The notes under the pieces: model-generated
What the model saw: the letters and a program-made list of their open reading frames with translations, nothing else
Told to the model about the DNA's origin: nothing
The model's database searches: none
Made by a program: the position numbers and the translations under genes
Shown: positions 1 through 64,000 of the stretch, in pieces
Numbering within the stretch: position 1 is the stretch's first letter
Layout: each line of letters begins with the position of its first letter
Source of the DNA: an uncultured Candidatus Saccharibacteria bacterium
GTDB taxonomy: Bacteria > Patescibacteriota > Minisyncoccia > Phycocordibacterales > PALSA-1337
Direction of reading: 5' to 3'
Assembly (NCBI GenBank): GCA_964459225.1
Contig: CAYWKB010000001.1
Coordinates: 354,777-418,776, forward strand
Length of the DNA: 64,000 nucleotides

Positions 1-542
1 CACTTTTTAAAAGTGTAAAAGAATCAAAACAATTAAGTGAGGGGAAGAGAGAAGAATGGTTTAAAAAAATCTGCGATATTAGGGACGGCGCTCGAAAGAA
101 TAAAAATCTTGATAAAAATTCTTATAAAAACCTCATCGATTTTGCCGTCACCTTTCAAAGTGAAAAAGTAATAGACAAAAAAGGACTTACTTTCGCTATA
201 AATAAATGCATTGAAATTTCATTAAATAAAATCGCCAAAAGAAATAATATAAAACCAGAACAAGCATTAATACTTCTCGATGGAGGTTTAAAAGCACCAA
301 AACAATATATAAATCAAAAAACAATAATAAAAGGAGATGCAAAAGAAAGGGTGATAGCTCTAGCGTCTATATGTGCAAAGGTGCTTAGGGATAGAAAAAT
401 GAAGGCATATGCCAAAAAGTATCCAAATTATGGTTTTGAAGTGCATAAAGGGTATGGAACGCGTAATCACTATGAAAAAATATCTAAAATGGGAATATCC
501 AAGATACACAGGCTAACTTTCTTGCAAAAAACTATTAAATAA
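1..542 (+). CDS. rnhB: Ribonuclease HII, C-terminal ~180 aa (5' end cut by window edge)
   Basis: Frame 3 is open from nt 3 to the stop at 542. The translation contains RNase HII motifs ILLDGG and RVIALASICAK and a C-terminal HKGYGT...H. The listed ORF 351..542 is only the part after an internal Met. Confidence 0.8.
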   Translation, partial: LFKSVKESKQLSEGKREEWFKKICDIRDGARKNKNLDKNSYKNLIDFAVTFQSEKVIDKKGLTFAINKCIEISLNKIAKRNNIKPEQALILLDGGLKAPKQYINQKTIIKGDAKERVIALASICAKVLRDRKMKAYAKKYPNYGFEVHKGYGTRNHYEKISKMGISKIHRLTFLQKTIK

Positions 543-559
543 GCTAGTATAATAAAACT

Positions 560-787
560 ATGGTTAATCGAATGAGAGCAAATAGGTCACATCGTGACAA
601 TCGCAGATCACATCATGCGCTTGACGATATTCGCCTATCAAAATGCGCAAATTGTGGCGCAATGCACAAGAGACACACAATGTGCGAAAAGTGCGGAAAT
701 TACAGGGGAAGAAAGGTGATAGACATGACAGCAATAGTAGCAAAGGAAACAGCAAAAAATAAGAAAAAGACAGCGGTAGCAAAATAA
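560..787 (+). CDS. rpmF: 50S ribosomal protein L32
   Basis: 75-aa basic protein. N-terminal RANRSHRDNRRSHHAL and a CxxC...CxxC zinc ribbon (CANCG...CEKCG) are typical of bL32. Confidence 0.8.
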   Translation: MVNRMRANRSHRDNRRSHHALDDIRLSKCANCGAMHKRHTMCEKCGNYRGRKVIDMTAIVAKETAKNKKKTAVAK

Positions 788-817
788 AAGTTTTAAAGTA
801 GGCGTTCTTCAAAAATT

Positions 818-1720
818 ATGGCAAATCGACACTTATCAAGATCAGTAGTACTACAATCACTCTTTGAGTGGGATTTCCGAGGTTGTCATGATGAAATAAT
901 TAAAGAAATAATCACCCGAGTTTCCAAGGAGTTCGCTTCTGGTATGGGTGATTTTTCTTTTATTGAAAACTTGGCAAATAATGTACTTTCAAAAAAGGCA
1001 GATCTAGATAAAATAATTGAAAAGGCAGCGCCAGATTGGCCACTTGATAAAATCTCAGTAATAGACAGAAATATTTTGCGAATTGGACTATATGAATTAC
1101 TTTTTTCAGATAGAAATGAAGTACCCGCAAAAGTGGCAATAAATGAAGCAATTGAACTTGCAAAGAGTTTTGGTGGTGAAAATAGTGGTAAGTTTATAAA
1201 CGGAGTTTTGGGTTCTGTATACAAGGAATTAGGTGAACCAGGCAAAGACAGTGCTCCAAAAAAGAAAAATAAAATAGCAGATATACCATACGAAGAAATG
1301 CCCATTCAAAACTTAGGCGGAGCAGTGGTATATGCAAATGACGGAGATGAAATATACCTAGCATTCGTGCACGATATATTTGGACATTGGACTTTATCAA
1401 AAGGTAAAATACCAGAAGGAGATGTAAAGGTTGGAACAATAGCAAAAGTAAAGGAAGAAATGGGATTGGATGTAGAAATCACTGATGATTTAGGTAAAAA
1501 TGAATATATAGCAAGTGATCCAGAAAAAGGAAAGCTCAGAAAGCAAGTACATTATTTCCTTGCAAAGACAAATTTTACTGATATAAAGCTCGCAGAAAAG
1601 CCAGGACTAGATGATGCAAAATGGTTCAAACTTGCAGACATACTTGAGCTAAATTTTTATGATGATATAGTACCTATTGTAACAAAAGCCATAACATTAT
1701 TGAGTAGTAAAACAAAATGA
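818..1720 (+). CDS. nusB: Transcription antitermination factor NusB (aa ~1-140) fused to a divergent NUDIX-fold domain (aa ~160-300)
   Basis: The N-terminal half matches NusB closely (LRIGLYELLF...VPAKVAINEAIELAKSFGGENSGKFINGVLG). The C-terminal half shows a Nudix-fold pattern (GGAVVYANDGDEIYLAFV...GHWTLSKGKIPEGD...KVKEEMGL) with an incomplete Nudix box. It is one uninterrupted 300-aa ORF. Confidence 0.7.
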   Translation: MANRHLSRSVVLQSLFEWDFRGCHDEIIKEIITRVSKEFASGMGDFSFIENLANNVLSKKADLDKIIEKAAPDWPLDKISVIDRNILRIGLYELLFSDRNEVPAKVAINEAIELAKSFGGENSGKFINGVLGSVYKELGEPGKDSAPKKKNKIADIPYEEMPIQNLGGAVVYANDGDEIYLAFVHDIFGHWTLSKGKIPEGDVKVGTIAKVKEEMGLDVEITDDLGKNEYIASDPEKGKLRKQVHYFLAKTNFTDIKLAEKPGLDDAKWFKLADILELNFYDDIVPIVTKAITLLSSKTK

Positions 1721-2415
1721 TGCCAGATTTCAATGAATTCGCAAATAAAATTAAAGTAGATTTTAATGATATCTCTTTATTAAAAAGAGCTTGTACTCAT
1801 CGTTCATATTTGAATGAAAATAAAGGTGCAGGACTTGAACATAATGAAAGATTAGAATTTTTGGGCGATGCCGTACTTGAACTTGTTGTAACTAGTTTCC
1901 TTTTTAAAAAGTTTCCAGATAGAGATGAGGGAGATTTGACTTCATATCGTTCAGCCTTGGTAAATACAAATAGCCTTTCAAAAGTCGCATTGCATATTGG
2001 TGTTGATGAATATTTACTTCTTTCAAAAGGTGAGTCAAAAGATACTGGCCGAGCAAGGTCAATAATACATGCAGATACTATTGAGGCGATTATAGGTGCT
2101 ATTTATATCGATAAAGGTTATGAATCAGCAGAAAAATTTATTTCTCAAAATCTATTTGAAGTTATAGACATAGACGATATAGTTAAAAATAAATTATGGC
2201 TTGATGCAAAAAGTCGTTTTCAAGAAAAAGCACAAGAAATGACAGGACAAACTCCATCATATAAAACAGTAAAAGAAGTTGGTCCAGATCATAATAAACT
2301 ATTTACTTTAGGTGTATTTATCGGTGATGTTCAAATAGCATTAGGAACAGGAATGTCAAAACAAGAAGCAGAACAAAAAGCAGCAGAAAAAGCACTTGAA
2401 GTTAAGGGATGGTAG
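1717..2415 (+). CDS. rnc: Ribonuclease III
   Basis: RNase III signature ERLEFLGDAVLELVV and a C-terminal dsRNA-binding domain. The start overlaps the nusB stop (ATGA). Confidence 0.9.
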   Translation: MMPDFNEFANKIKVDFNDISLLKRACTHRSYLNENKGAGLEHNERLEFLGDAVLELVVTSFLFKKFPDRDEGDLTSYRSALVNTNSLSKVALHIGVDEYLLLSKGESKDTGRARSIIHADTIEAIIGAIYIDKGYESAEKFISQNLFEVIDIDDIVKNKLWLDAKSRFQEKAQEMTGQTPSYKTVKEVGPDHNKLFTLGVFIGDVQIALGTGMSKQEAEQKAAEKALEVKGW

Positions 2416-2443
2416 TTAGTATTTGTTGTGATAAAATATACTC

Positions 2444-4657
2444 ATGTATCTCAAATCATTAGAGATTTCTGGTTTTAAATCTTTTGCAAAAAAGGCAGTT
2501 TTGAATTTTACTTCTCCCATTTCAGCAATAGTCGGTCCAAATGGATCAGGTAAATCAAATACAGCTGAAGCATTTCGCTTTGTGCTTGGTGAACAATCTA
2601 TAAAAAGTATGAGAGGTAAGCGAGGTGAAGATTTGATATTTAATGGTGGAGGTGAAGGAGCAAGAACAAATAGAGCATCAGTTAAGGTTGTGTTTGATAA
2701 TTCAAAGAGAATGCTCAATATTGATTTTGATGAAGTCACTTTGGAAAGAGTTGTGCATCGTGATAATTCAAATGAGTATTTTATAAATGGTTCTCCTACA
2801 AGATTAAAGGATATTGTAGAGCTACTTGTCGGTGCTCATATCGGAGCTTCAGGACATCATATAATCTCACAAGGTGAGGCAGATAGAATTTTGAATGCAA
2901 ATATTCGTGAAAGAAGGGAAATGATAGAGGATGCGCTTGGACTTAAAATATATCAATACAAAAAGATTGAAAGTGAAAGAAAATTAGAAAAGACAGAGGA
3001 AAATATGAAATCCGTTGAATCATTGCGTAGGGAAATCGCTCCTCATTTAAAATTCTTAAAAAAGCAGGTAGAAAAAGTAGAAAAAGTACAGGAAATGCGA
3101 GAAGAGCTACGCAAATTATATAAGGAATATTTTAAGCGTGAAGAAGCATATTTAAAAAATGAAAAAGACAGAATACATGAAATCAAAAATCCATTAATTA
3201 AAGAATTAGCAGTACTTGAAACTGAAATAAATGAAGCAAAAAGAATATTAGAAAGTTCAAAAAATCGCGATGCAAAAAGTGATGAATTAATCGCTATTGA
3301 AAGTGCATTACATAATATACGTATAGAAAAGGATAAGGTAATGCGTGAACTCGGAAATATAGAAGGTGAAATACGTGTGGGTGAAAGAAGTATTTCAAAA
3401 GAAAAAGAAAAATTGGCTAAAGATGAATTTAAAACAGTATATTTGCAAGACGTTGAAGAAGTTTTCAATAAAGTTAGCCTCCTGCAAACAATTTCAGAAA
3501 TCAAAGAATTACTTTTTGGCTTTATTTCATCACATAAAAATAAAGTAGATTCAAGTTTAATAGCAGAAACAGAAAAAGATATAAAAATCCTTTTAGATAA
3601 AAAAGGTAAATTTGAATTATCTCTTAAGGATTTTGATAATCAAGAAAAAGTTAAAACACTTGAATACAATACATTAAGACAAAAAATAGAAATAGAAAAA
3701 GACTCAAATAGAGATGCAGAAAAAAATGTTTTTAGAATAATAGCTAGACAAAATGAAGTAAGAGGAATATTAAATGGTATTAAAACAAGTGAAGATAAAT
3801 TGAGATTAGAAGAGGAATCATTTAAAAGGGAATTAAATGAAGCATATGTACTCGTTGGTCGCGAAGCAGTGGACTATAAAGATATAGTAATCACACAAGA
3901 AGAAAGAATAGCTCAAATTGATAGACAAAAAAATATTGAAAAAATAAAAATAAGAATTGAGGATTCAGGTGCGGGAAATAGTATAGATATAATGAAGGAA
4001 TATAAGGAGGTTGAAGAAAGAGATGCTTTCCTTGCAAAAGAAATAACAGATTTAGAAAATTCAAAAATAAGTCTCAAAAATCTAATAGCAGATTTGGATG
4101 CAAGAATAGATGTAGAATTCAAAGAAGGAATATTAAAAATAAATACACAATTTCAAAACTATTTTTCACTTATGTTTGGTGGAGGAAATGCAGGCCTTAC
4201 AGTAGTTAGAGAAAATAAAAGAAAAAAGAAAAGTGATACAGATCTATCATCACTACTTTCAAATGATGGAGGCGAGGCGATAGAGGAAAATGAAGAAGGG
4301 GAAGAGGGAATAGAAATAAATGTAAATTTACCAAGGAAAAAGGTAAAAGGGCTAATGATGCTATCAGGAGGTGAGAGAGCACTTACCTCAATTGCTCTAC
4401 TTTTTGCAATATCACAAGTAAATCCTCCACCATTTATAATTTTAGACGAAACAGATGCGGCACTAGATGAAGCAAATTCAAGAAAGTACGGGGATATGAT
4501 TTCAAATCTTTCAAAGTATTCACAGTTGATTTTGATTACACATAATAGAGAAACAATGTCACGAGCAGGAGTGCTTTATGGAGTTACTATGGGAAGTGAT
4601 GGGGCTTCAAAGTTATTATCAATACAATTTGAACAGGCAGTGCAGGTGGCGAAGTAG
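2444..4657 (+). CDS. smc: SMC-family chromosome segregation ATPase, unusually short (737 aa), no recognisable hinge
   Basis: N-terminal head MYLKSLEISGFKSF...GPNGSGKSN (Walker A). C-terminal head LSGGERALTSIALLFAI...IILDETDAALD (signature and Walker B). The middle is a long K/E-rich coiled coil. It sits directly downstream of rnc, as in the Firmicutes rnc-smc arrangement. Confidence 0.75.
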   Translation: MYLKSLEISGFKSFAKKAVLNFTSPISAIVGPNGSGKSNTAEAFRFVLGEQSIKSMRGKRGEDLIFNGGGEGARTNRASVKVVFDNSKRMLNIDFDEVTLERVVHRDNSNEYFINGSPTRLKDIVELLVGAHIGASGHHIISQGEADRILNANIRERREMIEDALGLKIYQYKKIESERKLEKTEENMKSVESLRREIAPHLKFLKKQVEKVEKVQEMREELRKLYKEYFKREEAYLKNEKDRIHEIKNPLIKELAVLETEINEAKRILESSKNRDAKSDELIAIESALHNIRIEKDKVMRELGNIEGEIRVGERSISKEKEKLAKDEFKTVYLQDVEEVFNKVSLLQTISEIKELLFGFISSHKNKVDSSLIAETEKDIKILLDKKGKFELSLKDFDNQEKVKTLEYNTLRQKIEIEKDSNRDAEKNVFRIIARQNEVRGILNGIKTSEDKLRLEEESFKRELNEAYVLVGREAVDYKDIVITQEERIAQIDRQKNIEKIKIRIEDSGAGNSIDIMKEYKEVEERDAFLAKEITDLENSKISLKNLIADLDARIDVEFKEGILKINTQFQNYFSLMFGGGNAGLTVVRENKRKKKSDTDLSSLLSNDGGEAIEENEEGEEGIEINVNLPRKKVKGLMMLSGGERALTSIALLFAISQVNPPPFIILDETDAALDEANSRKYGDMISNLSKYSQLILITHNRETMSRAGVLYGVTMGSDGASKLLSIQFEQAVQVAK

Positions 4658-4668
4658 GGGGTAATAAA

Positions 4669-4703
4669 TATTGACTATATTGTAATTGTGTTATATATTT
4701 TCT
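4669..4703 (+). promoter_or_regulatory. Sigma70-like promoter (TTGACT - 17 nt - TATATT) in front of the orphan ORF at 4724
   Basis: TTGACT at 4670-4675 and TATATT about 17 nt downstream. A GGAAGGA RBS lies ~10 nt before the ATG at 4724. Confidence 0.35.
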
Positions 4704-4723
4704 GATGGAAGGAAATTTAAAAC

Positions 4724-4993
4724 ATGCAAAATATTGATATTCTATGGCAAAAAATGAATAAATATGAACGATTCGTTGCGTACTATATTGCAACAATTGT
4801 GGCAAGTAAACTTGGTCTCATCAGTCATGAGGATGGTAATCATGATATTGGTCCTACAATGCTCGGGATTGATTTTGAAAAGATGAATCCTGCCAATTTT
4901 CGTCCCGAGGTATCTAGATTAATCAACGAACGGATCACGAATGCGAATGACGACTTTACAACCGTTTATCAAAGACTTTTAGAATCACTCTAA
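4724..4993 (+). CDS. Hypothetical small acidic protein (89 aa), no recognisable domain
   Basis: ORF with its own promoter-like sequence and RBS. Codon usage (CGT/CGG/ACG/CCC) and GC are atypical for this AT-rich genome. Confidence 0.4.
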   Translation: MQNIDILWQKMNKYERFVAYYIATIVASKLGLISHEDGNHDIGPTMLGIDFEKMNPANFRPEVSRLINERITNANDDFTTVYQRLLESL

Positions 4994-5057
4994 TTCAACT
5001 CTAAAAAGAGAGCATTGGCGCTAGGCTATGTCAGGTAAGGAGGATCTCAAAATCACA

Positions 5058-5117
5058 CCCGCAATCTGAAATATGGTTGCGGGACTCAATTGAGCCCTCG
5101 ACTGAAGTCGAAGGTTC
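5058..5117 (+). ncRNA. Candidate structured RNA element: two adjacent stable hairpins in a locally GC-enriched intergenic spacer
   Basis: Hairpin 1 is CCCGCAA(5058-5064)/TTGCGGG(5077-5083). Hairpin 2 is GAGCCCTCGAC-TGAA-GTCGAAGGTTC (5092-5117), 10 bp with one mismatch. No U-tract follows either, so they are not intrinsic terminators. They lie 40-100 nt upstream of the ORF at 5157. Confidence 0.25.
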
Positions 5118-5156
5118 ATAGGGTAAGTTCTAAACAATTAAATAGAAAGGTTAGTT

Positions 5157-5606
5157 ATGTCAATTGGAAGTCCAGAAGAATTGCAAGGAGATCGAGATAA
5201 TTTCTTGTACTATACCTCCCAGTATTATGAATGGAGGAAGAAAAACAGAAGAGCTGAAATCATTTGTTTTAAAAATAATGGACGCCATCTTTTTCTTAGA
5301 CGCGAGAAATGGCTTCTCCAAAGCGAAAAATGGTTTCTCGTTCGATACAATAAATTCCGTCGTACACAAATATTACTACTGGAAAATGAAGAGATCGTCT
5401 TTAAACATGGTGCACATCTTGATAGCTCTAGAGGTGTTAAGAGTCCTGTTCGCATATTTCTCTTCAGGAGATATGCAAATAAAAAACATGGAGTGTTTAG
5501 TTCTGTTAACTGTAAAGAAATCACGATTCCAGTAAGACATCATTGCTACATCGCAGTGTATAGAGGGCGAGTGATCAGTAGTTTATTACTACATTTTGTC
5601 GGTTAA
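5157..5606 (+). CDS. Hypothetical very basic, aromatic-rich protein (149 aa); coding status uncertain
   Basis: GAAAGG RBS 8 nt upstream. Internal peptide repeat EKWLLQS/EKWFLVR. Three frames and both strands are open here, so it could also be non-coding. Composition is atypical. Confidence 0.3.
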   Translation: MSIGSPEELQGDRDNFLYYTSQYYEWRKKNRRAEIICFKNNGRHLFLRREKWLLQSEKWFLVRYNKFRRTQILLLENEEIVFKHGAHLDSSRGVKSPVRIFLFRRYANKKHGVFSSVNCKEITIPVRHHCYIAVYRGRVISSLLLHFVG

Positions 5607-5692
5607 GTTTATTCAGTGCAGTAAGTTTTCAACAATTAGATTTTAGATATTATTATATACATACCTATACCATAATATCTGAAATCTCGATA

Positions 5693-5727
5693 AAAGCAGC
5701 TCGTATTATTTATGACTGCTTTTTTTA
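5693..5727 (+). terminator. Rho-independent terminator candidate
   Basis: AAAGCAG (5693-5699) pairs with CTGCTTT (5716-5722), followed by a T7 run. The loop is large, so confidence is moderate. Confidence 0.4.
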
Positions 5728-5817
5728 TTGACCAAATATTTAAATTATGTAATTATAAAAAACGATTAGCTTTTTAAATCGTATAGTCAAAAAACCAACC
5801 AAAGAAATGGAGGAAAT

Positions 5818-6171
5818 ATGCGTGGTTTTGTACATAAGGAGCCAGAAGAAGTTTCGGTTATGATCAAGAAGGGTCATGGAACAGAACATGATTTAGAAGG
5901 TAGACTGATAACGGATGGTATTGATATTGTTGGTGGGGAATATAGAGGAGAACTCAGTATATTCTCCTATGCTCGTATTAAGACCGGCAGTATTGAATTT
6001 AGGGGATGCCACATAAGAGGTAAACTTGATCTCGAAGGATTAGAAATTGATAATGGTCAATTGATTATTTCTGATGTAACAGTAGATGGTCACCTGTTAC
6101 TTCCAAGGCTCTTGATCGGTGTAACTAAACTAAGTAACTTTAGAGTTCGTGGACAGTTAGTGTGGGTTTAA
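5818..6171 (+). CDS. Hypothetical beta-solenoid protein (bactofilin-like repeat pattern?), 117 aa
   Basis: Strong RBS GGAGGA 7 nt upstream. Repetitive G-x-hydrophobic pattern (IDIVGGEYRGELSIF...IEFRGCHIRGKLDLEGLEIDNGQLIISDVTVDG). Atypical GC and codon usage. A TTGACC promoter-like hexamer lies near 5737. Confidence 0.45.
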   Translation: MRGFVHKEPEEVSVMIKKGHGTEHDLEGRLITDGIDIVGGEYRGELSIFSYARIKTGSIEFRGCHIRGKLDLEGLEIDNGQLIISDVTVDGHLLLPRLLIGVTKLSNFRVRGQLVWV

Positions 6172-6196
6172 CCAAAAAGACAAACCCACTCACAAA

Positions 6197-6226
6197 AGCC
6201 GGAATCAACCCCGGCTTTTCTTTTTA
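6197..6226. terminator. Bidirectional rho-independent terminator between convergent genes
   Basis: AGCCGG (6197-6202), 8-nt loop, CCGGCT (6211-6216), then TTTTCTTTTT on the + strand and an A/T-rich tract on the - strand. Confidence 0.6.
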
Positions 6227-8185
6227 TTGAACCAAAGCAAAATCCAAAGTCTTTTTATCCAAATCCGCCCCTATGACCTTAAATCTTATTTCATCACCAA
6301 GTGTAAACTTCTGACCCGATTTCTGTGCCTTTATTGAATATGTTTTTTTATCAAATTCATAATAGTCATTTCCGATATTTCTGATATTTATCATACCTTC
6401 TGATTTTGTTTCTTTTTCTTCTACATAGATTCCGTATTCTGAAACACCTGATATTGTACCAGCGAATTCTTGTCCAACTTTATCTGACATATATTCTACT
6501 TGTTTTAGTTTTTTTGATTCTCTTTCTGCGCCTGATGCATCTATTTCTCTTGCTGTAGATTTTTCGGCTATGTCTTGGAATTGTATTATTTCTCTGTCTC
6601 CAAATGGTTCATGTTTTAAATGTCTCTGCAATATTCTTTGTATTAATAGATCTGGATAGCGTCTAATTGGGGAAGTGAAATGAGTATAGTATTCGAATGC
6701 AAGACCAAAATGTCCAATGTTTTTGGTTGAATACACTGCCTTTTGCATTGAACGTATTACTGCTGTGCTTATAAGGGTCTCGTGTGGAGTGCCCTCAATC
6801 TGTTTTAAAAGGCTTTTTATGGCTTTTGCTGTCACTTTATTGTCTTTTATAGGCAAATCATAGCCAAGTGCATGTACAAATACAGATAATTCCTGCATTC
6901 TTTCTTGATCTGGCAAATCATGTATTCGATATATTGATCCTGTATCCTTTTTTCCTTTATGTTTTATTGAATCAAAAATGTATTTTGCAACTTCGCGATT
7001 TGCAAGCAACATGTATTCTTCTACGAGTTTATGTGTATCCAATCTTTCTTTTTTGTATACTCCTATTGGCTTACCATTTTCATCCAATTTAAATTTGATT
7101 TCTTCTTGTTCAAATTCTATTGCACCTTTATCAAACTTTTCTTTTTGTAGGATTTTTGCGATTGTATTTAATGTATTTAATTCTTTAAAATATTTTCCTT
7201 CTTTTTTATTTAAGACTTCTTGTGCATCCTCGTATGTAAATCTATGATCAGAATTGATTATTGTTTTTCCAAACTTTCTGTCTATTACTTCGCCTTTTTT
7301 ATTTAAAATAAACCAAGCAGAAAATGTAAGTTTTTCCTCATGTGGATTAAGACTACATACATCATCTGAAAGTACTTCAGGAAGCATGGGTATTGTCCTG
7401 TCGACTAGGTAAATAGAGCAACCACGTTTCAAGGCTTCTTTATCGAGCTCTGAGCCTTCTTTTACATAATGACTTACATCTGCAATATGTACTCCTATTT
7501 CGTATTTTTCTTCGCCATCTGTGTTTTCGAGTTCTTTAAAAGAGATAGCATCATCAAAGTCTTTTGCGTCAAATGGGTCGATTGTAAATGTAAGTGTATT
7601 TCTGAAATCAGTTCTCTTTGGTATCTCTGATTTTATGTCTGCTATTTTATTTTTTTCTATTTCATCTGCCTCAGCTTCAACCTGTTTTGGAAATCCTATT
7701 TCAAATCCGCGTTCAAGAACTATTGATTCCATTTCTACATTATTGTCTCCTTTTTTTCCTAAGATTTTAATTATTTTTCCTATTGGATTTACTTTTGGAT
7801 CTGTCCATTCATCCATTTTTACATAGACTTTGTCGCCAATATTTACCTTTTTCTTATCTTCCTCATTTAAACGAATAGAAGCATATGCCTTTTTATCATC
7901 TGGATATGCTGTTAAAACTCCTTCTTTGCTATCTATTACACAAACAAAATTATATCTAGCTCTCTCAACTATTTTTACAACTTTTCCTGTTAATCCTTTT
8001 GGACTTTTTTTATTATCTATTTCAACTTCAACTATATCTCCGTTTAATGCTGTGTTTAGGTATTCTCCTTCTATAAAAATATCATTATCAACATTATCTG
8101 AATTTTTAACAAAACCCATATACTTTCGATTAGTTGTGATAGTACCGGTTATCGTTTTGCCTGGCTCGAACTTTGTATCTTTCAT
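6224..8185 (-). CDS. rnr: Ribonuclease R (RNB family 3'-5' exoribonuclease)
   Basis: RNB catalytic motifs DFDDAIS, GVHIADVSHYV, GCSIYLVDRTIPMLPE and SPIRRYPDLL. N-terminal OB/cold-shock region and a C-terminal S1 domain. Confidence 0.9.
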   Translation of the reverse strand: MKDTKFEPGKTITGTITTNRKYMGFVKNSDNVDNDIFIEGEYLNTALNGDIVEVEIDNKKSPKGLTGKVVKIVERARYNFVCVIDSKEGVLTAYPDDKKAYASIRLNEEDKKKVNIGDKVYVKMDEWTDPKVNPIGKIIKILGKKGDNNVEMESIVLERGFEIGFPKQVEAEADEIEKNKIADIKSEIPKRTDFRNTLTFTIDPFDAKDFDDAISFKELENTDGEEKYEIGVHIADVSHYVKEGSELDKEALKRGCSIYLVDRTIPMLPEVLSDDVCSLNPHEEKLTFSAWFILNKKGEVIDRKFGKTIINSDHRFTYEDAQEVLNKKEGKYFKELNTLNTIAKILQKEKFDKGAIEFEQEEIKFKLDENGKPIGVYKKERLDTHKLVEEYMLLANREVAKYIFDSIKHKGKKDTGSIYRIHDLPDQERMQELSVFVHALGYDLPIKDNKVTAKAIKSLLKQIEGTPHETLISTAVIRSMQKAVYSTKNIGHFGLAFEYYTHFTSPIRRYPDLLIQRILQRHLKHEPFGDREIIQFQDIAEKSTAREIDASGAERESKKLKQVEYMSDKVGQEFAGTISGVSEYGIYVEEKETKSEGMINIRNIGNDYYEFDKKTYSIKAQKSGQKFTLGDEIRFKVIGADLDKKTLDFALVQ

Positions 8186-8273
8186 GTTTTTTATTTATAT
8201 CACTATACCAAAAAATCTCTAAAAGTCTAGGAGTATTGCCTTTTTTTATGACATCTGATAGTATGACTCCCAC

Positions 8274-8651
8274 ATGTTAATGATAAGATTACAAAGAGTA
8301 GGAAGGAAGAACGAACCAGTATTTCGTCTTGTTTTAACTGACTCAAAGAATGGTCCAAAGAGTGGAAAGTATATCGAAGTTTTGGGTTCTTATGATCCAA
8401 GACAAGAAAACAAATTAGAGCAATTTAATATTGTTAAAATCAAGGAGTATATGTCAAAGGGTGCAAAACTGTCTGACACTGTACACAATTTTCTTGTTTC
8501 AAGAAAGGCTATAGAAGGTAAAAAGAAAAATGCATTACCAAAGAAAACAGCAATCAAAAAAGAAGTAACTGAAGAAGCAAAAACTGATGCAAAAGCAGAA
8601 GTTAAGGCAGAAGCCAAAGCAGAAGAAGTTAAAACTGAGGTCACAGCATAA
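8274..8651 (+). CDS. rpsP: 30S ribosomal protein S16 with a C-terminal Lys/Ala/Glu repeat tail
   Basis: MIRLQRVGRKNEPVFRLVLTDSKNGPKSGKYIEVLGSYDP matches bS16. The tail is AKTDAKAEVKAEAKAEEVK. Confidence 0.9.
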   Translation: MLMIRLQRVGRKNEPVFRLVLTDSKNGPKSGKYIEVLGSYDPRQENKLEQFNIVKIKEYMSKGAKLSDTVHNFLVSRKAIEGKKKNALPKKTAIKKEVTEEAKTDAKAEVKAEAKAEEVKTEVTA

Positions 8652-8745
8652 TACAACTGTTGAAAACCTATTTTGTACTAGACATCTAGTCAAGGTACAA
8701 TATTAATGTGTTTTTAATTAATAAATACTAAGTGAAATAACAGAT

Positions 8746-9063
8746 ATGAATAATAATGATCAGCAATTTTTAGATTTTGTTGTAAAAGCATTGGTTGATA
8801 ATCCAAACGATGTCAAAATAACAAGAACAGTAGATGAAATGGGGGTACTTATGACACTTGAGGTAAATGGTGCAGATATGGGTAAGGTTATAGGACGTTC
8901 TGGAAACACAGCAAAAGCAATACGAACACTTTTGAGAGTTGTAGGTATGAAAAATAATTCAAGAGTAAATTTAAAGATAAATGAACCAGAGGGAAGTACA
9001 AGAGTTGTAGGAGATAAGGCAACAAAGACAGTAGATGAGGCAATGGCAGATTTAAATATCTAG
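8746..9063 (+). CDS. khpA: KH-domain RNA-binding protein (KhpA/YlqC family)
   Basis: GxxG KH loop (VIGRSGNTAKAIRTLL). ~100 aa. Canonical position between rpsP and trmD. Confidence 0.8.
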   Translation: MNNNDQQFLDFVVKALVDNPNDVKITRTVDEMGVLMTLEVNGADMGKVIGRSGNTAKAIRTLLRVVGMKNNSRVNLKINEPEGSTRVVGDKATKTVDEAMADLNI

Positions 9064-9091
9064 TTTATATAGATATAGCCAAGATTAAAAA

Positions 9092-9121
9092 AGTGTGGTA
9101 GAGTGTAACCACGCTTTTTTA
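9092..9121 (+). terminator. Rho-independent terminator between khpA and trmD
   Basis: AGTGTGGT / ACCACGCT 8-bp stem (one G-U pair) followed by TTTTTT. Confidence 0.5.
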
Positions 9122-9132
9122 ATTATACATTT

Positions 9133-9789
9133 ATGACATTTCACATAATTTCACTATTCCCACAATCCCTAGACTCATATCTAAATGAGTCTATTTTAAA
9201 GCGTGCAATAGATGATAAAAAGATTAGTATTAAATTTTATAATCCTCGTGATTTTACTAATGGAAATAGTTATGCAGATAGAAGAGTTGATGATAAGCCT
9301 TATGGTGGTGGTCCTGGCATGGTTATAGAAGCATTGCCAATAATAAAAGCAATTGAAAAGGCAATTGGAAAAAAGAATTCAAAGAAGAGATTTAAAATAG
9401 TATGGTTTACACCTTCTGGAAAACAATTTGATACAACAATAGCAAAAGAATATGCCAAAAAATATACTGACATTGTATTTATCTGCGGTCGCTATGAAGG
9501 AATAGACGCAAGAGTTAAAAAAGTATTTAAAGTGGAAGAAATTTCAGTTGGGCCATTTGTACTCACTGGTGGTGAATTGCCAGCTATGCTTTTAATTGAC
9601 TCAATTGGCAGACAAATAAAGGGTGTTTTGGGTGATATTAATTCATTAGAAGAAAATAGAATATCATCACCAGATGTTTATACTCGTCCAGAAGTAGTAC
9701 AATATAAGAATAAAAAATATAAAGTGCCAAAAGTACTTTTATCAGGTAATCATAAATTAATCGATGAATGGAGAAATAAAAATAAATAA
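9133..9789 (+). CDS. trmD: tRNA (guanine37-N1)-methyltransferase
   Basis: HIISLFPQ start, PYGGGPGMV and the SPOUT knot region. 218 aa. Confidence 0.9.
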   Translation: MTFHIISLFPQSLDSYLNESILKRAIDDKKISIKFYNPRDFTNGNSYADRRVDDKPYGGGPGMVIEALPIIKAIEKAIGKKNSKKRFKIVWFTPSGKQFDTTIAKEYAKKYTDIVFICGRYEGIDARVKKVFKVEEISVGPFVLTGGELPAMLLIDSIGRQIKGVLGDINSLEENRISSPDVYTRPEVVQYKNKKYKVPKVLLSGNHKLIDEWRNKNK

Positions 9790-10708
9790 TCTTTTTTATC
9801 TTTCAATTATCTTAATTTTGATTGGTGTATTTTTTAATTTCTATAAACCAAATCAAGATTATAACTATGTAAGGCCAGATAGTAATATAGTTGATGAAGT
9901 AAATGTGCTTATATTTGGTGATATGATGCTTGATAGGAATGTAAGAAATATCATTAATAAAAAAGGTTTTGATAGATTTTTTGCTGGTGTATCTGAGATA
10001 GTAAAAGGAGCAGATATTGCAGTTGCAAATCTTGAAGGTCCCTTTACTGATTATCCATCTATTACTGCAAGTCTTACAAATAAAGCATTGCAATTTACCT
10101 TTGATCCAAAACTAGCATATAAATTATCTGAATTCGGTTTTGATATTTTAGGTTTAGCAAATAATCATACATTAAACTTTGGTAGTGATGGTCTAGGGCA
10201 AACAAAAAAGTATATAGGTAATGCTGGGATGATATATTATGGTGATCCTTTAAATAAAGATGAAATAAGTACAATTGTAAATAAAAATGGCATTAAAATT
10301 GCTTTTATTGGTTTTCATGAATTTAACTATATAAATTACAATAATGTATTTAATGAAATTGAGCGTTTGAAAAATGATGTAGATATAATTATTGTCACAC
10401 CACATTGGGGAATAGAATACGAAAAAGTTCCAACAGATAAAATGAGAGAATGGGCACGTTTATTTATTGATTCCGGTGCAAATATTGTTGTGGGAGCGCA
10501 TCCACATGTGATTGGAATATCAGAAAAATATAATAATGGAACTATATATTATTCTCTTGGAAACTTTGTATTCGATCAATATTTTAGTGAAGACACTATG
10601 AATGGATTGGCTTTAAAAATAAAAATACTTAAAAATAATAAAAAAATTAACTATTCAATAATTGAAATTCCGATACGTATAGATCGAGATGGGGTTAGGG
10701 TTAAATAA
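9764..10708 (+). CDS. CapA/PgsA-family metallophosphoesterase (poly-gamma-glutamate capsule synthesis-like), N-terminal membrane anchor
   Basis: LANNHTLNFG, GAHPHVIG and SLGNFVFDQ motifs of the CapA (PGA_cap) family. The start overlaps the trmD end. Confidence 0.75.
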   Translation: MNGEIKINNLFYLSIILILIGVFFNFYKPNQDYNYVRPDSNIVDEVNVLIFGDMMLDRNVRNIINKKGFDRFFAGVSEIVKGADIAVANLEGPFTDYPSITASLTNKALQFTFDPKLAYKLSEFGFDILGLANNHTLNFGSDGLGQTKKYIGNAGMIYYGDPLNKDEISTIVNKNGIKIAFIGFHEFNYINYNNVFNEIERLKNDVDIIIVTPHWGIEYEKVPTDKMREWARLFIDSGANIVVGAHPHVIGISEKYNNGTIYYSLGNFVFDQYFSEDTMNGLALKIKILKNNKKINYSIIEIPIRIDRDGVRVK

Positions 10709-10765
10709 TAGATAGAAAAAGAGTATTTTGGTATAATCAAAGTATTAAAAGTTATTATAAATAAT

Positions 10766-11182
10766 ATGGATATAAATTATTGGGCAGTTATAGTTTGTGG
10801 GATTATTTCAATTGTACTTGGAACAGTGTGGTACGGGCCTATTTTTGGTAAAAAATGGATGCAAATAATGGGTGCAGAAAATTGTACTGAAGAAGAAATG
10901 AAAGAAAAAAGAAAGGGAATGGGAATATTATATTTAGTGCAGCTTTTACTGACCATTTTATACGCATATGTTTTGGCTAGATTTATTAATATGAATGCAG
11001 GCATTCCCGCTATACAGATTTCACTTTGGTTATGGCTTGGTTTTGCATTTACAATAAACGCGGGTGCTGGACTTTGGAATAATGAAAGCAAAAGTAATGC
11101 ATGGTGGAGATTTGGTATTACAACAGGGTATCAACTTTTGATTGCAATAATTTTCCCTTATATATTAGGAATGTGGAAATAG
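10766..11182 (+). CDS. Small integral membrane protein, DUF1761-like
   Basis: 138 aa with 4 predicted TM segments. N-terminal W..G..WYGPIFGKKW resembles the DUF1761 family. Confidence 0.45.
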   Translation: MDINYWAVIVCGIISIVLGTVWYGPIFGKKWMQIMGAENCTEEEMKEKRKGMGILYLVQLLLTILYAYVLARFINMNAGIPAIQISLWLWLGFAFTINAGAGLWNNESKSNAWWRFGITTGYQLLIAIIFPYILGMWK

Positions 11183-11218
11183 ATTTTAATTTTATAGGTA
11201 TTGTGTTATAGTAGTCAC

Positions 11219-11341
11219 ATGTCAAGAAGAACAAATGTACCAAAAAAGACCTCAAGGTCAAAGAAAACAGCAAAAAGACTTGCAATAAAAAGAGCAAGAC
11301 TTGCGCTAAGTAAGGGAAAGAGAAATAGTAAAAATAAATAA
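11219..11341 (+). CDS. Very small basic ORF (40 aa, MSRRTNVPKKTSRSKKTAKRLAIKRARLALSKGKRNSKNK), ribosomal-protein-like composition
   Basis: Not in the ORF track (<60 aa). A stem-loop plus T-run follows at ~11356-11390. No strong RBS. Confidence 0.25.
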   Translation: MSRRTNVPKKTSRSKKTAKRLAIKRARLALSKGKRNSKNK

Positions 11342-11355
11342 TTTAATAAAAACAA

Positions 11356-11390
11356 AAAGGTGGTTAAAAACCACTTTTCTGTTTTTTATT
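11356..11390 (+). terminator. Terminator candidate after the small basic ORF
   Basis: AGGTGG / CCACTT stem with a TTAAAAA loop, followed by TTTTCTGTTTTTT. Confidence 0.4.
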
Positions 11391-11417
11391 TAAATATGTG
11401 ATAGTATATTCTCCTAT

Positions 11418-12896
11418 ATGTCAAAAAGCGATATAGTACTAGGTTTCGACGAGGTTTCATTTGGTTTCGGATACAATAAACCCATATTAGATGAGGTTTC
11501 ATTTTCCGTACGTAGAGGTATGAAGGTTACACTAATGGGACAAAATGGAGCTGGTAAAAGTACTATTTTCGGTTTAATAACAGGTTCTACTAAACCTGAA
11601 TCAGGCAAAATAAATATTTTAAATGGTGTAAGTATTGCTATTGCTAAACAAGTTATAGCTCGCGATCAACTTGATCTTACTATGACTGAATTTTTCTTAA
11701 AATGTTTTGATGAAAGTAAGCATGGGAAAATATATGATATTGATAAAAGAATAGAAGAGGTGCTTGAAATAGTAAATTTTCATGCGCCACATGATAGGAT
11801 TATCAGATCATTTTCAGGAGGGCAGCAAGCTAGATTATTATTGGCTTCTGCTATTATACAAGACCCAGAAATATTGTTACTTGATGAGCCTACAAACAAT
11901 CTTGATAAAACAGGAATTGAGCATTTAACTAATTTTATTAAAAATAGTAATAAAACTGTTTTAGTTATTTCACATGATGCTGAATTTCTAAACTCATTTA
12001 CCGATGGAGTTTTGTATTTAGATGTTTATACAAAAAAGATTGAACAATATTCTGGAAACTATTTTGATGTGGTAAAGCAGATAAGCGCAAGAATTGAAAA
12101 GGAGAATATGAAAAATGCACAGCTTGCAAAAGAAATTCAGGAGAATAAAGATAAGGCGAATTTCTTTTCTAATAAGGGAGGACAAATGAGATTGGTAGCA
12201 AAGAGAATGAGAGAAAAAGCAGAAGAATTAGAAGATGAAATTGTGGATGTTAGAAAGGAGGATAAGACAATTAGACCATTTACCATACCGCATCAGGATG
12301 ATTTGATTGGTGAAGTAATTAGAATTAAGTCATACAAAGTTATCAAAAACCATAAACCGACAGTAAGGAAAACTGATATTTCATTAAATAAAAATAATCA
12401 TTTATTACTCAAAGGTCCAAATGGAATTGGTAAAAGTACATTATTGCAGACTATAGCAGAAGCAATAGGAAAGGATAATGAAAAAAGTGGGGTAGTCATT
12501 GCGCCAGATGTTCGTGTTGGATATTATAGACAGGATTTTTCGACATTAAACTTTGATCATACAGTAAGGGAATCATTACTTGAAGTTACAGAAAAGAAAA
12601 ATGAAGAAGAGATGAGATCAGTAGCAGCTGGATTCCTGATCACTAGTGATATTATAAATACAAAAATAGGTAGTTTATCAGAAGGACAAAAAGGTCTAGT
12701 TGCATTTGCAAGACTTGTACTTGAAAGACCAGGACTGCTTATACTTGATGAGCCTACAAATCATATAAATTTCCGCCATATACCTTTGATTGCTGAGGCA
12801 TTAAATAGTTATAAAGGTGCAATGATTTTTGTATCCCATGTACCAGAATTTGTGGATAAAATAAGAGTTGATCAGATATTGGATTTGGAGAAGTAA
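11418..12896 (+). CDS. ABC-F family ATPase (two ABC domains plus inter-domain linker; translation/ribosome-associated)
   Basis: Two Walker A motifs (GQNGAGKST, GPNGIGKST) and two signatures (LSGGQQARL, LSEGQKGLV). A charged ~80-aa linker and no transmembrane domain. Confidence 0.85.
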   Translation: MSKSDIVLGFDEVSFGFGYNKPILDEVSFSVRRGMKVTLMGQNGAGKSTIFGLITGSTKPESGKINILNGVSIAIAKQVIARDQLDLTMTEFFLKCFDESKHGKIYDIDKRIEEVLEIVNFHAPHDRIIRSFSGGQQARLLLASAIIQDPEILLLDEPTNNLDKTGIEHLTNFIKNSNKTVLVISHDAEFLNSFTDGVLYLDVYTKKIEQYSGNYFDVVKQISARIEKENMKNAQLAKEIQENKDKANFFSNKGGQMRLVAKRMREKAEELEDEIVDVRKEDKTIRPFTIPHQDDLIGEVIRIKSYKVIKNHKPTVRKTDISLNKNNHLLLKGPNGIGKSTLLQTIAEAIGKDNEKSGVVIAPDVRVGYYRQDFSTLNFDHTVRESLLEVTEKKNEEEMRSVAAGFLITSDIINTKIGSLSEGQKGLVAFARLVLERPGLLILDEPTNHINFRHIPLIAEALNSYKGAMIFVSHVPEFVDKIRVDQILDLEK

Positions 12897-12897
12897 A

Positions 12898-12930
12898 ACA
12901 AAAAACCGGCGTGGGCCGGTTTTTTGTTTC
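12898..12930. terminator. Strong bidirectional rho-independent terminator
   Basis: AAAAAACCGGC-GTGG-GCCGGTTTTTTG, serving the convergent ABC-F (+) and rpsA (-) genes. Confidence 0.7.
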
Positions 12931-12946
12931 TAATATACTTTATATA

Positions 12947-14137
12947 TTATTTCTTTTCTCCTTGGAATGATAATGCCATCTTTTGTTCTTTTACATCAAA
13001 TAATGTAATTTTGAATTTATATGACTTACCAAGTTCAATAGACTTTCGAAGTTTTTCTTCTGAACCGAATTCTGAAATATGCACAAGTCCTGCAATACCT
13101 TCTTCTATTGATGCAAGAGCTCCATGCTTATTAAATTTGATTACTACTCCCTCTACTTCTTGATCCTTTTTATATTTCTTTGATGCCTCTACCCATGGAT
13201 TTTCCTTTAATGCCTTTACGGATAGTGATACTTTTCCTTCCTTTATTTCAATTACCTTAACCTTTATCTTTTGTCCTACTTTAAATAGTGTTCTTGGATC
13301 TTCTACAAGTGACCAATCTATTTCTGAAATATGCACTAGTCCTTCCAATCCGTCTTCTAGTTTTACGAATACTCCGAAGTCTACAATACCTGTAACTGTT
13401 CCACTTACTGTATCGTCTACTTTGTATTTTCCTATTATCTTTTCCTTATCTTTTAATTCTGGTGTCTTTTCTGAGAATATTAGTTTACCTTCCTTTGGAA
13501 TCGCTGAAATAATAGAAACTGATATTTTTGTTCCTACCAATTTCTTTAATTCTTCTAATATCTTATCTTTGTCTCCATCTGCAACACGTGGATAGTGTTC
13601 AGTCTTAAGTTGAGATGCTGGAAGGAATCCTGAAATACCTTGCCATTGAATAATAAGTCCTCCCTTATTTGCTTCAATGATAGGAAGTTCAAGAGTTGTC
13701 TTGTTATTGATTGCAGCTTCTGCCTCTGACCAAATAAGTGCCTGACGAGCCTCCTTTAGGGAAAGTTCTATATATCCTTCCTTGTTATTTGTATCTACTA
13801 CTTTTGCAGCGATTACATCTCCTATATTTATCTTTTTGATAATATCGCGGGCAGTCAAATACTCACGTCCAAATATGATACCAGTACCAATTGGTGCAAG
13901 GTCGATATATACTGCTGACTTCTCTATATTTATAACTGGACCTTCAACCAAATCTCCTACAGCTGGAGGATTTACTGAGTCATTAACTAATCTATCCATT
14001 AATGTGTCCAACTTTGGGGCAACTACTACCTTTTCTTTTTTAACCTTTTTTGCCTTAACCTCTGTTTCTGTCTTTTCTACTTTTTCTACCTTTTCCTCAC
14101 TTTTACCTGAAATTACTTCTTTTATCTTTTTTAACAT
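12947..14137 (-). CDS. rpsA: 30S ribosomal protein S1 (four S1 domains; short form)
   Basis: Repeated S1 OB-fold domains (VGDLVEGPVINIE..., GDVIAAKVVD..., GTVTGIVDFGVFVKLEDGLEGLVHISEI..., VEGVVIKFNKHGALASI...). The track ORF extends to 14374, but the first 79 codons look like low-complexity read-through, so the likely start is the Met at 14137. Confidence 0.8.
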   Translation of the reverse strand: MLKKIKEVISGKSEEKVEKVEKTETEVKAKKVKKEKVVVAPKLDTLMDRLVNDSVNPPAVGDLVEGPVINIEKSAVYIDLAPIGTGIIFGREYLTARDIIKKINIGDVIAAKVVDTNNKEGYIELSLKEARQALIWSEAEAAINNKTTLELPIIEANKGGLIIQWQGISGFLPASQLKTEHYPRVADGDKDKILEELKKLVGTKISVSIISAIPKEGKLIFSEKTPELKDKEKIIGKYKVDDTVSGTVTGIVDFGVFVKLEDGLEGLVHISEIDWSLVEDPRTLFKVGQKIKVKVIEIKEGKVSLSVKALKENPWVEASKKYKKDQEVEGVVIKFNKHGALASIEEGIAGLVHISEFGSEEKLRKSIELGKSYKFKITLFDVKEQKMALSFQGEKK

Positions 14138-14341
14138 ATTTATATTGTCATGCGATCCGCTTTTTAATAATAATGATAAATTTGCGGGGTTAACACATGA
14201 AGTTACTAACGGGCATACTATATTATAAAAATACTGAATTTGCAAGGTTTTTATATTATTAACATTAATATAGATTTGTGTGTAACTTTTACAAAAATCT
14301 ATGTTAAAATATACACATAAATAAAACTGCTTTTTAAATTT

Positions 14342-16102
14342 ATGAATGAAGAAAGGATTACATATTTTGGTCAAACCGATTCAAGAAATAAAAGGGTGAG
14401 TTTTGGTATTAAGGCCAAGGATCGTACTAAACATGTTTATGTAATCGGAAAGACAGGAATGGGAAAGTCTACCTTGCTTGAAAACATGGCTGTTCAGGAT
14501 ATTAAAAATGGTGAAGGTCTCGCTTTTATTGATCCCCACGGCAAGACTGCAGAGTTGCTACTTGAATACGTTCCTGAACATAGAATGAAGGATGTTGTTT
14601 ACTTTGCTCCATTCGATGTTGATTATCCTATTTCATTTAATGTTTTAGAAAGTGTTGATCCAGACAAAAGACATCTAGTTGTTTCTGGTCTAATGAGTAC
14701 TTTCAAAAAGATTTGGCAAGATGCATGGTCTGCACGTATGGAATATATTCTAACAAATACCTTGCTTGCTTTGCTTGAATATCCTGATGCAACACTTCTT
14801 GGAGTAAATCGTATGTTGTCTGATAAGGAATTTAGAAATAAGGTTGTTGCATGTGTTACAGACTCTGCTGTAAAGGCATTTTGGACACAAGAATTTGCAA
14901 ATTATACCGAAAGAATGGCGGCTGAAGCAGTTCCCGCAATTCAAAACAAAATCGGTCAATTTACCGCTAATGCACTTATTCGAAATATGATAGGTCAGCC
15001 AAAATCATCATTTGATATTAGAAAAATGATGGATGAGGGTAAGATTTTCATAATTAACCTTTCAAAAGGAAGAATAGGCGAGTCAAATGCAAATCTTTTG
15101 GGTGGAATGCTTATTACAAAAATATATTTGGCTGCACTTTCACGCGCAGATATTCCTGATAGGGTTTTAAAGAAATTACCGAATTTTTATCTCTTTGTGG
15201 ACGAGTTCCAGTCTTTTGCAAATGAAAGTTTTGCGGATATTTTGTCTGAGGCTAGAAAATACAAATTAAATCTAACAATTGCACATCAATATATTGAGCA
15301 AATGGAAGATGAGGTTAGAGCAGCTGTTTTTGGTAACGTTGGTACCATGATTGTCTTTCGCGTTGGTGCATATGATGCAGAAATATTAGAAAAAGAATTC
15401 GCACCTCAATTTACCGCAGAGGACATTGTTAATCTTGGAATTTATCAAATATATTTAAAATTAATGATTGATGGTATTAGTTCTGCACCTTTTTCTGCTA
15501 CTACCTTGCCTCCAATAGATAAACCAGAAAGTTCAAGTATGGAAAAGGTTATACAGTCATCACGTGAACAATTTGCAAATAAACGTTCCGATGTTGAAAA
15601 AGCAATCGATGATTGGATGGTGCCTATTAAGCCGACTCCAAAAGCTATGGCCCCAAAATCAAATAATATAATTCAATCAAATCAGATACCTTCAAATCCA
15701 ATACCTAAACCTAATCCAATTTCACCCACACCTACACCTACACCCACTCCAGCTCCAACACCTGCGCCTGTATCTATACCTGTGCAAAAACCAGTTATCC
15801 CTACTCCAATGCCAATTCAAAAAGTTGAGCAACCTTTTAAAAAAGCTTTTTCAGAAATTAAAATTGAAGAGAAGAAGCCCGAAAGTGTAAAACCAATATC
15901 ATTAAATTCATTAGTCAAAAATAAAAAAGAAGCAGACCCTAGAAAGATAGATGATTTAAAGAGTGCATTAGCATCAGTTCTTGCAAATAAAAAAGTTGAA
16001 GAAAAACCAAAGACAAAGGAAGAAAAAAATAATACCGAAAAAAAGACAATTCCAAATGAAATTCCAGAGGATGTACTAAAAAACGTACTTAAGGTAGAGT
16101 AA
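14342..16102 (+). CDS. VirD4/TraD/TraG-like (type IV coupling protein / DUF87-type) P-loop ATPase with a low-complexity Pro/Thr/Lys-rich C-terminal tail
   Basis: Walker A VIGKTGMGKSTL, Walker B YLFVDEFQSF, and ARKYKLNLTIAHQY, typical of TrwB/TraD-type NTPases. Residues ~430-586 are PT- and K/E-rich. Confidence 0.55.
   Translation: MNEERITYFGQTDSRNKRVSFGIKAKDRTKHVYVIGKTGMGKSTLLENMAVQDIKNGEGLAFIDPHGKTAELLLEYVPEHRMKDVVYFAPFDVDYPISFNVLESVDPDKRHLVVSGLMSTFKKIWQDAWSARMEYILTNTLLALLEYPDATLLGVNRMLSDKEFRNKVVACVTDSAVKAFWTQEFANYTERMAAEAVPAIQNKIGQFTANALIRNMIGQPKSSFDIRKMMDEGKIFIINLSKGRIGESNANLLGGMLITKIYLAALSRADIPDRVLKKLPNFYLFVDEFQSFANESFADILSEARKYKLNLTIAHQYIEQMEDEVRAAVFGNVGTMIVFRVGAYDAEILEKEFAPQFTAEDIVNLGIYQIYLKLMIDGISSAPFSATTLPPIDKPESSSMEKVIQSSREQFANKRSDVEKAIDDWMVPIKPTPKAMAPKSNNIIQSNQIPSNPIPKPNPISPTPTPTPTPAPTPAPVSIPVQKPVIPTPMPIQKVEQPFKKAFSEIKIEEKKPESVKPISLNSLVKNKKEADPRKIDDLKSALASVLANKKVEEKPKTKEEKNNTEKKTIPNEIPEDVLKNVLKVE
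15724..15770 (+). repeat. Short CCnACn microsatellite-like repeat encoding (PT)n/(PA)n
   Basis: CACACCTACACCTACACCCACTCCAGCTCCAACACCTGCGCCT, locally GC-rich. Confidence 0.5.
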
Positions 16103-16106
16103 ATAT

Positions 16107-17252
16107 ATGAATGAGACAGAAATGACTAAAAAACCCCTTAAAATAATGATTTTATCATTAGCTTATTATCCTAACTATATAGGTGGGGCAGAGGTAGCTA
16201 TAAAAGAAATAACAGATAGGGTATCTGATATTGAATTTCATATGATTACTTTAGGTGAATCGAGACAAATTGGAAATATAAAAATATTTGGTATTTTAGG
16301 GAAACTTAATTTCATTAACAAAATACTCTATCCTTTTATTTCATTTATTAAATTATCTTTATTAAATAAAAAAAATAATTATGATTTGATATGGCCAATG
16401 ATGGCAAGTTATGCAGGCTTTTCAGCTATGTTATTTAAAGCTTTTAATAAAAATAGTAAAGTACTATTAACAATACAAGAAGGTGAAAATTTTGAGAGAA
16501 GAAAAGGAATATTTTATCCATTTTTCAGGGAGATTTTTGAAAGTGCAGATTATATACAAGTTATTTCTAATTTCCTCAAAACTTGGTCAATTGAAATGGG
16601 CGCCTCATGTCCTATCGAGGTAATTCCAAATGGTGTTGATATTAAATATTTTTCAAATAAGATTTCTGATACAGAATTAAATGATTTAAAGTTTAAATTA
16701 AATAAAAGAGATGAAGATGTGTTTTTAATTACTACAAGTAGATTAGTAAATAAAAATGCTGTGGAAGATATTATTTCATCATTACAATTTTTACCATCAA
16801 ATATTAAATTATTAATATTGGGAGATGGAGAACTTAAAAACAAATTAATTGATCAGGTCAGTAAAATGAAATTAAATAATAGAGTTTCATTTTTGGGACA
16901 TATAGATAGAAAGGAATTACCAAAATACTTGCAGATTAGTGATATTTTTGTTCGTCCATCTATAAGTGAGGGTTTTGGTATTTCATATATTGAGGCAATG
17001 GCTTGTAATATTCCAGTAATAGCAACTCAAGTTGGTGGTATTGTTGATTTTATAAAAGATAGAGAAACAGGAATATTTTGTCAGGTTAATAATCCAAAAG
17101 ATATAAGTGATAAAGTAAAAGAGTTAGTTGAGAATACTCAATTAAAAAACACTATTATCGAGAACGCTTTTAATCTAGTAAAAAATAAATATGATTGGTC
17201 AAAAGTATCAAATGATATGAAAGATTTATTTATAAAGGTGTCAAGTAAATAG
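16107..17252 (+). CDS. Glycosyltransferase family 4 (GT-B, retaining)
   Basis: C-terminal E-x7-E motif region EGFGISYIEAMACNIPVIATQVGG. Confidence 0.8.
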   Translation: MNETEMTKKPLKIMILSLAYYPNYIGGAEVAIKEITDRVSDIEFHMITLGESRQIGNIKIFGILGKLNFINKILYPFISFIKLSLLNKKNNYDLIWPMMASYAGFSAMLFKAFNKNSKVLLTIQEGENFERRKGIFYPFFREIFESADYIQVISNFLKTWSIEMGASCPIEVIPNGVDIKYFSNKISDTELNDLKFKLNKRDEDVFLITTSRLVNKNAVEDIISSLQFLPSNIKLLILGDGELKNKLIDQVSKMKLNNRVSFLGHIDRKELPKYLQISDIFVRPSISEGFGISYIEAMACNIPVIATQVGGIVDFIKDRETGIFCQVNNPKDISDKVKELVENTQLKNTIIENAFNLVKNKYDWSKVSNDMKDLFIKVSSK

Positions 17253-17302
17253 ATCAATAACTAAAGATTACAAAAGAGTTAAAATATGCTAATATTTTAC
17301 CT

Positions 17303-18322
17303 ATGAAAATACTGATTTCAACTGGTATATACCCACCTGATATTGGTGGTCCCGCACAGTATGCAAGAAATTTGTATGAAACCTGGAAAGGTGAGGGTCA
17401 TGATGTAAAAGTAGCCGCATATAGATGGGAAAGGGCTTTTCCTACATTTTTAAGGCATTTTTTATTTTTTACTAAAATAATTAGAAAAGGATGGAATGCT
17501 GATTTGATATTAGTACTTGATACATGGAGTGCGGCAGTACCTACAATGTATGCATGTAAATTAATGAGAAAAAAATACATAATACGTACTGGTGGTGATT
17601 TCCTATGGGAAAGTTATACCGAAAGAACAGGCGAATTGGTTTTGTTTAAAGATTTTTATTCTACTGCATTAAATAAATTATCAAAAAAAGAAAAGATAGT
17701 TTATAAATTTGGTGGTGAAGCACTTAGAAATGCTTCACTTATAATATTTAGTACTGAGTGGCAAAAAAATATTTTTGAAAAAGCATATAGATTAAATAAA
17801 AATAAAAATTACATAGTTGAAAATCATTGCGGTGAAAGGGAAGAACAAATAGAGCCAGAAAATAGGGTTTTTGTTGCTGGGACAAGAGACTTAGTCTGGA
17901 AAAATCTAAATACACTTAAGAGTGCATTTAAAATAGCACAAGGAAGAGTAATAGAAAAAGGATTTGAATCAATAGAATTCGATACAACTAAAGCGGTATA
18001 TGACAATTTCCTTGAAAGAATGCGAAGATCTTATGCTGTGATACTTACTTCAATTGGTGATATAAGTCCAAATATGATATTTGATGCAATTAAAGTTGGA
18101 ACACCATTTATCTTAACAAAAGAAAATGGAATAACCGAAAGAGTTAAAGATTGTGCAATATTTGTCGATCCAATGAATGAAAAAGATATCTCAGATAAAA
18201 TAACATGGTTATCTGATCCAAATAATCGCAAAATTCAAGCCGATAAAATTAAAAAATTTACATGGGTTCATACATGGAAAGATATAGCAAAAGAAATTAT
18301 TACATTGTATAAAAAGATATAA
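17303..18322 (+). CDS. Glycosyltransferase, GT4-like (divergent)
   Basis: N-terminal ILISTGIYPPDIGGPAQYARNL is GT4 N-domain-like. The C-terminal domain is weakly conserved. Confidence 0.5.
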   Translation: MKILISTGIYPPDIGGPAQYARNLYETWKGEGHDVKVAAYRWERAFPTFLRHFLFFTKIIRKGWNADLILVLDTWSAAVPTMYACKLMRKKYIIRTGGDFLWESYTERTGELVLFKDFYSTALNKLSKKEKIVYKFGGEALRNASLIIFSTEWQKNIFEKAYRLNKNKNYIVENHCGEREEQIEPENRVFVAGTRDLVWKNLNTLKSAFKIAQGRVIEKGFESIEFDTTKAVYDNFLERMRRSYAVILTSIGDISPNMIFDAIKVGTPFILTKENGITERVKDCAIFVDPMNEKDISDKITWLSDPNNRKIQADKIKKFTWVHTWKDIAKEIITLYKKI

Positions 18323-18323
18323 T

Positions 18324-19385
18324 ATGATTGTACCCAATAATAAAATACAATATAAAACAGATTACGATAATTACTCTGATTATAAGGCAATTATGATATC
18401 AACTGACAGAATGATATTTAATGAAAGAAGTGCTGTAAGAAAAAGAATGATTGAATACAGTAAATCATATAAAGAGCTACATATTATAATTTTTTCAAAA
18501 AAAACACTAAAAAATCCGTCAGAAATTAAGATTTCAGACAATTGCTATGTTTACTCCACAGATTCAATTACTAGATTTTCTTATATAAATAATGCATTTA
18601 AAATTGGTAAAAAAATACTTAAGAGCTTCGATATAAATGAAAAAGTACTAATTACTTGTCAGGATCCATTTGAAACTGGATTAGCGGGGCGTAAAATAGC
18701 CAGTTTAAGACAAAATACTCATTTATTATTGCAAATACATACAGATTTATTTAGTCCATATTTTACTAAACATTCAATATTAAATCGCATTAGACTTTCA
18801 ATAGCCAGAAATACTTTAAGAGATGCTCAAACTGTAAGGGTGGTTTCAAGAAAAATAGCTGACTCACTTGTTTTGAGGGGAATTCCTGCGGATGATATTG
18901 TGCTTAAACCTATTGAAATAGCTAATTATAGTAATGATTTGAATCCAAGTTTTAATTTAAGGGATAAGTATAAGGAATTTAAAAAAATAATTTTAATTGT
19001 AAGTAGATTAGAATCAGAAAAAAATATAGACATGGCGATTAGAGCATTTTCGATTGTAAATAAAACTTCAAAAGATACTGCACTTGTTATAGTCGGATCA
19101 GGTAGTAAAATGAATTCTTTGAAAAAGATGTCTAGGAAATTTGGCTTGGAAAATTGCGTAAAATTTGAAGGTTGGCAAAATGATACTTTTTCATATTATA
19201 AAGTAGCCGATATTGTACTTGTAACATCTTGGTATGAAGGATATGGAATGGTCCTTAAGGAAGCAGCACAATTAGGTAAAAAGATAATATCTACCGATGT
19301 TGGTATTGCACAAGATATAGGTGCAGAGATTGTGGATTGGAATGAAAAAGATATTTCAAGAGCATTACTAAATAATTTAAATTAA
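18324..19385 (+). CDS. Glycosyltransferase family 4
   Basis: LVTSWYEGYGMVLKEAAQLGKKIISTDVG. Confidence 0.7.
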   Translation: MIVPNNKIQYKTDYDNYSDYKAIMISTDRMIFNERSAVRKRMIEYSKSYKELHIIIFSKKTLKNPSEIKISDNCYVYSTDSITRFSYINNAFKIGKKILKSFDINEKVLITCQDPFETGLAGRKIASLRQNTHLLLQIHTDLFSPYFTKHSILNRIRLSIARNTLRDAQTVRVVSRKIADSLVLRGIPADDIVLKPIEIANYSNDLNPSFNLRDKYKEFKKIILIVSRLESEKNIDMAIRAFSIVNKTSKDTALVIVGSGSKMNSLKKMSRKFGLENCVKFEGWQNDTFSYYKVADIVLVTSWYEGYGMVLKEAAQLGKKIISTDVGIAQDIGAEIVDWNEKDISRALLNNLN

Positions 19386-20075
19386 ATGAATTCAGATATT
19401 ATTAAAAGATTTAATAAAGTCAAAGTCTCTAGAACCTTTCTTAATATATTAGAGATTTATAATTTTAGTAATAAAAAAGTATTAGATATTGGATGTGGTT
19501 ATGGTGAGTATTTGAAGCTTTTCGGTACAAATAGTCAAGGTATAACAACTACAGATGATGAGGTTCGATATGGTAGTGAAAATAATATAAATATAGTTAA
19601 AGGTAATATTGAGGAGATTAATAATATGATAGGTCTAGGTAAATTTGAAGCCATATGGGCAAATAATCTATTTGAACATCTATCATCACCACATGTTTTT
19701 TTAATAAACTTAAAATCAATATCAACGCCTGACACAAATTTGATACTGGGAGTACCTGTTGTACCTAAAATTGTAAATTTGATGAAAATATCTAAATTTA
19801 GAGGTGCACTTGCGTCAAATCATATAGGTTTTTATACAAAAGACACGTTAAAACTAACAGTTAAGTATGCGGGATGGAAAGTTATTGAGATAAGACCATT
19901 TATATTTAAGATAAAAATCCTAGATTACCTTGCATCATTTTTTGCTCCTCATTTATATATTGTTGCAAAAAATGATGCTTCATTCAGGTATCCTGAAAAG
20001 AAGCAGAAAGAATGGAGGGGTGAAAAAATGTACAGTAACTTATTTAAAATAACAGAAAATGAAACTATTAATTAA
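19386..20075 (+). CDS. Class I SAM-dependent methyltransferase
   Basis: Motif I VLDIGCGYGEY. 229 aa. Confidence 0.7.
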   Translation: MNSDIIKRFNKVKVSRTFLNILEIYNFSNKKVLDIGCGYGEYLKLFGTNSQGITTTDDEVRYGSENNINIVKGNIEEINNMIGLGKFEAIWANNLFEHLSSPHVFLINLKSISTPDTNLILGVPVVPKIVNLMKISKFRGALASNHIGFYTKDTLKLTVKYAGWKVIEIRPFIFKIKILDYLASFFAPHLYIVAKNDASFRYPEKKQKEWRGEKMYSNLFKITENETIN

Positions 20076-21531
20076 ATACATTATTTCAGGTGGTACTGCG
20101 GCTATTGTTGATTTATCGATTTTGCATTATTTGGATGTTAGAGGATTTCATCATATTGTAAGTGTAAATATAGCATTTTTAATTGCATTTATTGTTAGTT
20201 TTTCATTTCAAAAATACTGGACATTTTCGGATTCAAAAAGTTATGAAGTACATAAGCAATTAAGGGATTATTTTATAGTATCAGTTATAAATGTCTTTCT
20301 TAATAATTTGATTATACAGTTTATTATTAAAATAAATTTAGTATCTGAAATACCAATACTTAGGGAAATCGTATGGGCGCAAATTATATCGTCTGCAATT
20401 ATAGCCGTTGAGTCTTTTGTGATTTATAGATTTTTTATTTTCAAAAAATCAACTAACAATTTGAATAATGGTTCAAATAAAAAAGGTATTTTGATTATTA
20501 CACAAAAAGTTGATAAAGATGATTCAATATTAGGATTTTTCCATGATTGGATAATGGAATTCTCAAAACAATATAATAATGTCATAGTTATTTGTTTGCA
20601 AAAAGGAAATTATGATTTGCCTAAAAATGTCGAAATATTAAGTATGGAAAAGGATAAAAATCCTAATAAATTTAAGTATATTTATTTACTTAATAAATTT
20701 GCATTTGAAAATAGAAATAAATATGATTACGTATTTTGCCATATGTCACCACTCTATGTTATTTCTGGTTTTGTGATATGGAAGATATTGCATAAAAAAA
20801 TCTCAATGTGGTATGTTCATAGAAATGTTGATTTAAAACTTAAAATTGCTAACTTACTTTCTGATTATATTTTTTCTTCTACAAAAGAAGGCTACAGAAT
20901 AAATACTAAAAAAGTTAAATATCTTGGGCAAGCGATTTTGGTAAATAAATTTCCATATTTAAAACACAAAATCCTTGATAAAAATACTAATATCAATATA
21001 TTAACAGTGGGTAGAATCACAAAAATCAAAAATTTAGATTATCTCATTAATACAATTAAGATACTTAAAGATAAAAATTATAATGTAAATTTAAATATTA
21101 TTGGAGAAGCAAAAATATCAAGTGATATAGAGTATTATAATGAATTAAAAAATCAAATTTCAAAACTAGGTCTGAATAGCAATATTAATTTTATAGGTTC
21201 AGTTAAATATGATGAATTAGCACATTACTATAATATTAACGATATATTTGTTAATTTAGCGCCTAGTGGTGGTCAAGATAAGGCGGTACTTGAAGCTATG
21301 TCATCTGGTATTCCAACCTTTGTTGCTAATACTGGATTTAAGGACTTTTATGGTGAATTTGCCTCAGATATGATATTTGAGTTAAATAATGTTGTGAGTT
21401 TATCAGATAAAATTGTGCAATATATAGATCAAGATAATCAAATACAAATAACTGAAATTATAAATAAAAATATAATTCAAAAGGCAGATTTATCTATTTT
21501 GATAAGTAATATCAGTAATGAATTAAAATAG
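20059..21531 (+). CDS. GtrA-like 4-TM domain fused to a GT4 glycosyltransferase
   Basis: N-terminal ~130 aa has 4 TM segments with the GtrA pattern (GGTAAIVDL...FSFQKYWTF). The C-terminus is GT4 (GGQDKAVLEAMSSGIPTFV). Confidence 0.65.
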   Translation: MKLLIKYIISGGTAAIVDLSILHYLDVRGFHHIVSVNIAFLIAFIVSFSFQKYWTFSDSKSYEVHKQLRDYFIVSVINVFLNNLIIQFIIKINLVSEIPILREIVWAQIISSAIIAVESFVIYRFFIFKKSTNNLNNGSNKKGILIITQKVDKDDSILGFFHDWIMEFSKQYNNVIVICLQKGNYDLPKNVEILSMEKDKNPNKFKYIYLLNKFAFENRNKYDYVFCHMSPLYVISGFVIWKILHKKISMWYVHRNVDLKLKIANLLSDYIFSSTKEGYRINTKKVKYLGQAILVNKFPYLKHKILDKNTNINILTVGRITKIKNLDYLINTIKILKDKNYNVNLNIIGEAKISSDIEYYNELKNQISKLGLNSNINFIGSVKYDELAHYYNINDIFVNLAPSGGQDKAVLEAMSSGIPTFVANTGFKDFYGEFASDMIFELNNVVSLSDKIVQYIDQDNQIQITEIINKNIIQKADLSILISNISNELK

Positions 21532-21533
21532 GT

Positions 21534-22994
21534 ATGGATTACAAAAACAGTCATTTAAAATATTTATTATTAGTACCAGTAGTTATTTTATTGTTTTATA
21601 CATTTACTAATTTAACCGAAAGTCCTGCTACTTGGATGGATGAGGGTATTATTGTACAGACGGCAAGGAATTATTCTGTATCAGGTTTTTCTGGTTTAAG
21701 GGTCGATCCAGAAAATGTGGTTTCTGCTGGCTATGTTACAACAAGTTATCCAGTAACGATGCCAATTGCTACGGTTTTTAATATATTTGGAATATCTCTT
21801 TTTAATGCGAGAATGGTTATGGCTATTTTTATTCTGATTCTTGTATTTTTTGTTTATAAAAATAATAAAAAATATTTAGAAAATGATTACTATTTACTAG
21901 CATTATCACTAATATTATTGGTGTCATTTCCACCATTATATGGGCATGGCAAAAACGTTTTAGGTGAAGTTCCTGGCATGGCTCTACTGTTTATCTCAGT
22001 TTATCTTTTTGATAAACTTATTTCTAATCACGATGACAAGGATATTTCAAAATATAAACAATATTCACTATTATTCCTATCCTCATTATTTTTTGGATTA
22101 GTTTTTGTGACAAAGCCTATTTTTATTATTTTGATTCCCGCTATCTTTATTACATTTTTTATTAAAAATAGATCAAACTTATTAAGTTTATTTGATAGGA
22201 AAAATGTTTCGCTTTATGTCATGTCTTTGATTGCTTTTTTTATACCTGTGCTTTTTTGGATAAAATTTCAATTTCATGGGGAGGGACTTGCCTATATGCT
22301 ATCTATATATGTTAATCCACAAAGTAATAGTTTAGAAAGCAACATAATCATTAATATTAAAAGATTTTTTACTGAATCACAGCCAATATACACATTATTG
22401 TTAATGGTAATTTGGACAATAGCAATTATTAAAAATAAATTCAATAAAATTAAAATAGGTAGTACTCAATTATTTTTATATATATTTTCACTACTGATAC
22501 TTGTTGCATATATAAGGACAACTGGATATTACAGATACTTTTTTATTGCAGAATTCATCGCTTTAACTTTCTTTATTTCAAATCTCAAATGCCTATTTAA
22601 AAATAAGATAATTATTTATTTTATTGCGATACCACTTATCTTGTATCAAATTTATAATTTAAATTATTCGAGTTGGGTTTCAAAATCAATTGATAATTCA
22701 CAGAGTGAAGATTTACAATTATTACTTTCAAATATATCAGATAAAAATGAGATCTTTGTGTACCAAGCGCCAGAAATAGTGACATTTATTAAAGGTGAAA
22801 ACTATTCTCAATATTTGCAAATCACATCAAGTATCCAGGTTGGTAGCACAAGTTTAACTAGGCTGGCCGAAAAAAAGCCTGAACTAATAGTCACAAACAG
22901 TATGTATAATGATGTTGTGTACAAAATCGTCGGTGATGCATATGAGGGCTATGCAAGTATAGGAAAATATAGTTTTATAAGAAAAAAGCATTGA
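21534..22994 (+). CDS. GT-C fold polytopic membrane glycosyltransferase (ArnT/PMT_2-like, polyprenyl-phosphate-sugar dependent)
   Basis: ~11 predicted TM helices. The first extracytoplasmic loop carries WMDEGIIVQTARNY, a DE/Y motif characteristic of the ArnT/PMT_2 family. Confidence 0.55.
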   Translation: MDYKNSHLKYLLLVPVVILLFYTFTNLTESPATWMDEGIIVQTARNYSVSGFSGLRVDPENVVSAGYVTTSYPVTMPIATVFNIFGISLFNARMVMAIFILILVFFVYKNNKKYLENDYYLLALSLILLVSFPPLYGHGKNVLGEVPGMALLFISVYLFDKLISNHDDKDISKYKQYSLLFLSSLFFGLVFVTKPIFIILIPAIFITFFIKNRSNLLSLFDRKNVSLYVMSLIAFFIPVLFWIKFQFHGEGLAYMLSIYVNPQSNSLESNIIINIKRFFTESQPIYTLLLMVIWTIAIIKNKFNKIKIGSTQLFLYIFSLLILVAYIRTTGYYRYFFIAEFIALTFFISNLKCLFKNKIIIYFIAIPLILYQIYNLNYSSWVSKSIDNSQSEDLQLLLSNISDKNEIFVYQAPEIVTFIKGENYSQYLQITSSIQVGSTSLTRLAEKKPELIVTNSMYNDVVYKIVGDAYEGYASIGKYSFIRKKH

Positions 22995-23017
22995 TTTTCT
23001 GGTATTTCTGTTAGAAT

Positions 23018-24610
23018 GTGTGTATACATAAAGATATGAAAACGGTTGTAGTGATACCAACATATAATGAAAGAGATACTGTAGAATCAATAATTCATAG
23101 AGTATTTGAAACTGTGCCTAATATAAATGTTTTAATCGTAGACGATAATTCTCCCGATAAGACATCAGAAGTGGTGGAGGCATTAATGAACAAATTTCCA
23201 AATTTATCTATTTTGAAGCGTAAAGGTAAAGAGGGTTTAGGTAAAGCGTATGTACATGCTTTTAAAGTTATATTATCTGACCATAACATCGAGAGGATAA
23301 TAACAATGGATGCAGATCAAAGTCATGATCCAAGTTATATTCCATCAATGCTTAAGTTATCAAAAGATTACGATTTGGTTATCGGATCTAGATATGTTAA
23401 AGGTGGTGATATAGTTGGTTGGGAAAAAAGTAGGAAATTTTTGAGTTATTTTGGAAATTTATATTCAAGATTAATTACGAGAATCAAGGTTAAAGATTTA
23501 ACTGCTGGATACAATGTCATATCTACTGATTTTTTAAGATTAATTAATTTGGATAATATCGGTAGTGCAGGGTATTCATTTACAATTGAATTTAAAAATT
23601 GTTTTTCTAGAAGCGGTGCTAGAATATATGAATTTCCAATAATTTTTAGAAATAGAGTTGTTGGAGAGTCAAAGATATCTAAAAAAATAATATATGAAGG
23701 ATTACTGATACCTTGGAGATTAATCTCTAAGGGAATATATGTAAATCTAACATGTATAGCCTGTGACAATAGTAAACATATCTTTTTTTCAAGAAAGAAT
23801 AGTTTTACTCTATATAAATGTGTTGAGTGTAGTAAAATTGTGATAAACCCAATCCCTAAAAGTTTTGATAACGTATATAATCAAGAATATTTTTCTGGTG
23901 CAAAAAACGGTTTTGGTTATGTAAATTATGATAAAGATAAAGAGGCTATGAAAAACGTTTTTCATAAATATCTAGATAAAATAGAGCAATACATAATCAA
24001 TAATAAAAATAAAAAAATACTAGATATAGGTGCTGCTACTGGATTTTTCATGAAAATAGCAATTAGCAAAGGCTTTAAAATTAAAGGCATTGAGTATTCA
24101 AAGGATGCTGCTGAATCAGGTAAAAAGAACGGACTAAATATTAGTGTTGGCACAATCGAAGATTATGATAGTAAAAAAGAAAAATTTGATGTTGTAACTA
24201 TGTTTGATGTTATTGAACATATTCCTAATCCAAAATTTAGTATTAAGGCAGTTTCAAATTTACTTGTTAAAAATGGACTATTACTTATTAATACTCCAGA
24301 CTCAGGAAGCTTTTTTGCTAAGCTTATGGGAAGCAAATGGCATTTGATTGTACCACCTGAACATATACATTATTTTAATAAAAAATCTCTCATCACATTG
24401 CTTGAATCAAACGGTTTTGAAATTGTAGAATACACAAAGATAGGTAAAAAATTTACTCTGGAATACGTCTCATCAATGCTCGCAAGATGGACTAATGTTG
24501 CTGTGTTTGATAGTACAACTAATATGTTGAAAAAAAGCTTTATTGGACAACTATCAATTCCCATAAATTTGAGAGATAATATGTTTGTCATGGCAAGAAA
24601 AATAAAATGA
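23018..24610 (+). CDS. Polyprenyl-phosphate sugar synthase (Dpm1/GtrB-like GT2) fused to a Cys4 zinc ribbon and a class I SAM methyltransferase
   Basis: N-terminus VVVIPTYNERDTVESII...LIVDDNSPDKT...GKEGLGKAYVHAF is Dpm1/GtrB-like. Residues ~250-285 are CIACDN...CVECS. The C-terminus has MT motif I ILDIGAATGFF and FDVVTMFDVIEHI. The start may be the Met at 23036. Confidence 0.75.
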   Translation: MCIHKDMKTVVVIPTYNERDTVESIIHRVFETVPNINVLIVDDNSPDKTSEVVEALMNKFPNLSILKRKGKEGLGKAYVHAFKVILSDHNIERIITMDADQSHDPSYIPSMLKLSKDYDLVIGSRYVKGGDIVGWEKSRKFLSYFGNLYSRLITRIKVKDLTAGYNVISTDFLRLINLDNIGSAGYSFTIEFKNCFSRSGARIYEFPIIFRNRVVGESKISKKIIYEGLLIPWRLISKGIYVNLTCIACDNSKHIFFSRKNSFTLYKCVECSKIVINPIPKSFDNVYNQEYFSGAKNGFGYVNYDKDKEAMKNVFHKYLDKIEQYIINNKNKKILDIGAATGFFMKIAISKGFKIKGIEYSKDAAESGKKNGLNISVGTIEDYDSKKEKFDVVTMFDVIEHIPNPKFSIKAVSNLLVKNGLLLINTPDSGSFFAKLMGSKWHLIVPPEHIHYFNKKSLITLLESNGFEIVEYTKIGKKFTLEYVSSMLARWTNVAVFDSTTNMLKKSFIGQLSIPINLRDNMFVMARKIK

Positions 24611-25749
24611 AAATAATATTTTTTTCAGCAGATTATATTCCTACTGGTGGTGGTATTGCCACATACGTTCATGAGCTTGTTCATAATACCTATAGCCACC
24701 CTTTGGTTACCGATACCAAATTAATTGTCTTTGGTAATAAAAATCCAAGGAAAGAACAATTTGAAAATGGTCTTGGTAAATTATATATAAAGACATATTC
24801 AAGTATTAATTTTTTATATACTGGTATTATGGTTTTTTTCTATTTTATTAATAATTTTAAATATGATATTTTTCATTCACTTAATTTATTTCCATTAGGA
24901 TTTTGGACAGTTTTTTGGGGTAAGATTTTCAATAAAAAAACTATTATAACTTTTTACGGAACTGATGCATGTGATACAAAGGCAAGTACAAAAACATTAT
25001 TTTTGAAAAAATGGTCAATAGTTAATTCTTCATTACCTTTGACGATTAGTGACTTTACTAAAACTCAGGTTGAAAAAAGGTATAATTTAAATCCTAATTT
25101 AATTAAATTCATTCATCCAATTGTTCCTGAAATAATGCTTAAAAATAATAAAGATAATTTTGATATAGATAAAATAAAGAGCGAAAATAATATTGAAAAA
25201 GATGATTTTGTAATACTAACCGTTTCAAGACTGGTTAAAAGGAAAGGTACAGATGATTTAATAAAGGCTATAGGCATCTTGAATGACAATAATATAAAAC
25301 TATTAATAATAGGTGATGGAAAGGAAAGGGAAAACTTAGAGAAGTTGATAATAGATAACAACCTCAGCAAAAACGTTAGATTATTAGGCAAGGTTAAGGA
25401 CATAACACCCTATTATCATTTAGCCGATGTATTTGCGCTTACTTCATATATTATCGAAAATGATGGTGATTTTGAGGGTTTTGGACTTGTTATGACCGAG
25501 GCCCAGTCATACGGCTTACCGGTAATAGGTACAAAAAGTGGTGGTATACCTGAGACATTCAATCATATGCAGACTGGAATATTGTTACCTGAAAGGGATA
25601 TTAAAGCCATTGCAAATGCAATTAAACAAATAAAAGATGATGATGTATTACAAAAGACAATGTCAGATAATACCAAAGATTTTTTGATTAATAATTTTGG
25701 CTATAAAAATTCAATTAATAAATATATAGAGCTTTGTAAGTCTCTATGA
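24607..25749 (+). CDS. Glycosyltransferase family 4
   Basis: EGFGLVMTEAQSYGLPVIGTKSGGIPE. Confidence 0.8.
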   Translation: MKIIFFSADYIPTGGGIATYVHELVHNTYSHPLVTDTKLIVFGNKNPRKEQFENGLGKLYIKTYSSINFLYTGIMVFFYFINNFKYDIFHSLNLFPLGFWTVFWGKIFNKKTIITFYGTDACDTKASTKTLFLKKWSIVNSSLPLTISDFTKTQVEKRYNLNPNLIKFIHPIVPEIMLKNNKDNFDIDKIKSENNIEKDDFVILTVSRLVKRKGTDDLIKAIGILNDNNIKLLIIGDGKERENLEKLIIDNNLSKNVRLLGKVKDITPYYHLADVFALTSYIIENDGDFEGFGLVMTEAQSYGLPVIGTKSGGIPETFNHMQTGILLPERDIKAIANAIKQIKDDDVLQKTMSDNTKDFLINNFGYKNSINKYIELCKSL

Positions 25750-25763
25750 TATAGTAAATAAAT

Positions 25764-26750
25764 ATGAAAGTCTCTGTAATATTACCAAATGGTAAAAGTG
25801 ATTATCTGGCAAATACAGTATTGGACGGTTTGCTTGAACTGTCGACAATTGATAAGGATTTGGTTTTTAAGATCACTACAAATTACCCTAATCCTTTTAA
25901 TATTAAAGAATATGAGTTGAGTAATTCTGAATTTACGGATTTTGCGAATGATGCAGATCTTATTATTTTATGTTGGGGGAAAAATAGTACTAATTATGAT
26001 TTAGCAAATAATATAAATAAATGGAATAAAACTATTTTTATTGATGGTTCCGAATTAGGTAAAAATAATAGATTTGATAAAAAGATAATACAAGAAGTTT
26101 TAGATGGTACATATAAGGGTATTGGTGCTATAGATCAGGATATGTTAATTAAATGTAAGGCATATTATAGAAGAGAAAAGCCGTATATAAATGGCATTAT
26201 TCCTTTTCCATTTGGTATTGAAAATAGATATAGGAAATTTTATAAAAAGGACATAAAAAGAGATATTGATTTTACTTGTATATTTGGACAAGATGAATAT
26301 CCGATTATGAGAAGGCAAGTAAAAGAATATTTAGAAAAGTTTTGTAAGAAAAATAATTTGATTTGTAAGACAAAAAGAACAAGTGATTTTAATTTTGATG
26401 ATAATACTAAGATTGCTGGCAGAGATGAGTTTTATGAAATATTATCAAGAACTAAAGTCGGTATATCTATAGGAGGTGGTGGTTTTGATACGGCTAGATT
26501 TTGGGAGATATTGGGTAGTGGCGCTATACTCATGACTGAAAAAATAGATATAGATAATACTAATTTAAAATATAAAAGAATAAAAGAATTTAGTGATTTT
26601 GAAGATTTTAAGATAAAATTAGACCAAATGGCCAATTATTTAAAGAATGAATACAATAATGATATTGAAATATTGGATGATGAGTATATTGATGTGATTT
26701 CTAAGCATTCTACTATTGCGAGAATAAAAGATATCTTAAATCATAAATAA
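25764..26750 (+). CDS. Hypothetical protein, possible GT-B-type glycosyltransferase
   Basis: The only support is a weak C-terminal GGGGFDTARFWEILGSGAI motif that resembles the GT1/GT4 sugar-donor loop. Confidence 0.3.
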   Translation: MKVSVILPNGKSDYLANTVLDGLLELSTIDKDLVFKITTNYPNPFNIKEYELSNSEFTDFANDADLIILCWGKNSTNYDLANNINKWNKTIFIDGSELGKNNRFDKKIIQEVLDGTYKGIGAIDQDMLIKCKAYYRREKPYINGIIPFPFGIENRYRKFYKKDIKRDIDFTCIFGQDEYPIMRRQVKEYLEKFCKKNNLICKTKRTSDFNFDDNTKIAGRDEFYEILSRTKVGISIGGGGFDTARFWEILGSGAILMTEKIDIDNTNLKYKRIKEFSDFEDFKIKLDQMANYLKNEYNNDIEILDDEYIDVISKHSTIARIKDILNHK

Positions 26751-27655
26751 TGAATAATACTAAATGTATAATATGTAATGCAATAACCAATCCTTTTATG
26801 ATAAAGGATAACTACAGTCTGTTTAAGTGCAGTGAATGTGCTTTGGTATTTATGAATCCATTACCAGAGCAAAAGTTTTTAAATAATGAAGTTTATTCTT
26901 TTGAGTCTGGTTATCAATCAAATAAAAACTCAGATTTATCTAAAGTTGTTCCATCAAAAAAGACAATAGATATAGTTAACTTTTTAATTAAAGAAAATAG
27001 ATATAAAAATATTTTAGATATTGGTTGTTCAAGTGGGGAGTTTATACACTATGCAAAATCAAAGGGTTTTAATGTTGCTGGGGTAGAATTAAACAAAAGG
27101 ACAGCCCAAATTGCTCAAAATAATGGTCTAAGAGTGTTTAATGGCCTATTATCTGATGCGAAATATCAGAATGGTGAATTCGATGTGATATTTTTGGGTG
27201 ATGTAATAGAACATGTTTTATCACCAAGTGATTTAATCAATGAATGCAAAAGAGTTTTAAGTAGTAACGGTATTATAATAGTTTCAACCCCTAATCTTGA
27301 TTGCTTGTGGTCAAATATAACTTTACTATTTTACAGATATTTTAAAATACCTTGGTCATCTGTTACACCCCCGTACCATACGTTTCAGTTTTCAATAAAT
27401 AATATTGATTTATTTTTTAATAATCTCGGTTTTAACAAAATATCTGAATGGTTTTATAAACCACCTAGACTTATGTACGAATTAGGTTCATTGCATTTAT
27501 TAAAAAAATATAAAAAGTCTAAAAATATACTTGATTTATTATTTATGATTTTTTCTTTTGCTTTATATTCTGTAACATACTATATCTGTTATTTATTAAA
27601 TATTTTTCTAAAAAAGGATTTTTCACATTTAGTGATCTATAAAAAAAATGATTAA
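26750..27655 (+). CDS. Zinc-ribbon + class I SAM methyltransferase (paralog of the MT domain at 23018..24610), C-terminal TM segment
   Basis: CIICNA...FKCSECAL Cys4 ribbon, then ILDIGCSSGEF and FLGDVIEHV. The same architecture as the C-terminal half of the preceding fusion. Confidence 0.7.
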   Translation: MNNTKCIICNAITNPFMIKDNYSLFKCSECALVFMNPLPEQKFLNNEVYSFESGYQSNKNSDLSKVVPSKKTIDIVNFLIKENRYKNILDIGCSSGEFIHYAKSKGFNVAGVELNKRTAQIAQNNGLRVFNGLLSDAKYQNGEFDVIFLGDVIEHVLSPSDLINECKRVLSSNGIIIVSTPNLDCLWSNITLLFYRYFKIPWSSVTPPYHTFQFSINNIDLFFNNLGFNKISEWFYKPPRLMYELGSLHLLKKYKKSKNILDLLFMIFSFALYSVTYYICYLLNIFLKKDFSHLVIYKKND

Positions 27656-28667
27656 AGTATATCTATCTCCAAAAATAGAAGGATTAAAATATATTGATTT
27701 AATTAATCCTAATTTAAATATTAAAAATAATAAAACTTTTTTCGATGATTTTAATGTATTCAATGATTTGAGTGAAAATGTAGTAGAAATAGTTTCTGAT
27801 ATAGATCAAGCTCAATATATTATGATTCCATACAATATATTGCATATAGATAATTTAAATAATTATCTTAATTCAATTAGAGATATTTCAAAATCAAAAA
27901 AGATTATTGCATTTATTATAGGTGATTCTGATATCGATATTAAAATTGATAATTCAATAATATTTAGAATGTCTTGTTATGGTATAAAAATAAGAGAAAA
28001 TGAAATTATTATTCCTGCATATGCAAATGATTTATCAAAATATGATGCAATTAAGTTTCGAGTTAAAAATGAGATGCCAGTTATAAGCTTTTGTGGCTGG
28101 GCAGGTGTACAGGGATTTTATTCAAAAATAAAATATTTCATTAAAAATTATTTAATATTAAAAGGTCCGTACAAGCAGGGAATTTATTTTAGAAGGAAAG
28201 CAATAAAAATATTAAATAAATCAAAATTAGTTAAGACAAATTTTATAATCAGGGATTCATACAGCGCAAATGCTAAAACAATTAAAATAGATCCAAAGAT
28301 TGCAAGGAAAGAATATATTGATAATATTGTTAATTCTGATTTTGTACTTTGCCCTAAAGGTGACGGAAACTTTTCTGTTAGATTTTATGAAGTATTAAGC
28401 CTCGGTAGAATACCGATACTCATAGATACTGATATGATATTGCCTTTAAATAAGGATATTGATTATAGTAAATTTATTTTAAGAATTAATTATAAAGATA
28501 TTCATAATATTGATAAAATAGTCTCTGATTTCTATAATAAAATCACTGAAGATGAATGGATTAAAATGCAATCGATTGCAAGACAGGAATTCGTAAATCA
28601 TCTAAATATTGTATCTTTTTTTAAATTTATTTTGACTAAGGAAAACATTGAAAAATATATAAAATAA
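27648..28667 (+). CDS. Exostosin-like (GT47-like) glycosyltransferase
   Basis: C-terminal FVLCPKGDGNFSVRFYEVLSLGRIPILIDTDMILPL matches the exostosin motif F.LCP.GD..S.R..DA...GCIPVI. Confidence 0.55.
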   Translation: MIKVYLSPKIEGLKYIDLINPNLNIKNNKTFFDDFNVFNDLSENVVEIVSDIDQAQYIMIPYNILHIDNLNNYLNSIRDISKSKKIIAFIIGDSDIDIKIDNSIIFRMSCYGIKIRENEIIIPAYANDLSKYDAIKFRVKNEMPVISFCGWAGVQGFYSKIKYFIKNYLILKGPYKQGIYFRRKAIKILNKSKLVKTNFIIRDSYSANAKTIKIDPKIARKEYIDNIVNSDFVLCPKGDGNFSVRFYEVLSLGRIPILIDTDMILPLNKDIDYSKFILRINYKDIHNIDKIVSDFYNKITEDEWIKMQSIARQEFVNHLNIVSFFKFILTKENIEKYIK

Positions 28668-28671
28668 AAAA

Positions 28672-29787
28672 ATGAAAATTGCATATATTGAAAATATAAG
28701 ACTACCAACGGAAAAGGCGCATGGAATACAAATAATGAAAATGTGTGAGGCTTTTGCTTTAAATGGTCATGAAATAACCCTTATAGTTCCAGATAAACAC
28801 AATATACATAGTATAGATCCTTTTAAATACTATTCGATTTCAAATAAATTTAATATTATAAAAGTGTGGGTACCAAATACAATATTTTTGGGAAAGATTG
28901 GCTATTGGATACAAACTTTGTATTTCTCACAGGTCGCGTCTTTTTATATTCGTAAAATTAAATCAGATATAGTTTATTCAAGAGATGAATTGATTTTATT
29001 AAACTATATACTAATATTTAAAAACATTGTCTGGGAGGCTCATAGAGGTAGTTGGAATGTTGCATCTAAAATATTATCAAGATTTTCTAGAAAAATAATT
29101 GTAATCAGTAACGGTTTGAAGGATTTTTATTTAGATAAAAATAATAAATTATCACAAAAGATATTAGTATCACCTGATGCTGTTGATTTAGAAATGTTTA
29201 ATATTGTTATGAGTAAGGAAGAATGCAGAGATAAATTAAAATTAGATAAAGAAAAGAAAATCATACTATATTCAGGTCATTTATATGAATGGAAGGGTGC
29301 ATATCTGTTGGCGGAGGCAAGTAAATATTTCGATAATAATACAATAGCTGTGTTTGTGGGTGGAACACAATCAGACATAATTAAATATAAGGAAAAGTAT
29401 GAAAGCGACAAATGTATATTTATAGGTAAAAAAGATTATTCAGATATACCATACTATTTAAAAGCAGCAGACATTTTGGTATTACCAAATACACTAAAGG
29501 ATAATATGGGAAGTAAATACACATCACCGCTTAAATTATTTGAATACATGGCAAGTGGAACTTCCATCTTGGCTTCAGATGTTCCGGCGATAATGGAAGT
29601 TTTGAATGAAAATAATTCATTTATATTTAAATCTGATAACGTAAATGATTTAAATAATAAGATAAACTACATTTTAAATAACTTAAACAGTGAAATTGTA
29701 AATGATAGAGTTATAAAAGCTCAAAATGATGTAAAACAATATTCATGGGATAATCGTGCATCAAATATTATCAACTCAATTTTTTAG
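28672..29787 (+). CDS. Glycosyltransferase family 4
   Basis: SPLKLFEYMASGTSILASDVPAIMEV. Confidence 0.75.
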   Translation: MKIAYIENIRLPTEKAHGIQIMKMCEAFALNGHEITLIVPDKHNIHSIDPFKYYSISNKFNIIKVWVPNTIFLGKIGYWIQTLYFSQVASFYIRKIKSDIVYSRDELILLNYILIFKNIVWEAHRGSWNVASKILSRFSRKIIVISNGLKDFYLDKNNKLSQKILVSPDAVDLEMFNIVMSKEECRDKLKLDKEKKIILYSGHLYEWKGAYLLAEASKYFDNNTIAVFVGGTQSDIIKYKEKYESDKCIFIGKKDYSDIPYYLKAADILVLPNTLKDNMGSKYTSPLKLFEYMASGTSILASDVPAIMEVLNENNSFIFKSDNVNDLNNKINYILNNLNSEIVNDRVIKAQNDVKQYSWDNRASNIINSIF

Positions 29788-31342
29788 CAAGTCTAATTGC
29801 TAATGCGCAAATTGTATATGTAGGATTGGCACAACCACTAGTAGGGAAAACTGAACTACTACATATATATAAATTATTTATATCATGTACTCGTAGATCA
29901 TTTGAAACTACTGAGTGATTTTTATCTAATCCCATAATGGTACCTCCGATATGATGACTTGCATCAGAGTTTATATCAAATCTGTCTTTAAGAGTTGATT
30001 TTAAATAGCCAATATTATTTTGCCTAAAATATTCATCTATTTCATTATGTAATTGCACTAAAGACATTTTGTCTAATTCACTTAAATTTAAATGAACAAT
30101 TGGTAATTTATTTCCAAATACATCTTTTTGATTTGAAAGGGTAATATAATTATCTTTTCTAGGTTCCATCTCCATGAAATTCCTCAATCTGATCTTATCT
30201 ATCGGTAATTTAATATTTTTAAATAATCTATGAAAAATATAATATGTTATAGGTATAATGTTGATTATGATTTGATAAATTGATTTCAATAAATTATTTT
30301 TGGTATTCATATCATCACCAGTTTCATTCCAATCTCTTAGATTTACAACTCCTTTCTGGCTATTTTTCCAGAATGATAAAAATGATGTGAATTTCTTAGT
30401 TAATCCAATTAATTCTGTAATACCTTGATTGTCCGTCCAAGGGAATACTGGTTCAAATCTTACATAACTATTCAATACACCTAATTCCTTTTGTCTTTCC
30501 TCGCTAATTCTTATTCCAGCTGATTTTGCCCATCCTTTTTCTAAATAGCCAAATAAATAAGTTAGATTATATATCTTTTTATTTAAATAAATAATACCGG
30601 AATTATTTTTTGGATGATTCATTATAAATTTACCTATGATATTATTTTTATCAATATTTTTATATTTATCTTTAATAATTAACATTAATCTCGTACTTTC
30701 AATACCTCCAGCACATATTACGAATTTCTTTGATCTGATTTTTCTTTTTTCTTTTGTATTCAAATTACATATAGTTATATTATCAATATCGTTTTCATTC
30801 ACAATTTCAAAATCAATTACTGTTTCTCCTACAAATTGTTTTATGTTTTTGTTTGTAAATACTTCGGATAATTTGTGTGCAAAGTTCCATGCTGGGTCTT
30901 TTGCTATAAATATTTTTTCACTTAAATTTTTTGAATTTATTTTAAAATCGGCACTATCTTTTAATTGTCTAATATCCTCCAGACTAAATCTTTCATAATC
31001 TGCAAAACCGTATTTGTTTAAAAGCTTGTAGTATTGAGTTAATTCGCTGTATTGTAGAGGCCATTTTTGTATATCTATTTCATCCATCGGTGCTGATAAT
31101 CCAGCCCAAGTAGTTGATGTGCCACCTAATACTCTTTCTCTTGAATTGTCTTTAATTTTAATCTCTCCAGTGCTTATTACCTTTTTTAATTGAGAGTATT
31201 CTTTATTTTTCTTATTTAAACCGCTTTCGATTATGCATATTTTTTTATTACTATCTTTTAATTCATTGCACAATGTAAGTCCTGCTGGTCCAGTACCTAT
31301 AATACATATATCGTATTCATCTTTTATTATCTCTCCCTTCAT
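29771..31342 (-). CDS. GMC-family FAD-dependent oxidoreductase
   Basis: N-terminal Rossmann DICIIGTGPAGL. C-terminal GMC_oxred_C motif NLYICSSSVFPTSGCANPTYTICALAIRLAKK. Confidence 0.75.
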   Translation of the reverse strand: MKGEIIKDEYDICIIGTGPAGLTLCNELKDSNKKICIIESGLNKKNKEYSQLKKVISTGEIKIKDNSRERVLGGTSTTWAGLSAPMDEIDIQKWPLQYSELTQYYKLLNKYGFADYERFSLEDIRQLKDSADFKINSKNLSEKIFIAKDPAWNFAHKLSEVFTNKNIKQFVGETVIDFEIVNENDIDNITICNLNTKEKRKIRSKKFVICAGGIESTRLMLIIKDKYKNIDKNNIIGKFIMNHPKNNSGIIYLNKKIYNLTYLFGYLEKGWAKSAGIRISEERQKELGVLNSYVRFEPVFPWTDNQGITELIGLTKKFTSFLSFWKNSQKGVVNLRDWNETGDDMNTKNNLLKSIYQIIINIIPITYYIFHRLFKNIKLPIDKIRLRNFMEMEPRKDNYITLSNQKDVFGNKLPIVHLNLSELDKMSLVQLHNEIDEYFRQNNIGYLKSTLKDRFDINSDASHHIGGTIMGLDKNHSVVSNDLRVHDINNLYICSSSVFPTSGCANPTYTICALAIRLAKKLS

Positions 31343-31397
31343 TTATAGTATTTATTAAAGGATTGTATCATATAATTCGTACTGATATAATGTCCAT

Positions 31398-32033
31398 ATG
31401 TTAAGTAAAATAACAAGGAGAAACCTAGATATATTCCTTAAAAAGCACGCTTCAAATGAGCGTATTGTTGACATTGGTTCAGGTAACTCTTCTTATAATA
31501 GATTTTTCCCTAATAGAATATCGGTAGATATTGATCCAAATCGTAAACCAGATATTTTGGGCGATGCTCATGATTTGCCTTTTAAGGATGGAGAAGTTGA
31601 GGCAATACTCTCGACAGATGTCTTTGAACATTTAAAAGATCCAGTCAAGGCAGTTTCAGAAATGAAAAGAGTTTTAAAAAAGGGAGGTAGAGTCGTATTT
31701 GCTACTAGATTTATTTTTCCTATACATGATTCACCTAATGATTTTTGGAGATTTACAAAATACGGTTTAAGGGAATTATTTAAAGATTTTGAGATTTTAG
31801 AATTGGAAGAGGAGACAGTAAATTTTGAAACAATTTCTATTTTACTTCAGCGTATTGGATATCAAACAAAATTATTTTGTAATAAGCCAACAAAATTTAT
31901 TATTTTTATGATAGCAAAAATATTAGCAAAGATTAATTGGATAATAAATGAAGAATACGGTGATATAGCAAGGAAAAATAAAGAACACGGAATGCTAGCA
32001 AGTGGCTATTATATGATCGCAAAAAAGAAATGA
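31398..32033 (+). CDS. Class I SAM-dependent methyltransferase
   Basis: IVDIGSGNSSY and LSTDVFEHL. Confidence 0.7.
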   Translation: MLSKITRRNLDIFLKKHASNERIVDIGSGNSSYNRFFPNRISVDIDPNRKPDILGDAHDLPFKDGEVEAILSTDVFEHLKDPVKAVSEMKRVLKKGGRVVFATRFIFPIHDSPNDFWRFTKYGLRELFKDFEILELEEETVNFETISILLQRIGYQTKLFCNKPTKFIIFMIAKILAKINWIINEEYGDIARKNKEHGMLASGYYMIAKKK

Positions 32034-33160
32034 AGGTACTTTTAATCTCGATGACAAATAACATACAAAGTGGTGGGGGTAATCTCACTCACGAATTGTG
32101 CATGTTTTTAAAAGGCAAAGTGGATTTTACTCTTCTTTTACCTCATGATGAAAAGAGATATGAATACACCTCATATCCCGTTGAATACATACTACCTTCA
32201 TATATTTTTGATACCAAAACGCCTAAAATATTTGAATATCTTTTTTTTAACTATAAAACAGACGCTGATATTGTGCATTCAGTATTTGAATTTCCATATG
32301 CAATAGTTGCAAATAGAATTTCTAAGAAAAATAAAATACCTCTTATTATAGGCTTGGCTGGAACTTATGCTGTAAAGCCATTATTTACATTCCCCGATAG
32401 TTTATTCTTAAAGAGAGCATATAATCATGCAAAGAGAATGATTTCTATTAGTAAATTTACTGCTGATATGGTAATGAAATATTCAAAGACTAAAACACCT
32501 ATTGATATAATACATTGTGCTGTTAACTTTGGAAGGTTTTCTGCTAATTACGAGATTGAGGATATTAGAAAAAAATATTCTAATAAAAAATTATTTATGA
32601 CTGTAGGTGCTATAAAGCCTAGAAAAGGTCACGATATAGTACTTGAAGCTCTTTCTATCTTAAAAAAAGAAAGAAACGATTTCCACTATATAATTACTGG
32701 TAATAATGAAAAAAGAGATGGATATTTTAATAAATTAGATGAAATAATTGAGAGGGGAAATCTAAAAAATAATGTAACTTTTGCCGGATCAATAAGTGAT
32801 GAGGATATGCCAAGATATTTCAATGCGATTGATGTATATATCCATACCCCAGTCATGGTCAATTGGAATTTTGAAGGTTTCGGTATTGTATACTTAGAGG
32901 CTGGTTCTGCAAGAAAAGCGGTTATTGCATCAAATTCAGGTGGAACATTAGATGCTGTTATGGATGGTAAAACAGGTATTGTGGTTCCCGAAGGTGATAT
33001 TGTGTCTACTGCAAATGCTATTAGGAAATTAATTGATGATGAAGAATTAAGAACAAAATTCGGAAATGCTGGTTATGAATATGCCAAAGAGCATACTTGG
33101 GAGAATATTGGTATGAAAATTATAGAACAATATAAACATCTATTAGATAAAAATGCCTAA
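32030..33160 (+). CDS. Glycosyltransferase family 4
   Basis: EGFGIVYLEAGSARKAVIASNSGG. Confidence 0.8.
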   Translation: MKVLLISMTNNIQSGGGNLTHELCMFLKGKVDFTLLLPHDEKRYEYTSYPVEYILPSYIFDTKTPKIFEYLFFNYKTDADIVHSVFEFPYAIVANRISKKNKIPLIIGLAGTYAVKPLFTFPDSLFLKRAYNHAKRMISISKFTADMVMKYSKTKTPIDIIHCAVNFGRFSANYEIEDIRKKYSNKKLFMTVGAIKPRKGHDIVLEALSILKKERNDFHYIITGNNEKRDGYFNKLDEIIERGNLKNNVTFAGSISDEDMPRYFNAIDVYIHTPVMVNWNFEGFGIVYLEAGSARKAVIASNSGGTLDAVMDGKTGIVVPEGDIVSTANAIRKLIDDEELRTKFGNAGYEYAKEHTWENIGMKIIEQYKHLLDKNA

Positions 33161-34391
33161 AAGAAAAATAATTATTATAAATGATGATTTCCCTCCATAT
33201 AGTTCTGGTGGAGCGGCAATTATCGCGCATAATCAAGCGCTTGGATTGAAAGAAAAAGGTTTTGAAGTAATTGTCCTGACTACGGTTAATGATATAAAAA
33301 ATGAGGGTATATTTAATGAAAATGGTATCAGGATAATAAAAATATTTTATAGATATAATCTCAGATTTAGATCATATATATCAATATATAACAGTTTTTT
33401 ATCTAAAAAATTAAAATTAATTCTGATTCAAGAAAAACCTGAAATAGTACATTTTCATAATATTCATTCAAACTTTTCATATCATAGTATTCGTGTGGCA
33501 AGTAAGATTTGTAAAAAAGTGTTTATTACAGTACATGACTCTATGCCGTTTCACTATAGTAAACTTTACCCAAAAGACAAATTCAATCTATCAAAAGATA
33601 ATTATAAAGTATCCGCACTAAGACAAATTAAAGATTTTAAATTCAGATATAATCCATTTAGAAATATATTAATTAAATATTATCTTAAATTCCCGAATAA
33701 AATTATTGCAGTTAGCGATGCTTTAAAAGATGCTTTAGAAGTAAATGGAATAAAAAATGTTGTAACTATTCATAATGGAATTGATATAAGTAAATGGATA
33801 TTAAATAAAAATAAGGTAGATGAATTTAAAAATAAATATGACTTAAACAATAAAAAGGTACTCATGTTTTGTGGTAGGCTAAGTAGAGCAAAGGGTGGGG
33901 AGGTTGTACTCAATATGCTGAAGGAGCTGATAAAAACAATACCAAATATTAGATTGCTGGTAGTTGGTGAAATGGACAGTGAAGCACAGAACCTATCCAA
34001 TATAGCAACTAGGTCAGGTATAAGAGACTATATTATCTTTACCGGTAGTATGAATAGGGAAGAAATAGTAAATGCATATGGCACAAGTGATTTGGTGGTG
34101 GTTCCGTCATTATGTTTTGATTGGTTCCCAACGGTTAATCTTGAGGCAATGGCTTCTGGAATACCTGTTATTGCTACGTGTTTTGGCGGTAGTAAAGAAA
34201 TTATATCTGACGGTGTAAACGGTTATATTATTAATCCATATGATTTAACAGATACACTCAATAGAGTTAGTAAATTATTAAATGATAATTTACTAAGGTC
34301 AAAAATGTCTAACGATATAGTTTCACTATTAATAAAAGAATACGATATAAATAAATATTTACAGAATACTATTATCTGCTATAATCAATAA
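33153..34391 (+). CDS. Glycosyltransferase family 4
   Basis: FPTVNLEAMASGIPVIATCFGGSKE. Confidence 0.8.
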   Translation: MPKRKIIIINDDFPPYSSGGAAIIAHNQALGLKEKGFEVIVLTTVNDIKNEGIFNENGIRIIKIFYRYNLRFRSYISIYNSFLSKKLKLILIQEKPEIVHFHNIHSNFSYHSIRVASKICKKVFITVHDSMPFHYSKLYPKDKFNLSKDNYKVSALRQIKDFKFRYNPFRNILIKYYLKFPNKIIAVSDALKDALEVNGIKNVVTIHNGIDISKWILNKNKVDEFKNKYDLNNKKVLMFCGRLSRAKGGEVVLNMLKELIKTIPNIRLLVVGEMDSEAQNLSNIATRSGIRDYIIFTGSMNREEIVNAYGTSDLVVVPSLCFDWFPTVNLEAMASGIPVIATCFGGSKEIISDGVNGYIINPYDLTDTLNRVSKLLNDNLLRSKMSNDIVSLLIKEYDINKYLQNTIICYNQ

Positions 34392-34392
34392 A

Positions 34393-35394
34393 ATGAAGAC
34401 TGTATTAGTCACTGGGGTTGCGGGATTATTAGGCTCACATTTTTCTGAATATTTAGTAGATAAGGGTTATTTTGTTGTTGGTATTGATAATTTATCTGGA
34501 GGTTATTTATCAAATGTCCATAAACATATTATTGAGAATGAGAGATTTTATAAAATTGACCTAACTAATGCAAAAGAATTAGATAAAATTTTTAAAAAAT
34601 ATAAAATAGATTACGTATATCATTTTGCTGCTTATGCAGCTGAGGGTTTATCACCTTTTATCAGAAGATATAATTATAATAATAATCTAATTTCTTCGAT
34701 TAATGTTATAAATAATTGTATTAAATATAATGTCAAAAAAATGATTTTTGCTTCATCCATGGCTGTATATGGATTTGGAAACCCTCCATTTACCGAAAAT
34801 CAAATTCCAAATCCAGTTGATCCATATGGAGTTGCAAAATATGCGGTAGAAATGGATTTGAAGCAGGCTTGTGAACAATTCGGATTAAAATATACAATTG
34901 TCAGACCACATAATGTTATTGGTGCAAGGCAAAATATTTGGGATAAATATAGGAATGTAATAGGAATATGGATAAGAAAAGTTATTAATGGTGAGAAGAT
35001 TTCTGTTTTTGGTACAGGTAAACAAAAGAGAGCATTTTCTGATATTAGATACTATATGGATCCATTTAAAAAACTTATGACGATGGGTGATGGACAGATA
35101 TTTAATATTGGTGCAGATAAGGATTATAGAATAATTGATGCTGCAAAGATACTTGTTAAAGTCGCAAAAGAGTTTGGGTATAATGCGGAGATTGAATATC
35201 TAGAAAAAAGACATGAAGTAGATGTAGCGTACTGTAATCATGATAAGGCTAAAAAATACCTGAAATTTTATGATGGTACAGATTTAGAATCAACAGTAAG
35301 GGAGATGTTTAGTTGGGCTATAAAACAACCTGTAAGAAAGACTAAAAAAATGGATTATGAAATAGAAAAAAATATGTATAGCTACTGGAAATAA
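34393..35394 (+). CDS. NAD-dependent nucleotide-sugar epimerase/dehydratase (extended SDR)
   Basis: VLVTGVAGLLGSH Rossmann motif and the YGVAK catalytic YxxxK. Confidence 0.8.
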   Translation: MKTVLVTGVAGLLGSHFSEYLVDKGYFVVGIDNLSGGYLSNVHKHIIENERFYKIDLTNAKELDKIFKKYKIDYVYHFAAYAAEGLSPFIRRYNYNNNLISSINVINNCIKYNVKKMIFASSMAVYGFGNPPFTENQIPNPVDPYGVAKYAVEMDLKQACEQFGLKYTIVRPHNVIGARQNIWDKYRNVIGIWIRKVINGEKISVFGTGKQKRAFSDIRYYMDPFKKLMTMGDGQIFNIGADKDYRIIDAAKILVKVAKEFGYNAEIEYLEKRHEVDVAYCNHDKAKKYLKFYDGTDLESTVREMFSWAIKQPVRKTKKMDYEIEKNMYSYWK

Positions 35395-36126
35395 ATGGAT
35401 TTTTTAAATACAAAATTTTATGACGATGCAAGTAAAAATTATTCTCGAAATAGATATAGTTTAGTTAGTGTTAGTTATATTAACTTTTTCTTTAAGAAAA
35501 GATTGAAAATTGTTGTTAACCAGATTTCAAATATTATTTCAAATAATTATCATAACCAAGATAATTTAACATTGCTTGAGAGTGGTTGTGCTGATGGAGT
35601 AGTGATAAATAAAATTATTAAAGAATTTCCGAATAGATTTAGTGTTTATGTCGGTACAGACATATCCCAAGGGATGATTGATGAGGCGATTAAACAAAAT
35701 AAGTTCGAAAATGTAAGATATTATCTTAAGGGTAAAGAAGACGGTGATCTTAAGTATGATATAGTTCTTGCAATTGGGTATTTGAGCCCTGGAATATTTG
35801 ATCAGGAATTTGGGTATTTATTAAGTAATTTAAAAAAAGACGGATTTTTAATAATTTCTCTCGCATCAAGAAATTCTATATATACTAAATTAAAATTAAA
35901 TAATAAGGAGTACATAAGAGATTACTGGTCACATAATGAATATTATAAATACTTATCCAAGAGATTTGATATAGTTAGCATATCTACATGCGGATTATTT
36001 ATACCAAAATTATGGAAATTTCCTTATATAGCTCGTATATTTCAACCAGTAATTGAAGACATTTTAGATATATTCATACCTAATTTATACCATGAAAAGA
36101 TATTTGTACTTAAAATTAGAAATTGA
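35395..36126 (+). CDS. Class I SAM-dependent methyltransferase
   Basis: LLESGCADGVV motif I. Confidence 0.6.
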   Translation: MDFLNTKFYDDASKNYSRNRYSLVSVSYINFFFKKRLKIVVNQISNIISNNYHNQDNLTLLESGCADGVVINKIIKEFPNRFSVYVGTDISQGMIDEAIKQNKFENVRYYLKGKEDGDLKYDIVLAIGYLSPGIFDQEFGYLLSNLKKDGFLIISLASRNSIYTKLKLNNKEYIRDYWSHNEYYKYLSKRFDIVSISTCGLFIPKLWKFPYIARIFQPVIEDILDIFIPNLYHEKIFVLKIRN

Positions 36127-37083
36127 TTTATAAATTTTATGTATTTTTTTAAAAATATTATATAAAAAAGGTAGATTAAATTTAAATAATAAAAATAATT
36201 TTTGAGATATTCTTGTATTGATACCAAATACTTTTTTATATATTAATTCATCCGCAATTTCATTTTGAAATATAGATTGAGGATGAACTAGAGGAAAATC
36301 AATTTCCTCTAGTTTGAAATTTCCAAAATTACCCTTGATTCCATTAGAGTGAGTGGAATTAACACCAAATCCGATGTTCTTTATCATGTTTCGGTTCGGA
36401 ACAATTGCATACGCACCCTCTTTCATACAGGTATATGTCCATGCGACATCCCATGTACTTAATTCGCCCCTATACATTCTTTCAAAGAGATAGTTGAAAT
36501 AATCTATATTATATTTGTCCTTTAGTACTTTATTAATTATCCCCTCATTCTTTATTAATGGCCAGTCAGACATCTTGACATCATATTTTTTCCAAGCTCT
36601 TTTCCATGTTGCCCACCCCCATATCTGTGCTATTCTTGAAAAATAATAACTATTATCAACTTTATTTTTTTCGTCTTGCATATTTAGACCACCAATATGC
36701 ATAATTTCTGTCGAATCTTTGTATTTTATAAGAAGTTCTTCACAAAAGTAGAAAAAAGAATTACTGGGAACACAGTCATCCTCGAGTATTATTGCTTTTT
36801 CGTTATTAGCAAAGACCCAGTCTATGCCACTTGATAATCGATTTTTACATCCAAGATTTACATCTGAGTAATTTTTACGGACTATACATGGCCAGTCTAT
36901 ATTTTTTAATATCTCTCTGGTTTCATCACATAATTGGCTCTCGGATTTATCTCTAGGTCCATCAGCAATAATAAATAATGATTTTGGTTTAACTTTTCTA
37001 ATGCATTCAAATACTGTAGAAGTTTCTTTTGGTCTATTAAATATAAATAATGCAACAGTTGTATCTAATTGTTTATTTTCCAT
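36085..37083 (-). CDS. Putative GT-A fold glycosyltransferase (HlpA-like / GT2-like)
   Basis: ALFIFNRP...LFIIADGPRD and ILEDDCVP (DxD-like). The fold assignment is tentative. Confidence 0.45.
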   Translation of the reverse strand: MENKQLDTTVALFIFNRPKETSTVFECIRKVKPKSLFIIADGPRDKSESQLCDETREILKNIDWPCIVRKNYSDVNLGCKNRLSSGIDWVFANNEKAIILEDDCVPSNSFFYFCEELLIKYKDSTEIMHIGGLNMQDEKNKVDNSYYFSRIAQIWGWATWKRAWKKYDVKMSDWPLIKNEGIINKVLKDKYNIDYFNYLFERMYRGELSTWDVAWTYTCMKEGAYAIVPNRNMIKNIGFGVNSTHSNGIKGNFGNFKLEEIDFPLVHPQSIFQNEIADELIYKKVFGINTRISQKLFLLFKFNLPFLYNIFKKIHKIYKSISNFKYKYLFMV

Positions 37084-38024
37084 ATATCTAATATTTTTTG
37101 ATATTTGCCAATAATATAATGTTGTATCATCATTTTTACTCTACCCCTATAAGCCTGTATTATGATTTTATCATTTGATATTTTATTTTTATAAATAAAT
37201 GACTTAGTCAATTTATTTAATATACGTATAGATCTAATAAGTGATATTATGGCAGTATTTTTACTTGGTTTTTTAATTATCATTATCTCTAAAACACTAT
37301 CAAATTCCTCTCTACTTAATTTTATATATTGATTAATATTTCTAAAAACTATGTTCAATGCATTCTTATATACCGTAGGTTGTGTGTTATTACTACCGGT
37401 AATTGAGGAGTTATGTAATCTTAATTTAAATAGGACCTTAGGTATATTTGCACATCGCAATTCCTTTCCTGGTCTAGAATACATCTCATAGTCTTCTGAA
37501 TGTATAAATTCTTTACTGTATCCTCCATTATTTACCACGACATCAGATCTAAAAAATATAGAACTGTGGAACATAATATTATTGAAAAGGAAATCATATT
37601 TGATAGCTAACGGATCGGTATTATTTCTTGAAATTTTAAGATTATTACCTTTTTCATCAATACACTCAGTCCACGAACCTACTACATCAATTTCTCTATT
37701 TTTTTCCATAAAATCATATTGAGTAGATAGCCTCTCAGGTAAGGCAATATCATCATGATCTAGTCTTGCAATGTATCTTCCTCTTGCGGTATTTAATCCT
37801 ATGTTAAGGCTTTCTATTAGTCCTCTGTTTGTATTATTATTAATTAATATAATTCTTGTATCTTTATATGATTCAATAATTTCTCTAGATTTATCAGTTG
37901 AACCATCATTTACTATAATAAATTCAAAATCAGTGAAAGACTGGTTTAATATACTTTCAATTGACTCATTTAAATATTTTTCACCATTATATACTGTCAT
38001 CAATACAGATATCATCTTTTGCAT
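37065..38024 (-). CDS. Glycosyltransferase family 2
   Basis: ISVLMTVYNGEKYLNESIESILNQSFTDFEFIIVNDGSTD and a downstream DHDD. Confidence 0.85.
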   Translation of the reverse strand: MQKMISVLMTVYNGEKYLNESIESILNQSFTDFEFIIVNDGSTDKSREIIESYKDTRIILINNNTNRGLIESLNIGLNTARGRYIARLDHDDIALPERLSTQYDFMEKNREIDVVGSWTECIDEKGNNLKISRNNTDPLAIKYDFLFNNIMFHSSIFFRSDVVVNNGGYSKEFIHSEDYEMYSRPGKELRCANIPKVLFKLRLHNSSITGSNNTQPTVYKNALNIVFRNINQYIKLSREEFDSVLEIMIIKKPSKNTAIISLIRSIRILNKLTKSFIYKNKISNDKIIIQAYRGRVKMMIQHYIIGKYQKILDIWKINN

Positions 38025-38026
38025 AA

Positions 38027-38842
38027 TTATATTTTAATCCAGTTTTGCGGTATTAAATCAACGGTATTAATATTTTCATCCAAAAACCATTTTTTTGGTG
38101 AAATTACAATCTTATTTTTCTTATCGTTTAACCATGCTGACCACCAACTAAATGTACTATTTGATATGATGTTATTTTCACAATTACTCATTATTATTAA
38201 TTCTTCACAATCACTAATCTTTCTATCATCATTCACGAAGAATATTTTATTTTTAATATTAATATTATTTTTACACCACTCTATATCATCAGAAAATATA
38301 TAGGCATCTGGTAAATCACATATGCTGTTAATATAATCGATTGCATTATTATAATAATCTAGATCGCATACACCATGAAATAGATTAGTCTTTTTTTCGG
38401 TTATGTAATCACCTCTACGGATATGAATTGATACTGAAGATCTAGTTTTTATCTGTTCAATAATTTTATTTGCAGCATTAGTCATTTTACCTCTTATTGT
38501 TAATTCGTCTCTAATAGACTGTGCGATTTCTTCAAAATATCTTTCGCTTTGCCAGTAACCATTTATTATACTGTTATCACTTATTTCTTTATATTTATAA
38601 TCGAATGCAAAATTATGTTCTTTAAATTCTATTAAATTAAAAACTTTTATAGTTACTTCGGCATCTATGTTAAATGCGTCAAGCATGTATTTTCTCTTAT
38701 TTTGATTTCTATAAAAACTAATATCTAACAACAATTTTGTTCCTTGTTTATTAGCTAAATACCTTCCAAATGAGTATTGAAATAGTTGATTACCAAGACC
38801 TCCAGATAATTTACTCACAATCATATTTACTGATATTATCAT
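38027..38842 (-). CDS. Alpha-1,2-fucosyltransferase (GT11)
   Basis: GT11 motifs LSGGLGNQLFQYSFG and VSIHIRRGDY. Confidence 0.85.
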   Translation of the reverse strand: MIISVNMIVSKLSGGLGNQLFQYSFGRYLANKQGTKLLLDISFYRNQNKRKYMLDAFNIDAEVTIKVFNLIEFKEHNFAFDYKYKEISDNSIINGYWQSERYFEEIAQSIRDELTIRGKMTNAANKIIEQIKTRSSVSIHIRRGDYITEKKTNLFHGVCDLDYYNNAIDYINSICDLPDAYIFSDDIEWCKNNINIKNKIFFVNDDRKISDCEELIIMSNCENNIISNSTFSWWSAWLNDKKNKIVISPKKWFLDENINTVDLIPQNWIKI

Positions 38843-38859
38843 TTGTTACGTTAATTGTC

Positions 38860-39777
38860 ATGATGTATACTGGGAATAATATGTTTTTAATAAAAAATAG
38901 AAGAATTACAATTAATAATGTATTTGTTAATTGGCCAAAATCTGCATTGTGGAAAATATATGAAAGTATTATTAGAAAGAGTTTTTTAAGGAATATTATT
39001 TTTTTTAATAGCCCAGTTGTACTTACTGATAAATTTGGTATGCGTTTTGTATTTTATTCTTGGATCCATGAACCATTAGAAAAGCTGATTACAAAAAGAC
39101 ATTTAGTTGGTGAATTTGAGGCGATATCTCGAATAGTAAGACAGGGTAATGTTGTTATTGACATAGGTGCAAATGTAGGAACACACAGTTATATTATGAG
39201 TAAAATTATAGGAAATGAGGGTGTTCAGTATTCATTTGAGCCTGTACCTGAAACATATAAAATTCTTATGGAAAATGTCGCTTTAAATCGCATCTCAAAT
39301 ACAATATGTATTAATTCGGCATTATCAGATAATGATGGTAGTGTAGATATGAATATATTTCCTATGGATTTTTCTGAGTGGAACTCATTCGGTACTCCAG
39401 ACACAAATGAATCTAAACCAATTAGTAAGATTAATGTTAATACTATTAAGTTAGACACTTTCATTAGAAATAACAATATTAAATATGTCGATTTTATTAA
39501 GATTGATGCAGAAGGTGCAGAGAAAAATATTTTTGATGGTTCAGTCAACGTTTTTAATACGAACCGTGTTGGTGTAATTTCATTTGAAATATCAAAGATA
39601 CCGCTTGCGGGTAACGGATCTAATTCAAATGATATATTTGATTTTTTGAAGAAAATTGAGTTTAATGTTTATGAGTTTGATAATAAAGAAAAAAAATTTA
39701 AGGGGCCAATATATGAATCTAATAAAGATTATGCACAGTACTATGCATCGAAGAGTCTGGATTTAAGCAAAATGTAA
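38860..39777 (+). CDS. FkbM-family methyltransferase
   Basis: VVIDIGANVGTHS and FEPVPETYKILMENV (Methyltransf_21). The track ORF starts at 38770, overlapping the fucosyltransferase, so the likely start is the Met pair at 38860. Confidence 0.7.
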   Translation: MMYTGNNMFLIKNRRITINNVFVNWPKSALWKIYESIIRKSFLRNIIFFNSPVVLTDKFGMRFVFYSWIHEPLEKLITKRHLVGEFEAISRIVRQGNVVIDIGANVGTHSYIMSKIIGNEGVQYSFEPVPETYKILMENVALNRISNTICINSALSDNDGSVDMNIFPMDFSEWNSFGTPDTNESKPISKINVNTIKLDTFIRNNNIKYVDFIKIDAEGAEKNIFDGSVNVFNTNRVGVISFEISKIPLAGNGSNSNDIFDFLKKIEFNVYEFDNKEKKFKGPIYESNKDYAQYYASKSLDLSKM

Positions 39778-40665
39778 TTTTGTATTTTCCTTAATCTCAT
39801 TAATTAAATCATTTCTTATAAATAGATAATTTGCTCCATTAAGCTTATCGATCTCTTGAGTTGATTCGATTTTCCCATTTTCATTAACTAAATATGATTT
39901 GTATCCCATTCCATGTATTAGATCGAAAGTACTTTTAAAGTTAGGATTAATTCCTCCAGACCAGATGTCACATATTTCGATTATCATACCAATAGGTTTA
40001 CATTTTTTAATGAAATTTTGTGCTCCTAATAATAAATCGTACTCTTTAGATTCAACATCAATTTTTAGGAAAATTCTACTGTAATCTTTAACTACATTAA
40101 TGTAGTTATCTAATAAATCAGTTTTCACAACCCCTTGTATTTCTGGTTCACCATAAAAACTATTTTTATTTATTGAACTCAATGCATCATGACCGTATAT
40201 GTTCTCTTCACCGACTGTATTTGATAATGCAATATTATAAACTTTAATATTGGTGAAATTATTAATTTTAATATTTTCCATCAATGAATCTAAATTATTC
40301 TGACTTGGCTCAAAAGTTAATATTTCAATATTCTTGTTTTTTGACGTTACAAGACATGAGTAGTAACCTATATGGCCACCAATATCAATAAAACAATCTA
40401 TATTTTTAATAAATTCTTTTATTACGTTTGTTTCTGGTAATTCAAATTCGCCGAGCGCCATTCTCTTCCACGGAGGACAATTATCAATATTTCGAACTCC
40501 GATCATAAAACTATTATCAATAAGTGTTGCAATAAAATTACTATGTTTAAAAGGGGTGCATCGTATTTCATGTATCCAATAAAAGACTCTTCTAAAACCT
40601 GGTTTGTTATTTAAAAATCTGAGGATATTGATAAATAATTTTTTATTTTTTGATATTAATCCCAT
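39763..40665 (-). CDS. FkbM-family methyltransferase
   Basis: FIDIGGHIGYYS and FEPSQNNLDSLMENI. Confidence 0.7.
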   Translation of the reverse strand: MGLISKNKKLFINILRFLNNKPGFRRVFYWIHEIRCTPFKHSNFIATLIDNSFMIGVRNIDNCPPWKRMALGEFELPETNVIKEFIKNIDCFIDIGGHIGYYSCLVTSKNKNIEILTFEPSQNNLDSLMENIKINNFTNIKVYNIALSNTVGEENIYGHDALSSINKNSFYGEPEIQGVVKTDLLDNYINVVKDYSRIFLKIDVESKEYDLLLGAQNFIKKCKPIGMIIEICDIWSGGINPNFKSTFDLIHGMGYKSYLVNENGKIESTQEIDKLNGANYLFIRNDLINEIKENTKLHFA

Positions 40666-40724
40666 ATAATTTTTTTAAGCTAAGTATAGTATATTTTCTT
40701 TTAAAATGATACCATGTAAAAACC

Positions 40725-42035
40725 ATGAAGATAATAGATAATTTCAGTCGTAAAATAAGGAATATATATTTTCAAATACCATATCTTCTATTAGGTTCAA
40801 AAATAGTAGAATTACTTAAAGATAACGGTATTGTTGGGATGTTCAGATCTATCGCAAACGAGGAGATAAAATTACCATATATGTCCGTGTGTATGCCTAC
40901 ACATGAGATGAGGGGATATGATGGTTTTTTAAGACACAGTCTGGACATGTTTGTTGCGCAGTCATTCAAGGATTTTGAGATAATTATATCTGATCATTCT
41001 AAGACTAATGGTATTAAAAATATCTGTAAAGAATATTCTGATAAAATTAATATAAGATATTTCAGAAATCCAAAAGGTCCATATACCTCATCAGCGAATT
41101 TAAATAATGCAATACAGAGGGCTAGAGGTAAGATTATTAAAATAATATTTCTTGATGATTACCTCTACCATAAAGATTCATTAAAGGATATTGTAGATAA
41201 TTTTGATATCAATAAAGATTATTGGCTGGTTACGGCAAGTGAACATACTAGAGATGGTATTAATTATTATATGCCTTATTATCCTAAATATAATGACAAG
41301 ATTCATTTAGGTGATAATACTATTAGTTCTCCTTCTGTCCTCACAATTAAAAATGATACGCCCCTTCTTTTTGATAGAAGAATGATATGGTTAATGGATG
41401 TAGATTATTATAGGAGATTATACGATAAATTTGGTCCACCGGTTATTTTAAATAAAATTAATGTTGTTAATAGAACTGGAGAACATCAAGTTTCAAATAC
41501 ATCAGCAGGTAAAAATATTAGAGGTTTAGAATACAGATGGGTATTAAAGAAGTTTGGTGAAAAGGATTTACTTAAGATATATGATAACCGAAAACCTATC
41601 AAACTAAATTTGTCGAATGTAACTTTGGTAGTAGTTGGTAAGTACGCAAGGATGATTGCATTTATTTCGTCTGACGGAATTGATTTTTCAAAGACAATAT
41701 ATACCGAAAATATAGATGATCAAATCAACATAGATACTGATTTTGCATTATACGTATCGAGACAAGGTTTTGTAATTTCAGCGTATAAATGGAAGGAGGA
41801 ATTCTTGAATTATGATCTAATTGGTGATGAATCTATGACTCTTAGAAGTAAAAAGTATATTAATGGTAATAGAGAAAATATTAGGGTTGCAGATAAAAAT
41901 ATGTTCAATGGATTTGGTGTCTATAAATATAATTTATTTTTACTGTATGTACTTTGGTTTAAAAAATATATAAAAAGTATAAAGTTTTTTAAGAAGATAT
42001 TTAGATTGTACAGTATAGGAAAAAATGGTCATTAG
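40725..42035 (+). CDS. Glycosyltransferase family 2-like
   Basis: MSVCMPTHEM...FEIIISDHSKT...IIFLDDY follows the GT2 pattern. The N-terminal start is uncertain. Confidence 0.55.
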   Translation: MKIIDNFSRKIRNIYFQIPYLLLGSKIVELLKDNGIVGMFRSIANEEIKLPYMSVCMPTHEMRGYDGFLRHSLDMFVAQSFKDFEIIISDHSKTNGIKNICKEYSDKINIRYFRNPKGPYTSSANLNNAIQRARGKIIKIIFLDDYLYHKDSLKDIVDNFDINKDYWLVTASEHTRDGINYYMPYYPKYNDKIHLGDNTISSPSVLTIKNDTPLLFDRRMIWLMDVDYYRRLYDKFGPPVILNKINVVNRTGEHQVSNTSAGKNIRGLEYRWVLKKFGEKDLLKIYDNRKPIKLNLSNVTLVVVGKYARMIAFISSDGIDFSKTIYTENIDDQINIDTDFALYVSRQGFVISAYKWKEEFLNYDLIGDESMTLRSKKYINGNRENIRVADKNMFNGFGVYKYNLFLLYVLWFKKYIKSIKFFKKIFRLYSIGKNGH

Positions 42036-42071
42036 TATGTTGATCAATTATAATAAATTAAATAAAATAAA

Positions 42072-42878
42072 ATGAAATCAGTCATAAAATCTTATCTCAT
42101 AAAATTATTCTTCACTTTAGGTTATAAAGAAGCTAAAAATGATGGTATATTGACTACGTTTAAAAATATTGTATTAACTAAATCAGGAAGGGAAAATGGT
42201 CCAGCAAGAGAAAAATGGATTCAGGATAAAATTAATGAATTAAATAAGGGTGAGAGCATATTAGATGCCGGAGCTGGAGAATTGAAGTATAAACCATTTT
42301 GTGGTCATCTAAAGTACACTAGTCAAGATTTTGGTGGTTATGATGGTGTTGGAACAGGGGAGGGGGTGCAAATGGGTAATTGGGATAATTCAAAATTAGA
42401 TATTGTATCTGATATAGTCAAAATACCTGTACCAGATTCGTCATTTGATAACATATTATGTGTTGAAGTTTTTGAGCATATATCTGAACCAGCACTAGCG
42501 GTAAAAGAATTTTCTAGAATAATTAAGAAGGGTGGAAAAGTTATAATTACAGCACCATTTTGTTCATTAAACCATTTTGCTCCATATTATTATGCAAATG
42601 GATATAGTAAATATTGGTATGAAAAAATCTTATCTCAGTATGGGTTTGAAATAGAAGAAATAAAATTGAACGGTAATTATTTCATGTACTTAGCACAAGA
42701 GATATCATATATTAAAGAAAGAATGTTAAAATATTCTAAAGTAAACTTATTAATCTGGTCTATATTTAAGATATCACAATTGATAATGTTACAGACACTA
42801 AGACTGATGTCTAAAAACGATACCGGTTCTAGTGAATTATTATGTTTTGGGGTTTTTGTTTTGGCAAGGAAAAAATAA
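42072..42878 (+). CDS. Class I SAM-dependent methyltransferase
   Basis: ILDAGAGELKY and LCVEVFEHI. Confidence 0.7.
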   Translation: MKSVIKSYLIKLFFTLGYKEAKNDGILTTFKNIVLTKSGRENGPAREKWIQDKINELNKGESILDAGAGELKYKPFCGHLKYTSQDFGGYDGVGTGEGVQMGNWDNSKLDIVSDIVKIPVPDSSFDNILCVEVFEHISEPALAVKEFSRIIKKGGKVIITAPFCSLNHFAPYYYANGYSKYWYEKILSQYGFEIEEIKLNGNYFMYLAQEISYIKERMLKYSKVNLLIWSIFKISQLIMLQTLRLMSKNDTGSSELLCFGVFVLARKK

Positions 42879-42886
42879 GATGCACA

Positions 42887-44131
42887 ATGAGTTTAAAAAA
42901 TAAATACATAAAATCTTTTTTGTATAAATATAATATGTTAAAACATAGTGTATTTTCTTTTTTAGGAGAATATATTATTTATTATGAAATATTGTTTCTG
43001 TTGAATAGTTTATACTATAAAATTTCCTCAAAATTTTATGGGACAGATGATGAAAATACCTTTAGTGAGATTAAGAGTGTAGCAATTGTGTATTCAAAAA
43101 AACATTTTAACCCTAAAAATAATGATTACTCTGGAATAAAATTACAGTATTCTGCCTCTAGTATTGCCGAGAGAATATACTCCGTATTTAAGAATAATAA
43201 TATTAATATTTATTACTATGATCATAGTGAAATTATTGATAAATTACCTAAGGTAGATATGGTAATAGGTATAGTTAGTGAAAATTATTTAAGATTAGTT
43301 AAAAATAACCCCAAGTCTAAAAAAATTCTCTTTTTAGTTAATTCACATCCATTGTATAGGCTTAAGGCTCTAATTAATGAAAGCAAATTATTGAATAAAG
43401 TTTTTCCTTATTCTGAATATGTTTCTCCATTATTATTTCTTAAATCTATTAAGTATACAGATTATTTTGTAATGATAGGTAATGATTTTGTCAGAGAAAC
43501 CTTTATAAAATATAGAATACCTAAAAATTCTATTACATTATTAAATACTGGTATTAATGATTTTTTATATCCCGATAGTTCAAAGAGACCAAAAGATAAA
43601 ATTAGAATTGCCTATGTTGGCAGTCACCTCGCAATACGTAAGGGATTATTTAGGGTAATGCAAGTCTGGGATAAACTTAATAGTGATATTGTAAATAGAG
43701 ATAAATACGAATTAATTATACTTGGTGGTGTCGATAAGTTCAAAAGTGAATTAGAAAGATTTATCTCTAAAAATAGAAATGTAAAGTATTATGGATGGAT
43801 TGAGTCAAATACTGAGCAATATAGGGAACTGTTGCAATCATCACATATAGGAATAAATTTATCCATAGAAGAAGGGCAGGTAGGATGTGTTATTGATGAA
43901 ATGTCTTGTGGGTTAATCCCCATTATAACTATGGAGAGTGGAATAGGTATAATAAATGGTAAGGATGGGTATATAGTAAAACATGATGATATAGAGTGTA
44001 TTTGTAATATTATATCTTCTCTCAATGAACAAAAACTTAGGGATAGTATTGAAAGTAATTTGTCCAAATATCTGAATATGCATCATAATTGGAGTGATTT
44101 TAACAAGGGAATAGAAAAACTATTGCGGTAA
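42887..44131 (+). CDS. Glycosyltransferase, GT4-like
   Basis: C-terminal EEGQVGCVIDEMSCGLIPIIT (E-x7-E). The start is taken at the internal Met to avoid a 37-nt overlap. Confidence 0.55.
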   Translation: MSLKNKYIKSFLYKYNMLKHSVFSFLGEYIIYYEILFLLNSLYYKISSKFYGTDDENTFSEIKSVAIVYSKKHFNPKNNDYSGIKLQYSASSIAERIYSVFKNNNINIYYYDHSEIIDKLPKVDMVIGIVSENYLRLVKNNPKSKKILFLVNSHPLYRLKALINESKLLNKVFPYSEYVSPLLFLKSIKYTDYFVMIGNDFVRETFIKYRIPKNSITLLNTGINDFLYPDSSKRPKDKIRIAYVGSHLAIRKGLFRVMQVWDKLNSDIVNRDKYELIILGGVDKFKSELERFISKNRNVKYYGWIESNTEQYRELLQSSHIGINLSIEEGQVGCVIDEMSCGLIPIITMESGIGIINGKDGYIVKHDDIECICNIISSLNEQKLRDSIESNLSKYLNMHHNWSDFNKGIEKLLR

Positions 44132-44141
44132 AAATCAATAA

Positions 44142-45125
44142 TTACTTAGCAGATTTAGATTTTTTACTATTTTTTATTTGTTCTGAAATCCAATTATATG
44201 TTTTTTCAATACCTTTTTCCAATTTAAAATTTGGTGCCCATTTTAATTTATTTTTAATTAGATTATTATCTGAATTTCTACCTCTTACACCAGTTGGGCC
44301 TTTAATATATTTAATATTTATCTTTTTACCACTTACTTTTTTTGCAATTTCTACTAATTGATTAATTGTCACCATTTCATCTGAGCCTATATTAACAGGT
44401 CCAGAAAAATTAGATTCCATAAGTCTTCTTATTCCTTCAAGACACTCATCAATATACAAGAATGATCTTGTTTGTTTACCATCACCCCATATTTCTATGG
44501 TTCCATTGTCTTTTGTCTCAGCGACCTTTCTGCATATTGCTGCAGGTGCTTTTTCTTTACCACCTGTCCATGTGCCCTCAGGTCCAAATATATTATGAAA
44601 ACGTGCAATTCTAACTTTAACTCCATAATTTTTCTGGAATGACAAAAACATTCTTTCACTAAATAACTTTTCCCAACCATATTCGCTATCTGGTGCTGCA
44701 GGGTATGCTGATGATTCCTCACAATTTGGATTGTTAGGATCTTTTTGATTATGTTCTGGATATATACATGCAGATGATGAATAAAATATCTTATTAATGC
44801 CTTTCTTAACTGCAATACTAGCTACATTGAGATTGATCGTCGCAGAGTTGTGCATTATATCTGCATCATGCTCACCAGTAAAGATATAACCAGCTCCTCC
44901 CATATCAGCTGCTAATTGATATATTTCATCAATACTCGGGTCAATCACTAGATTACACACGGCATAATCTCTTAAGTCACCTATAATAAATTCATCAGCT
45001 TGATTTATTGAGTATTCTGGATATTTAACATCTACCCCTCTGACCCAATAGCCCTCTTTCTTTAATCTATTTACTAAGTGATGTCCAATAAAACCTCCTG
45101 CTCCAAGTACAAGCGCTTTTTTCAT
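44142..45125 (-). CDS. NAD-dependent nucleotide-sugar epimerase/dehydratase (extended SDR)
   Basis: ALVLGAGGFIGHHL and the YGWEK (YxxxK) catalytic motif. Confidence 0.8.
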   Translation of the reverse strand: MKKALVLGAGGFIGHHLVNRLKKEGYWVRGVDVKYPEYSINQADEFIIGDLRDYAVCNLVIDPSIDEIYQLAADMGGAGYIFTGEHDADIMHNSATINLNVASIAVKKGINKIFYSSSACIYPEHNQKDPNNPNCEESSAYPAAPDSEYGWEKLFSERMFLSFQKNYGVKVRIARFHNIFGPEGTWTGGKEKAPAAICRKVAETKDNGTIEIWGDGKQTRSFLYIDECLEGIRRLMESNFSGPVNIGSDEMVTINQLVEIAKKVSGKKINIKYIKGPTGVRGRNSDNNLIKNKLKWAPNFKLEKGIEKTYNWISEQIKNSKKSKSAK

Positions 45126-45194
45126 TCTTTCGATTTATTATTTATATAATGTATGATTATATCTTTTTCATTTTATATTAACAAGTTCATCAAT

Positions 45195-46211
45195 TTATTC
45201 TATACCAAAAATCATTTTTATAGATTTCTTAACGCCATTTTCTTCTGCTTTATCTATACCTAGTATTTTAAATAATTTAATTATACATATCTTTGGATAT
45301 GTAAATATAAAATCCTTAATATAGTAGGATTTTATTCTAACCGGATAAATAAATATTGATTTAAGTAAATTTTTCTTTATATTTTTATCATAATCTATTT
45401 CTGATTCTTTAATAATGATATTTTCGTCGTGCTTAATTCCTATATTAATATATTCCTTATGATCATTGCGTAGATTTAAAGCATTTTTTGATATCGATTT
45501 ACCAACATTCATTGTAGAATCCTTGGCTCTTGCCTTACCCCATCTAATATCAGAAATATAATTTATCCAGAATGCACCCGAGCGCAATTTTTTTTGTGTC
45601 CATGCTCTCATGCATAAATCCGCATCATCCATATCAGAGGGTGCATACTTTTCGTTTAGATAATTAACAGATTTCAAATGTTCAGTATTAAACGCTATTG
45701 GACCTCTGTTTATTCCGTCTCTTATGGCAAATGTTTCTCTATTAAGATTCTTCAATTCTTTTGCGATTTGGTTAACGAAGATTTTGTTGTTATCAAAATC
45801 AGTCATAGTACCGAGGTTTTGAGCTGTCCTAGCACTTACTGCAATTACGTCATTAAATTTTCTTAATGGGAAAGTAAGTCTTTTTTCCCAAGCGAATTCA
45901 TTTATTACCATATCATCTTGAAGAGTTATAAAAAAATCACTACTGACTAATTTAAAGCCTATATTGTTTGCTCTGGTTTCGTATACATTAGGAGCGTATT
46001 CAATTGTTATATTTTTTAATAATTTAGGTCTATATCTACCAATATACCTTCTAACTCTTTCCTCGGTCCTGTCACTGCATCCATCAAATACAATTACCAT
46101 GTTAAATGAAGTGGTAGTATTAATGAAAATACCATATAATACTCTCTCTATTATTTTTTCCTGATTAAAGATACTCAGAACTATATCGAGTCTATCAAGC
46201 TTTTTAAGCAT
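45195..46211 (-). CDS. Glycosyltransferase family 2-like
   Basis: IVLSIFNQEK...VIVFDGCSDRT...ITLQDDM. Confidence 0.55.
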   Translation of the reverse strand: MLKKLDRLDIVLSIFNQEKIIERVLYGIFINTTTSFNMVIVFDGCSDRTEERVRRYIGRYRPKLLKNITIEYAPNVYETRANNIGFKLVSSDFFITLQDDMVINEFAWEKRLTFPLRKFNDVIAVSARTAQNLGTMTDFDNNKIFVNQIAKELKNLNRETFAIRDGINRGPIAFNTEHLKSVNYLNEKYAPSDMDDADLCMRAWTQKKLRSGAFWINYISDIRWGKARAKDSTMNVGKSISKNALNLRNDHKEYINIGIKHDENIIIKESEIDYDKNIKKNLLKSIFIYPVRIKSYYIKDFIFTYPKICIIKLFKILGIDKAEENGVKKSIKMIFGIE

Positions 46212-46219
46212 TATTTTAT

Positions 46220-48007
46220 TTATTTACTACTAATAATTTTATGAAAATATGAATTTTCTGAAGCCCTAAGTTCACTTGGTGTTCCAGATTCTACTATATT
46301 ACCATTCCTCAATACAATTAATTTATCTGCACCCTCAACCGTAGTTGGTCTGTGCGCAATAATTATAACCGTTACATCCCCACGTAGTCTATCAATTGCC
46401 TGTTGAACCATTGTTTCTGATTCATTATCAAGAGAGCTTGTGGCTTCGTCTAATATAATTATCTTAGGTTTTCTTGCTAGCACTCTTGCAAGAGCTATTC
46501 TCTGTCTTTGTCCACCAGATATCTCCATACCTCTTTCGCCAACATGTGATTTAAATTTATTTGGAAGGGAATTTATAAAATCATAAATATTCGCAATTTT
46601 TGTGGCATTGATCATGTCTTCTTCACTAATATTAGTATTATGAAGCTTAATATTATTTTCAATAGTATCATTTATTAGAAAAACATCCTGTGAGACGTAG
46701 CCTATGTTATTTCGCCAAACGTCCTTCCTAATATCTGAAATATTTATTTCTCCGATTGATATACTACCTGATTCAGGTTCAATTAGTTTTAATATCAAAT
46801 CTACAATAGTTGTTTTACCGGAACCAGAAGGGCCGATAATACCAGTAATCTTTCCATGATCAATTCTCATGTTTATGTTATTCAGTGTATTATCTTTCCC
46901 ATCATATTTAAAATACAGGTCTTTTATGATTATATCTGCCTTAAAATCTATATCACTTATATTTCCATCATTTTCTTGGTTCTGTATAGCTTTAGCCTCA
47001 TAATCAAATGCTGTTTTTAGGAAAGGGTATAATGAATTAATATTTTGTATCCTAGCTTGTCCATCTTGTATATATGTAAAAATCTTATTTATTGCATAAA
47101 CTATCACAGCAAATGACGCAAAATTAAAGTCAGTTAATTTATATGAAAATATAAATAATCCTATAATCAATAAAACACTTAATGGTTGAGTTACCACATA
47201 TGTAAGACTGGTTAAAACAGAAGTCTTTATTTCGATGTTTTTTAAATCCTCAAAAAACGATGTACCGTGCTTGTACACCTCTGATTCAAGGTGCATTGCT
47301 TTAATTGTCTTCATTCCAATCATACTTTCATTGATATGATTGGCTACCTTTTTTAATATATCTGCACTCTGATGTGACACAATTCTTACCCTATATACTA
47401 ATGGTTTGAAGGCTAAAAAAAATATTCCGCCCATTGAAATTGTTATACCTATAACAATTGGAGAAATGTTAAATGCAATTACTACATAAATAATAGTATT
47501 AATCATAAGAATAACTGTACTACTAGTGTATGAAAGCAGGGCACTATAAGTGTTTATGTCTGTCATCAAGACTTTTTCGAGATAACCGATCTTTTGCTTT
47601 GATAAATAGGTCCAATTTGAGTTTAGGGTAAGTTTGAAAAGTTTTGATCTAGTCTTTTTAATATAATCATTTTTTATTCTATCTGTTATATAATTGGTTA
47701 GAAATACCATTAATGATTTACCTATAAACAAAAGCGCGATTATTATTAAAAGATATTTAAGTTCGTATGGTAGCCCAATATAATTAAAAATATTTTCAGT
47801 GAATTTAGATATAGAATCTGTTGTCTGATTTTGGTCCTTAACTACAAATGAAAACAAAGGGATTATACTGTTGATACCAATACCTTCAAAAAGCCCCCCT
47901 AAGAAACTGACGATTATTAATACTATAATCCTTGTCTTATATGTTCCAAAAGCTCTCCAGAATATTTTTAATGTAAACATTAAACGACTCTCCTTGTTGT
48001 TTTTCAT
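46220..48007 (-). CDS. ABC exporter, fused permease-ATPase (MsbA/PglK-like; candidate lipid-linked glycan flippase)
   Basis: 6-TM N-terminal domain. NBD with GPSGSGKTT, LSGGQRQRIALAR and IIILDEATSSLD. Confidence 0.85.
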   Translation of the reverse strand: MKNNKESRLMFTLKIFWRAFGTYKTRIIVLIIVSFLGGLFEGIGINSIIPLFSFVVKDQNQTTDSISKFTENIFNYIGLPYELKYLLIIIALLFIGKSLMVFLTNYITDRIKNDYIKKTRSKLFKLTLNSNWTYLSKQKIGYLEKVLMTDINTYSALLSYTSSTVILMINTIIYVVIAFNISPIVIGITISMGGIFFLAFKPLVYRVRIVSHQSADILKKVANHINESMIGMKTIKAMHLESEVYKHGTSFFEDLKNIEIKTSVLTSLTYVVTQPLSVLLIIGLFIFSYKLTDFNFASFAVIVYAINKIFTYIQDGQARIQNINSLYPFLKTAFDYEAKAIQNQENDGNISDIDFKADIIIKDLYFKYDGKDNTLNNINMRIDHGKITGIIGPSGSGKTTIVDLILKLIEPESGSISIGEINISDIRKDVWRNNIGYVSQDVFLINDTIENNIKLHNTNISEEDMINATKIANIYDFINSLPNKFKSHVGERGMEISGGQRQRIALARVLARKPKIIILDEATSSLDNESETMVQQAIDRLRGDVTVIIIAHRPTTVEGADKLIVLRNGNIVESGTPSELRASENSYFHKIISSK

Positions 48008-48113
48008 ATTTATTATATTATAATATAACCCAAAATTGACTTTTATTCAAGACTAAAAATTGATAAATAATAAAGTATTTTTTTAAATAATTCGTAAATA
48101 ATTACAAAAATAT

Positions 48114-48608
48114 ATGAAGCCTGCTAAAATCGTCACTTTCGAAGAATTTTCAAGAATTAAGAAAAATTTAGGTAAAATAGTTTGTACTTCTGGTGGCTTC
48201 GATCCTATCCATCCTGGTCATGTATCTTGCATCTTTGAATCAAAGAAATATGGTGACACACTAGTGGTTATTGTGAATGGTGATACTTTTTTGAAAAATA
48301 AGAAAGGGAAGCATTTTATGGACTTGAATACAAGATGCCATATTGTATCTTATATTAAAGGCGTTGATTATGTTATCCCATTTGAAATTGAAAATGATCA
48401 AACTGTTTGTGTTGCATTAGAGAGGATTAAGCCGAATGTGTTTACCAAGGGTGGAGATAGAATAAATGAAAAAACAATACCTGAATGGTCTATTTGTAAT
48501 AAAAATAAAATAAAAGTTATATCTGGGGTTGGATTTGATAAGAAATGGAGTAGTTCTGACCTACTTAAAGATTGGATAGAATACAATAATACTCTTTCTG
48601 TAAAGTAG
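48114..48608 (+). CDS. Cytidylyltransferase-family nucleotidyltransferase (TagD / RfaE domain II-like)
   Basis: TSGGFDPIHPGH (HxGH motif). 164 aa. Confidence 0.7.
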   Translation: MKPAKIVTFEEFSRIKKNLGKIVCTSGGFDPIHPGHVSCIFESKKYGDTLVVIVNGDTFLKNKKGKHFMDLNTRCHIVSYIKGVDYVIPFEIENDQTVCVALERIKPNVFTKGGDRINEKTIPEWSICNKNKIKVISGVGFDKKWSSSDLLKDWIEYNNTLSVK

Positions 48609-48642
48609 CAATTACTTACATGTTTATGATAAACTCATATTC

Positions 48643-50898
48643 ATGAATAACAATATAAATACAGTTTTGAAGTATGCGGTTATTATTGGGCTTTTTATTA
48701 TACCTTTTACTCCGCTTTATATAGCTAACACTTTATTTTTCCCGTTCATTGCTGGTAAGGCATTTATGTTTAGGGTAATAGTTGAAATTGTATTTGCATT
48801 GTGGCTTATACTTTTGCTAAGAGAAAGGGGTACAAGTACAGCTGGTACAGACAGGAGTGTTGCTCCAAGAATAAATTCACTCACAGTTACTGTTACTGTA
48901 TTTACTCTAGTTATCTTTATCGCCGATATGTTTGGCTTAAACTTCATAAGAAGTATTTGGTCAAATTATGAAAGAATGGAAGGATTTATAACTATATCTC
49001 ATTTATGGTTGTATTATATTGTTGCTACTAGTATGTTTGGTGAAGGTGAATACGCAAAGAAAAACTGGAAAGTATTTTTGAATATCATATTGACTGCAGG
49101 ATTCTTTACAGCAATTTATGGATTATTCCAATATTTTGGTAAGGCAGATATTCATCAAGGTTCATCAAGAATAGACGCGTCTCTCGGTAACTCTGCATAC
49201 ATGGCGGTTTATATGCTTATAAATGCATTTATCGCACTATACCTGGCAATAGTATCATTTAAAAATAAGTCTCTGATAGCATTATATTCAGTACTATTTT
49301 CTTTGTATTCATTTTTACTATTTCAAACAGCAACAAGAGGTACAATACTAGGTTGGATTGCCTCAGTTTTGGTAATTTGTGCAATTTATTCAGTATTTGG
49401 AAGAAAGTCTAAGGGTCAATCAAATGTATCAAGAGTTATCTCAGGTTCAGTAATAGTAATTGTAATCATCTCAGGTATTGCATTCTACTTTAATAGAGAT
49501 TCACAATTTATCAAAAATAATTCAGTTCTAGCACGTTTGGCAACTATATCTATTTCAGATACAAAGACTCAAGCAAGAGGATTTATTTGGCCAATGGCAG
49601 TAAAGGGAGTTATGGAAAGCCCAAAGACAATAATATTGGGTGTAGGACAAGAAAATTTCAATTATATTTTCAACAAAAATTACAATCCACTAATGTGGAA
49701 GCATGAACAATGGTTTGATAGAGCACACAGTGTGTTTTTGGACTGGTTAGTTGCTGGAGGTGTATTGGGACTTATTGCATATTTGTCACTCTATGTATTA
49801 TCACTTGTATACATATTAAAAAGCGATTTAACTATTGGACAAAAGTCAGTTTTGATAGGACTTATTACGGGATATGGAATACATAATATATTCGTATTCG
49901 ATAATCAAACAAGTTATATCATGTTCTTTTCTCTTCTTGCTTATGTACATTCGTTTAGAAAAGGCAAAATCAATAAAGTATTCCTAAATAAAGATAAAGG
50001 TTTGACTGAAGATTATATTACCGTTAGAGATTATGTCTGTATTCCAGTTGTTGTAATAGTATTTATTGCTGCGCAGTATTTTATAAATGTACGCGCTTTA
50101 CAGGCTAACAAAGCAATAGTTAACAATCTAATATTATGTAATGGGGGTGGCAAAAATCTTACAGTTAAAAATCTTGAAATAGTATTTAAAATGGATCAAA
50201 CTGTTGCAAATCAAGAGGCTAGAGAGCAACTTATGTCATGTATATCTGGAATAATTAATGGAGGAGATTCACAACAAAGAAAGGCAGAATTTTATGTATT
50301 AGCAAATAAAGAAATAGAAAAGCAAATAGCAACAACACCAAATGATGCAAGAATATATATTATTGCTGGAAGCTTCTATAATACAATAGGGGATTATAAT
50401 AAAGCTCTACCATTACTCGAAAAAGCACGTCAATTATCTCCAAGTAAACAAACAATAGCTTTTGAATTAGCGTTAAATTATATAAATACTGGAAAAAGAA
50501 AAGAAGCAGTTGAATTAACAAAGAGTACTTATGAATTAGCTAAGGAAAATGATTCAGCTAAGGTTGCATATATAATTTCACTTATATCAAATAATCAAGA
50601 ATCAATTGCAAAAACAGAGTTTAAAGATGATAAAGAGATATTTAAAGATCCAAGAGTTATAAATGCATATCTTGCAAATAAACAATACGCTAAAGCGATT
50701 GATTTATATAAAGAAATATTAAAGTCTAATCCGGATGATCAAAATGTATATTCTGCTCTAGCCTCAGCATATCTTATGGATAAACAAGATTACATGGCCA
50801 TTCAAACTCTTAAAGACGCTGCGGTTAAGTTTCCAATTATAAAGACTCAAATAGATTCAATAATTAAACAAATTCAAGAAGGAAAATTTAATCGATAA
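48643..50898 (+). CDS. O-antigen ligase/polymerase-family (Wzy_C) polytopic membrane protein with C-terminal TPR repeats; candidate O-oligosaccharyltransferase
   Basis: ~12 TM helices with Wzy_C-like topology. The C-terminal ~250 aa form soluble TPR-like repeats (ALPLLEKARQLSP..., AYLANKQYAKAIDLYKEILKSNPDD...). Confidence 0.55.
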   Translation: MNNNINTVLKYAVIIGLFIIPFTPLYIANTLFFPFIAGKAFMFRVIVEIVFALWLILLLRERGTSTAGTDRSVAPRINSLTVTVTVFTLVIFIADMFGLNFIRSIWSNYERMEGFITISHLWLYYIVATSMFGEGEYAKKNWKVFLNIILTAGFFTAIYGLFQYFGKADIHQGSSRIDASLGNSAYMAVYMLINAFIALYLAIVSFKNKSLIALYSVLFSLYSFLLFQTATRGTILGWIASVLVICAIYSVFGRKSKGQSNVSRVISGSVIVIVIISGIAFYFNRDSQFIKNNSVLARLATISISDTKTQARGFIWPMAVKGVMESPKTIILGVGQENFNYIFNKNYNPLMWKHEQWFDRAHSVFLDWLVAGGVLGLIAYLSLYVLSLVYILKSDLTIGQKSVLIGLITGYGIHNIFVFDNQTSYIMFFSLLAYVHSFRKGKINKVFLNKDKGLTEDYITVRDYVCIPVVVIVFIAAQYFINVRALQANKAIVNNLILCNGGGKNLTVKNLEIVFKMDQTVANQEAREQLMSCISGIINGGDSQQRKAEFYVLANKEIEKQIATTPNDARIYIIAGSFYNTIGDYNKALPLLEKARQLSPSKQTIAFELALNYINTGKRKEAVELTKSTYELAKENDSAKVAYIISLISNNQESIAKTEFKDDKEIFKDPRVINAYLANKQYAKAIDLYKEILKSNPDDQNVYSALASAYLMDKQDYMAIQTLKDAAVKFPIIKTQIDSIIKQIQEGKFNR

Positions 50899-51553
50899 TA
50901 TATCCTCTACCGGGAATATTCCTTAAAATATCTCTCTTTCCGTTTGTATTGATCTTTTTCCTGAGATTTAATATGTGAGCTTCAACGGTATTTGAAAAAG
51001 GATCACTTTCTGAATTCCAAACATATTCCATTATCATACCTCTAGATAATATGATTCCTCTGTTTCTGACTAGGTATTCTAGGAGATTGTATGTTTTGCG
51101 GGTTAAATATATTTGTCTGCCATCTCTCCTAACTGTCTTTTTAATTGTATCAATTACCATATCATCGACCCTTAATATACTTTCCTCCATTGTTTTTGGT
51201 CTACGACCTACTGCTCTTATTCGTGCTTTCAGCTCTTCGAGTGAAAAAGGTTTTGTTATATAGTCATCTGCACCGATATTTAATGCATTTACCTTTTTTC
51301 TTAATTCATTATGAATTGAAAGGAAAATAATTGGCGTAGAATCACCGGTTTTACGTATTTCGTCACATATTTCCATACCATTTTTGCTTGGTAGCGAATT
51401 ATCCATGATAATAACATCATAATTATTTGTCTTTGCCATAAACAATCCAGCCTGACCATCGTGCGATACCTCTACATTAAATGAGTCTTCAGTAAGCCCC
51501 AATCTAATATTATACGAAACTTCCTTATCATCCTCTATTAATAATATTTTCAT
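50888..51553 (-). CDS. OmpR/PhoB-type response regulator (orphan; no kinase in window)
   Basis: Receiver MKILLIEDD...DVIIMDNSLP and a winged-helix C-terminus ...LTRKTYNLLEYLVRNRGIILSRGMIMEYVW. Confidence 0.85.
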   Translation of the reverse strand: MKILLIEDDKEVSYNIRLGLTEDSFNVEVSHDGQAGLFMAKTNNYDVIIMDNSLPSKNGMEICDEIRKTGDSTPIIFLSIHNELRKKVNALNIGADDYITKPFSLEELKARIRAVGRRPKTMEESILRVDDMVIDTIKKTVRRDGRQIYLTRKTYNLLEYLVRNRGIILSRGMIMEYVWNSESDPFSNTVEAHILNLRKKINTNGKRDILRNIPGRGYIID

Positions 51554-51664
51554 ACACTGATTATATGTGATTCAAACATATTAATCATTTATTTTTGTGG
51601 AAATCATGCATAATAATTTTATCAGGATTTTATCATAAATATGGTATAATGATTTATCAATAAA

Positions 51665-52951
51665 ATGGCAGATATAAATCCAAGCTTTTTCGCAAGTATT
51701 CTTATACATTTGGAATCAATATTGAGGCATGGTGGTTATACTGTGCTATTTATGGTCTCATTACTTGAAGGATTCCCAATTATCGGGCAATTTATACCCG
51801 GACATACTATAGTTATATTTTCCGGATTCCTTACCAAAATTTCAGTGTTAAATATTAAAATAGTTTTACCTCTTGTTGTCTTGGGTGCAATGATAGGGGA
51901 TATAATAGGATATTTAATAGGTAAAAAGTTTGGATTTGTATTTTTAAATAAATATGGAAAGTATTTTTTTATTACTGAAGCACATATTGAAAAAGCAAAA
52001 AAATTAATTAAAGATCATGTGGGTAAGACTATTATTTTGGGTAGATTTAGTCCTATCACAAGACAATTAACTCCATATATAGTAGGTGCAAGTGATATAC
52101 ATATTAAATCATTTTGGATATATGACTTACTTGGCGTTTTGATATGGTCCGCCACCTCTATAGGTATCGGATATATGTTTGGGGCAAGTTATCATATTGT
52201 TGCAGGAATATTCGGTAAATTTATTGTAGTCGCAATTATTATATCTATTATATTAATTTGGGCATATAAGTTTATAAATAAAGAATTCCACCTTTTTGCA
52301 AAGTATGAATTAATCACATTAGGTTTAAATATTTCAAGCCTCTATATCTTTTTTAAGACCCTGCAAGATGCAACAAGCAATAGTTCTTATATGTCAGAAT
52401 TAGATATATGGTTTAATGTGTTTATCAATGAAAGAACGACGACATGGGGATTGTATTTTATGAATTTGGTAGATAATTTCTTCAATATTAATACATTAAT
52501 TATCTGTACATTAATATGCACAACATATCTTATTTTTAAGAAAAAATGGAGATACACATTTATTACAATAATTTCAATCGGTCTCGGACCGATATTAAAC
52601 GGGTTTTTAAAGGAATTAATAATGAGAGATAGACCAATAAACAGTGTAATACTTGAAACAGGCTATAGTTTCCCAAGTGGGCATGCTATGGCTGTGACTG
52701 TGTTTTTTACTCTATTAATTTACTTTTTCATCGGCAATGTTAAAAACATACTATATAGAGAGTCCCTGATACTACTTTCTGTATTAATTATTTTGACTAT
52801 TTCATTTAGTAGATTATATCTTGGAGTTCATTGGCTAACCGATATTATTGCAGGTATTTCATTTGGATTGTTTTGGACAACATTTACTATACTATCAGTT
52901 AGATATATAGGAATGATTGTTTCTAGGATATTTAAAAGCAATAAAAACTAG
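51665..52951 (+). CDS. DedA-family membrane protein fused to a PAP2 (type 2 phosphatidic acid phosphatase / undecaprenyl-diphosphatase-like) domain
   Basis: DedA signature region (LEGFPIIGQFIPGHTIVIFSGFL...ILGRFSPITRQLTPYIVGAS). The C-terminus has PAP2 motifs KELIMRDRP (Kx6RP), PSGH and SRLYLGVHWLTD (SRx5Hx3D). Confidence 0.75.
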   Translation: MADINPSFFASILIHLESILRHGGYTVLFMVSLLEGFPIIGQFIPGHTIVIFSGFLTKISVLNIKIVLPLVVLGAMIGDIIGYLIGKKFGFVFLNKYGKYFFITEAHIEKAKKLIKDHVGKTIILGRFSPITRQLTPYIVGASDIHIKSFWIYDLLGVLIWSATSIGIGYMFGASYHIVAGIFGKFIVVAIIISIILIWAYKFINKEFHLFAKYELITLGLNISSLYIFFKTLQDATSNSSYMSELDIWFNVFINERTTTWGLYFMNLVDNFFNINTLIICTLICTTYLIFKKKWRYTFITIISIGLGPILNGFLKELIMRDRPINSVILETGYSFPSGHAMAVTVFFTLLIYFFIGNVKNILYRESLILLSVLIILTISFSRLYLGVHWLTDIIAGISFGLFWTTFTILSVRYIGMIVSRIFKSNKN

Positions 52952-54474
52952 ATTAATGGCTTGCCAGTCATTTCATTTGGTTTATCTATATTCATTAACT
53001 TTAAAATAGTAGGAGCGATATCTGATAAACCACCATCATTTAGCTTATATTTATTTGATGTAAGTATTGCTGGTACAGGATTTATGGTATGTGAAGTATG
53101 TTTTGTTCCAGTATTTTCATCTATGTTTACTTCTGCATTACCATGATCAGCTGTTATAAATGCTATACCACCAACTGCTTCCAATTCATCCATAACTCTT
53201 CCAAGTTCGGTATCAACAGTTTCAATAGCTTTTATTATCGCTGGTACATTTGCTGTATGACCTACCATATCTGGATTTGCAAAATTTATAAATATAAAAT
53301 CAACACCTTTTTTAATTTCGAGAATAGCTTTGTCCGCAATATCATGAGCCTTCATTTCTGGAGCCTCATCATGTGTTTTAACATCCTTTCTGCTTGGTAG
53401 CATGATATCTACCTCACCTTCATAAGGCTTTTCTCTTCCGCCATTTAGGAAATATGTTGCATGGGCAAATTTCTCCGTTTCTGCTATATGTGACTGTTTA
53501 TAACCTACTCTTGAAATTTCACTACCTAATGTTTTTGTGATGTTTGTAGGAGGGAATGCAACATGACAAATATAATCTACACAATACTCAGTAAGTGTAA
53601 CAACATATATATTATCTGCTTTTTGTTTTTCAATTAATTTTTGAGTTAACATTCTTGCGCGATCTGCTCTAAAATTAAAGAAAAACACCCCGTCATTTTT
53701 ATTTAGTGCACAACCTATTCCTTCGGTGTTTGCGCAAACTGTTGGTTCTAACAATTCATCATTAACTCCATTTTTGTATTGATTTTCAAGATAAAGTGAT
53801 GGTTTAATGTCGCAGATATTACCTTTACACTCAAACATTGCCTTTTCAACTCTCGCTAATCTGTCCCAATTATTATCTCTATCCATGGCATAATATCTAC
53901 CTGATATTGTTGCAATGAAAAACTTTGAATTACCAGTACTATTTAATTCATCAATCAGTATTTCGAGGCTTTTTATAAACTCACTTGCACTTTGTGGTGC
54001 AGTATCTCTACCATCAGTAAAAACATGAATTGCTACCTTACTTATATTTTGTTTTTTTGCCTCTTTAAGAAAAGCAAAAAGGTGATTTTGATGACTGTGA
54101 ACACCACCATTACTTACTAATCCTTGAACATGTAGTACGGAATTATTTTTCTTTACATGTTCAAATAGGGAAGTAAAAGCAGGATTTACTCCGTATTCAC
54201 CATTTGATATTGCTTTGTCTATTCTTACTAGATCAGTGTCTGCAGGTTTACCTGAACCAATTGTTGTATGTCCTACTTCACTATTTCCCATTTGTCCTTC
54301 TGGTAGCCCTACAGCATTACCTGAAGCTTTTAATAATGAATGTGGAAATTTACTCCATAGAGAGTTAAACACAGGTGTTTTTGAAGCCAAAATAGCATTA
54401 TCTTTTTTGCTTTCCCTATATCCCCAGCCGTCCAAGACTATTAACATTACTGGTTTTTGTGAAGACATACTCAT
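52948..54474 (-). CDS. gpmI: 2,3-bisphosphoglycerate-independent phosphoglycerate mutase
   Basis: VMLIVLDGWGYRE N-terminus and metal-binding HG/DHGN motifs. 508 aa. Confidence 0.9.
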   Translation of the reverse strand: MSMSSQKPVMLIVLDGWGYRESKKDNAILASKTPVFNSLWSKFPHSLLKASGNAVGLPEGQMGNSEVGHTTIGSGKPADTDLVRIDKAISNGEYGVNPAFTSLFEHVKKNNSVLHVQGLVSNGGVHSHQNHLFAFLKEAKKQNISKVAIHVFTDGRDTAPQSASEFIKSLEILIDELNSTGNSKFFIATISGRYYAMDRDNNWDRLARVEKAMFECKGNICDIKPSLYLENQYKNGVNDELLEPTVCANTEGIGCALNKNDGVFFFNFRADRARMLTQKLIEKQKADNIYVVTLTEYCVDYICHVAFPPTNITKTLGSEISRVGYKQSHIAETEKFAHATYFLNGGREKPYEGEVDIMLPSRKDVKTHDEAPEMKAHDIADKAILEIKKGVDFIFINFANPDMVGHTANVPAIIKAIETVDTELGRVMDELEAVGGIAFITADHGNAEVNIDENTGTKHTSHTINPVPAILTSNKYKLNDGGLSDIAPTILKLMNIDKPNEMTGKPLI

Positions 54475-54482
54475 ATTATATA

Positions 54483-55817
<1,335 letters not shown>

Positions 55818-55865
55818 TTATTATAAAATACAAAAAAATAAATTTTAAAAAATGGTATAATATTT

Positions 55866-57293
55866 ATGCAAAATAATCACATGATTAAAAAGTTTTTTGA
55901 AAATAAATACCTTCCAATACTGACTATAATAGCAGTTAGTCTAATCACTCATTTTATTTTCTTTGGTTATCCTAGTTCTGTTGTATTTGATGAAGTGCAT
56001 ATAGGGAAATACATAATGTGGCATTTACAAGGTAGCTACTTTTTTGATGTACATCCGCCACTCGGTAGACTTATTTTTGCTTTTTTCGCTTATATTTTTA
56101 ATGATGGTAATTTCAATGTTGATTTCAATAAAATAGGTAATACATTACCACATTGGATAATTATGCTCAGATTAATACCAACATTATTTGGTATTGCACT
56201 CCCACTTGTCTGTTATGGGATTTCAAATAGATTAAAAATTGATAAGGTATTGTCATTTATAGGAGCAATATTTATTTGTTTTGAAAATTCACTTATAGTT
56301 CAATCTAGATTTATACTCACTGATAGTTTTATTTTGTTTTTTGGCTTTATTTCAATTTATATTTATTTGATTTATAGAGATAATCTTAATAGTAAAAATA
56401 ATTGGATAATATTGTACTCATCAATTTTCTTCGCGAGTTTAACATTTAGTATTAAGTGGATTGGACTTTCTTTTATTGGGACAATATTTTTCTTTGAAAT
56501 AATTTCCTATATCAAATTTGGATTTAAGAGATTTACTATTGATTCGCTTAAGTTTTCGATGATTTCATTTATAATATTTATGTCTGTTTACATGTCTATA
56601 TTTGCAATACACTTTAAAGTTTTGCCTAAAACTGGCGATGGGGATCCATATATGTCCGAAGCATTTCAAAAGACATTAATAGGTAATAAAAATGAAAATA
56701 ACAGTGCGATAATTCCTAAGGATAAATTTATAAGTAAATTTGCCGAATTAAATGCTGAAATGATAAGTGCAAATAATAGACTTACGCAAAAACACGACTA
56801 TTCAAGCCTTTGGTATACATGGCCAATTATGAAAAGACCAATTTATTATTGGAATTCTGGAGATGATAAAAGTATTATAAATATGGTAGGGGAAAAGTCT
56901 CATATATATTTTATTGGTAATCCTTTCCTGTATTGGTTTGGGGCATTAAGTATTATTGTTTTAATAATTATTTCACTGATTAAATATAAAGAAATTCAGA
57001 AAAATTATTCTACAAATTTGATTTTATTTGGATATTTTATAAATTTCTTACCTTTTATATTTATCGGAAGAGTTATGTTTTTATACCATTATGCATGTGC
57101 ACTAGTCTTTGGTATTTTAGCAATTATTATTTTAATAAATAAAATAAAAGGTGAAAATGAGAGAAAAATAACAGCAACATTACTATTAATAATTGTTACT
57201 ATGTCCTATATATACTTCAGTCCACTTACATATGGACTTGCTCTAAATGATACACAATTACAAAATAGGATTTGGATCTCTAGTTGGAGATAG
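55866..57293 (+). CDS. Dolichyl/polyprenyl-phosphate-mannose protein O-mannosyltransferase (PMT family, GT39)
   Basis: VVFDEVHIGKYIMWHLQGSYFFDVHPPLGRL closely matches the PMT loop-1 DE motif. Polytopic membrane protein. Confidence 0.8.
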   Translation: MQNNHMIKKFFENKYLPILTIIAVSLITHFIFFGYPSSVVFDEVHIGKYIMWHLQGSYFFDVHPPLGRLIFAFFAYIFNDGNFNVDFNKIGNTLPHWIIMLRLIPTLFGIALPLVCYGISNRLKIDKVLSFIGAIFICFENSLIVQSRFILTDSFILFFGFISIYIYLIYRDNLNSKNNWIILYSSIFFASLTFSIKWIGLSFIGTIFFFEIISYIKFGFKRFTIDSLKFSMISFIIFMSVYMSIFAIHFKVLPKTGDGDPYMSEAFQKTLIGNKNENNSAIIPKDKFISKFAELNAEMISANNRLTQKHDYSSLWYTWPIMKRPIYYWNSGDDKSIINMVGEKSHIYFIGNPFLYWFGALSIIVLIIISLIKYKEIQKNYSTNLILFGYFINFLPFIFIGRVMFLYHYACALVFGILAIIILINKIKGENERKITATLLLIIVTMSYIYFSPLTYGLALNDTQLQNRIWISSWR

Positions 57294-58466
57294 TTATTTT
57301 GTATCTCTAATCATAAATATTGGATAAATAGTTAATAAGACTATTATCCCAAGTATTGCAAATAAATACTTTTCATCAACATATACTAAACCCACAGTTG
57401 TTATAAGTGGTGCAACAAAATACGAAGCGGGTCTCGTTGTTCTAAACATACTTAGCATTTCTGGATCCCTGCCGTCTATTTTTTTGAAAAAATAAGTTTC
57501 AATCATCATTTCAGCAGCTGCTGCACCAATACGTGTAATAAATAATAGTATTGCCCAGATAAAAATATTTTTATCTGTAAATAAAACTAAAGATATTGTT
57601 GAAATACCCATAATTAAAAAACCAAGTATCATCATTTCCTTTTCGCCCCACTTTTTGTCTGCTAATTTACCAAGTGGTAATTCGATAATTACAAAAGGGA
57701 TAAGCATTATTGTTAAAATTATGCTTATTTCTTGCCAGTTAAAACCAATATGATTGTGTAGATATAGTGGAGCATATACTGTCATCCAAGCGTAAAATGT
57801 CTGCAGTACTATATTAACAATAAAAATTTTTGAAATGTCTTTATTTTTAATGATTCTAATTAATGTTTCTCCAATTGAAATCTTTTCGTATTTTGAATCA
57901 TGGAATTTATTGAAATTTTTATAGACCAAATATAGTAAAGGGAATAATAGAGCAAATGATGCAATGTATATATTTTTGTAATTTTCACCGACGAGTAGGA
58001 ATCCTCCAAGCATAGGACCAAATATCCAAGCAGCATTTATAGCGGTCATATACACCCCTCTAATTGTTCCTGTATGTCCTATTTCAGTGTTTTTCTGAAG
58101 GAATATATCAAAAGTAAATATAATCATATTTATCATAGATAATCCTAAGATAAAAAGTGGTATTAGGGTTTTATCTGAATCTGAATTGATTATTCCAAAA
58201 AATATAACTATTTGTAGTATTATAAAAATTAAAGAGGTTCTTAGATTTCCTATCTTTTTTAATAATACATTTATACTTAAAAAGCCCAAGATTGTAACTA
58301 TAGAAATAATAAAATAAATTAGTCCTATAGACTTTTCATCTATATATTGAGATAAAAAGCTAGAATTATAATAGGCAGGTAGTGCAATATGTAGTGCAGA
58401 AAGAAAGCCAATTATGGCAAGAGAATAAAGAGCTGCTGATTTTTTAATTCCTTCACTATGTCTCAT
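57294..58466 (-). CDS. MFS-type transporter
   Basis: ~12 TM segments. 390 aa. Confidence 0.55.
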   Translation of the reverse strand: MRHSEGIKKSAALYSLAIIGFLSALHIALPAYYNSSFLSQYIDEKSIGLIYFIISIVTILGFLSINVLLKKIGNLRTSLIFIILQIVIFFGIINSDSDKTLIPLFILGLSMINMIIFTFDIFLQKNTEIGHTGTIRGVYMTAINAAWIFGPMLGGFLLVGENYKNIYIASFALLFPLLYLVYKNFNKFHDSKYEKISIGETLIRIIKNKDISKIFIVNIVLQTFYAWMTVYAPLYLHNHIGFNWQEISIILTIMLIPFVIIELPLGKLADKKWGEKEMMILGFLIMGISTISLVLFTDKNIFIWAILLFITRIGAAAAEMMIETYFFKKIDGRDPEMLSMFRTTRPASYFVAPLITTVGLVYVDEKYLFAILGIIVLLTIYPIFMIRDTK

Positions 58467-58502
58467 ACGCTAATTATTATAGCATATGAAAAATTACCTA
58501 AA

Positions 58503-60392
58503 TTATATTGTGAGTAATACTGGAATAACTATTGGGCGCTTTGCTGTTTTTTGTAATAGGAATTTACTAATATTATCTGAAATATTACTCTTAATAAAAT
58601 CTACATTGATAGGATTCATTCCTCTTGTTGAATCTTCAATTGTATTTTTAATTATTATTCTTGCATTGTGTAATAGTTCTTGCGATTCTCTTAGATAAAC
58701 GAAACCACGAGATATAATATCTGGAGATTTCTTAAGCTTTCCTGTCTGTGAATTAATTATTGCAAAAACAATAAATATTCCGTCTTGTGCAAGCATTTGT
58801 CTATCTCTTATAACTACATCCTGTATATCTCCAACTGAAAATCCATCAACCATAACTATACCTGATGGTGCTTTTTCTTTTATTTTTACTATTTTTTCTC
58901 CTCCATTTTGTATTTCAACGATTGATCCATTGTCTGGAATTATTATCTGATCTTCGGTTAAACCATTTGCTTCGTGGGCAATATCTCCGTGAACTCTAAG
59001 CATATAATGATATCCGTGAACAGGCATAAAGAACTTAGGCTTAATCTTTTTATGTATCCAAGCAGTTTCATCTCTATTTGCGTGACCAGATGAGTGAACA
59101 TCGGCAATACGATAGTGAATAATATTTGCACCTTGTCTTGAAAGATTATCTTTTAGCTTTTGTACCGCTCTTTCATTTCCAGGAACAATAGATGATGAAA
59201 GTAATATTGTATCTCTCTTATTAATCTTTATGTATTTATGTGTCTTATTAGACATACGCATCATTGCGGCAAATTCGTCACCCTGCGCTCCCGTTGCAAG
59301 CACAACTATTTTATCTGGTGCGTAATTATCGATTTCCTCAACTGAAATTATTGTGTCTTTTTTAGGTTTCAATAGACCAAGATTTCTACAAATTTCTATA
59401 TTTGTTTTCATGCTTCTACCCTCAACTACGACTTTTTTGCCGTATTTTTCAGAGTAATCAATTATTTTAAGCATTCTTTCAAGTAGGGAAGCAAAAGTTG
59501 CAATAATCAATCTACCTTTTGTGTTCTTGATTATTTCTTCAATATTTTTATGAACTGTTTTTTCTGGAATTGAAAAGCCTGGGTTTTCAACATTTGTTGA
59601 ATCAGCCATAAGTAGTAAAACCTTTTCATTTTTAAATACTCTATCGTATTCTGCTTCTTCATCATCTGTTGGTATGCCGTTTTCATGATCAAGCTTAAGG
59701 TCTCCTGTATGTACTATTGAGCCATGCGGAGTTTGTATAACTATTCCCATAGCATCAGGTATAGTATGTGTAACTGCAAAAAACTTTACCTTTAAATTTC
59801 CAAGTGTGATTGATTCATCCTTTTCAACAATTTTAATATCAAGAGGCGGAACATGTGAAAATTCTTCCTGGCGCTTTTTGATCATAACGGCAGTTAGCAT
59901 TCTAGTATAAAGTGGGGGATTGCCTATTCTTGGCATAACATAAGGTATTCCTCCTATGTGATCAAGGTGACCGTGAGTTATTATAACTGCTCTTATTTTA
60001 TCTTTTCTTTCTTCAAGGTATTTTGTATTTGGAAGTATATAGTCTATTCCTGGTGTATTTTCATCTTTAAACTGAAAACCAATATCAATAACGATTATAT
60101 CGTTACCGTATTCAATCATAGTCATGTTTTTACCGATTTCCTCCACACCTCCTAATGGAATAATTCTTATTGAATTTTCCTGTAGAGCTGGAACAGTATC
60201 CTCAACTTTTTTATGTACCTGTGTAGCCTCTGGTGGTCGTGACGGTCTCATTCCATGTGATCTACCTCCCCCAGTTCTCCTCATATCTCTTTGAGTATGT
60301 CTTTGTGCTGGCCTTCCTGTTGTGGGTGTGGCCGTCGTAACTGTCCCTTGTGCTCTTTCAATTGCTCCTTCTAATTTTTTTTCTGTGTTCAT
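58503..60392 (-). CDS. rnj: Ribonuclease J (metallo-beta-lactamase/beta-CASP) with Arg/Thr/Gly-rich N-terminal extension
   Basis: VIITHGHLDHIGG and beta-CASP motifs. The N-terminal ~60 aa (RPAQRHTQRDMRRTGGGRSHGMRPSRPP) are encoded by a locally GC-rich patch. Confidence 0.85.
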   Translation of the reverse strand: MNTEKKLEGAIERAQGTVTTATPTTGRPAQRHTQRDMRRTGGGRSHGMRPSRPPEATQVHKKVEDTVPALQENSIRIIPLGGVEEIGKNMTMIEYGNDIIVIDIGFQFKDENTPGIDYILPNTKYLEERKDKIRAVIITHGHLDHIGGIPYVMPRIGNPPLYTRMLTAVMIKKRQEEFSHVPPLDIKIVEKDESITLGNLKVKFFAVTHTIPDAMGIVIQTPHGSIVHTGDLKLDHENGIPTDDEEAEYDRVFKNEKVLLLMADSTNVENPGFSIPEKTVHKNIEEIIKNTKGRLIIATFASLLERMLKIIDYSEKYGKKVVVEGRSMKTNIEICRNLGLLKPKKDTIISVEEIDNYAPDKIVVLATGAQGDEFAAMMRMSNKTHKYIKINKRDTILLSSSIVPGNERAVQKLKDNLSRQGANIIHYRIADVHSSGHANRDETAWIHKKIKPKFFMPVHGYHYMLRVHGDIAHEANGLTEDQIIIPDNGSIVEIQNGGEKIVKIKEKAPSGIVMVDGFSVGDIQDVVIRDRQMLAQDGIFIVFAIINSQTGKLKKSPDIISRGFVYLRESQELLHNARIIIKNTIEDSTRGMNPINVDFIKSNISDNISKFLLQKTAKRPIVIPVLLTI

Positions 60393-60404
60393 TTTTTTTA
60401 TTAA

Positions 60405-62147
60405 TTATTTTTTAAATATTTTCCATATATTACTTGTCTCTATATACCATTTACTGATTCCATAAAATCTGTCCGATGTATTTGTTATATTGTTTATACT
60501 GATTCCGTTTACTCTGTTTGTTGCTAAATACATATATTCTGGTGAGTAAATAAATACTGCGGGCATGTCTTCTTTTATGATTTTTTCAAATGTGTCATAT
60601 AATGCTGTCCTCTTTTTCTCATCAATATTTGTTCTTGCTTCCTCAAGTATTTTGTCTACTTTACTATTTACATACATTGGAATATTTAATCCGGGATAAT
60701 TTTTCTGTGATGAATGCCAAAATGCATAGAGGTCAAGATTTTTACCTATTGCCTCACCGAATAGTAATGCATCATACTTTCTTGTTTTTATAATATTTTG
60801 TGACAAATCACCGTATTCAAATACCTTTATATTTACTTTTGCGCCCAACATTTCCCAACGTGACTTTATGATTTCAGCAATTTGTTTTAAATCCTCTGCA
60901 TCTGTTGTAGAAATTGAAAAATCCAGTACTTGATTTGCAACATTCTTTTTGTCACTCTTTTTTTCTAAGATCCCATCCTTATTTATTGCCCAACCCGCCT
61001 TTCTTAATAGTTCTTTGGCAACTTCAATATCTGAATCACTAGATTTGTATTTTGGTGAATTAGAATCAGGTGGCAATGGTCCATCAATACTTATTCCGTA
61101 TCCATAAAGCACTTTATTTATTATTTCATCTCTATCAATTACGAGATTTAGTGCAAGTCTAACTTCTTTGTTTGCAAGAACAGGTGAATTGTTTTGATTA
61201 AAAAATACTCCAAATATTCTAGGTAATGGACTGTGTAAAATATTTACATCTTTTGAAGTTGAAGCTATTGATGACGCTTCCTTAGGTGAAACACCTGCAA
61301 AATTATCAATTTCACTTGAATTATATGCATCAAGAGTTAATTTTTCATTTGAATAAAATTTTATATTTACATTTGAAATAAAAGGTTCACCGTTATAATA
61401 TTTTTTAAAAGCAGTCAAAAGATATTGTGAAGGTATGCCACTTTTATCTTTTTCAATACTTTTGATTTTGTATGGTCCTGATCCAATTGGTTCAAGATTG
61501 TACTTACTAAATACAAATTGATCTGTATCAAGATTTTTCCAAATATGCTTAGGTAGTATTCCTATTGTATTGTTTGATAAGAAAGGGGTATATGGTTGCT
61601 TAAGTATAAACTGAATTTCTTTTTCACTTACCTTTTTGATTGTTACGCCAGCCCAATCAGTCTTTTTTGGACTTTTGATTGTACTATCCTGGATTTTTTG
61701 AATTGTAAATTCTATATCTTCGGTAGTTAAATCAACGCCGTCATGAAATCTCATATTGTCTTTAAGTATAAAGTCATAAACTAAACCATCTTCAGAAATT
61801 GTATATGATTTTGCTATATCATTAACTAAATTTCCATTTTCATACTTCAATAATCCAGAATATAAAAGTGTTGTAAGGTCTCTATCAGCATCAGTAAAGG
61901 CCAAGACAGGGTTAATAGTCCTTGGTAATCCAATAACACCTTCACTAAATGACCCACCATGTGAAGGTGTTTCAATCATAAATATTTTACTTGCTTTATA
62001 CAGTAAATTTAGTGAGGAAAGTATAAGTACAATACAAAGTAATGCAAATAAAACCTTTTCTGTTGCGTCAAAAGATTTGATTATTGATAGTAATTTTTCA
62101 CTACCTTTTATTCTTAACTCACCTTTAAATTCGTTGTCTGTGTTCAC
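60405..62147 (-). CDS. ABC transporter solute-binding protein, family 5 (oligopeptide/dipeptide-binding-like), membrane anchored
   Basis: N-terminal TM anchor and SBP_bac_5-like length and motifs (e.g. DLTTLLYSGLLKY..., NIKVFEYGDL...). Confidence 0.6.
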   Translation of the reverse strand: MNTDNEFKGELRIKGSEKLLSIIKSFDATEKVLFALLCIVLILSSLNLLYKASKIFMIETPSHGGSFSEGVIGLPRTINPVLAFTDADRDLTTLLYSGLLKYENGNLVNDIAKSYTISEDGLVYDFILKDNMRFHDGVDLTTEDIEFTIQKIQDSTIKSPKKTDWAGVTIKKVSEKEIQFILKQPYTPFLSNNTIGILPKHIWKNLDTDQFVFSKYNLEPIGSGPYKIKSIEKDKSGIPSQYLLTAFKKYYNGEPFISNVNIKFYSNEKLTLDAYNSSEIDNFAGVSPKEASSIASTSKDVNILHSPLPRIFGVFFNQNNSPVLANKEVRLALNLVIDRDEIINKVLYGYGISIDGPLPPDSNSPKYKSSDSDIEVAKELLRKAGWAINKDGILEKKSDKKNVANQVLDFSISTTDAEDLKQIAEIIKSRWEMLGAKVNIKVFEYGDLSQNIIKTRKYDALLFGEAIGKNLDLYAFWHSSQKNYPGLNIPMYVNSKVDKILEEARTNIDEKKRTALYDTFEKIIKEDMPAVFIYSPEYMYLATNRVNGISINNITNTSDRFYGISKWYIETSNIWKIFKK

Positions 62148-62189
62148 AATATTATACGCTCTTTAAAACTAGCGTTATTAAATAATAAA

Positions 62190-62420
62190 TTAAATTAGCC
62201 CAACAAGTGCTGAAATAGCAAAAAGAATTGCAATGATTATTGTTATAATGAAGAGTGTCTTTTCGAATCCACGTCTAGTGTGAAAAGCTGAACTAAAGTT
62301 ATCACTACCACCAAAAGCTCCACCGATTTGAGCTCCAGTACGCTGAAGAAGTATTGCGGTCATTAGAATAACTGCAAGTACGATCTGTATATAAGGTAGT
62401 ATTGAGACTATAGTCTTCAT
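62190..62420 (-). CDS. secG: Preprotein translocase subunit SecG
   Basis: LLQRTGAQIGGAFGGS, with two TM helices. 76 aa. Confidence 0.8.
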   Translation of the reverse strand: MKTIVSILPYIQIVLAVILMTAILLQRTGAQIGGAFGGSDNFSSAFHTRRGFEKTLFIITIIIAILFAISALVGLI

Positions 62421-62540
62421 TGCCGAGTACTATATCATAGGGTATTTGTGAATGCAAGACAATATTTATTTGTCAACTTGTAACTACTCTGCGTTTATAT
62501 ATAATATCGTTACTAATTATTATTAATTCAATATACTAAT

Positions 62541-62867
62541 ATGCCAAAAAAAGAAAATTCAAAAGAAATAAAGAGAGAAATAATTCCGCTTAGAGATAGG
62601 GTATTGGTTAAGGAAGTTAAATCAGAAAAAGAAAAAAAGACAGAATCAGGAATAATCATTCCAGTAACAGTAAGCGATGATAAAACAAATAAAATAGCTA
62701 CAGTAATAAATGTTGGTTCAGGTAATGTCGGTAGTGATGGAAAAGATATACCAATAAAGGTCAAAAAGGGAGATAAGGTAGTATTTCAATGGGGAGATAA
62801 AATAATCATTGATGAAGAAGAGTATTATATAGTTAAAGAAAGTGAGATTTTAGCAATAATTAATTAA
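62541..62867 (+). CDS. groES: Co-chaperonin GroES
   Basis: IIPLRDRVLVKEV...VVFQWGDKIIIDEEEYYIV. A promoter-like TTGTCA...TATATAAT lies upstream at ~62485-62520. Confidence 0.85.
   Translation: MPKKENSKEIKREIIPLRDRVLVKEVKSEKEKKTESGIIIPVTVSDDKTNKIATVINVGSGNVGSDGKDIPIKVKKGDKVVFQWGDKIIIDEEEYYIVKESEILAIIN

Positions 62868-64000
<1,133 letters not shown>

What the first reader, a model, noticed from the sequence alone, without database searches (positions are those of the whole stretch)
2444..4657. Hinge-less mini-SMC (737 aa) at the canonical rnc-smc position
The protein has bona fide SMC head halves: the N-terminal FKSF and Walker A, and the C-terminal LSGGE signature with Walker B. It sits directly downstream of rnc, as the SMC gene does in Firmicutes. 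It is about 40% shorter than canonical SMC, and I cannot find a Gly-rich hinge dimerisation domain between the coiled-coil arms. That makes it architecturally more like RecN- or Rad50-type hairpins. The C-terminal head also carries an acidic insertion (EAIEENEEGEEGIE, nt ~4260-4320). No scpA/scpB genes follow.
Basis: partly seen in the sequence, partly recalled or inferred. Interest (0 to 1): 0.55.

Follow-up and report, generated by a model that had tools for sequence, protein, structure and literature searches.

The report
Hinge-less half-length SMC of Patescibacteria
This gene encodes a natural "mini" version of the chromosome-organising SMC ATPase that keeps the motor heads but has lost the hinge domain and half of each arm, and it is the standard form across a large group of ultra-small bacteria, which makes it a ready-made minimal system for asking what the hinge and arm length are for.

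Summary
ORF 2444-4657 (+) encodes a 737-aa protein with complete SMC head halves and no SMC hinge.

- **No hinge.** Pfam PF06470 is absent even at E<=10. It is found easily in 990-1191-aa control SMCs.
- **What is missing.** Profile alignment to canonical SMCs shows that about 450 central positions are gone: the hinge and the distal half of both arm strands.
- **What replaces it.** AlphaFold gives a head, a neck and joint, an antiparallel coiled coil of about 160-170 aa per strand, and a two-helix cap of about 40 aa.
- **Not an accident.** At least 360 protein clusters and 150 representatives at 50% identity share the architecture. All are about 690-800 aa, none has a recorded hinge hit, and those that carry a source name are Parcubacteria/Paceibacteria-type Patescibacteria. 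The gene sits in the conserved rnc-smc-(RNase R)-rpsP-khpA-trmD block, so it is the positional SMC orthologue, not RecN.
- **Family signatures.** A 25-aa basic-then-acidic insertion in the C-terminal head and an arm length of about 160 aa are conserved family-wide.
- **Open points.** How it dimerises, whether ScpA/ScpB exist in these genomes, and whether it is the only SMC could not be tested.
- **Prior work.** "Hinge-less" SMCs were reported in 2025 for ocean sequences assigned to Actinobacteria. I found no description of this Patescibacterial family.

Verdict: a real feature, and a new variant of a known kind.

The parts
2444..4657 (+). Mini-SMC gene: 737 aa, including the stop codon
   Evidence: ORF list. 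SMC_N E 1.7e-61. TIGR02168 SMC_prok_B 532.4 bits. B. subtilis Smc head 5xg3 E 1.2e-87.
2444..2938 (+). N-terminal half of the ATPase head (residues 1-165), with Walker A GPNGSGKS at nt 2534-2557 and the Q-loop Q143
   Evidence: These residues are invariant in 95-150-sequence family alignments.
2945..3424 (+). N-terminal arm strand (residues 168-327): neck, N side of the joint and distal segment. It is collinear with positions 166-317 of canonical SMC.
   Evidence: AF2 helices 168-271 and 277-327. hhalign probability 97.6% to canonical 166-313. Full-length mapping.
3257..3271 (+). Low-confidence break in the N strand (residues 272-276, SKNRD). It is predicted in the same model as the break at 418-422; whether the two face each other in the coiled coil could not be checked.
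   Evidence: AF2 pLDDT <50. This stretch is indel-prone across the family.
3425..3541 (+). Apex cap replacing the hinge (residues 328-366): loop, helix 334-346, helix 350-364
   Evidence: AF2. No PF06470. hhalign probability <1% to any part of canonical SMC. Conserved V332/[PS]333/V337 and F360; the V332-F360 spacing has median 42 aa (IQR 41-42) in the family and is 28 aa here.
3542..4063 (+). C-terminal arm strand (residues 367-540), including a break at 418-422 (nt 3695-3709) and the non-helical joint loop 471-487 (nt 3854-3904)
   Evidence: AF2 helices 367-417, 423-470, 488-508 and 510-578. Conserved L470-x-G472, Y478, R488 and Q491. Best PDB match is 5XEI, 'Smc head with coiled coil and joint'.
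4064..4654 (+). C-terminal half of the ATPase head (residues 541-737): signature LSGGE at nt 4361-4375, Walker B FIILDE at nt 4433-4450, H-loop H700
   Evidence: These residues are invariant in family alignments.
4211..4285 (+). Family-specific 25-aa insertion in the C-terminal head (residues 590-614; predicted disordered up to about 620). A basic KRKKK stretch is followed by an acidic run.
   Evidence: Insertion relative to B. subtilis and canonical SMC. pLDDT 42-48. Family consensus is KEKKRKRK followed by a poly-E run. Composition: 5 K/R and 10 D/E.
1717..2415 (+). rnc (RNase III), the conserved upstream neighbour that marks the smc locus
   Evidence: Pfam Ribonuclease_3 and dsrm on the identical gene in L001. 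rnc lies directly upstream in 15 of 19 related loci and in the Jorgensenbacteria loci.

Best explanation
This is the orthologous SMC (condensin-type chromosome-organising ATPase) of a Parcubacteria/Paceibacteria-type Patescibacterium, in a form that has lost the hinge domain and the hinge-proximal half of both arm strands.

Shown:
- The ABC-type head is complete, with all catalytic motifs.
- The neck and joint are retained.
- The arms are about 160-170 aa per strand (roughly 24 nm), against 344 aa in B. subtilis.
- A helical cap of about 40-55 aa occupies the hinge position.
- A conserved basic/acidic loop is inserted in the C-terminal head.

Inferred:
- Two molecules engage their heads around ATP, as in every SMC.
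- They are additionally held together at the far end by the conserved helical cap, much as RecN, MukB or the Rad50 hook dimerise without an SMC hinge.
- The strongly conserved neck and head cap still bind a kleisin.
- The joint still serves as the docking site for a loader such as ParB.
- The complex therefore organises and segregates the small chromosome by ATP-driven DNA clamping and translocation, as a ring or rod half the usual length.
For: Identity as SMC:
- TIGR02168 scores 532 bits; RecN 44.5 and Rad50 43.6.
- The B. subtilis Smc head matches at 1.2e-87 for the single sequence and 1.9e-140 for the family profile.
- The Foldseek top hits are all SMC heads, best 5XEI (head + coiled coil + joint, E 1.5e-26).

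Loss of the hinge:
- No PF06470, with positive controls.
- The canonical stretch 493-684 is deleted in the profile alignment.
- The apex profile matches no part of canonical SMC.
- AF2 shows only two short helices at the tip.

Selection:
- 360 clusters at 90% identity and 150 representatives at 50% identity are all about 690-800 aa (a few shorter entries, e.g. 584, 594 and 643 aa, match only part of the query), and the representatives are down to 41% identical.
- Catalytic residues are invariant.
- Neck residues 161-220 are as conserved as the ATPase core.
- Arm length is narrowly distributed: N strand median 162 aa (IQR 159-166), C strand median 160 aa (IQR 155-165.5). This is close to the 163-aa minor mode of natural Smc arm lengths, and to 344 minus two periods of 91 aa, both from PMC5344682.

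Orthology:
- The block RNase HII-L32-NusB-rnc-smc-(RNase R)-S16-KhpA-TrmD is conserved in divergent lineages.
- A head-only NJ tree places all hinge-bearing SMCs in one cluster that excludes every mini form.

Plausibility of working without a hinge:
- B. subtilis Smc stays functional with a Rad50 zinc hook in place of the hinge, and with arms shortened in steps (PMC5344682).
- ParB docks on the Smc joint, which is retained here (PMC9449133).
Against: - No dimer model or experiment supports dimerisation through the cap. Across the whole family the cap is the least conserved segment in sequence, and AF2 confidence there is only moderate (pLDDT about 63-83).
- ScpA and ScpB were not found anywhere in the roughly 80 kb of this genome that I could see, nor near the gene in more than 20 related loci. 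Their presence in the genome is unknown.
- A second, full-length SMC or an MksB-type condensin elsewhere in the genome cannot be excluded.
- The NCBIfam score is below the curated cut-off (532.4 < 567.35).
- The function of the head insertion is unknown.
Confidence: 0.7

Rival explanations
1. It is a kleisin-less, open SMC. The protein dimerises only through ATP-engaged heads, or zips into a rod along the arms. The cap is just a turn, and there is no closed ring. It would act as a DNA clamp or bridge, more like RecN or RecF-type ATPases than like condensin.
For: - No scpA or scpB in any DNA I could inspect.
- The cap is the least sequence-conserved segment family-wide and varies in length between subfamilies, 28 versus 42 aa.
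- The outline is RecN-like.
Against: - scpAB is normally unlinked to smc, so its absence nearby says little.
- Conservation of the neck (residues 161-220 and 500-560) equals that of the ATPase core, as expected for a protein-binding surface.
- The cap keeps conserved hydrophobic positions and a tightly fixed length in most members (IQR 41-42 aa), far more than a hairpin turn needs.
Confidence: 0.17
2. It has shifted function to a RecN/Rad50-like DNA-repair ATPase and no longer organises the chromosome.
For: The size and outline (head, short coiled coil, no hinge) resemble RecN. Weak hits to the RecN and Rad50 models exist.
Against: - RecN scores 44.5 bits against a cut-off of 407.85, and Rad50 43.6 against 700, versus 532 bits for SMC_prok_B.
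- Neither RecN nor Rad50 is among the first 23 PDB fold matches; the first non-SMC entry, Rad50 (7zr1), appears at rank 24.
- The protein has no cysteine, so no zinc hook.
- It occupies the housekeeping rnc-smc-rpsP-trmD block rather than a repair context.
Confidence: 0.06
3. It is an extra paralogue, and a canonical full-length SMC is encoded elsewhere in the genome.
For: Only about 80 kb of a contig of at least 523 kb could be inspected.
Against: - The gene sits at the ancestral smc position.
- None of the roughly 20 assemblies with a mini-SMC contributed a second SMC locus among the 80 loci kept.
- SMC duplications in prokaryotes are said not to have been described (PMC12153180).
Confidence: 0.05
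4. It is an SMC-like component of an anti-phage defence system (MADS mad3, Lamassu LmuB or Wadjet JetC).
For: The PADLOC mad3 profile scores 186.6 bits. LmuB and JetC give weak hits.
Against: A housekeeping Paenibacillus SMC hits mad3 even better (242 bits), so the match is generic to SMC heads. LmuB scores 22 bits and JetC 23.8. No defence partners are present, and the neighbourhood is a conserved housekeeping one.
Confidence: 0.02

Closest known systems
Bacterial Smc of the Smc-ScpAB complex (B. subtilis Smc; TIGR02168)
   Same: - Head halves are about 45-50% identical, with all ATPase motifs.
- The neck motif (KEY-E-ERD-FL...DL) and the joint are present.
- The genomic position is the same, downstream of rnc.
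   Different: - No hinge (PF06470).
- Arms are about 160-170 aa instead of 344 aa.
- A helical cap of about 40-55 aa sits at the tip.
- A 25-aa basic/acidic insertion lies in the C-terminal head.
- The score is below the NCBIfam cut-off.
Engineered Mini-Smc and Smc(zinc-hook) chimeras of B. subtilis (Burmann et al. 2017, PMC5344682)
   Same: Arms shortened by whole superhelical periods, and a hinge replaced by an unrelated dimerisation element, can still support function. The natural arm length here (about 162 aa) equals wild type minus two periods of about 91 aa, and lies near the paper's 163-aa minor mode.
   Different: Those are laboratory constructs. The shortest functional ones reported had arms of about 253-267 aa and kept a hinge or a zinc hook. 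This protein is natural, shorter, and has neither.
'Hinge-less' SMC cluster from ocean metagenomes (Sussfeld et al. 2025, PMC12153180)
   Same: SMC-type heads, an antiparallel coiled coil, no hinge and no CxxC hook. The authors regard it as unlikely to be a paralogue.
   Different: That cluster was assigned to Actinomycetes and branches with actinobacterial SMC. This family is Patescibacterial. I could not compare the sequences, so convergence versus mis-assignment remains open. Some members of the present family do occur in Tara Oceans data.
RecN
   Same: A comparable outline: an SMC-type head and a short antiparallel coiled coil, with dimerisation (from prior knowledge) through the coiled-coil tip and no hinge.
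   Different: Sequence similarity is only generic (44.5 bits against a cut-off of 407.85). RecN has no joint-type match and a different genomic context.
Rad50/SbcC
   Same: A head plus a coiled coil that dimerises through a small apical element instead of a hinge.
   Different: The zinc hook needs CxxC. This protein has no cysteine, and only 5 of 147 relatives have any CxxC in the centre. Head similarity is weak.
Short-armed but hinge-bearing SMCs (Tenericutes/Bacilli about 985-1004 aa; Anaerolineae 1036 aa)
   Same: Natural reduction of arm length in small or streamlined genomes.
   Different: They keep a clear PF06470 hinge (E 1e-22 to 1e-25), and in the head-only tree they group with canonical SMCs, apart from the mini forms.

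Membership tests
Prokaryotic SMC (Smc of Smc-ScpAB; TIGR02168 / Pfam SMC_N + SMC_hinge) | Bipartite ABC-type head: N-terminal Walker A and C-terminal signature LSGGE, Walker B, D-loop and H-loop | tested here: met
   The residues are invariant in the family.
Prokaryotic SMC (Smc of Smc-ScpAB; TIGR02168 / Pfam SMC_N + SMC_hinge) | Central hinge dimerisation domain (PF06470) | tested here: not met
   No hit at E<=10. None in 7 divergent relatives, while 3 control SMCs are positive. None recorded in the precomputed Pfam lists of 360 clusters. The apex profile shows <1% hhalign probability to canonical SMC.
Prokaryotic SMC (Smc of Smc-ScpAB; TIGR02168 / Pfam SMC_N + SMC_hinge) | Long antiparallel coiled-coil arms (about 340 aa per strand, about 47-50 nm) | tested here: not met
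   An antiparallel coiled coil is present, but with only about 160-170 aa per strand.
Prokaryotic SMC (Smc of Smc-ScpAB; TIGR02168 / Pfam SMC_N + SMC_hinge) | Whole-protein score at or above the curated NCBIfam cut-off (567.35 bits) | tested here: not met
   532.4 bits. It is the top family by a wide margin; the shortfall is consistent with the roughly 450 missing positions.
Prokaryotic SMC (Smc of Smc-ScpAB; TIGR02168 / Pfam SMC_N + SMC_hinge) | Head-proximal neck and joint | tested here: met
   The best PDB fold match is 5XEI (head + coiled coil + joint). The neck motif aligns. The conserved joint loop is at 471-487. The C side is about 29 aa shorter than in canonical SMC.
Prokaryotic SMC (Smc of Smc-ScpAB; TIGR02168 / Pfam SMC_N + SMC_hinge) | Positional orthology: the gene lies downstream of rnc in the rnc-smc...rpsP-khpA-trmD block | tested here: met
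Prokaryotic SMC (Smc of Smc-ScpAB; TIGR02168 / Pfam SMC_N + SMC_hinge) | Partner kleisin ScpA and kite ScpB encoded in the same genome | not testable with these tools
   Only about 80 kb of the genome is reachable. There is none in the window, in the DNA just outside it, or near the gene in related loci.
RecN (TIGR00634) | Whole-protein score at or above the cut-off of 407.85 bits | tested here: not met
   44.5 bits.
Rad50/SbcC | CxxC zinc hook at the coiled-coil apex | tested here: not met
   The protein has zero cysteines. CxxC occurs in the central region of only 5 of 147 relatives.
Defence SMC-like ATPases (Lamassu LmuB, Wadjet JetC, MADS mad3) | A specific profile match and system partners in the neighbourhood | tested here: not met
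   LmuB scores 22 bits and JetC 23.8. The mad3 hit is generic, since a housekeeping SMC scores higher. No partners are present.

The most novel reading that the evidence does not exclude
A whole bacterial radiation, the Parcubacteria/Paceibacteria-type Patescibacteria, runs its only SMC motor without a hinge and with arms exactly two superhelical periods shorter than normal, and possibly without the ScpAB kleisin/kite partners. If so, neither the hinge nor the 50-nm arm, and perhaps not even a closed tripartite ring, is required for SMC-based chromosome organisation. These proteins would then be the natural minimal SMC for structural and single-molecule work.
Probability: 0.3. Interest if true: 0.8.

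Novelty: new variant of a known kind. Interest (0 to 1): 0.62.

Why it matters
Current SMC mechanisms give the hinge and the long, length-tuned arms roles in dimerisation, DNA binding, loading and force transmission. A large, strongly conserved natural family keeps the heads, neck and joint but drops the hinge and half of each arm. Its arm length falls on the periodic series seen in B. subtilis mutagenesis. This is an evolutionary experiment that shows which parts are dispensable.

The protein is also compact: 737 aa, no cysteine, and an arm of about 24 nm. That makes it attractive for cryo-EM, single-molecule loop-extrusion assays and transplant experiments.

Hinge loss has now been reported for two groups of streamlined organisms: the Patescibacteria studied here, and the ocean sequences assigned to Actinobacteria in the 2025 paper. 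This suggests a link between SMC geometry and cell or genome size.

For annotation, these proteins are variously labelled 'AAA family ATPase', 'hypothetical protein' or 'Smc', because they fall just below the curated SMC threshold.

Tried and rejected
- **Hinge remnant.** The apex profile (residues 295-385 and 318-372) compared with a canonical SMC profile by hhalign gave probability <1%. The N arm mapped at 97.6% as a positive control. Rejected.
- **RecN or Rad50 identity.** Rejected on scores, fold matches and the absence of cysteine.
- **Defence system.** The PADLOC mad3 hit proved generic when a housekeeping SMC was used as control.
- **Novel partner gene downstream.** The three small ORFs between smc and RNase R (89, 149 and 117 aa) have no family hits and are not conserved in relatives. 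Rejected.
- **Structured RNA in the window.** No Rfam match at gathering thresholds.
- **Hunt for ScpA/ScpB.**
  - All size-compatible window ORFs were scanned with Pfam.
This is a weak test and gave no hit.
  - I extended beyond the right end of the window and inspected Jorgensenbacteria loci, including unannotated ORFs of 176 and 235 aa. Nothing was found.
  - The question stays open, because whole genomes cannot be fetched.
- **Literature.** I searched for Patescibacteria together with SMC, ScpAB or kleisin. Nothing specific turned up. One apparent hit concerned the host's scpAB genes, not the epibiont's.
- The AFDB fold library was not available. The first AF2 run, with a shallow alignment, modelled the head poorly (mean pLDDT 71) and was superseded by the run with a diverse alignment (mean pLDDT 80.8). 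The C-arm mapping onto canonical SMC is ambiguous because coiled-coil sequence carries little information.
Full report
**Observation.** The window carries an ATG-started ORF at 2444..4657 (+) of 737 aa. Walker A (GPNGSGKS) is at residues 31-38, the signature LSGGE at 640-644 and Walker B (FIILDE) at 664-669. Pfam SMC_N spans residues 2-722 (E 1.7e-61), and no SMC_hinge (PF06470) hit appears even at E<=10. The best NCBIfam model by far is TIGR02168 SMC_prok_B, at 532.4 bits, just under its cut-off of 567.35. RecN scores 44.5 bits and Rad50 43.6. Against the PDB, the N- and C-terminal parts match the B. subtilis Smc head (5xg3, E 1.2e-87). The alignment exposes an insertion between residues 589 and about 616. 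The window is about 30% G+C. The gene directly upstream is RNase III.

**The missing hinge is not a sensitivity problem.** I ran the same Pfam scan on proteins recovered from a scan of public genomes. It finds PF06470 in a 1191-aa Paenibacillus SMC (E 7.6e-35), a 990-aa Tenericutes SMC (1.5e-22) and a 1036-aa Anaerolineae SMC (1.1e-24). It finds none in seven divergent proteins of 726-810 aa from the present family.

A profile of 146 family members aligned to a profile of 14 hinge-bearing SMCs is collinear for query 1-323 against canonical 1-317. It then skips the canonical stretch 493-684, which contains the hinge, along with about 170 positions of each distal arm strand. It resumes through the C-terminal neck and head.

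The apex on its own (residues 295-385 or 318-372) shows under 1% hhalign probability to any part of canonical SMC. The N arm used as a control maps at 97.6%. The tip is therefore not a recognisable hinge remnant.

**Predicted structure.** With a diverse 150-sequence alignment, AlphaFold2 gives mean pLDDT 80.8. The model contains:
- a normal head;
- an N-strand helix at 168-271 and 277-327;
- a tip made of a loop (328-333) and two short helices (334-346 and 350-364);
- a C strand at 367-417 and 423-470;
- a non-helical loop at 471-487;
- helices at 488-508 and 510-578 leading into the head.

No globular domain lies between the arm strands. The best PDB fold match is 5XEI, 'Smc head domain with a coiled coil and joint' (E 1.5e-26). 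The next 22 matches are SMC, cohesin or condensin heads. Rad50 first appears at rank 24 and RecN is not among the top 50.

The insertion (residues 590-614, disordered up to about 620) is a KRKKK stretch followed by an acidic run. The protein has no cysteine, which excludes a zinc hook.

**A large, constrained family.**
- The single-sequence search returned 120 clusters at 74-100% identity, all 730-756 aa.
- An exhaustive search of representatives at 50% identity returned 150 proteins down to 41% identity. Nearly all align end to end and are 690-790 aa; a few shorter entries match only part of the query.
- A profile search and a search seeded with a 34%-identical member each added 120 more clusters, of about 694-795 aa.
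- None of these carries PF06470 in the precomputed Pfam lists.
- Source names include Paceibacterota, Parcubacteria, Minisyncoccia, and Taylor-, Wolfe-, Jorgensen-, Azam- and Uhrbacteria.
- In the genome scan, complete Patescibacterial proteins were 726-810 aa. Nearly all the non-CPR SMCs with a complete ORF were 1155-1235 aa, with a few hinge-bearing intermediates at about 985-1036 aa.

Catalytic residues are invariant. The neck (residues 161-220 and about 500-560) is as conserved as the ATPase core.

Arm length is narrowly distributed. From G166 to V332 the median is 162 aa (IQR 159-166). From F360 to E519 the median is 160 aa (IQR 155-165.5). The cap spacing from V332 to F360 has a median of 42 aa (IQR 41-42); the subfamily in this window has 28. 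The cap keeps a [VI]-[PS]-x-x-E-[VLI] helix start and an amphipathic helix ending in F360.

**Orthology.** In 19 loci the order RNase HII-L32-NusB-rnc-miniSMC-(RNase R)-S16-KhpA-TrmD recurs, with rnc directly upstream in 15 of them. In the distant Jorgensenbacteria branch, rpsP follows the gene directly. This looks like a contracted version of the Firmicute rnc-smc-ftsY...ffh-rpsP-khpA-rimM-trmD arrangement. That comparison rests on prior knowledge; the rnc-smc-ftsY adjacency is visible in the strain descriptions of PMC5344682. In a head-only neighbour-joining tree, all hinge-bearing SMCs form one cluster that excludes every mini form. The tree is crude and has no support values.

**Mechanism.**

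*Shown:* an intact SMC ATPase head, neck and joint on a half-length antiparallel coiled coil that ends in a small helical cap.

*Inferred:*
- Heads engage around ATP.
- The cap provides the second dimer contact.
- The conserved neck and head cap bind a kleisin.
- The joint binds a loader.

Published work makes this plausible. B. subtilis Smc tolerates replacement of its hinge by the Rad50 zinc hook. It also tolerates arm shortening, but only in steps of about 91 aa. Natural Smc arm lengths show modes at 238, 341 and 515 aa, and possibly at 163 aa (PMC5344682). The family's arm length of about 162 aa equals 344 minus 2 x 91 and lies next to the 163-aa mode. The exact figure depends on where the head and cap boundaries are drawn; by the paper's boundaries I estimate about 165-170 aa. 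ParB docks on the Smc joint (PMC9449133), and the joint is retained here, although its C side is about 29 aa shorter.

**What remains open.**
- I could not model a dimer.
- I could not fetch whole genomes, so the presence of ScpA/ScpB, of ParB, or of a second SMC or Mks condensin is untested.
- No scpAB was found in the window, just outside it, or near the gene in related loci. Because scpAB is normally unlinked to smc, this carries little weight.
- The role of the basic/acidic head insertion is unknown.
- The role of the two predicted breaks at residues 272-276 and 418-422 is also unknown.

**Rivals.** A kleisin-less, open dimer is the main alternative. A functional shift to RecN-like repair, an extra paralogue, and a defence role are each disfavoured. 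An artefact or pseudogene is excluded by the breadth and conservation of the family.

**Novelty.** A 2025 paper describes 'hinge-less' SMC homologues in ocean metagenomes, assigns them to Actinomycetes and calls them a new kind of SMC biology (PMC12153180). My searches found nothing on a Patescibacterial hinge-less SMC. Databases label these proteins 'AAA family ATPase', 'hypothetical protein', 'chromosome segregation protein' or 'Smc'. I therefore rate this as a new variant of a known kind. It is real, widespread and informative about mechanism, but it is built from known parts.

Noticed in passing
window 818-1720 (+): NusB is fused to a C-terminal Nudix domain (300 aa). In Jorgensenbacteria relatives NusB is 154 aa, and a separate Nudix gene sits between khpA and trmD.
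   Followed up: partly
window 4658-6223: About 1.5 kb lies between the mini-smc and RNase R. It holds three ORFs (89, 149 and 117 aa) that overlap other reading frames. They have no Pfam, PADLOC or Rfam hit and are not conserved in relatives, where smc is followed directly by RNase R or rpsP. Its origin is unknown.
   Followed up: partly
window 3257-3271 and 3695-3709 (residues 272-276 and 418-422): Two low-confidence helix breaks are predicted, one on each arm strand, both of the form S-x-N-R-D-A (SKNRDA and DSNRDA). They lie about 105 residues from the head and about 50 from the tip. The C-strand motif R-[ED]-A-E-[RK]-x-[LV]-[YF] is conserved family-wide, while the N-strand stretch is indel-prone. 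This could be an elbow-like discontinuity or a binding site.
   Followed up: partly
window ~16000-46000: A long island with low G+C (25-29%) encodes glycan biosynthesis and modification genes. It includes many SAM-methyltransferases, GT1, GT2 and GT11 enzymes, GtrA-GT1 and GT2-methyltransferase fusions, and a GMC oxidoreductase. A Wzy_C (O-antigen ligase-like) protein fused to TPR repeats lies nearby at 48643-50898.
   Followed up: no
window 14342-16102 (+): A VirD4/TraG-type type IV secretion coupling ATPase (TrwB_AAD_bind, T4SS-DNA_transf). I saw no other T4SS genes among the neighbouring ORFs I scanned; not all of them were scanned.
   Followed up: no
L001 1-7157 (same genome, upstream of the window start): A Type ISP restriction-modification enzyme (N6_Mtase/Eco57I/Type_ISP_C, 1043 aa), an unannotated 240-aa protein and a zeta toxin lie just upstream of RNase HII.
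   Followed up: no
PADLOC profile PDLC04135 (mad3): This defence-system profile matches ordinary housekeeping SMCs strongly: 242 bits for a Paenibacillus SMC and 187 bits for the mini-SMC. On its own, a mad3 hit is not evidence of a MADS system.
   Followed up: yes
L061 10001-12433; L026, L042, L062, L069: SMC length varies between lineages in the scanned genomes. There is an 810-aa hinge-less form in an unclassified 'bacterium' MAG. Hinge-bearing forms of 985-1036 aa occur in Tenericutes/Bacilli-like and Anaerolineae MAGs, between the mini and canonical sizes.
   Followed up: partly

Follow-up and report, generated by a model that had tools for sequence, protein, structure and literature searches.

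Candidate Phyla Radiation genomes of ~0.5 Mb are commonly portrayed as streamlined and static. Flexible (hypervariable) genomic islands and islets, which are replaced via recombination in their conserved flanks, are a concept from the comparison of genomes of marine and other bacteria, and a phage moron is a single gene that lies with its own promoter and terminator between conserved genes. Within the Patescibacteria, genomic islands and horizontal gene transfer, mostly within the phylum, are reported to be common (PMC12455944).

We analyzed a 64-kb stretch of DNA (hereafter the window) in which 4658-6223 separates the stop codons of two convergent genes, smc (2444-4657, + strand) and rnr (6224-8185, - strand), encoding an SMC-family ATPase and RNase R. 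This region is probably a small flexible genomic islet, located in an intergenic hotspot of an ultra-small, Candidatus Taylorbacteria-like Candidate Phyla Radiation genome. The islet is real but of an ordinary kind, a small, fast-changing accessory-gene slot that holds three independent genes. As in described flexible islands, a fixed site between core genes is variable in presence and content, has atypical composition, carries mostly hypothetical genes and needs no integrase; in contrast to them, the islet is very small (1.6 kb, three genes) and is built of single-gene promoter/terminator units. To our knowledge, a hairpin leader common to unrelated genes, such as we describe below, is not a known feature of flexible islands. 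The ORF2 unit (5084-5723) and the ORF3 unit (5722-6235, flanked by a short duplication) resemble phage morons in being promoter-gene-terminator units between conserved genes with a composition that differs from the surroundings, but the flanks here are cellular housekeeping genes and not a prophage, and the islet has no phage or viral similarity.

Alignment with sister genomes resolves the islet into three separable modules that occur independently of one another and are not parts of one system: the promoter, ORF1 and hairpin A; hairpin leader B, ORF2 and a double terminator; and a direct repeat, promoter, ORF3, terminator and second direct repeat. The sequence-only reading of this DNA had proposed a horizontally acquired cassette, which is broadly right in that accessory DNA of atypical composition holds genes in self-contained promoter/terminator units at a variable site. 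Its single cassette has to give way to three modules with separate histories, ORF3 being an old resident. This modular history is drawn from few comparisons, because leader B occurs in only four genomes and one of the key loci, L084, is a single 1.36-kb metagenomic contig. The locus shows at base-pair resolution that a genome of this kind retains a tiny slot with fast accessory-gene turnover, and it adds ORF2 and ORF3 as fast-evolving protein families, possibly ORF1 as another, and a hairpin leader reused by unrelated genes.

Gene flux between smc and rnr

The comparison set comprised 83 related loci. Across 79 related genomes the order nusB-rnc-smc|rnr-rpsP-KH-trmD is kept, with smc and rnr as convergent neighbors throughout the clade. 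The gap between these two genes, measured at the 43 loci that contain both, ranges from 0 to 4363 bp (30 bp or less in about 11 loci), and what it holds in one species is mostly unrelated to what it holds in another. Inserts found in relatives include a bona fide MNT/HEPN pair (L009), ORF6N proteins, a 1294-aa secreted protein and many orphans. The site thus shows insertion/deletion polymorphism at a fixed position between core genes, and the presence/absence comparison that had been suggested as a check showed the site empty in many relatives and occupied by unrelated genes in others. The accompanying remark that in Firmicutes-type synteny this position would hold ftsY is not applicable to the lineage, because smc directly abuts rnr in relatives; the gap is a gene-flux hotspot and not a displaced ftsY site.

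ORF1-3 are encoded at none of the 79 related genome loci, and among the comparisons with this set islet DNA is common only to L080 and L010 (L010 and L083 being the same organism). The gap in L080 contains, in order, a promoter, a leader B copy (B'), a 343-aa gene (g343), a hairpin, leader B, a 114-aa gene (g114), hairpin A, a promoter and an ORF3 homolog. The L084 contig runs from the smc end through a promoter, leader B, an ORF2 homolog and 3' hairpins to the rnr end, with nothing more. Island genes in L080 and L010 have a GC3 of ~0.5, compared with ~0.2 in native genes. Searches of phages, plasmids and viral contigs with the islet gave no similarity, and the other contigs that contain it are 100% identical, with no population variants among them. 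The sub-clade is present in the sequencing runs SRR14271374, SRR14271367, SRR34265297 and SRR12404957 and in the samples from which L010 and L083 come.

Composition and codon usage

At 35.2% GC, positions 4660-6180 are richer than the window as a whole (29.6%) and fall at the 98th percentile among 1.5-kb windows; all four of the highest 500-bp GC windows in the entire 64 kb (0.382-0.386) lie within 4801-6300. The CAI values of ORF1, ORF2 and ORF3 are 0.53, 0.52 and 0.58, against 0.70 +/- 0.03 (minimum 0.617) in 47 long genes, and their GC3 values are 0.31, 0.30 and 0.27, where the maximum among the same 47 genes is 0.266. For ORF1 and ORF2, CAI is below that of all 5000 of 5000 length-matched chunks of native genes, and ORF3 falls at 0.4% of the same null. 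The islet had been read as GC-richer than its surroundings, and it is an outlier in both sliding-window GC and codon adaptation. The further claim that its genes use codons rare elsewhere holds for CGN arginine codons (14 of 355 codons across the three ORFs, ~39 per 1000, versus 6.1 per 1000 in reference genes) and for ACG, which is also enriched, and not for CCC, where we found no convincing enrichment in the islet ORFs. The islet is therefore atypical for its host in GC and codon usage, by an effect that is real but modest (GC3 0.27-0.31). Since the anomaly is modest and the native gene rpmF is as atypical as the islet ORFs, a foreign origin of ORF1-3 in particular is not proven.

The islet does not show the integrase, tRNA target and flanking att repeats of a classical mobile island. 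There are no tRNA genes in the 64 kb and no recombinase or integrase family among the Pfam-annotated neighbors ~6-10 kb either side, and the sole repeat by which the islet could resemble an att-flanked island is the 15-nt direct repeat that brackets the ORF3 unit. The neighboring genes belong to ordinary Pfam families, mostly of housekeeping type; a gene with a Zeta_toxin domain is found a few kb upstream. We also considered a hidden RNA gene under the GC peak (SRP RNA, RNase P, tmRNA, 6S or a riboswitch), for which neither Rfam nor ARAGORN returned a match; Rfam covariance models gave no gathering-score match in the window and only chance-level matches at E<=10 in 4600-6300.

The upstream promoter and ORF1

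The lengths of the three ORFs (89, 149 and 117 aa) and the RBS visible before each agree with the sequence-only reading, as do two promoter-like sites, at 4671-4699 and 5728-5756, both of which are conserved in relatives. The first of these (TTGACT-17-TATATT, + strand) matched 10 of 12 positions in a consensus scan. Its core, from ATATTGACT to the -10, aligns with the first post-smc promoter of L084 and L080, where it drives a different first gene.

ORF1 (4724-4993, + strand) follows behind the RBS GGAAGGAAA and encodes an acidic protein (pI 5.2) of 89 aa, which one public source annotates as 79 aa with its start at ATG 4754. Its GC1/GC2/GC3 values are.47/.30/.31. No homolog was found among 5.8 billion proteins, and BLASTP gave no match. 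A 92-aa ORF in the L049 hotspot, which has no ORF2-like neighbor, is weakly similar (Smith-Waterman score 48, z 6.1; one shuffle in 2000 scored as high). As a protein gene ORF1 is weakly supported. It is possible that ORF1 is a third family besides ORF2 and ORF3; that this ORF, taken by itself, is instead a structured non-coding RNA is unlikely but well within consideration. ORF1 and hairpin A exactly fill the interval from the conserved promoter to leader B, which in L084 is empty.

ORF2, a fast-evolving basic protein

ORF2 (5157-5606, + strand) encodes an aromatic-rich protein of 149 aa and pI 10.1. HMMER, run in full against 1.84 billion representatives, returned one homolog, P0008 (137 aa, E 1.7e-10), which sits alone between smc and rnr in L084, without ORF1 or ORF3. 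The two are 39% identical in amino acids and 52% in nucleotides, with a dN of 0.62 and a dN/dS of about 0.3 (dS being saturated), and the reading frame is intact in both. Because this divergence lies between untranslated flanks that are 90-95% identical, we take ORF2 to be a real, very fast-evolving gene. The EKW[LF]L repeat recognized from the sequence is a 21-nt tandem duplication (5304-5345, + strand; EKWLLQS / EKWFLVR), and P0008 has a 6-residue gap at exactly this point. Long ORFs in two other frames overlap ORF2, the RNA fold of its coding sequence is unremarkable (z -1.2) and an AlphaFold model from the single sequence was unusable (pLDDT 36.6). The protein is basic and possibly binds nucleic acids.

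Downstream, the 3' untranslated region (5635-5723, + strand) consists of a long AT-rich hairpin (5635-5691) followed by a rho-independent terminator (5692-5723), the one already noticed behind this gene. It folds with an MFE z-score of -5.5, unequaled in 200 shuffles, and is ~90% identical to the DNA behind the L084 homolog. We considered a 21-nt direct repeat around ORF2 (5123-5143 and 5621-5641) as a target duplication and took it instead as chance or old similarity, because its downstream copy aligns with the diverged L084 3' UTR. A transcript of ~4706 to 5723 would start from the 4671 promoter, take in ORF1, the two hairpins and ORF2, and stop at the 5692-5723 terminator, possibly with processing between hairpins A and B; ORF3 would be transcribed from its own promoter (~5763 to 6220).

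A hairpin leader in front of unrelated genes

ORF1 and ORF2 lie on the same strand, and the 163-nt spacer between them folds as two hairpins (z -2.9) with no terminator U-run, in agreement with the structured RNA that had been placed here. Hairpin A (5058-5083, + strand; CCCGCAAUC / GGUUGCGGG) has a predicted fold of 3' end type, again with no U-run, and is 90% identical to the terminator hairpin behind the unrelated g114 in L080. It is also present in L010, joined to hairpin B, so that the A-B junction is common to L010 and the window. Leader B (5084-5156, + strand) is made up of a 12-bp hairpin (5091-5118) followed by GGTTCATAGGGTAAGTTCTAAAC and the RBS; positions 5098-5157, up to the start codon, are 95% identical to L084. 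By position, hairpin A would probably form a 3' end, and hairpin B would probably be a 5' stabilizer and translation-initiation platform for any gene placed behind it.

A covariance model finds leader B in five copies in four genomes (55-76 bits): before ORF2 in the window, before its homolog in L084, before both g343 and g114 in L080 and before a 172-aa ORF in L010. It thus precedes four unrelated coding sequences, among which no homology was found (hhalign probability below 1%). In these copies 93% of cells are paired, compared with 27-50% in slid controls; among the five sequences a single pair has changed at both of its bases, and comparison with shuffles gives this no significance. The conservation of leader B is no better than that of ordinary short intergenic regions of the same genomes (82-93%). 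No other copy occurs in the window and none in viral contigs, and metagenomes contain it only in L083. We regard a conserved 12-bp hairpin leader reused by unrelated genes as mildly unusual. The promoter, leader B and terminator hairpins are about as conserved as other regulatory intergenic DNA, and the coding sequences between them have been replaced or are hyperdivergent. Two other identities for leader B were discarded: a genome-wide repeat or MITE, as it is single-copy in the window and the model, scanned over 1.07 Mb of related DNA, recovers none but its five training copies, and a sigma-70 promoter, because the spacer of TTGAGC-TAGGGT is 23 nt.

An integron-like cassette array, with the A+B hairpin junctions as recombination sites and the conserved promoter as a platform that captures foreign ORFs, would account for the same leader before unrelated genes in four genomes, for the A-B junction found twice, for the foreign GC3 (~0.5) of the captured genes in L080 and L010 and for the exact fit of ORF1 and hairpin A into a position that is empty in L084. 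Integron arrays similarly hold unrelated small ORFs of the same orientation behind a common promoter with hairpin-forming junctions between them, and L049 has an analogous array at the hotspot, with a different 20-nt repeat at every gene junction. However, the islet has no intI, with no adjacent integrase and attI and no recombinase within ~6-10 kb on either side, and inspection of the sequence at hairpins A and B revealed no attC sites, neither the R''/L''-L'/R' organization nor a GTTRRRY core. Some of its units have their own promoters and terminators, and it contains 2-3 genes only. The five leader copies, their non-significant covariation and their ordinary conservation also count against the array, and homologous recombination in conserved flanks accounts for the mosaics with no need of a special enzyme. 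We consider such an array improbable. There is likewise only a slim chance that the promoter and 12-bp hairpin leader are a dedicated 'expression slot' through which ultra-small Patescibacteria genomes capture cassettes by an undescribed system, integrase-independent or trans-acting, with foreign ORFs inserted precisely behind the leader, terminator hairpins as bounds and resident alleles such as ORF2 driven to extreme divergence between fixed untranslated flanks. In the flexible islet that we favor, exchange after DNA uptake would rely on recombination within conserved flanking sequences (smc, rnr, promoter, leader and terminator), and the DNA may come mostly from other, GC-richer Patescibacteria.

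Absence of toxin–antitoxin and defense signatures

The pairing of acidic ORF1 with basic ORF2 had suggested a type II toxin–antitoxin or small defense module, the structured spacer acting as a regulatory RNA. A small acidic protein upstream of a larger basic one, on the same strand and probably on one transcript from one promoter, does recall such systems; the L009 hotspot holds a true MNT/HEPN pair, and the genome has the Zeta_toxin-domain gene mentioned above. The reading fails, and is very unlikely, because ORF1 is missing where the other member of the ORF2 family occurs, and no toxin–antitoxin or defense domain matches. The partners do not co-occur in relatives, the sole ORF2 homolog (L084) having no ORF1 and the possible ORF1 relative (L049) no ORF2-like neighbor, and the 163-nt two-hairpin spacer seems out of keeping with type II systems, whose genes overlap or abut. 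Profile searches of ORF1-3 with Pfam, NCBIfam, PHROGs and PADLOC gave nothing at E<1, none of the three matches a system protein model of known anti-phage defense (PADLOC-DB 2.0), profile searches of PDB sequences gave nothing below E = 1, and phage and plasmid records gave no match. For annotation, this tempting label is unsupported, and the result does away with it. The lack of any recognizable family that had been claimed for the three proteins was borne out by these profile searches, although ORF2 and ORF3, with one homolog each, are not strictly orphans. In the favored reading the islet proteins would be dispensable lineage-specific factors. Their rapid change suggests that they take part in interactions with hosts, phages or competitors, and they are candidate strain-specific interaction factors.

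ORF3, a predicted beta-solenoid

ORF3 (5818-6171, + strand; 117 aa) is a real gene in a module bounded by direct repeats of family D4. The left copy (5722-5736; TTTTTATTGACCAAA) includes the -35 of the ORF3 promoter (5728-5756, + strand; TTGACC-17-AATTAT, with TG), which was found by scan and is kept upstream of the L080 homolog; the right copy (6221-6235; TTTTTATTGAACCAA) overlaps the rnr stop codon and last codons. L084, which is without ORF3, has a single copy of the repeat, at the rnr stop codon, and the unit may have been inserted, or lost, where 13-15 nt of the rnr stop region are duplicated. A terminator hairpin common to ORF3 and the convergent rnr lies at 6194-6219 (+ strand; scan), with a 9-bp stem including 5 G-C pairs and then a T-run. 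The A-run before the stem forms a weaker T-run on the opposite strand.

The one homolog of ORF3, in L080, lies behind two unrelated genes and is 65% identical in amino acids with no indels. Its dN/dS is 0.28, versus 0.03-0.06 in eight flanking genes, and this together with the identity marks ORF3 as a real, fast-evolving gene. As its dS (0.93) equals that of the flanking housekeeping genes (0.6-0.96), ORF3 is an old resident of the sub-clade and not a recent import, and it has been inherited vertically since before the split from L080. The predicted structure has the stacked beta-coils of the right-handed beta-solenoid fold class, consistent with the repeat noticed earlier; the protein would be a small cytoplasmic beta-solenoid. 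Foldseek searches of PDB and BFVD gave nothing significant. Compared with pentapeptide-repeat and other small right-handed beta-helix proteins (MfpA, Qnr, AlbG and the SV2 luminal domain), whose Foldseek E-values were likewise not significant, ORF3 is without the pentapeptide motif and, tested for PF00805 (tandem A(D/N)LXX or a Pfam match), has no Pfam match at E<1; it also makes only ~four turns and, with a pI of 6.2, is not markedly acidic.

Coding nature of the ORFs

Where an AT-rich genome has a GC-rich segment, an RNA gene is often the cause. Both the spacer between ORF1 and ORF2 (z -2.9) and the ORF2 3' region (z -5.5) are significantly structured, ORF2 is overlapped in two other frames and L010 has, at the equivalent place, a 664-nt ORF-poor stretch that folds strongly (z -5.0), but it is hardly credible that the ORFs are gene-calling artifacts over one or more structured non-coding RNAs, given no Rfam match above chance at any threshold, the clear coding signature of ORF3 (dN/dS, identity and lack of indels), the open frame and detectable protein similarity of ORF2 at 52% nucleotide identity with an unremarkable RNA fold, and RBSs and a coding-like GC1 > GC2 >= GC3 in all three. 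ORF2 and ORF3 are genuine protein genes, apparently under relaxed purifying selection, with dN 5-15 times that of neighboring genes.

Accessory DNA between smc and rnr

The window, with a GC content of 29.6%, carries rpmF, a nusB-NUDIX fusion, rnc, a 737-aa SMC-family gene (smc), rnr, rpsP, a KH-domain gene and trmD, whose nearest relatives are found in metagenome-assembled genomes labelled Candidatus Taylorbacteria, Paceibacteria or Patescibacteria. The convergent smc (2444-4657, forward strand) and rnr (6224-8185, reverse strand) enclose an islet of 1566 bp from stop codon to stop codon, in which ORF1 (4724-4993), ORF2 (5157-5606) and ORF3 (5818-6171) are located. We used the SMC protein to scan species-representative genomes and obtained 79 loci, across which the nusB-rnc-smc/rnr-rpsP-KH-trmD block is kept. 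Among the 43 loci with both smc and rnr, the gap between them ranges from 0 to 4363 bp; in about eleven species it is at most 30 bp, so that the genes abut. The inserts, nearly always unrelated in content from one species to another, include an HEPN-type (NTase_sub_bind) and minimal nucleotidyltransferase (MNT) pair filling the gap in locus L009 (10268-10974), which is a recognized toxin-antitoxin architecture, ORF6N-domain proteins (L010 and L014), signal-peptide proteins (L012 and L014), a 1294-aa secreted protein (L018) and many orphans. Given this variable gap with unrelated contents, and with ORF1, ORF2 and ORF3 encoded in none of the 79 loci, the site is a hotspot for accessory DNA. The sequence-only reading had expected ftsY here, which is inapplicable to this lineage; no SRP-type GTPase gene is present in the 64-kb window.

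Composition and signals of the islet

The same reading had described a GC-richer region with unusual codons, and quantitative analysis agrees. Positions 4660-6180 have 35.2% GC, the 98th percentile among windows of the same size, and the four 500-bp windows with the highest GC in the 64 kb all fall within the islet region. Codon adaptation index (CAI) values of 0.53, 0.52 and 0.58 for ORF1, ORF2 and ORF3 compare with a mean of 0.70 ± 0.03 and a minimum of 0.617 in 47 long window genes, GC3 values of 0.27-0.31 exceed the highest value in those genes (0.266), and CGN arginine codons are enriched about six-fold. In a comparison with 5000 length-matched pieces of native genes, the CAI of ORF1 and ORF2 was lower than in any sample, and that of ORF3 lay at 0.4%. 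Since rpmF, a native gene for ribosomal protein L32 (560-787), is equally atypical (CAI 0.545, GC3 0.37), composition alone does not prove foreign origin.

Further elements of that reading were recovered. The three ORFs are as described, none has a match in Pfam, NCBIfam, PHROG or PADLOC, and each has a visible ribosome binding site (RBS). ORF1 is mildly acidic (pI 5.2); ORF2, in which 14% of residues are aromatic, is strongly basic (pI 10.1). Positions 4671-4699 and 5728-5756 resemble promoters, two hairpins are predicted in the ORF1-ORF2 spacer (z -2.9), ORF2 is followed by a long AT-rich hairpin and a classical terminator (fold z -5.5), and a terminator follows ORF3 at 6194-6219.

Separate histories of the three ORFs

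A search of 5.8 billion clustered proteins gave a single ORF3 homologue, P0007 (65% identity, equal length, no indels), encoded in the sister genome locus L080 (SMC identity 94.7%). P0007 adjoins rnr as ORF3 does, and is preceded by two genes other than those of the window (343 and 114 aa). Between window and L080, dS of ORF3 (0.93) is like that of neighboring genes (0.59-0.96) while dN is higher (0.26 versus 0.02-0.06; dN/dS 0.28 versus 0.03-0.06); ORF3 is therefore a real, fast-evolving gene, passed on vertically since before the two species split. A model from the two-sequence alignment (pLDDT 72.8, pTM 0.67) has nine strands across residues 30-116, supporting the earlier suggestion of a beta-solenoid at the level of predicted fold class only; Foldseek against PDB and viral models gave no match at E ≤ 0.001. 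The ORF3 unit (5722-6235) has a 15-nt direct repeat at both ends, the left copy supplying the -35 element of the ORF3 promoter and the right one overlapping the stop codon of rnr, and the related contig L084 has a single copy, representing an empty site. Movement of such units by an integron-like cassette mechanism is unlikely, as no recombinase lies nearby, attC features are absent and statistical support is weak.

Word-indexed search found no relatives of ORF2, and HMMER, run exhaustively over 1.84 billion representatives, gave a single homologue, P0008 (137 aa, E 1.7e-10), on L084. This 1359-bp contig reads smc end, promoter, hairpin leader, ORF2 homologue, AT-rich hairpin with terminator, and rnr end, and lacks ORF1 and ORF3. 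Window and L084 are 95% identical from leader through start codon, about 90% in the 3' hairpins and 87% in the rnr fragment (94% in amino acids), but the ORF2 coding sequences are only 52% identical in nucleotides and 39% in amino acids (dN 0.62), with pS of 0.70 compared with 0.49 in rnr. Both reading frames stay open, so either the ORF2 product is functional yet very weakly constrained, or the alleles predate the genomes bearing them. The internal EKW[LF]L repeat noted earlier is present (EKWLL/EKWFL), as a 21-nt tandem duplication specific to the window copy. That ORF1 and ORF2 form a toxin-antitoxin or small defense module, as had been suggested, is very unlikely, given that the sole ORF2 homologue stands without ORF1, the spacer is long and structured, and no domain matches.

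No homologue of ORF1 was found among 5.8 billion proteins. A 92-aa ORF at the smc-rnr hotspot of locus L049 has N-terminal LWQ...ER and C-terminal F...YQ(K/R)L motifs in common with it (Smith-Waterman z 6.1, equalled in 1 of 2000 shuffles), and is a lead only, as BLASTP reports no match. The notion that the ORFs are gene-calling artefacts within a structured RNA may hold for ORF1, but is contradicted by the coding signatures of ORF2 and ORF3 and is extremely doubtful overall.

A hairpin leader reused by unrelated genes

The window, L084 and L080 share a homologous promoter just after smc. Leader B (5084-5156) consists of a 12-bp hairpin with a 4-nt loop, then GGTTCATAGGGTAAGTTCTAAAC, then an RBS. 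Five copies were found (55-76 bits by covariance model): before ORF2, its L084 homologue, the 343-aa and 114-aa genes of L080 and a 172-aa ORF of L010, with no others in 1.07 Mb of related DNA. The four gene families behind it are unrelated (hhalign probability below 1%), and those in L080 and L010 have GC3 of about 0.5 versus about 0.2-0.3 in native genes. In the helix, 93% of cells are paired versus 27-50% in slid controls; at one pair both bases change and at several there are wobble changes, which in five sequences does not exceed shuffles. Hairpin A (5058-5083) corresponds to the terminator hairpin that follows the 114-aa gene of L080; in L010 it is joined to B just as it is in the window. 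Compared with L084, the window has ORF1 and hairpin A inserted after the conserved promoter and before leader B. Leader B is no more conserved than other short intergenic regions between window and L080 (82-93%), a level that would be expected of regulatory DNA; it is the turnover of coding sequence that stands out as unusual, not leader conservation. Only two points merit follow-up: that unrelated genes share one leader, and that ORF2 is hyperdivergent between untranslated flanks that are conserved.

Between the islet promoter and the 172-aa orphan, L010 also contains a 664-nt GC-rich stretch without a long ORF (10262-10925; identical in L083 of the same organism, 6088-6750), folding at z -5.0 versus shuffles and with hairpins A and B at its end. 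Rfam gives no match to it, and it could be a structured RNA of a new type or a decayed gene.

A probable flexible islet of single-gene units

The best-supported interpretation is a small flexible genomic islet of moron-like single-gene units, which would be gained, lost or replaced independently, probably through DNA uptake followed by recombination in conserved flanks. This agrees with reports of the prevalence of genomic islands and intra-phylum transfer in Patescibacteria (PMC12455944). Of the earlier suggestion of a horizontally acquired cassette resembling a toxin-antitoxin or defense module, the accessory, partly foreign character is retained and the toxin-antitoxin or defense role is not. 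Being dispensable and fast-evolving, the proteins suggest strain-specific interaction factors. One likely transcript would run from the 4671 promoter through ORF1, A/B and ORF2 to its terminator, and another from the 5728 promoter through ORF3 to its terminator. Judging by position, hairpin A may form a 3' end and the leader B hairpin a 5' stabilizer and translation platform.

Other features of the region

The smc-rnr junction is not the sole small hotspot, because the KH-trmD and rnr-rpsP gaps also vary by 1-2.5 kb among relatives. Variable gaps between rnr and trmD occur in L010, L012 and L016, and L080 has an extra 292-aa gene (9317-10195), unmatched in Pfam, in its KH-trmD gap. The L049 islet (10227-13225) has five or six small orphan ORFs, distributed over both strands, and a repeat of about 20 nt, (A/G)TGGTGGTG(AG/TT)ATAGAGTTT, absent from every other related locus compared and placed in the same orientation at four gene junctions (11251, 11676, 12066 and 12736). 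ARAGORN found no tRNA or tmRNA gene, and Rfam no family at gathering score, in the 64-kb window or in eight related loci (137 kb). A gene with a Zeta_toxin domain (L081, 1-444) precedes window position 1, some 5 kb upstream of the islet in the window's own genome, and L080 carries a TraG/TrwB-like gene (DUF87, T4SS coupling protein; 15467-16386) about 9 kb downstream. The 737-aa smc product has a split SMC_N head and no SMC hinge domain in Pfam; as the protein is short in all relatives (737-780 aa), the SMC-family protein of this lineage is a compact one rather than a canonical SMC of about 1200 aa. At 818-1720, a 300-aa NusB carries a C-terminal NUDIX hydrolase domain, a fusion kept in relatives.

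Follow-up and report, generated by a model that had tools for sequence, protein, structure and literature searches.

Here, a 35-kb block at positions 16107-50898 of the window, the 64,000-nt stretch of DNA analysed, is identified as a genuine, tightly packed surface-glycan cluster of a tiny-genome Patescibacteria bacterium and, judging from its relatives, as one genome's variant of a locus shared across the lineage. With slightly better than even confidence, it is read as a Paceibacteria-type CPR surface-glycan locus, similar to an O-antigen or protein-glycosylation locus, in which a carrier-built methylated glycan would be flipped by an ABC transporter and transferred en bloc. All 31 ORFs of the block are glycan-related, an inventory supported by Pfam profiles run against each ORF of at least 100 aa and in agreement with a first-pass annotation that had called almost every gene so; its placement of the locus in a CPR-type bacterium is supported as well (Patescibacteria/Paceibacteria). 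Its estimate of about 18 glycosyltransferases also stands: 16 have Pfam support (nine GT4, four GT2 and one each of the GT11, Exostosin/GT47-like and GT-C classes), fold adds one more and weak homology another. The density of methyltransferases is real, with eight domains comprising six class I and two FkbM members, and the two described as Zn-ribbon fused fit CxxC pairs in the proteins encoded at 23018 and 26750. The predicted GMC oxidoreductase, two SDRs, cytidylyl/adenylyl-transferase, ABC exporter and Wzy_C-TPR protein were all recovered with Pfam and NCBIfam. Coding density of the island is 98.8%, its GC3 equals that of the flanks, there are nine strand switches, and it contains neither genes unrelated to glycans nor repeats or mobile elements. 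The anchor-to-anchor spacing of 32.5 kb is identical in an independent public assembly; the gene starts at 38881 and 42935 are corrected ones, the former taken from the public gene call. If the genome is roughly 0.88 Mb in size, as the chromosomes of relatives suggest, the block occupies about 4% of it, which supports the earlier view of a major investment; the supercluster is not a one-off.

The left anchor is a VirD4/TraG-like ATPase (14342..16102, +; Pfam TrwB_AAD_bind/T4SS-DNA_transf), which is not a glycan gene but is kept in relatives as orthologues 65-86% identical; a type IV pilus operon adjoins it only in some of them. The right anchor is the Wzy_C-TPR protein. Islands with these conserved ends span about 9-29 kb in three relatives and have glycan-only content between both anchors. 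Conservation differs sharply along the island: the left module is conserved at 50-83%, whereas in the closest relative genes for Glyphos_transf, NeuB, CMP-sugar synthetase, radical SAM and Wzx take the place of the right part. Relatives have both end genes in common but swap what lies between, the export machinery included, a pattern that resembles an O-antigen serotype locus. Several modules are probably combined in the locus: a GT4 core that is conserved, a Gtr-like module, and a variable portion that includes the exporter. Mosaic assembly had been proposed earlier from minus-strand sub-islands; mosaicism is retained because gene content is replaced between relatives, and not on account of strand switches or composition. 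The first of those sub-islands (36085-40665) in fact includes a plus-strand gene at 38881-39777, and the GMC gene at 29771-31342 is also on the minus strand. A literature search found no paper on such loci in CPR, in keeping with the earlier suggestion that the system is undescribed; the lineage-wide architecture appears to be so, while the locus itself is of a known kind.

The right anchor, a Wzy_C protein with a C-terminal TPR domain and a WaaL fold (48643..50898, +), is proposed to be a WaaL-like en bloc glycan transferase. Twelve WaaL-like helices are followed by a K/R-rich stretch (residues 437-461) and a thirteenth hydrophobic helix (about 462-482), and from this topology the TPR domain is predicted to face outward. 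Full-length orthologues of the protein occur in at least 591 species, with 45-70% identity among its 120 closest database homologues and 35-60% across 80 species loci, where its neighbours are unrelated glycan gene sets. One conserved transferase that accepts any export route and any glycan is WaaL/PglL-type behaviour, whereas Wzy polymerases are repeat-unit-specific and highly divergent and do not behave in this way. The conservation beside unrelated gene sets therefore argues against the doubtful alternative of a Wzy-type polymerase or polymerase-ligase hybrid, the product of which would be a capsule, exopolysaccharide or wall-linked polysaccharide, either attached by another enzyme (e.g. 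an LCP protein) or released. That alternative draws on the Pfam definition of Wzy_C, which covers both polymerases and ligases, on the entry 7tpj from the WaaL-fold comparison, which is described as 'polymerase/ligase', and on about half of the Wzx-type islands, which have no other polytopic Wzy candidate within 10 kb. However, the Wzy_C-TPR protein also adjoins Wzm/Wzt and fused-ABC exporters, which deliver finished chains and do not need a polymerase. As for the reported absence of a Wzx/Wzy pair, no Wzx is present in the window, but 'no Wzy' cannot be claimed since the Wzy_C-TPR superfamily holds Wzy polymerases.

The export slot beside this protein is occupied by a fused TMD-NBD ABC exporter of the MsbA/PglK/HepA type (46220..48007, -; ABC_membrane and ABC_tran), a proposed flippase for lipid-linked glycan. 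Its NCBIfam scores are 324 bits for the HepA family, 288 for MsbA and 212 for PglK, all below the equivalog cut-offs. Orthologues 59-71% identical hold the same position in three relatives (L019, L020 and L060), and in other relatives the slot is filled by Wzx or Wzm/Wzt, neither of which the Pfam scan found in the window; the exporter is of the PglK/MsbA type annotated earlier and is not a classical Wzm/Wzt pair. Among 60 relatives with a full-length Wzy_C-TPR protein and at least 5 kb of upstream sequence, 51 have an exporter no more than 10 kb upstream of it, usually adjoining (Wzx in 22, Wzm/Wzt in 19, both detected in four, fused ABC in six), and none was found in nine. Exporter type matched that of the nearest Wzy_C-TPR neighbour in just 24 of 61 tips (the 60 relatives plus the window). 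The class I methyltransferase MT_d (42072..42878, +; Methyltransf_11 44.5 bits) and GT4_h (42935..44131, +; Glyco_trans_1_4 48 bits) travel with the exporter, and the three move as one block among relatives: MT_d is 64% identical in L020 and 54% in L060, where it adjoins the ABC orthologue, and GT4_h beside ABC orthologues is 51% (L020), 37% (L019) and 36% (L060) identical. In H. pylori, a route through the PglK-like Wzk and WaaL is established (PMC2841628).

The conserved left module begins with GT4_a (16107..17252, +; Glycos_transf_1 146 bits), which is 50-80% identical to proteins at the same position in relatives and has an orthologue directly 3' of the VirD4-like anchor in L085, L087 and L088. 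GT4_b (17303..18322, +) is a divergent GT-B-like protein with GT4 matches below the Pfam gathering score, no match in a PDB sequence search and DX7D in place of the EX7E motif, and is the island's most conserved gene, at 78-83% identity in the same three relatives. It is followed by GT4_c (18324..19385, +; Glycos_transf_1 91 bits), with 52-63% identity to proteins of relatives, and by MT_a, a class I SAM methyltransferase (19386..20075, +; Methyltransf_23 51.6 bits). Next comes a fusion of an N-terminal GtrA domain with GT4 (20059..21531, +; GtrA_DPMS_TM 64 bits at residues 6-128, Glycos_transf_1 80 bits; 52% identical in L088), a polytopic PMT_2/ArnT-like GT-C protein with at least eight hydrophobic segments (21534..22994, +; PMT_2 34.3 bits against a gathering score of 26.1), and a DPMS/ArnC/GtrB-like GT2 joined through a CxxC pair (residues 246/268) to a class I methyltransferase in its C-terminal half (23018..24610, +; Glycos_transf_2 100 bits, Methyltransf_23 94 bits). 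The GT2 is read as DPMS-like because P. furiosus dolichol-P-mannose synthase heads its PDB matches (5mlz, E 1.6e-31), ahead of ArnC and GtrB, and because adjacent genes carry GtrA and PMT_2 domains. In relatives, a GT2 with 53-56% identity to it lies before PMT or is fused to it. A PMT (GT39) protein O-mannosyltransferase lies in the conserved right flank (55866..57293, +; PMT and PMT_4TMC); a DPMS-like GT2 is directly upstream of PMT in L089 and PMT-fused in L003, and the window has neither arrangement. The DPMS-like domain encoded at 23018 likely supplies the flank PMT.

The layout of conserved left module, variable middle, exporter and conserved WaaL-fold ligase mirrors core, O-antigen and waaL, and would also suit an unlikely lipoglycan, in which GT4_a-b-c build a membrane glycolipid 'core' (PimA/PimB- or glycosyl-diacylglycerol-like) and the WaaL-fold protein ligates the variable exported glycan to it. 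The product would then be a lipoglycan resembling LPS, made by a bacterium that lacks lipid A. PimA, PimB' and WaaG are among the PDB neighbours of GT4_a, the DPMS-like synthase and GT-C enzymes recall the actinobacterial lipomannan route, and the window has no gene for a protein acceptor. However, the GT4 matches are generic, with BshA and PglA scoring at least as high as the Pim enzymes (the best PDB matches of GT4_a are BshA, PimB', PglA and PimA), lipid-anchor chemistry is not readable from sequence, and TPR domains usually bind proteins. The architecture of Wzy_C with a C-terminal TPR domain is reported for protein-directed enzymes, the S-layer O-OTase WsfB and PglL (PMC2943079). It is likewise improbable that independent systems merely lie side by side, with a housekeeping GT4 module, a Gtr-like/PMT module that supplies O-mannosylation and a methylated glycan with ABC export of its own, and with the Wzy_C-TPR protein serving one of them or none: the sharp differences in conservation, the orthology of the DPMS-like GT2 to the GT2 accompanying PMT in relatives, the strand switches and the travelling MT_d-GT4_h-ABC block would fit, but both anchors and the glycan-only content persist in relatives, the exporter stays adjacent to Wzy_C-TPR through many exporter swaps and the island is free of non-glycan genes, repeats and mobile elements.

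The variable middle holds further GT4 enzymes, all Glycos_transf_1: GT4_d (24607..25749, +; 146 bits), GT4_e (28672..29787, +; 85 bits), GT4_f (32030..33160, +; 133 bits) and GT4_g (33153..34391, +; 121 bits). A probable GT-B glycosyltransferase, unk1 (25764..26750, +), has no Pfam, NCBIfam or PDB match and is assigned, on weak evidence, from 50% identity to a protein of one relative (L088:18261-19265) that itself has a weak Glyco_trans_1_2 match. It is followed by a class I methyltransferase with an N-terminal Zn-ribbon-like motif (26750..27655, +; Methyltransf_23 66 bits; CxxC at residues 6 and 27) and the Exostosin/GT47-like glycosyltransferase (27648..28667, +; Exostosin_GT47 47 bits against a gathering score of 33.4). 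The GMC-family FAD oxidoreductase (29771..31342, -; GMC_oxred_C 71 bits), a homologue of which is absent from the sampled islands of relatives, has pyranose oxidase as its best NCBIfam match, far below the cut-off, which suggests that it oxidises sugar. The other class I methyltransferases are MT_b (31398..32033, +; Methyltransf_11 56 bits) and MT_c (35395..36126, +; Methyltransf_12 32.4 bits against a gathering score of 30), and the FkbM pair lies at 38881..39777 (+; Methyltransf_21 88 bits) and 39763..40665 (-; 57 bits). Without a Pfam match, unk2 (36085..37083, -; 'HlpA-like') has more than 7600 homologues, among them proteins named 'GT family 2' and others with an FkbM fusion. Its AF2 model (pLDDT 92.5) has POMGnT1 and GnT-I (GT13) as best Foldseek matches (E 7e-12 to about 1e-11), so that the predicted fold is GT-A, closest to these GT13 enzymes; within its EDD motif, E101 and D103 never vary and D102 hardly ever does. 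The remaining GT2 proteins, all Glycos_transf_2, are GT2_a (37065..38024, -; 127 bits), GT2_b (40725..42035, +; 54 bits; best NCBIfam match PglI-like, far below cut-off) and GT2_c (45195..46211, -; 35.4 bits against a gathering score of 23.3). SDR1, an NDP-sugar epimerase/dehydratase (34393..35394, +; Epimerase 177 bits), best matches GalE and then RmlB, both below the NCBIfam cut-off. GT11, of the alpha-1,2-fucosyltransferase family (38027..38842, -; Glyco_transf_11 117 bits), and the Fcl-like epimerase/reductase SDR2 (44142..45125, -; Epimerase 145 bits; GDP-L-fucose synthase 110 bits against a cut-off of 500) make a fucose or 6-deoxyhexose component plausible; the fucose predicted earlier is kept at that level, as NCBIfam finds no Gmd equivalog in the locus. 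Finally, the HldE domain II/TagD-like nucleotidyltransferase (48114..48608, +; CTP_transf_like 49.5 bits; RfaE domain II 80 bits and TagD 47 bits, both below cut-off) has a 72% identical orthologue adjoining Wzy_C-TPR in L017.

In the preferred reading of a carrier-built, ABC-flipped glycan, the soluble GT4, GT2, GT11, GT47-like and GT13-like transferases would build a hetero-oligosaccharide or polysaccharide on polyprenyl-(pyro)phosphate at the inner membrane face, with GT4_a-b-c making a lineage-conserved inner part and other genes a strain-specific outer part. The SDRs, GMC oxidase and nucleotidyltransferase would provide unusual sugars by NDP-sugar modification, and the eight methyltransferase domains would methylate the glycan. 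The carrier chemistry is assumed, because an initiating phosphoglycosyltransferase (Bac_transf or Glycos_transf_4) is absent from the window by Pfam scan and from the frequent families of relatives' islands; the enzyme would be encoded outside the window. The contiguous GtrA-GT4, GT-C and DPMS-like GT2 genes may together provide polyprenyl-phosphate sugars for additions made outside the membrane, a route that probably supplies the flank PMT as well. The PglK/Wzk/HepA-like half-transporter would flip the completed lipid-linked glycan, and, in the manner of the O-oligosaccharyltransferases WsfB and PglL, the Wzy_C-TPR protein, with catalytic loop and TPR domain both outside the membrane, would transfer it en bloc to an acceptor on the extracytoplasmic side; surface proteins, for example pilins or S-layer-type proteins, would be the likeliest acceptors. 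The analysis shows domain and fold identities, synteny, conservation and the swapping of exporters, and from these the biochemical steps, the carrier, the acceptor and the product are all inferred. Counted against this reading are the lack of an S-layer protein or pilin gene in the window, the sub-cut-off ABC scores and the polymerases within the Wzy_C family.

Beyond the right anchor, an OmpR-type response regulator (50888..51553, -; Response_reg and Trans_reg_C) is a conserved neighbour of Wzy_C-TPR, found at the same position in eight relatives (L003, L008, L009, L012, L013, L020, L048 and L089) with up to 70% identity where compared. The adjacent DedA(VTT)-PAP2 fusion (51665..52951, +; VTT_dom 66 bits, PAP2 64 bits) would recycle the freed carrier; following the interpretation of such fusions in PMC10127716, its proposed role is to remove phosphate from undecaprenyl-pyrophosphate and to return undecaprenyl-phosphate across the membrane. 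The fusion is kept beside the response regulator in nine relatives.

All 31 ORFs of the block at 16107-50898 are glycan-related by Pfam, NCBIfam, homology or fold, so the glycan locus reported by the first-pass annotation stands as a whole. Pfam was run on every ORF of this interval and on all flanking ORFs (68 ORFs of at least 100 aa in the window), and NCBIfam on selected ORFs. Nine ORFs match GT4 (Glycos_transf_1), that at 17303 below the gathering score and that at 20059 with a fused GtrA domain; four match GT2, including a fusion with a class I methyltransferase at 23018, and GT11, Exostosin/GT47-like and GT-C (PMT_2) are matched by one ORF each. Eight methyltransferase domains were found by Pfam (six class I and two FkbM), and the remaining genes encode a GMC oxidoreductase, two SDR epimerase/dehydratases, a cytidylyl/adenylyl-transferase, a fused ABC_membrane+ABC_tran exporter and a 751 aa Wzy_C+TPR protein (Wzy_C-TPR, 48643-50898, +). 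The two earlier 'Zn-ribbon' calls agree with CxxC pairs seen in the products of 26750 (residues 6/27) and 23018 (residues 246/268). The island has a coding density of 98.8%, and its anchors, the VirD4-like ATPase gene (14342-16102, +) and the Wzy_C-TPR gene, are 32,541 bp apart both here and in an independent public assembly, indicating that the block is not an assembly chimera.

Two island ORFs, 36085-37083(-) and 25764, have no Pfam match. The AlphaFold model of the former has a GT-A fold (pLDDT 92.5) nearest to the GT13 enzymes POMGnT1 and GnT-I (E ~1e-11), with an EDD motif in which E101 and D103 are invariant and D102 is nearly so; its family is very large and some members are named 'GT family 2' or 'HlpA-like'. 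The 25764 product, which found no match in PDB and NCBIfam searches, is 50% identical to a relative's protein bearing a weak Glyco_trans_1_2 match. With these two ORFs placed by fold or homology, the original tally of about 18 glycosyltransferases and eight methyltransferases holds. The GT-A ('HlpA-like') protein also shares 44-48% identity with proteins of cyanobacteria and Verrucomicrobia, has homologues elsewhere that are fused to FkbM methyltransferases, and belongs to a family that is without a Pfam model and appears to be widely exchanged.

Wzy_C-TPR is a conserved WaaL-fold enzyme. Its Wzy_C domain (PF04932) covers residues 218-381 at 59.9 bits against a gathering score of 31.7, at least ten hydrophobic segments make it a polytopic membrane protein, and its three-dimensional fold is of the WaaL type; the initial statement that no Wzx/Wzy pair was visible needs correction as regards Wzy. 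Among the candidates scored, 2160 homologues were found at E <= 1e-10, relatives occur in at least 591 GTDB species representatives, and the best 120 homologues are 45-70% identical and nearly all full-length (about 720-790 aa, with three shorter). A phmmer search against PDB sequences gave no match. An alignment of 25 orthologues has a mean column identity of 57% and invariant motifs including GxGQENFNY and WFDRAH; GxGQENFNY and residues R298, R312, R360 and H362 (WFDRAH) lie between helices 9 and 10 and are invariant in all 25, which makes these Arg and His residues candidates for the catalytic residues of the large extracytoplasmic loop. Twelve WaaL-like helices are followed by a K/R-rich stretch (437-461) and a thirteenth hydrophobic helix (~462-482), and this order, together with the known topology of WaaL, suggests that the TPR domain (about 508-745) lies outside the membrane on the side of the catalytic loop. 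At three of the relatives' loci (L056, L058 and L073) two adjacent ORFs each match Wzy_C-TPR, and these may be split genes, frameshifts or tandem copies.

The exporter of the cluster (46220-48007, -) is a fused TMD-NBD (ABC_membrane + ABC_tran) half-transporter adjoining the nucleotidyltransferase and Wzy_C-TPR genes. It scores 212.5 bits with the PglK model, short of the equivalog cut-off of 1000, and higher with the HepA family (324 vs 725) and MsbA (288 vs 602), again below the cut-offs. The first-pass interpretation is partly supported, and its reading of a PglK-like ABC exporter acting with a ligase is right. The best NCBIfam match of SDR1 (34393) is GalE, with Gmd at only 55 bits, and that of SDR2 (44142) is Fcl, at 110 bits against a cut-off of 500. 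Gmd and Fcl for GDP-L-fucose supply are thus not found at equivalog level; the GT11 assignment is firm. Judged from sequence, PglK, MsbA, HepA, Gmd and Fcl are family-level assignments only. Pfam detected no Wzm (ABC-2 permease) and Wzt (NBD) pair in the window, no Polysacc_synt match for a Wzx flippase there, and no initiating phosphoglycosyltransferase of the WecA/PglC/WbaP type among its ORFs of at least 100 aa. Nor does such an enzyme rank with the common families when 148 ORFs from the islands of relatives are considered; it may be encoded elsewhere in the genome.

Export differs between relatives that share the same Wzy_C-TPR. Wzm/Wzt occupies the equivalent position in about 19 relatives (in L012 as ABC2_membrane and ABC_tran with a weak Wzt_C match) and Wzx adjoins Wzy_C-TPR in at least 22; an exporter gene is the usual immediate neighbour of Wzy_C-TPR. 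Sixty loci combine a full-length Wzy_C-TPR with 5 kb or more of upstream sequence; of these, 22 have Wzx, 19 Wzm/Wzt, four both and six a fused ABC, with none detected in nine. On a neighbour-joining tree of Wzy_C-TPR with 61 tips (the 60 loci and the window), exporter state requires ~29 changes and exporter type is the same as that of the nearest neighbour at only 24 of the 61 tips; both are rough figures, with classes drawn from profiles made for this analysis and 'none' and 'both' counted as states. The strongest argument that Wzy_C-TPR acts as a ligase or oligosaccharyltransferase and not as a polymerase is that one well-conserved orthologue accompanies unrelated glycan gene sets and all three export routes, of which Wzm/Wzt and fused ABC hand over chains that are already complete. 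Relaxed donor specificity, which Wzy polymerases lack, is suggested indirectly by the same pattern. Searching the Wzx-type islands of relatives for a separate polytopic protein that resembles Wzy gave no decisive answer.

The neighbourhood of the Wzy_C-TPR orthologue was retrieved from 80 species and several metagenome contigs, its ORFs being labelled by homology to the window proteins and key labels checked by Pfam. The nearest homologues of Wzy_C-TPR and the VirD4-like protein come from metagenome-assembled genomes, with labels including the Patescibacteria group, Candidatus Paceibacterota/Paceibacteria, Taylorbacteria, Nomurabacteria and Parcubacteria. Close relatives share a syntenic downstream flank (OmpR-type response regulator, DedA-PAP2 fusion, iPGM, enolase, PMT, MFS, RNase J and SBP_bac_5), distant relatives have MurB and SecA downstream, and upstream of Wzy_C-TPR there is always a glycan island of varying gene content. 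In the closest relative the flanks are 68-96% identical and the VirD4-like protein 86%, and the right-hand part of the island contains Glyphos_transf, methyltransferases, CMP-sugar synthetase, radical SAM, NeuB and Wzx. Islands of other relatives hold three Glyphos_transf genes, DegT aminotransferases, or a rhamnosyl O-methyltransferase with Wzm/Wzt. The left-hand side is more constant: the VirD4-like gene is followed by three GT4 genes, GT4_a (16107), GT4_b (17303) and GT4_c (18324), in identical order at L085, L087 and L088, their products sharing 50-80%, 78-83% and 52-63% identity, respectively. GT4_b, which has a DX7D rather than an EX7E motif, has the weakest Pfam score yet is the best conserved gene of the island. 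Taken as the interval between the VirD4-like and Wzy_C-TPR genes, the island is 32.5 kb in the window, ~29.0 kb in CAZBLC010000001.1, ~22.2 kb in the closest relative and ~9 kb at L057; the description of the block as a 'supercluster' needs correction, as relatives carry islands of differing length on the same framework.

The VirD4/TraG-like ATPase (14342-16102) is unusually well conserved: of 8000 homologues scored, the closest 120 show 65-86% identity along the full length. Its gene seems to belong to the core of these genomes and not to a mobile element, and L057 has two copies of it.

Within the variable part, sharing with other species is confined to scattered pieces. A block of methyltransferase MT_d (42072), GT4_h (42935) and the ABC exporter has counterparts in L020 (64%, 51% and 71%) and more distant ones in L060 and L019. 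Matches of 72% (L017), 72% (L010) and 68% (L015) exist for the nucleotidyltransferase, SDR2 and SDR1, respectively, and for most other variable-part genes nothing exceeds 40% identity in the sampled 10 kb stretches of relatives. The mosaic assembly that the first-pass annotation read from minus-strand sub-islands is therefore real in that gene content differs between relatives, but it is not shown by strand or composition. Recent foreign origin was ruled out on composition: GC is 0.280 in the island and 0.316 in the flanks (p = 5e-5), and GC3 is the same in both (0.200 vs 0.201, p = 0.98). Recent tandem duplication of GT4 or methyltransferase genes was likewise ruled out, because paralogue pairs within the window are at most 34% identical. 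A tRNA scan and a whole-window Rfam scan found no tRNA or RNA family at the island borders, and a repeat search of 14000-52000 found no insertion-sequence-like repeat, long duplication or mobile element there, its matches being AT-rich and at chance level. A 45-nt AT-rich sequence occurs in two divergent intergenic regions, at 40627-40671 (between FkbM_b and GT2_b) and 48059-48103 (between the ABC and nucleotidyltransferase genes); the two copies are 76% alike and may be a shared promoter element or chance.

Three adjacent genes of the island (20059-24610) look like a system for extramembrane sugar addition of the GtrA/GtrB/GT-C (or CsbB/GtcA/YfhO) type. Three-component glycosylation is carried out by GtrA/GtrB/GtrV and CsbB/GtcA/YfhO, and actinobacteria have Ppm1 with PMT/GT-C systems. 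The likeness lies in the adjacency of a DPMS/GtrB-like GT2, a GtrA-family domain and a GT-C, with a GT39 PMT in the flank: the best match for the GT2 domain of 23018 (residues 5-236) is the Pyrococcus dolichol-phosphate-mannose synthase 5mlz (E 1.6e-31), ahead of ArnC and GtrB, and the two genes immediately 5' match GtrA_DPMS_TM (64 bits, 20059) and PMT_2 (34 bits, 21534). Unlike the Gtr-type systems, the GT2 of the window is without membrane helices and continues into a Zn-ribbon-like motif and a methyltransferase, and the GtrA domain is fused to a GT4. The flanking PMT (GT39 protein O-mannosyltransferase, 55866-57293) has no GT2 directly upstream. Relatives carry a DPMS-like GT2 directly upstream of PMT (closest relative, L089:15946-18056) or fused to it (L003:14330-16429), and its closest homologue in the window is the N-terminal GT2 domain of 23018, at 53-56% identity. 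Because relatives pair a homologous GT2 with PMT and the PMT of the window is without one, the 23018 enzyme probably supplies PMT as well.

Nine relatives keep a DedA(VTT)-PAP2 fusion (51665-52951 in the window) next to the response regulator and Wzy_C-TPR genes; L089, the closest relative, lacks it at that position. Fusions of this type have been interpreted as combining a phosphatase for undecaprenyl-pyrophosphate with a flippase for undecaprenyl-phosphate (PMC10127716), and by analogy the protein of the window probably combines the same two activities, which fits carrier recycling after en bloc transfer outside the membrane. A pathway can be proposed as follows. The glycan would be assembled and methylated in the cytoplasm on a polyprenyl carrier, with the initiating transferase encoded elsewhere, and the lipid-linked product flipped by the fused ABC protein. 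The WaaL-fold Wzy_C-TPR would then transfer it en bloc to an acceptor outside, the Gtr-like module would decorate it on the far side of the membrane, and DedA-PAP2 would recycle the carrier.

No acceptor gene for Wzy_C-TPR is identifiable in the window, no S-layer glycoprotein candidate is present among its ORFs, and the small ORFs at 4600-9200 include no pilin or S-layer genes. According to a review of S-layer glycosylation, Wzy_C is found in the predicted O-oligosaccharyltransferases WsaB and WsfB, and a TPR motif at the C-terminus of WsfB and PglL (PMC2943079). By analogy, the WsfB/PglL-like architecture of Wzy_C-TPR, with its TPR domain predicted outside the membrane, favours a protein as acceptor. 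A serious rival is that the glycan is passed to a glycolipid core built by the conserved GT4 module. Among protein acceptors, pilin receives a weak hint from L085:899-9111 and L087:2223-9883, where a complete type IV pilus operon (PilM, PilO-like, PilB, response regulator, PilT, PilC and pilin) lies immediately upstream of the VirD4-like gene; the hint is only weak because no such operon lies upstream of this anchor in the window or in the closest relative.

Enterobacterial O-antigen (rfb) and pneumococcal cps loci hold hypervariable gene sets between conserved flanking genes. Similarly, the VirD4-like gene on the left and Wzy_C-TPR on the right bracket replaceable glycosyltransferase sets and Wzx or ABC export modules, although here the ligase itself serves as an anchor, three exporter classes alternate in one lineage and the synonymous-site composition of the island equals that of the flanks. 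The closest functional analogue of the ABC-flippase and WaaL logic is the Helicobacter pylori WecA/Wzk/WaaL route, in which WecA, cytoplasmic glycosyltransferases including the GT11 FutC, the PglK-like ABC flippase Wzk and WaaL build the LPS O-antigen (PMC2841628), and which is reported to glycosylate proteins too (PMC9553153). As is proposed for the window, the glycan there is completed on the carrier and flipped by a fused ABC half-transporter, not Wzx or Wzm/Wzt, before a WaaL-fold enzyme performs the final transfer; a GT11 member is present in both. The window organism differs as a monoderm-type CPR with no lipid A genes in view and no WecA in the window, a large C-terminal TPR domain on its transferase, an ABC protein nearer to HepA/MsbA profiles than to PglK, and the addition of eight methyltransferases and a Gtr-like module.

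The S-layer slg clusters of Geobacillus stearothermophilus and Paenibacillus alvei come nearest as regards the monoderm setting and the Wzy_C-TPR transferase; they encode WsaP, glycosyltransferases, the methyltransferase-glycosyltransferase fusion WsaE, Wzm/Wzt and the O-OTases WsaB/WsfB (PMC2943079). Shared features are a low-GC, tightly packed glycosyltransferase cluster, a methyltransferase-glycosyltransferase fusion, a nucleotidyltransferase (tagD-like in P. alvei) and, by domain architecture, a Wzy_C O-OTase at the cluster edge, with a C-terminal TPR in WsfB. The exporter of the window is a fused ABC instead of Wzm/Wzt, which relatives do use, and an S-layer gene and initiating transferase are not in the window. 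As a glycosyltransferase and methyltransferase cluster building a species-specific glycan on a conserved core, the nearest parallel is the 27 kb general protein O-glycosylation cluster of Tannerella forsythia (PMC6120980). That cluster is also large and strain-variable and has nonulosonic-acid genes, as do the closest relatives of the window, but its flippase is Wzx and the Bacteroidetes core is encoded elsewhere, whereas the island of the window includes a conserved module.

The biochemical principle is not new, as every component is a member of a known family. The most interesting aspect is a lineage-wide framework with interchangeable exporters, undescribed as far as could be found; literature searches on glycan islands, WaaL-like proteins/O-antigen ligases and glycosylation in CPR/Patescibacteria returned nothing relevant, within incomplete coverage. 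CPR/Patescibacteria have tiny genomes and are mostly unculturable, and the locus bears on how they present themselves to hosts and phages. The source contig is 523 kb long; taking genome size from the chromosomes or near-complete contigs of relatives (0.86-0.88 Mb), the block is about 4% of the genome, devoted to one heavily methylated glycan. The fixed framework consists of the VirD4-like anchor, the GT4 module, the WaaL-like TPR transferase, the response regulator and the DedA-PAP2 recycler, within which glycan genes and even the export machine are exchanged between relatives. A speculative and rather improbable extension is that Paceibacteria possess a serotype-like surface locus of a hitherto undescribed kind, in which a conserved WaaL-fold ligase with its TPR domain facing outward takes glycans from three interchangeable export routes (Wzx, Wzm/Wzt or a PglK-like ABC protein) and joins them to a lineage-conserved acceptor. 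That acceptor would be a glycolipid core from the conserved GT4 module, giving an LPS-like lipoglycan in the absence of lipid A, or else a wide range of surface proteins. If so, rapid island turnover would determine host attachment or phage specificity in these ultra-small symbionts. Wzy_C-TPR and the ABC protein are the obvious candidates for experiments, and the locus could serve as a marker for strain typing and studies of surface variation in environmental CPR populations.

Several features of the flanks were also recorded. The Wzy_C-TPR gene overlaps the convergent response regulator gene by 11 bp (50888-50898), and no histidine kinase is encoded in the window. About 1.5 kb at 4660-6220 contain only short odd ORFs (e.g. 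5157-5606, without a Pfam match) at slightly higher GC, with no Rfam family or tRNA. At 818-1720 a fusion of NusB and NUDIX, an unusual domain combination, is encoded. Finally, a PGA_cap (CapA-like) gene and the DUF1761 gene that follows it (9764-11182) are both found in syntenic position in the closest relative, at 75-86% identity, and may have a further envelope-related role.
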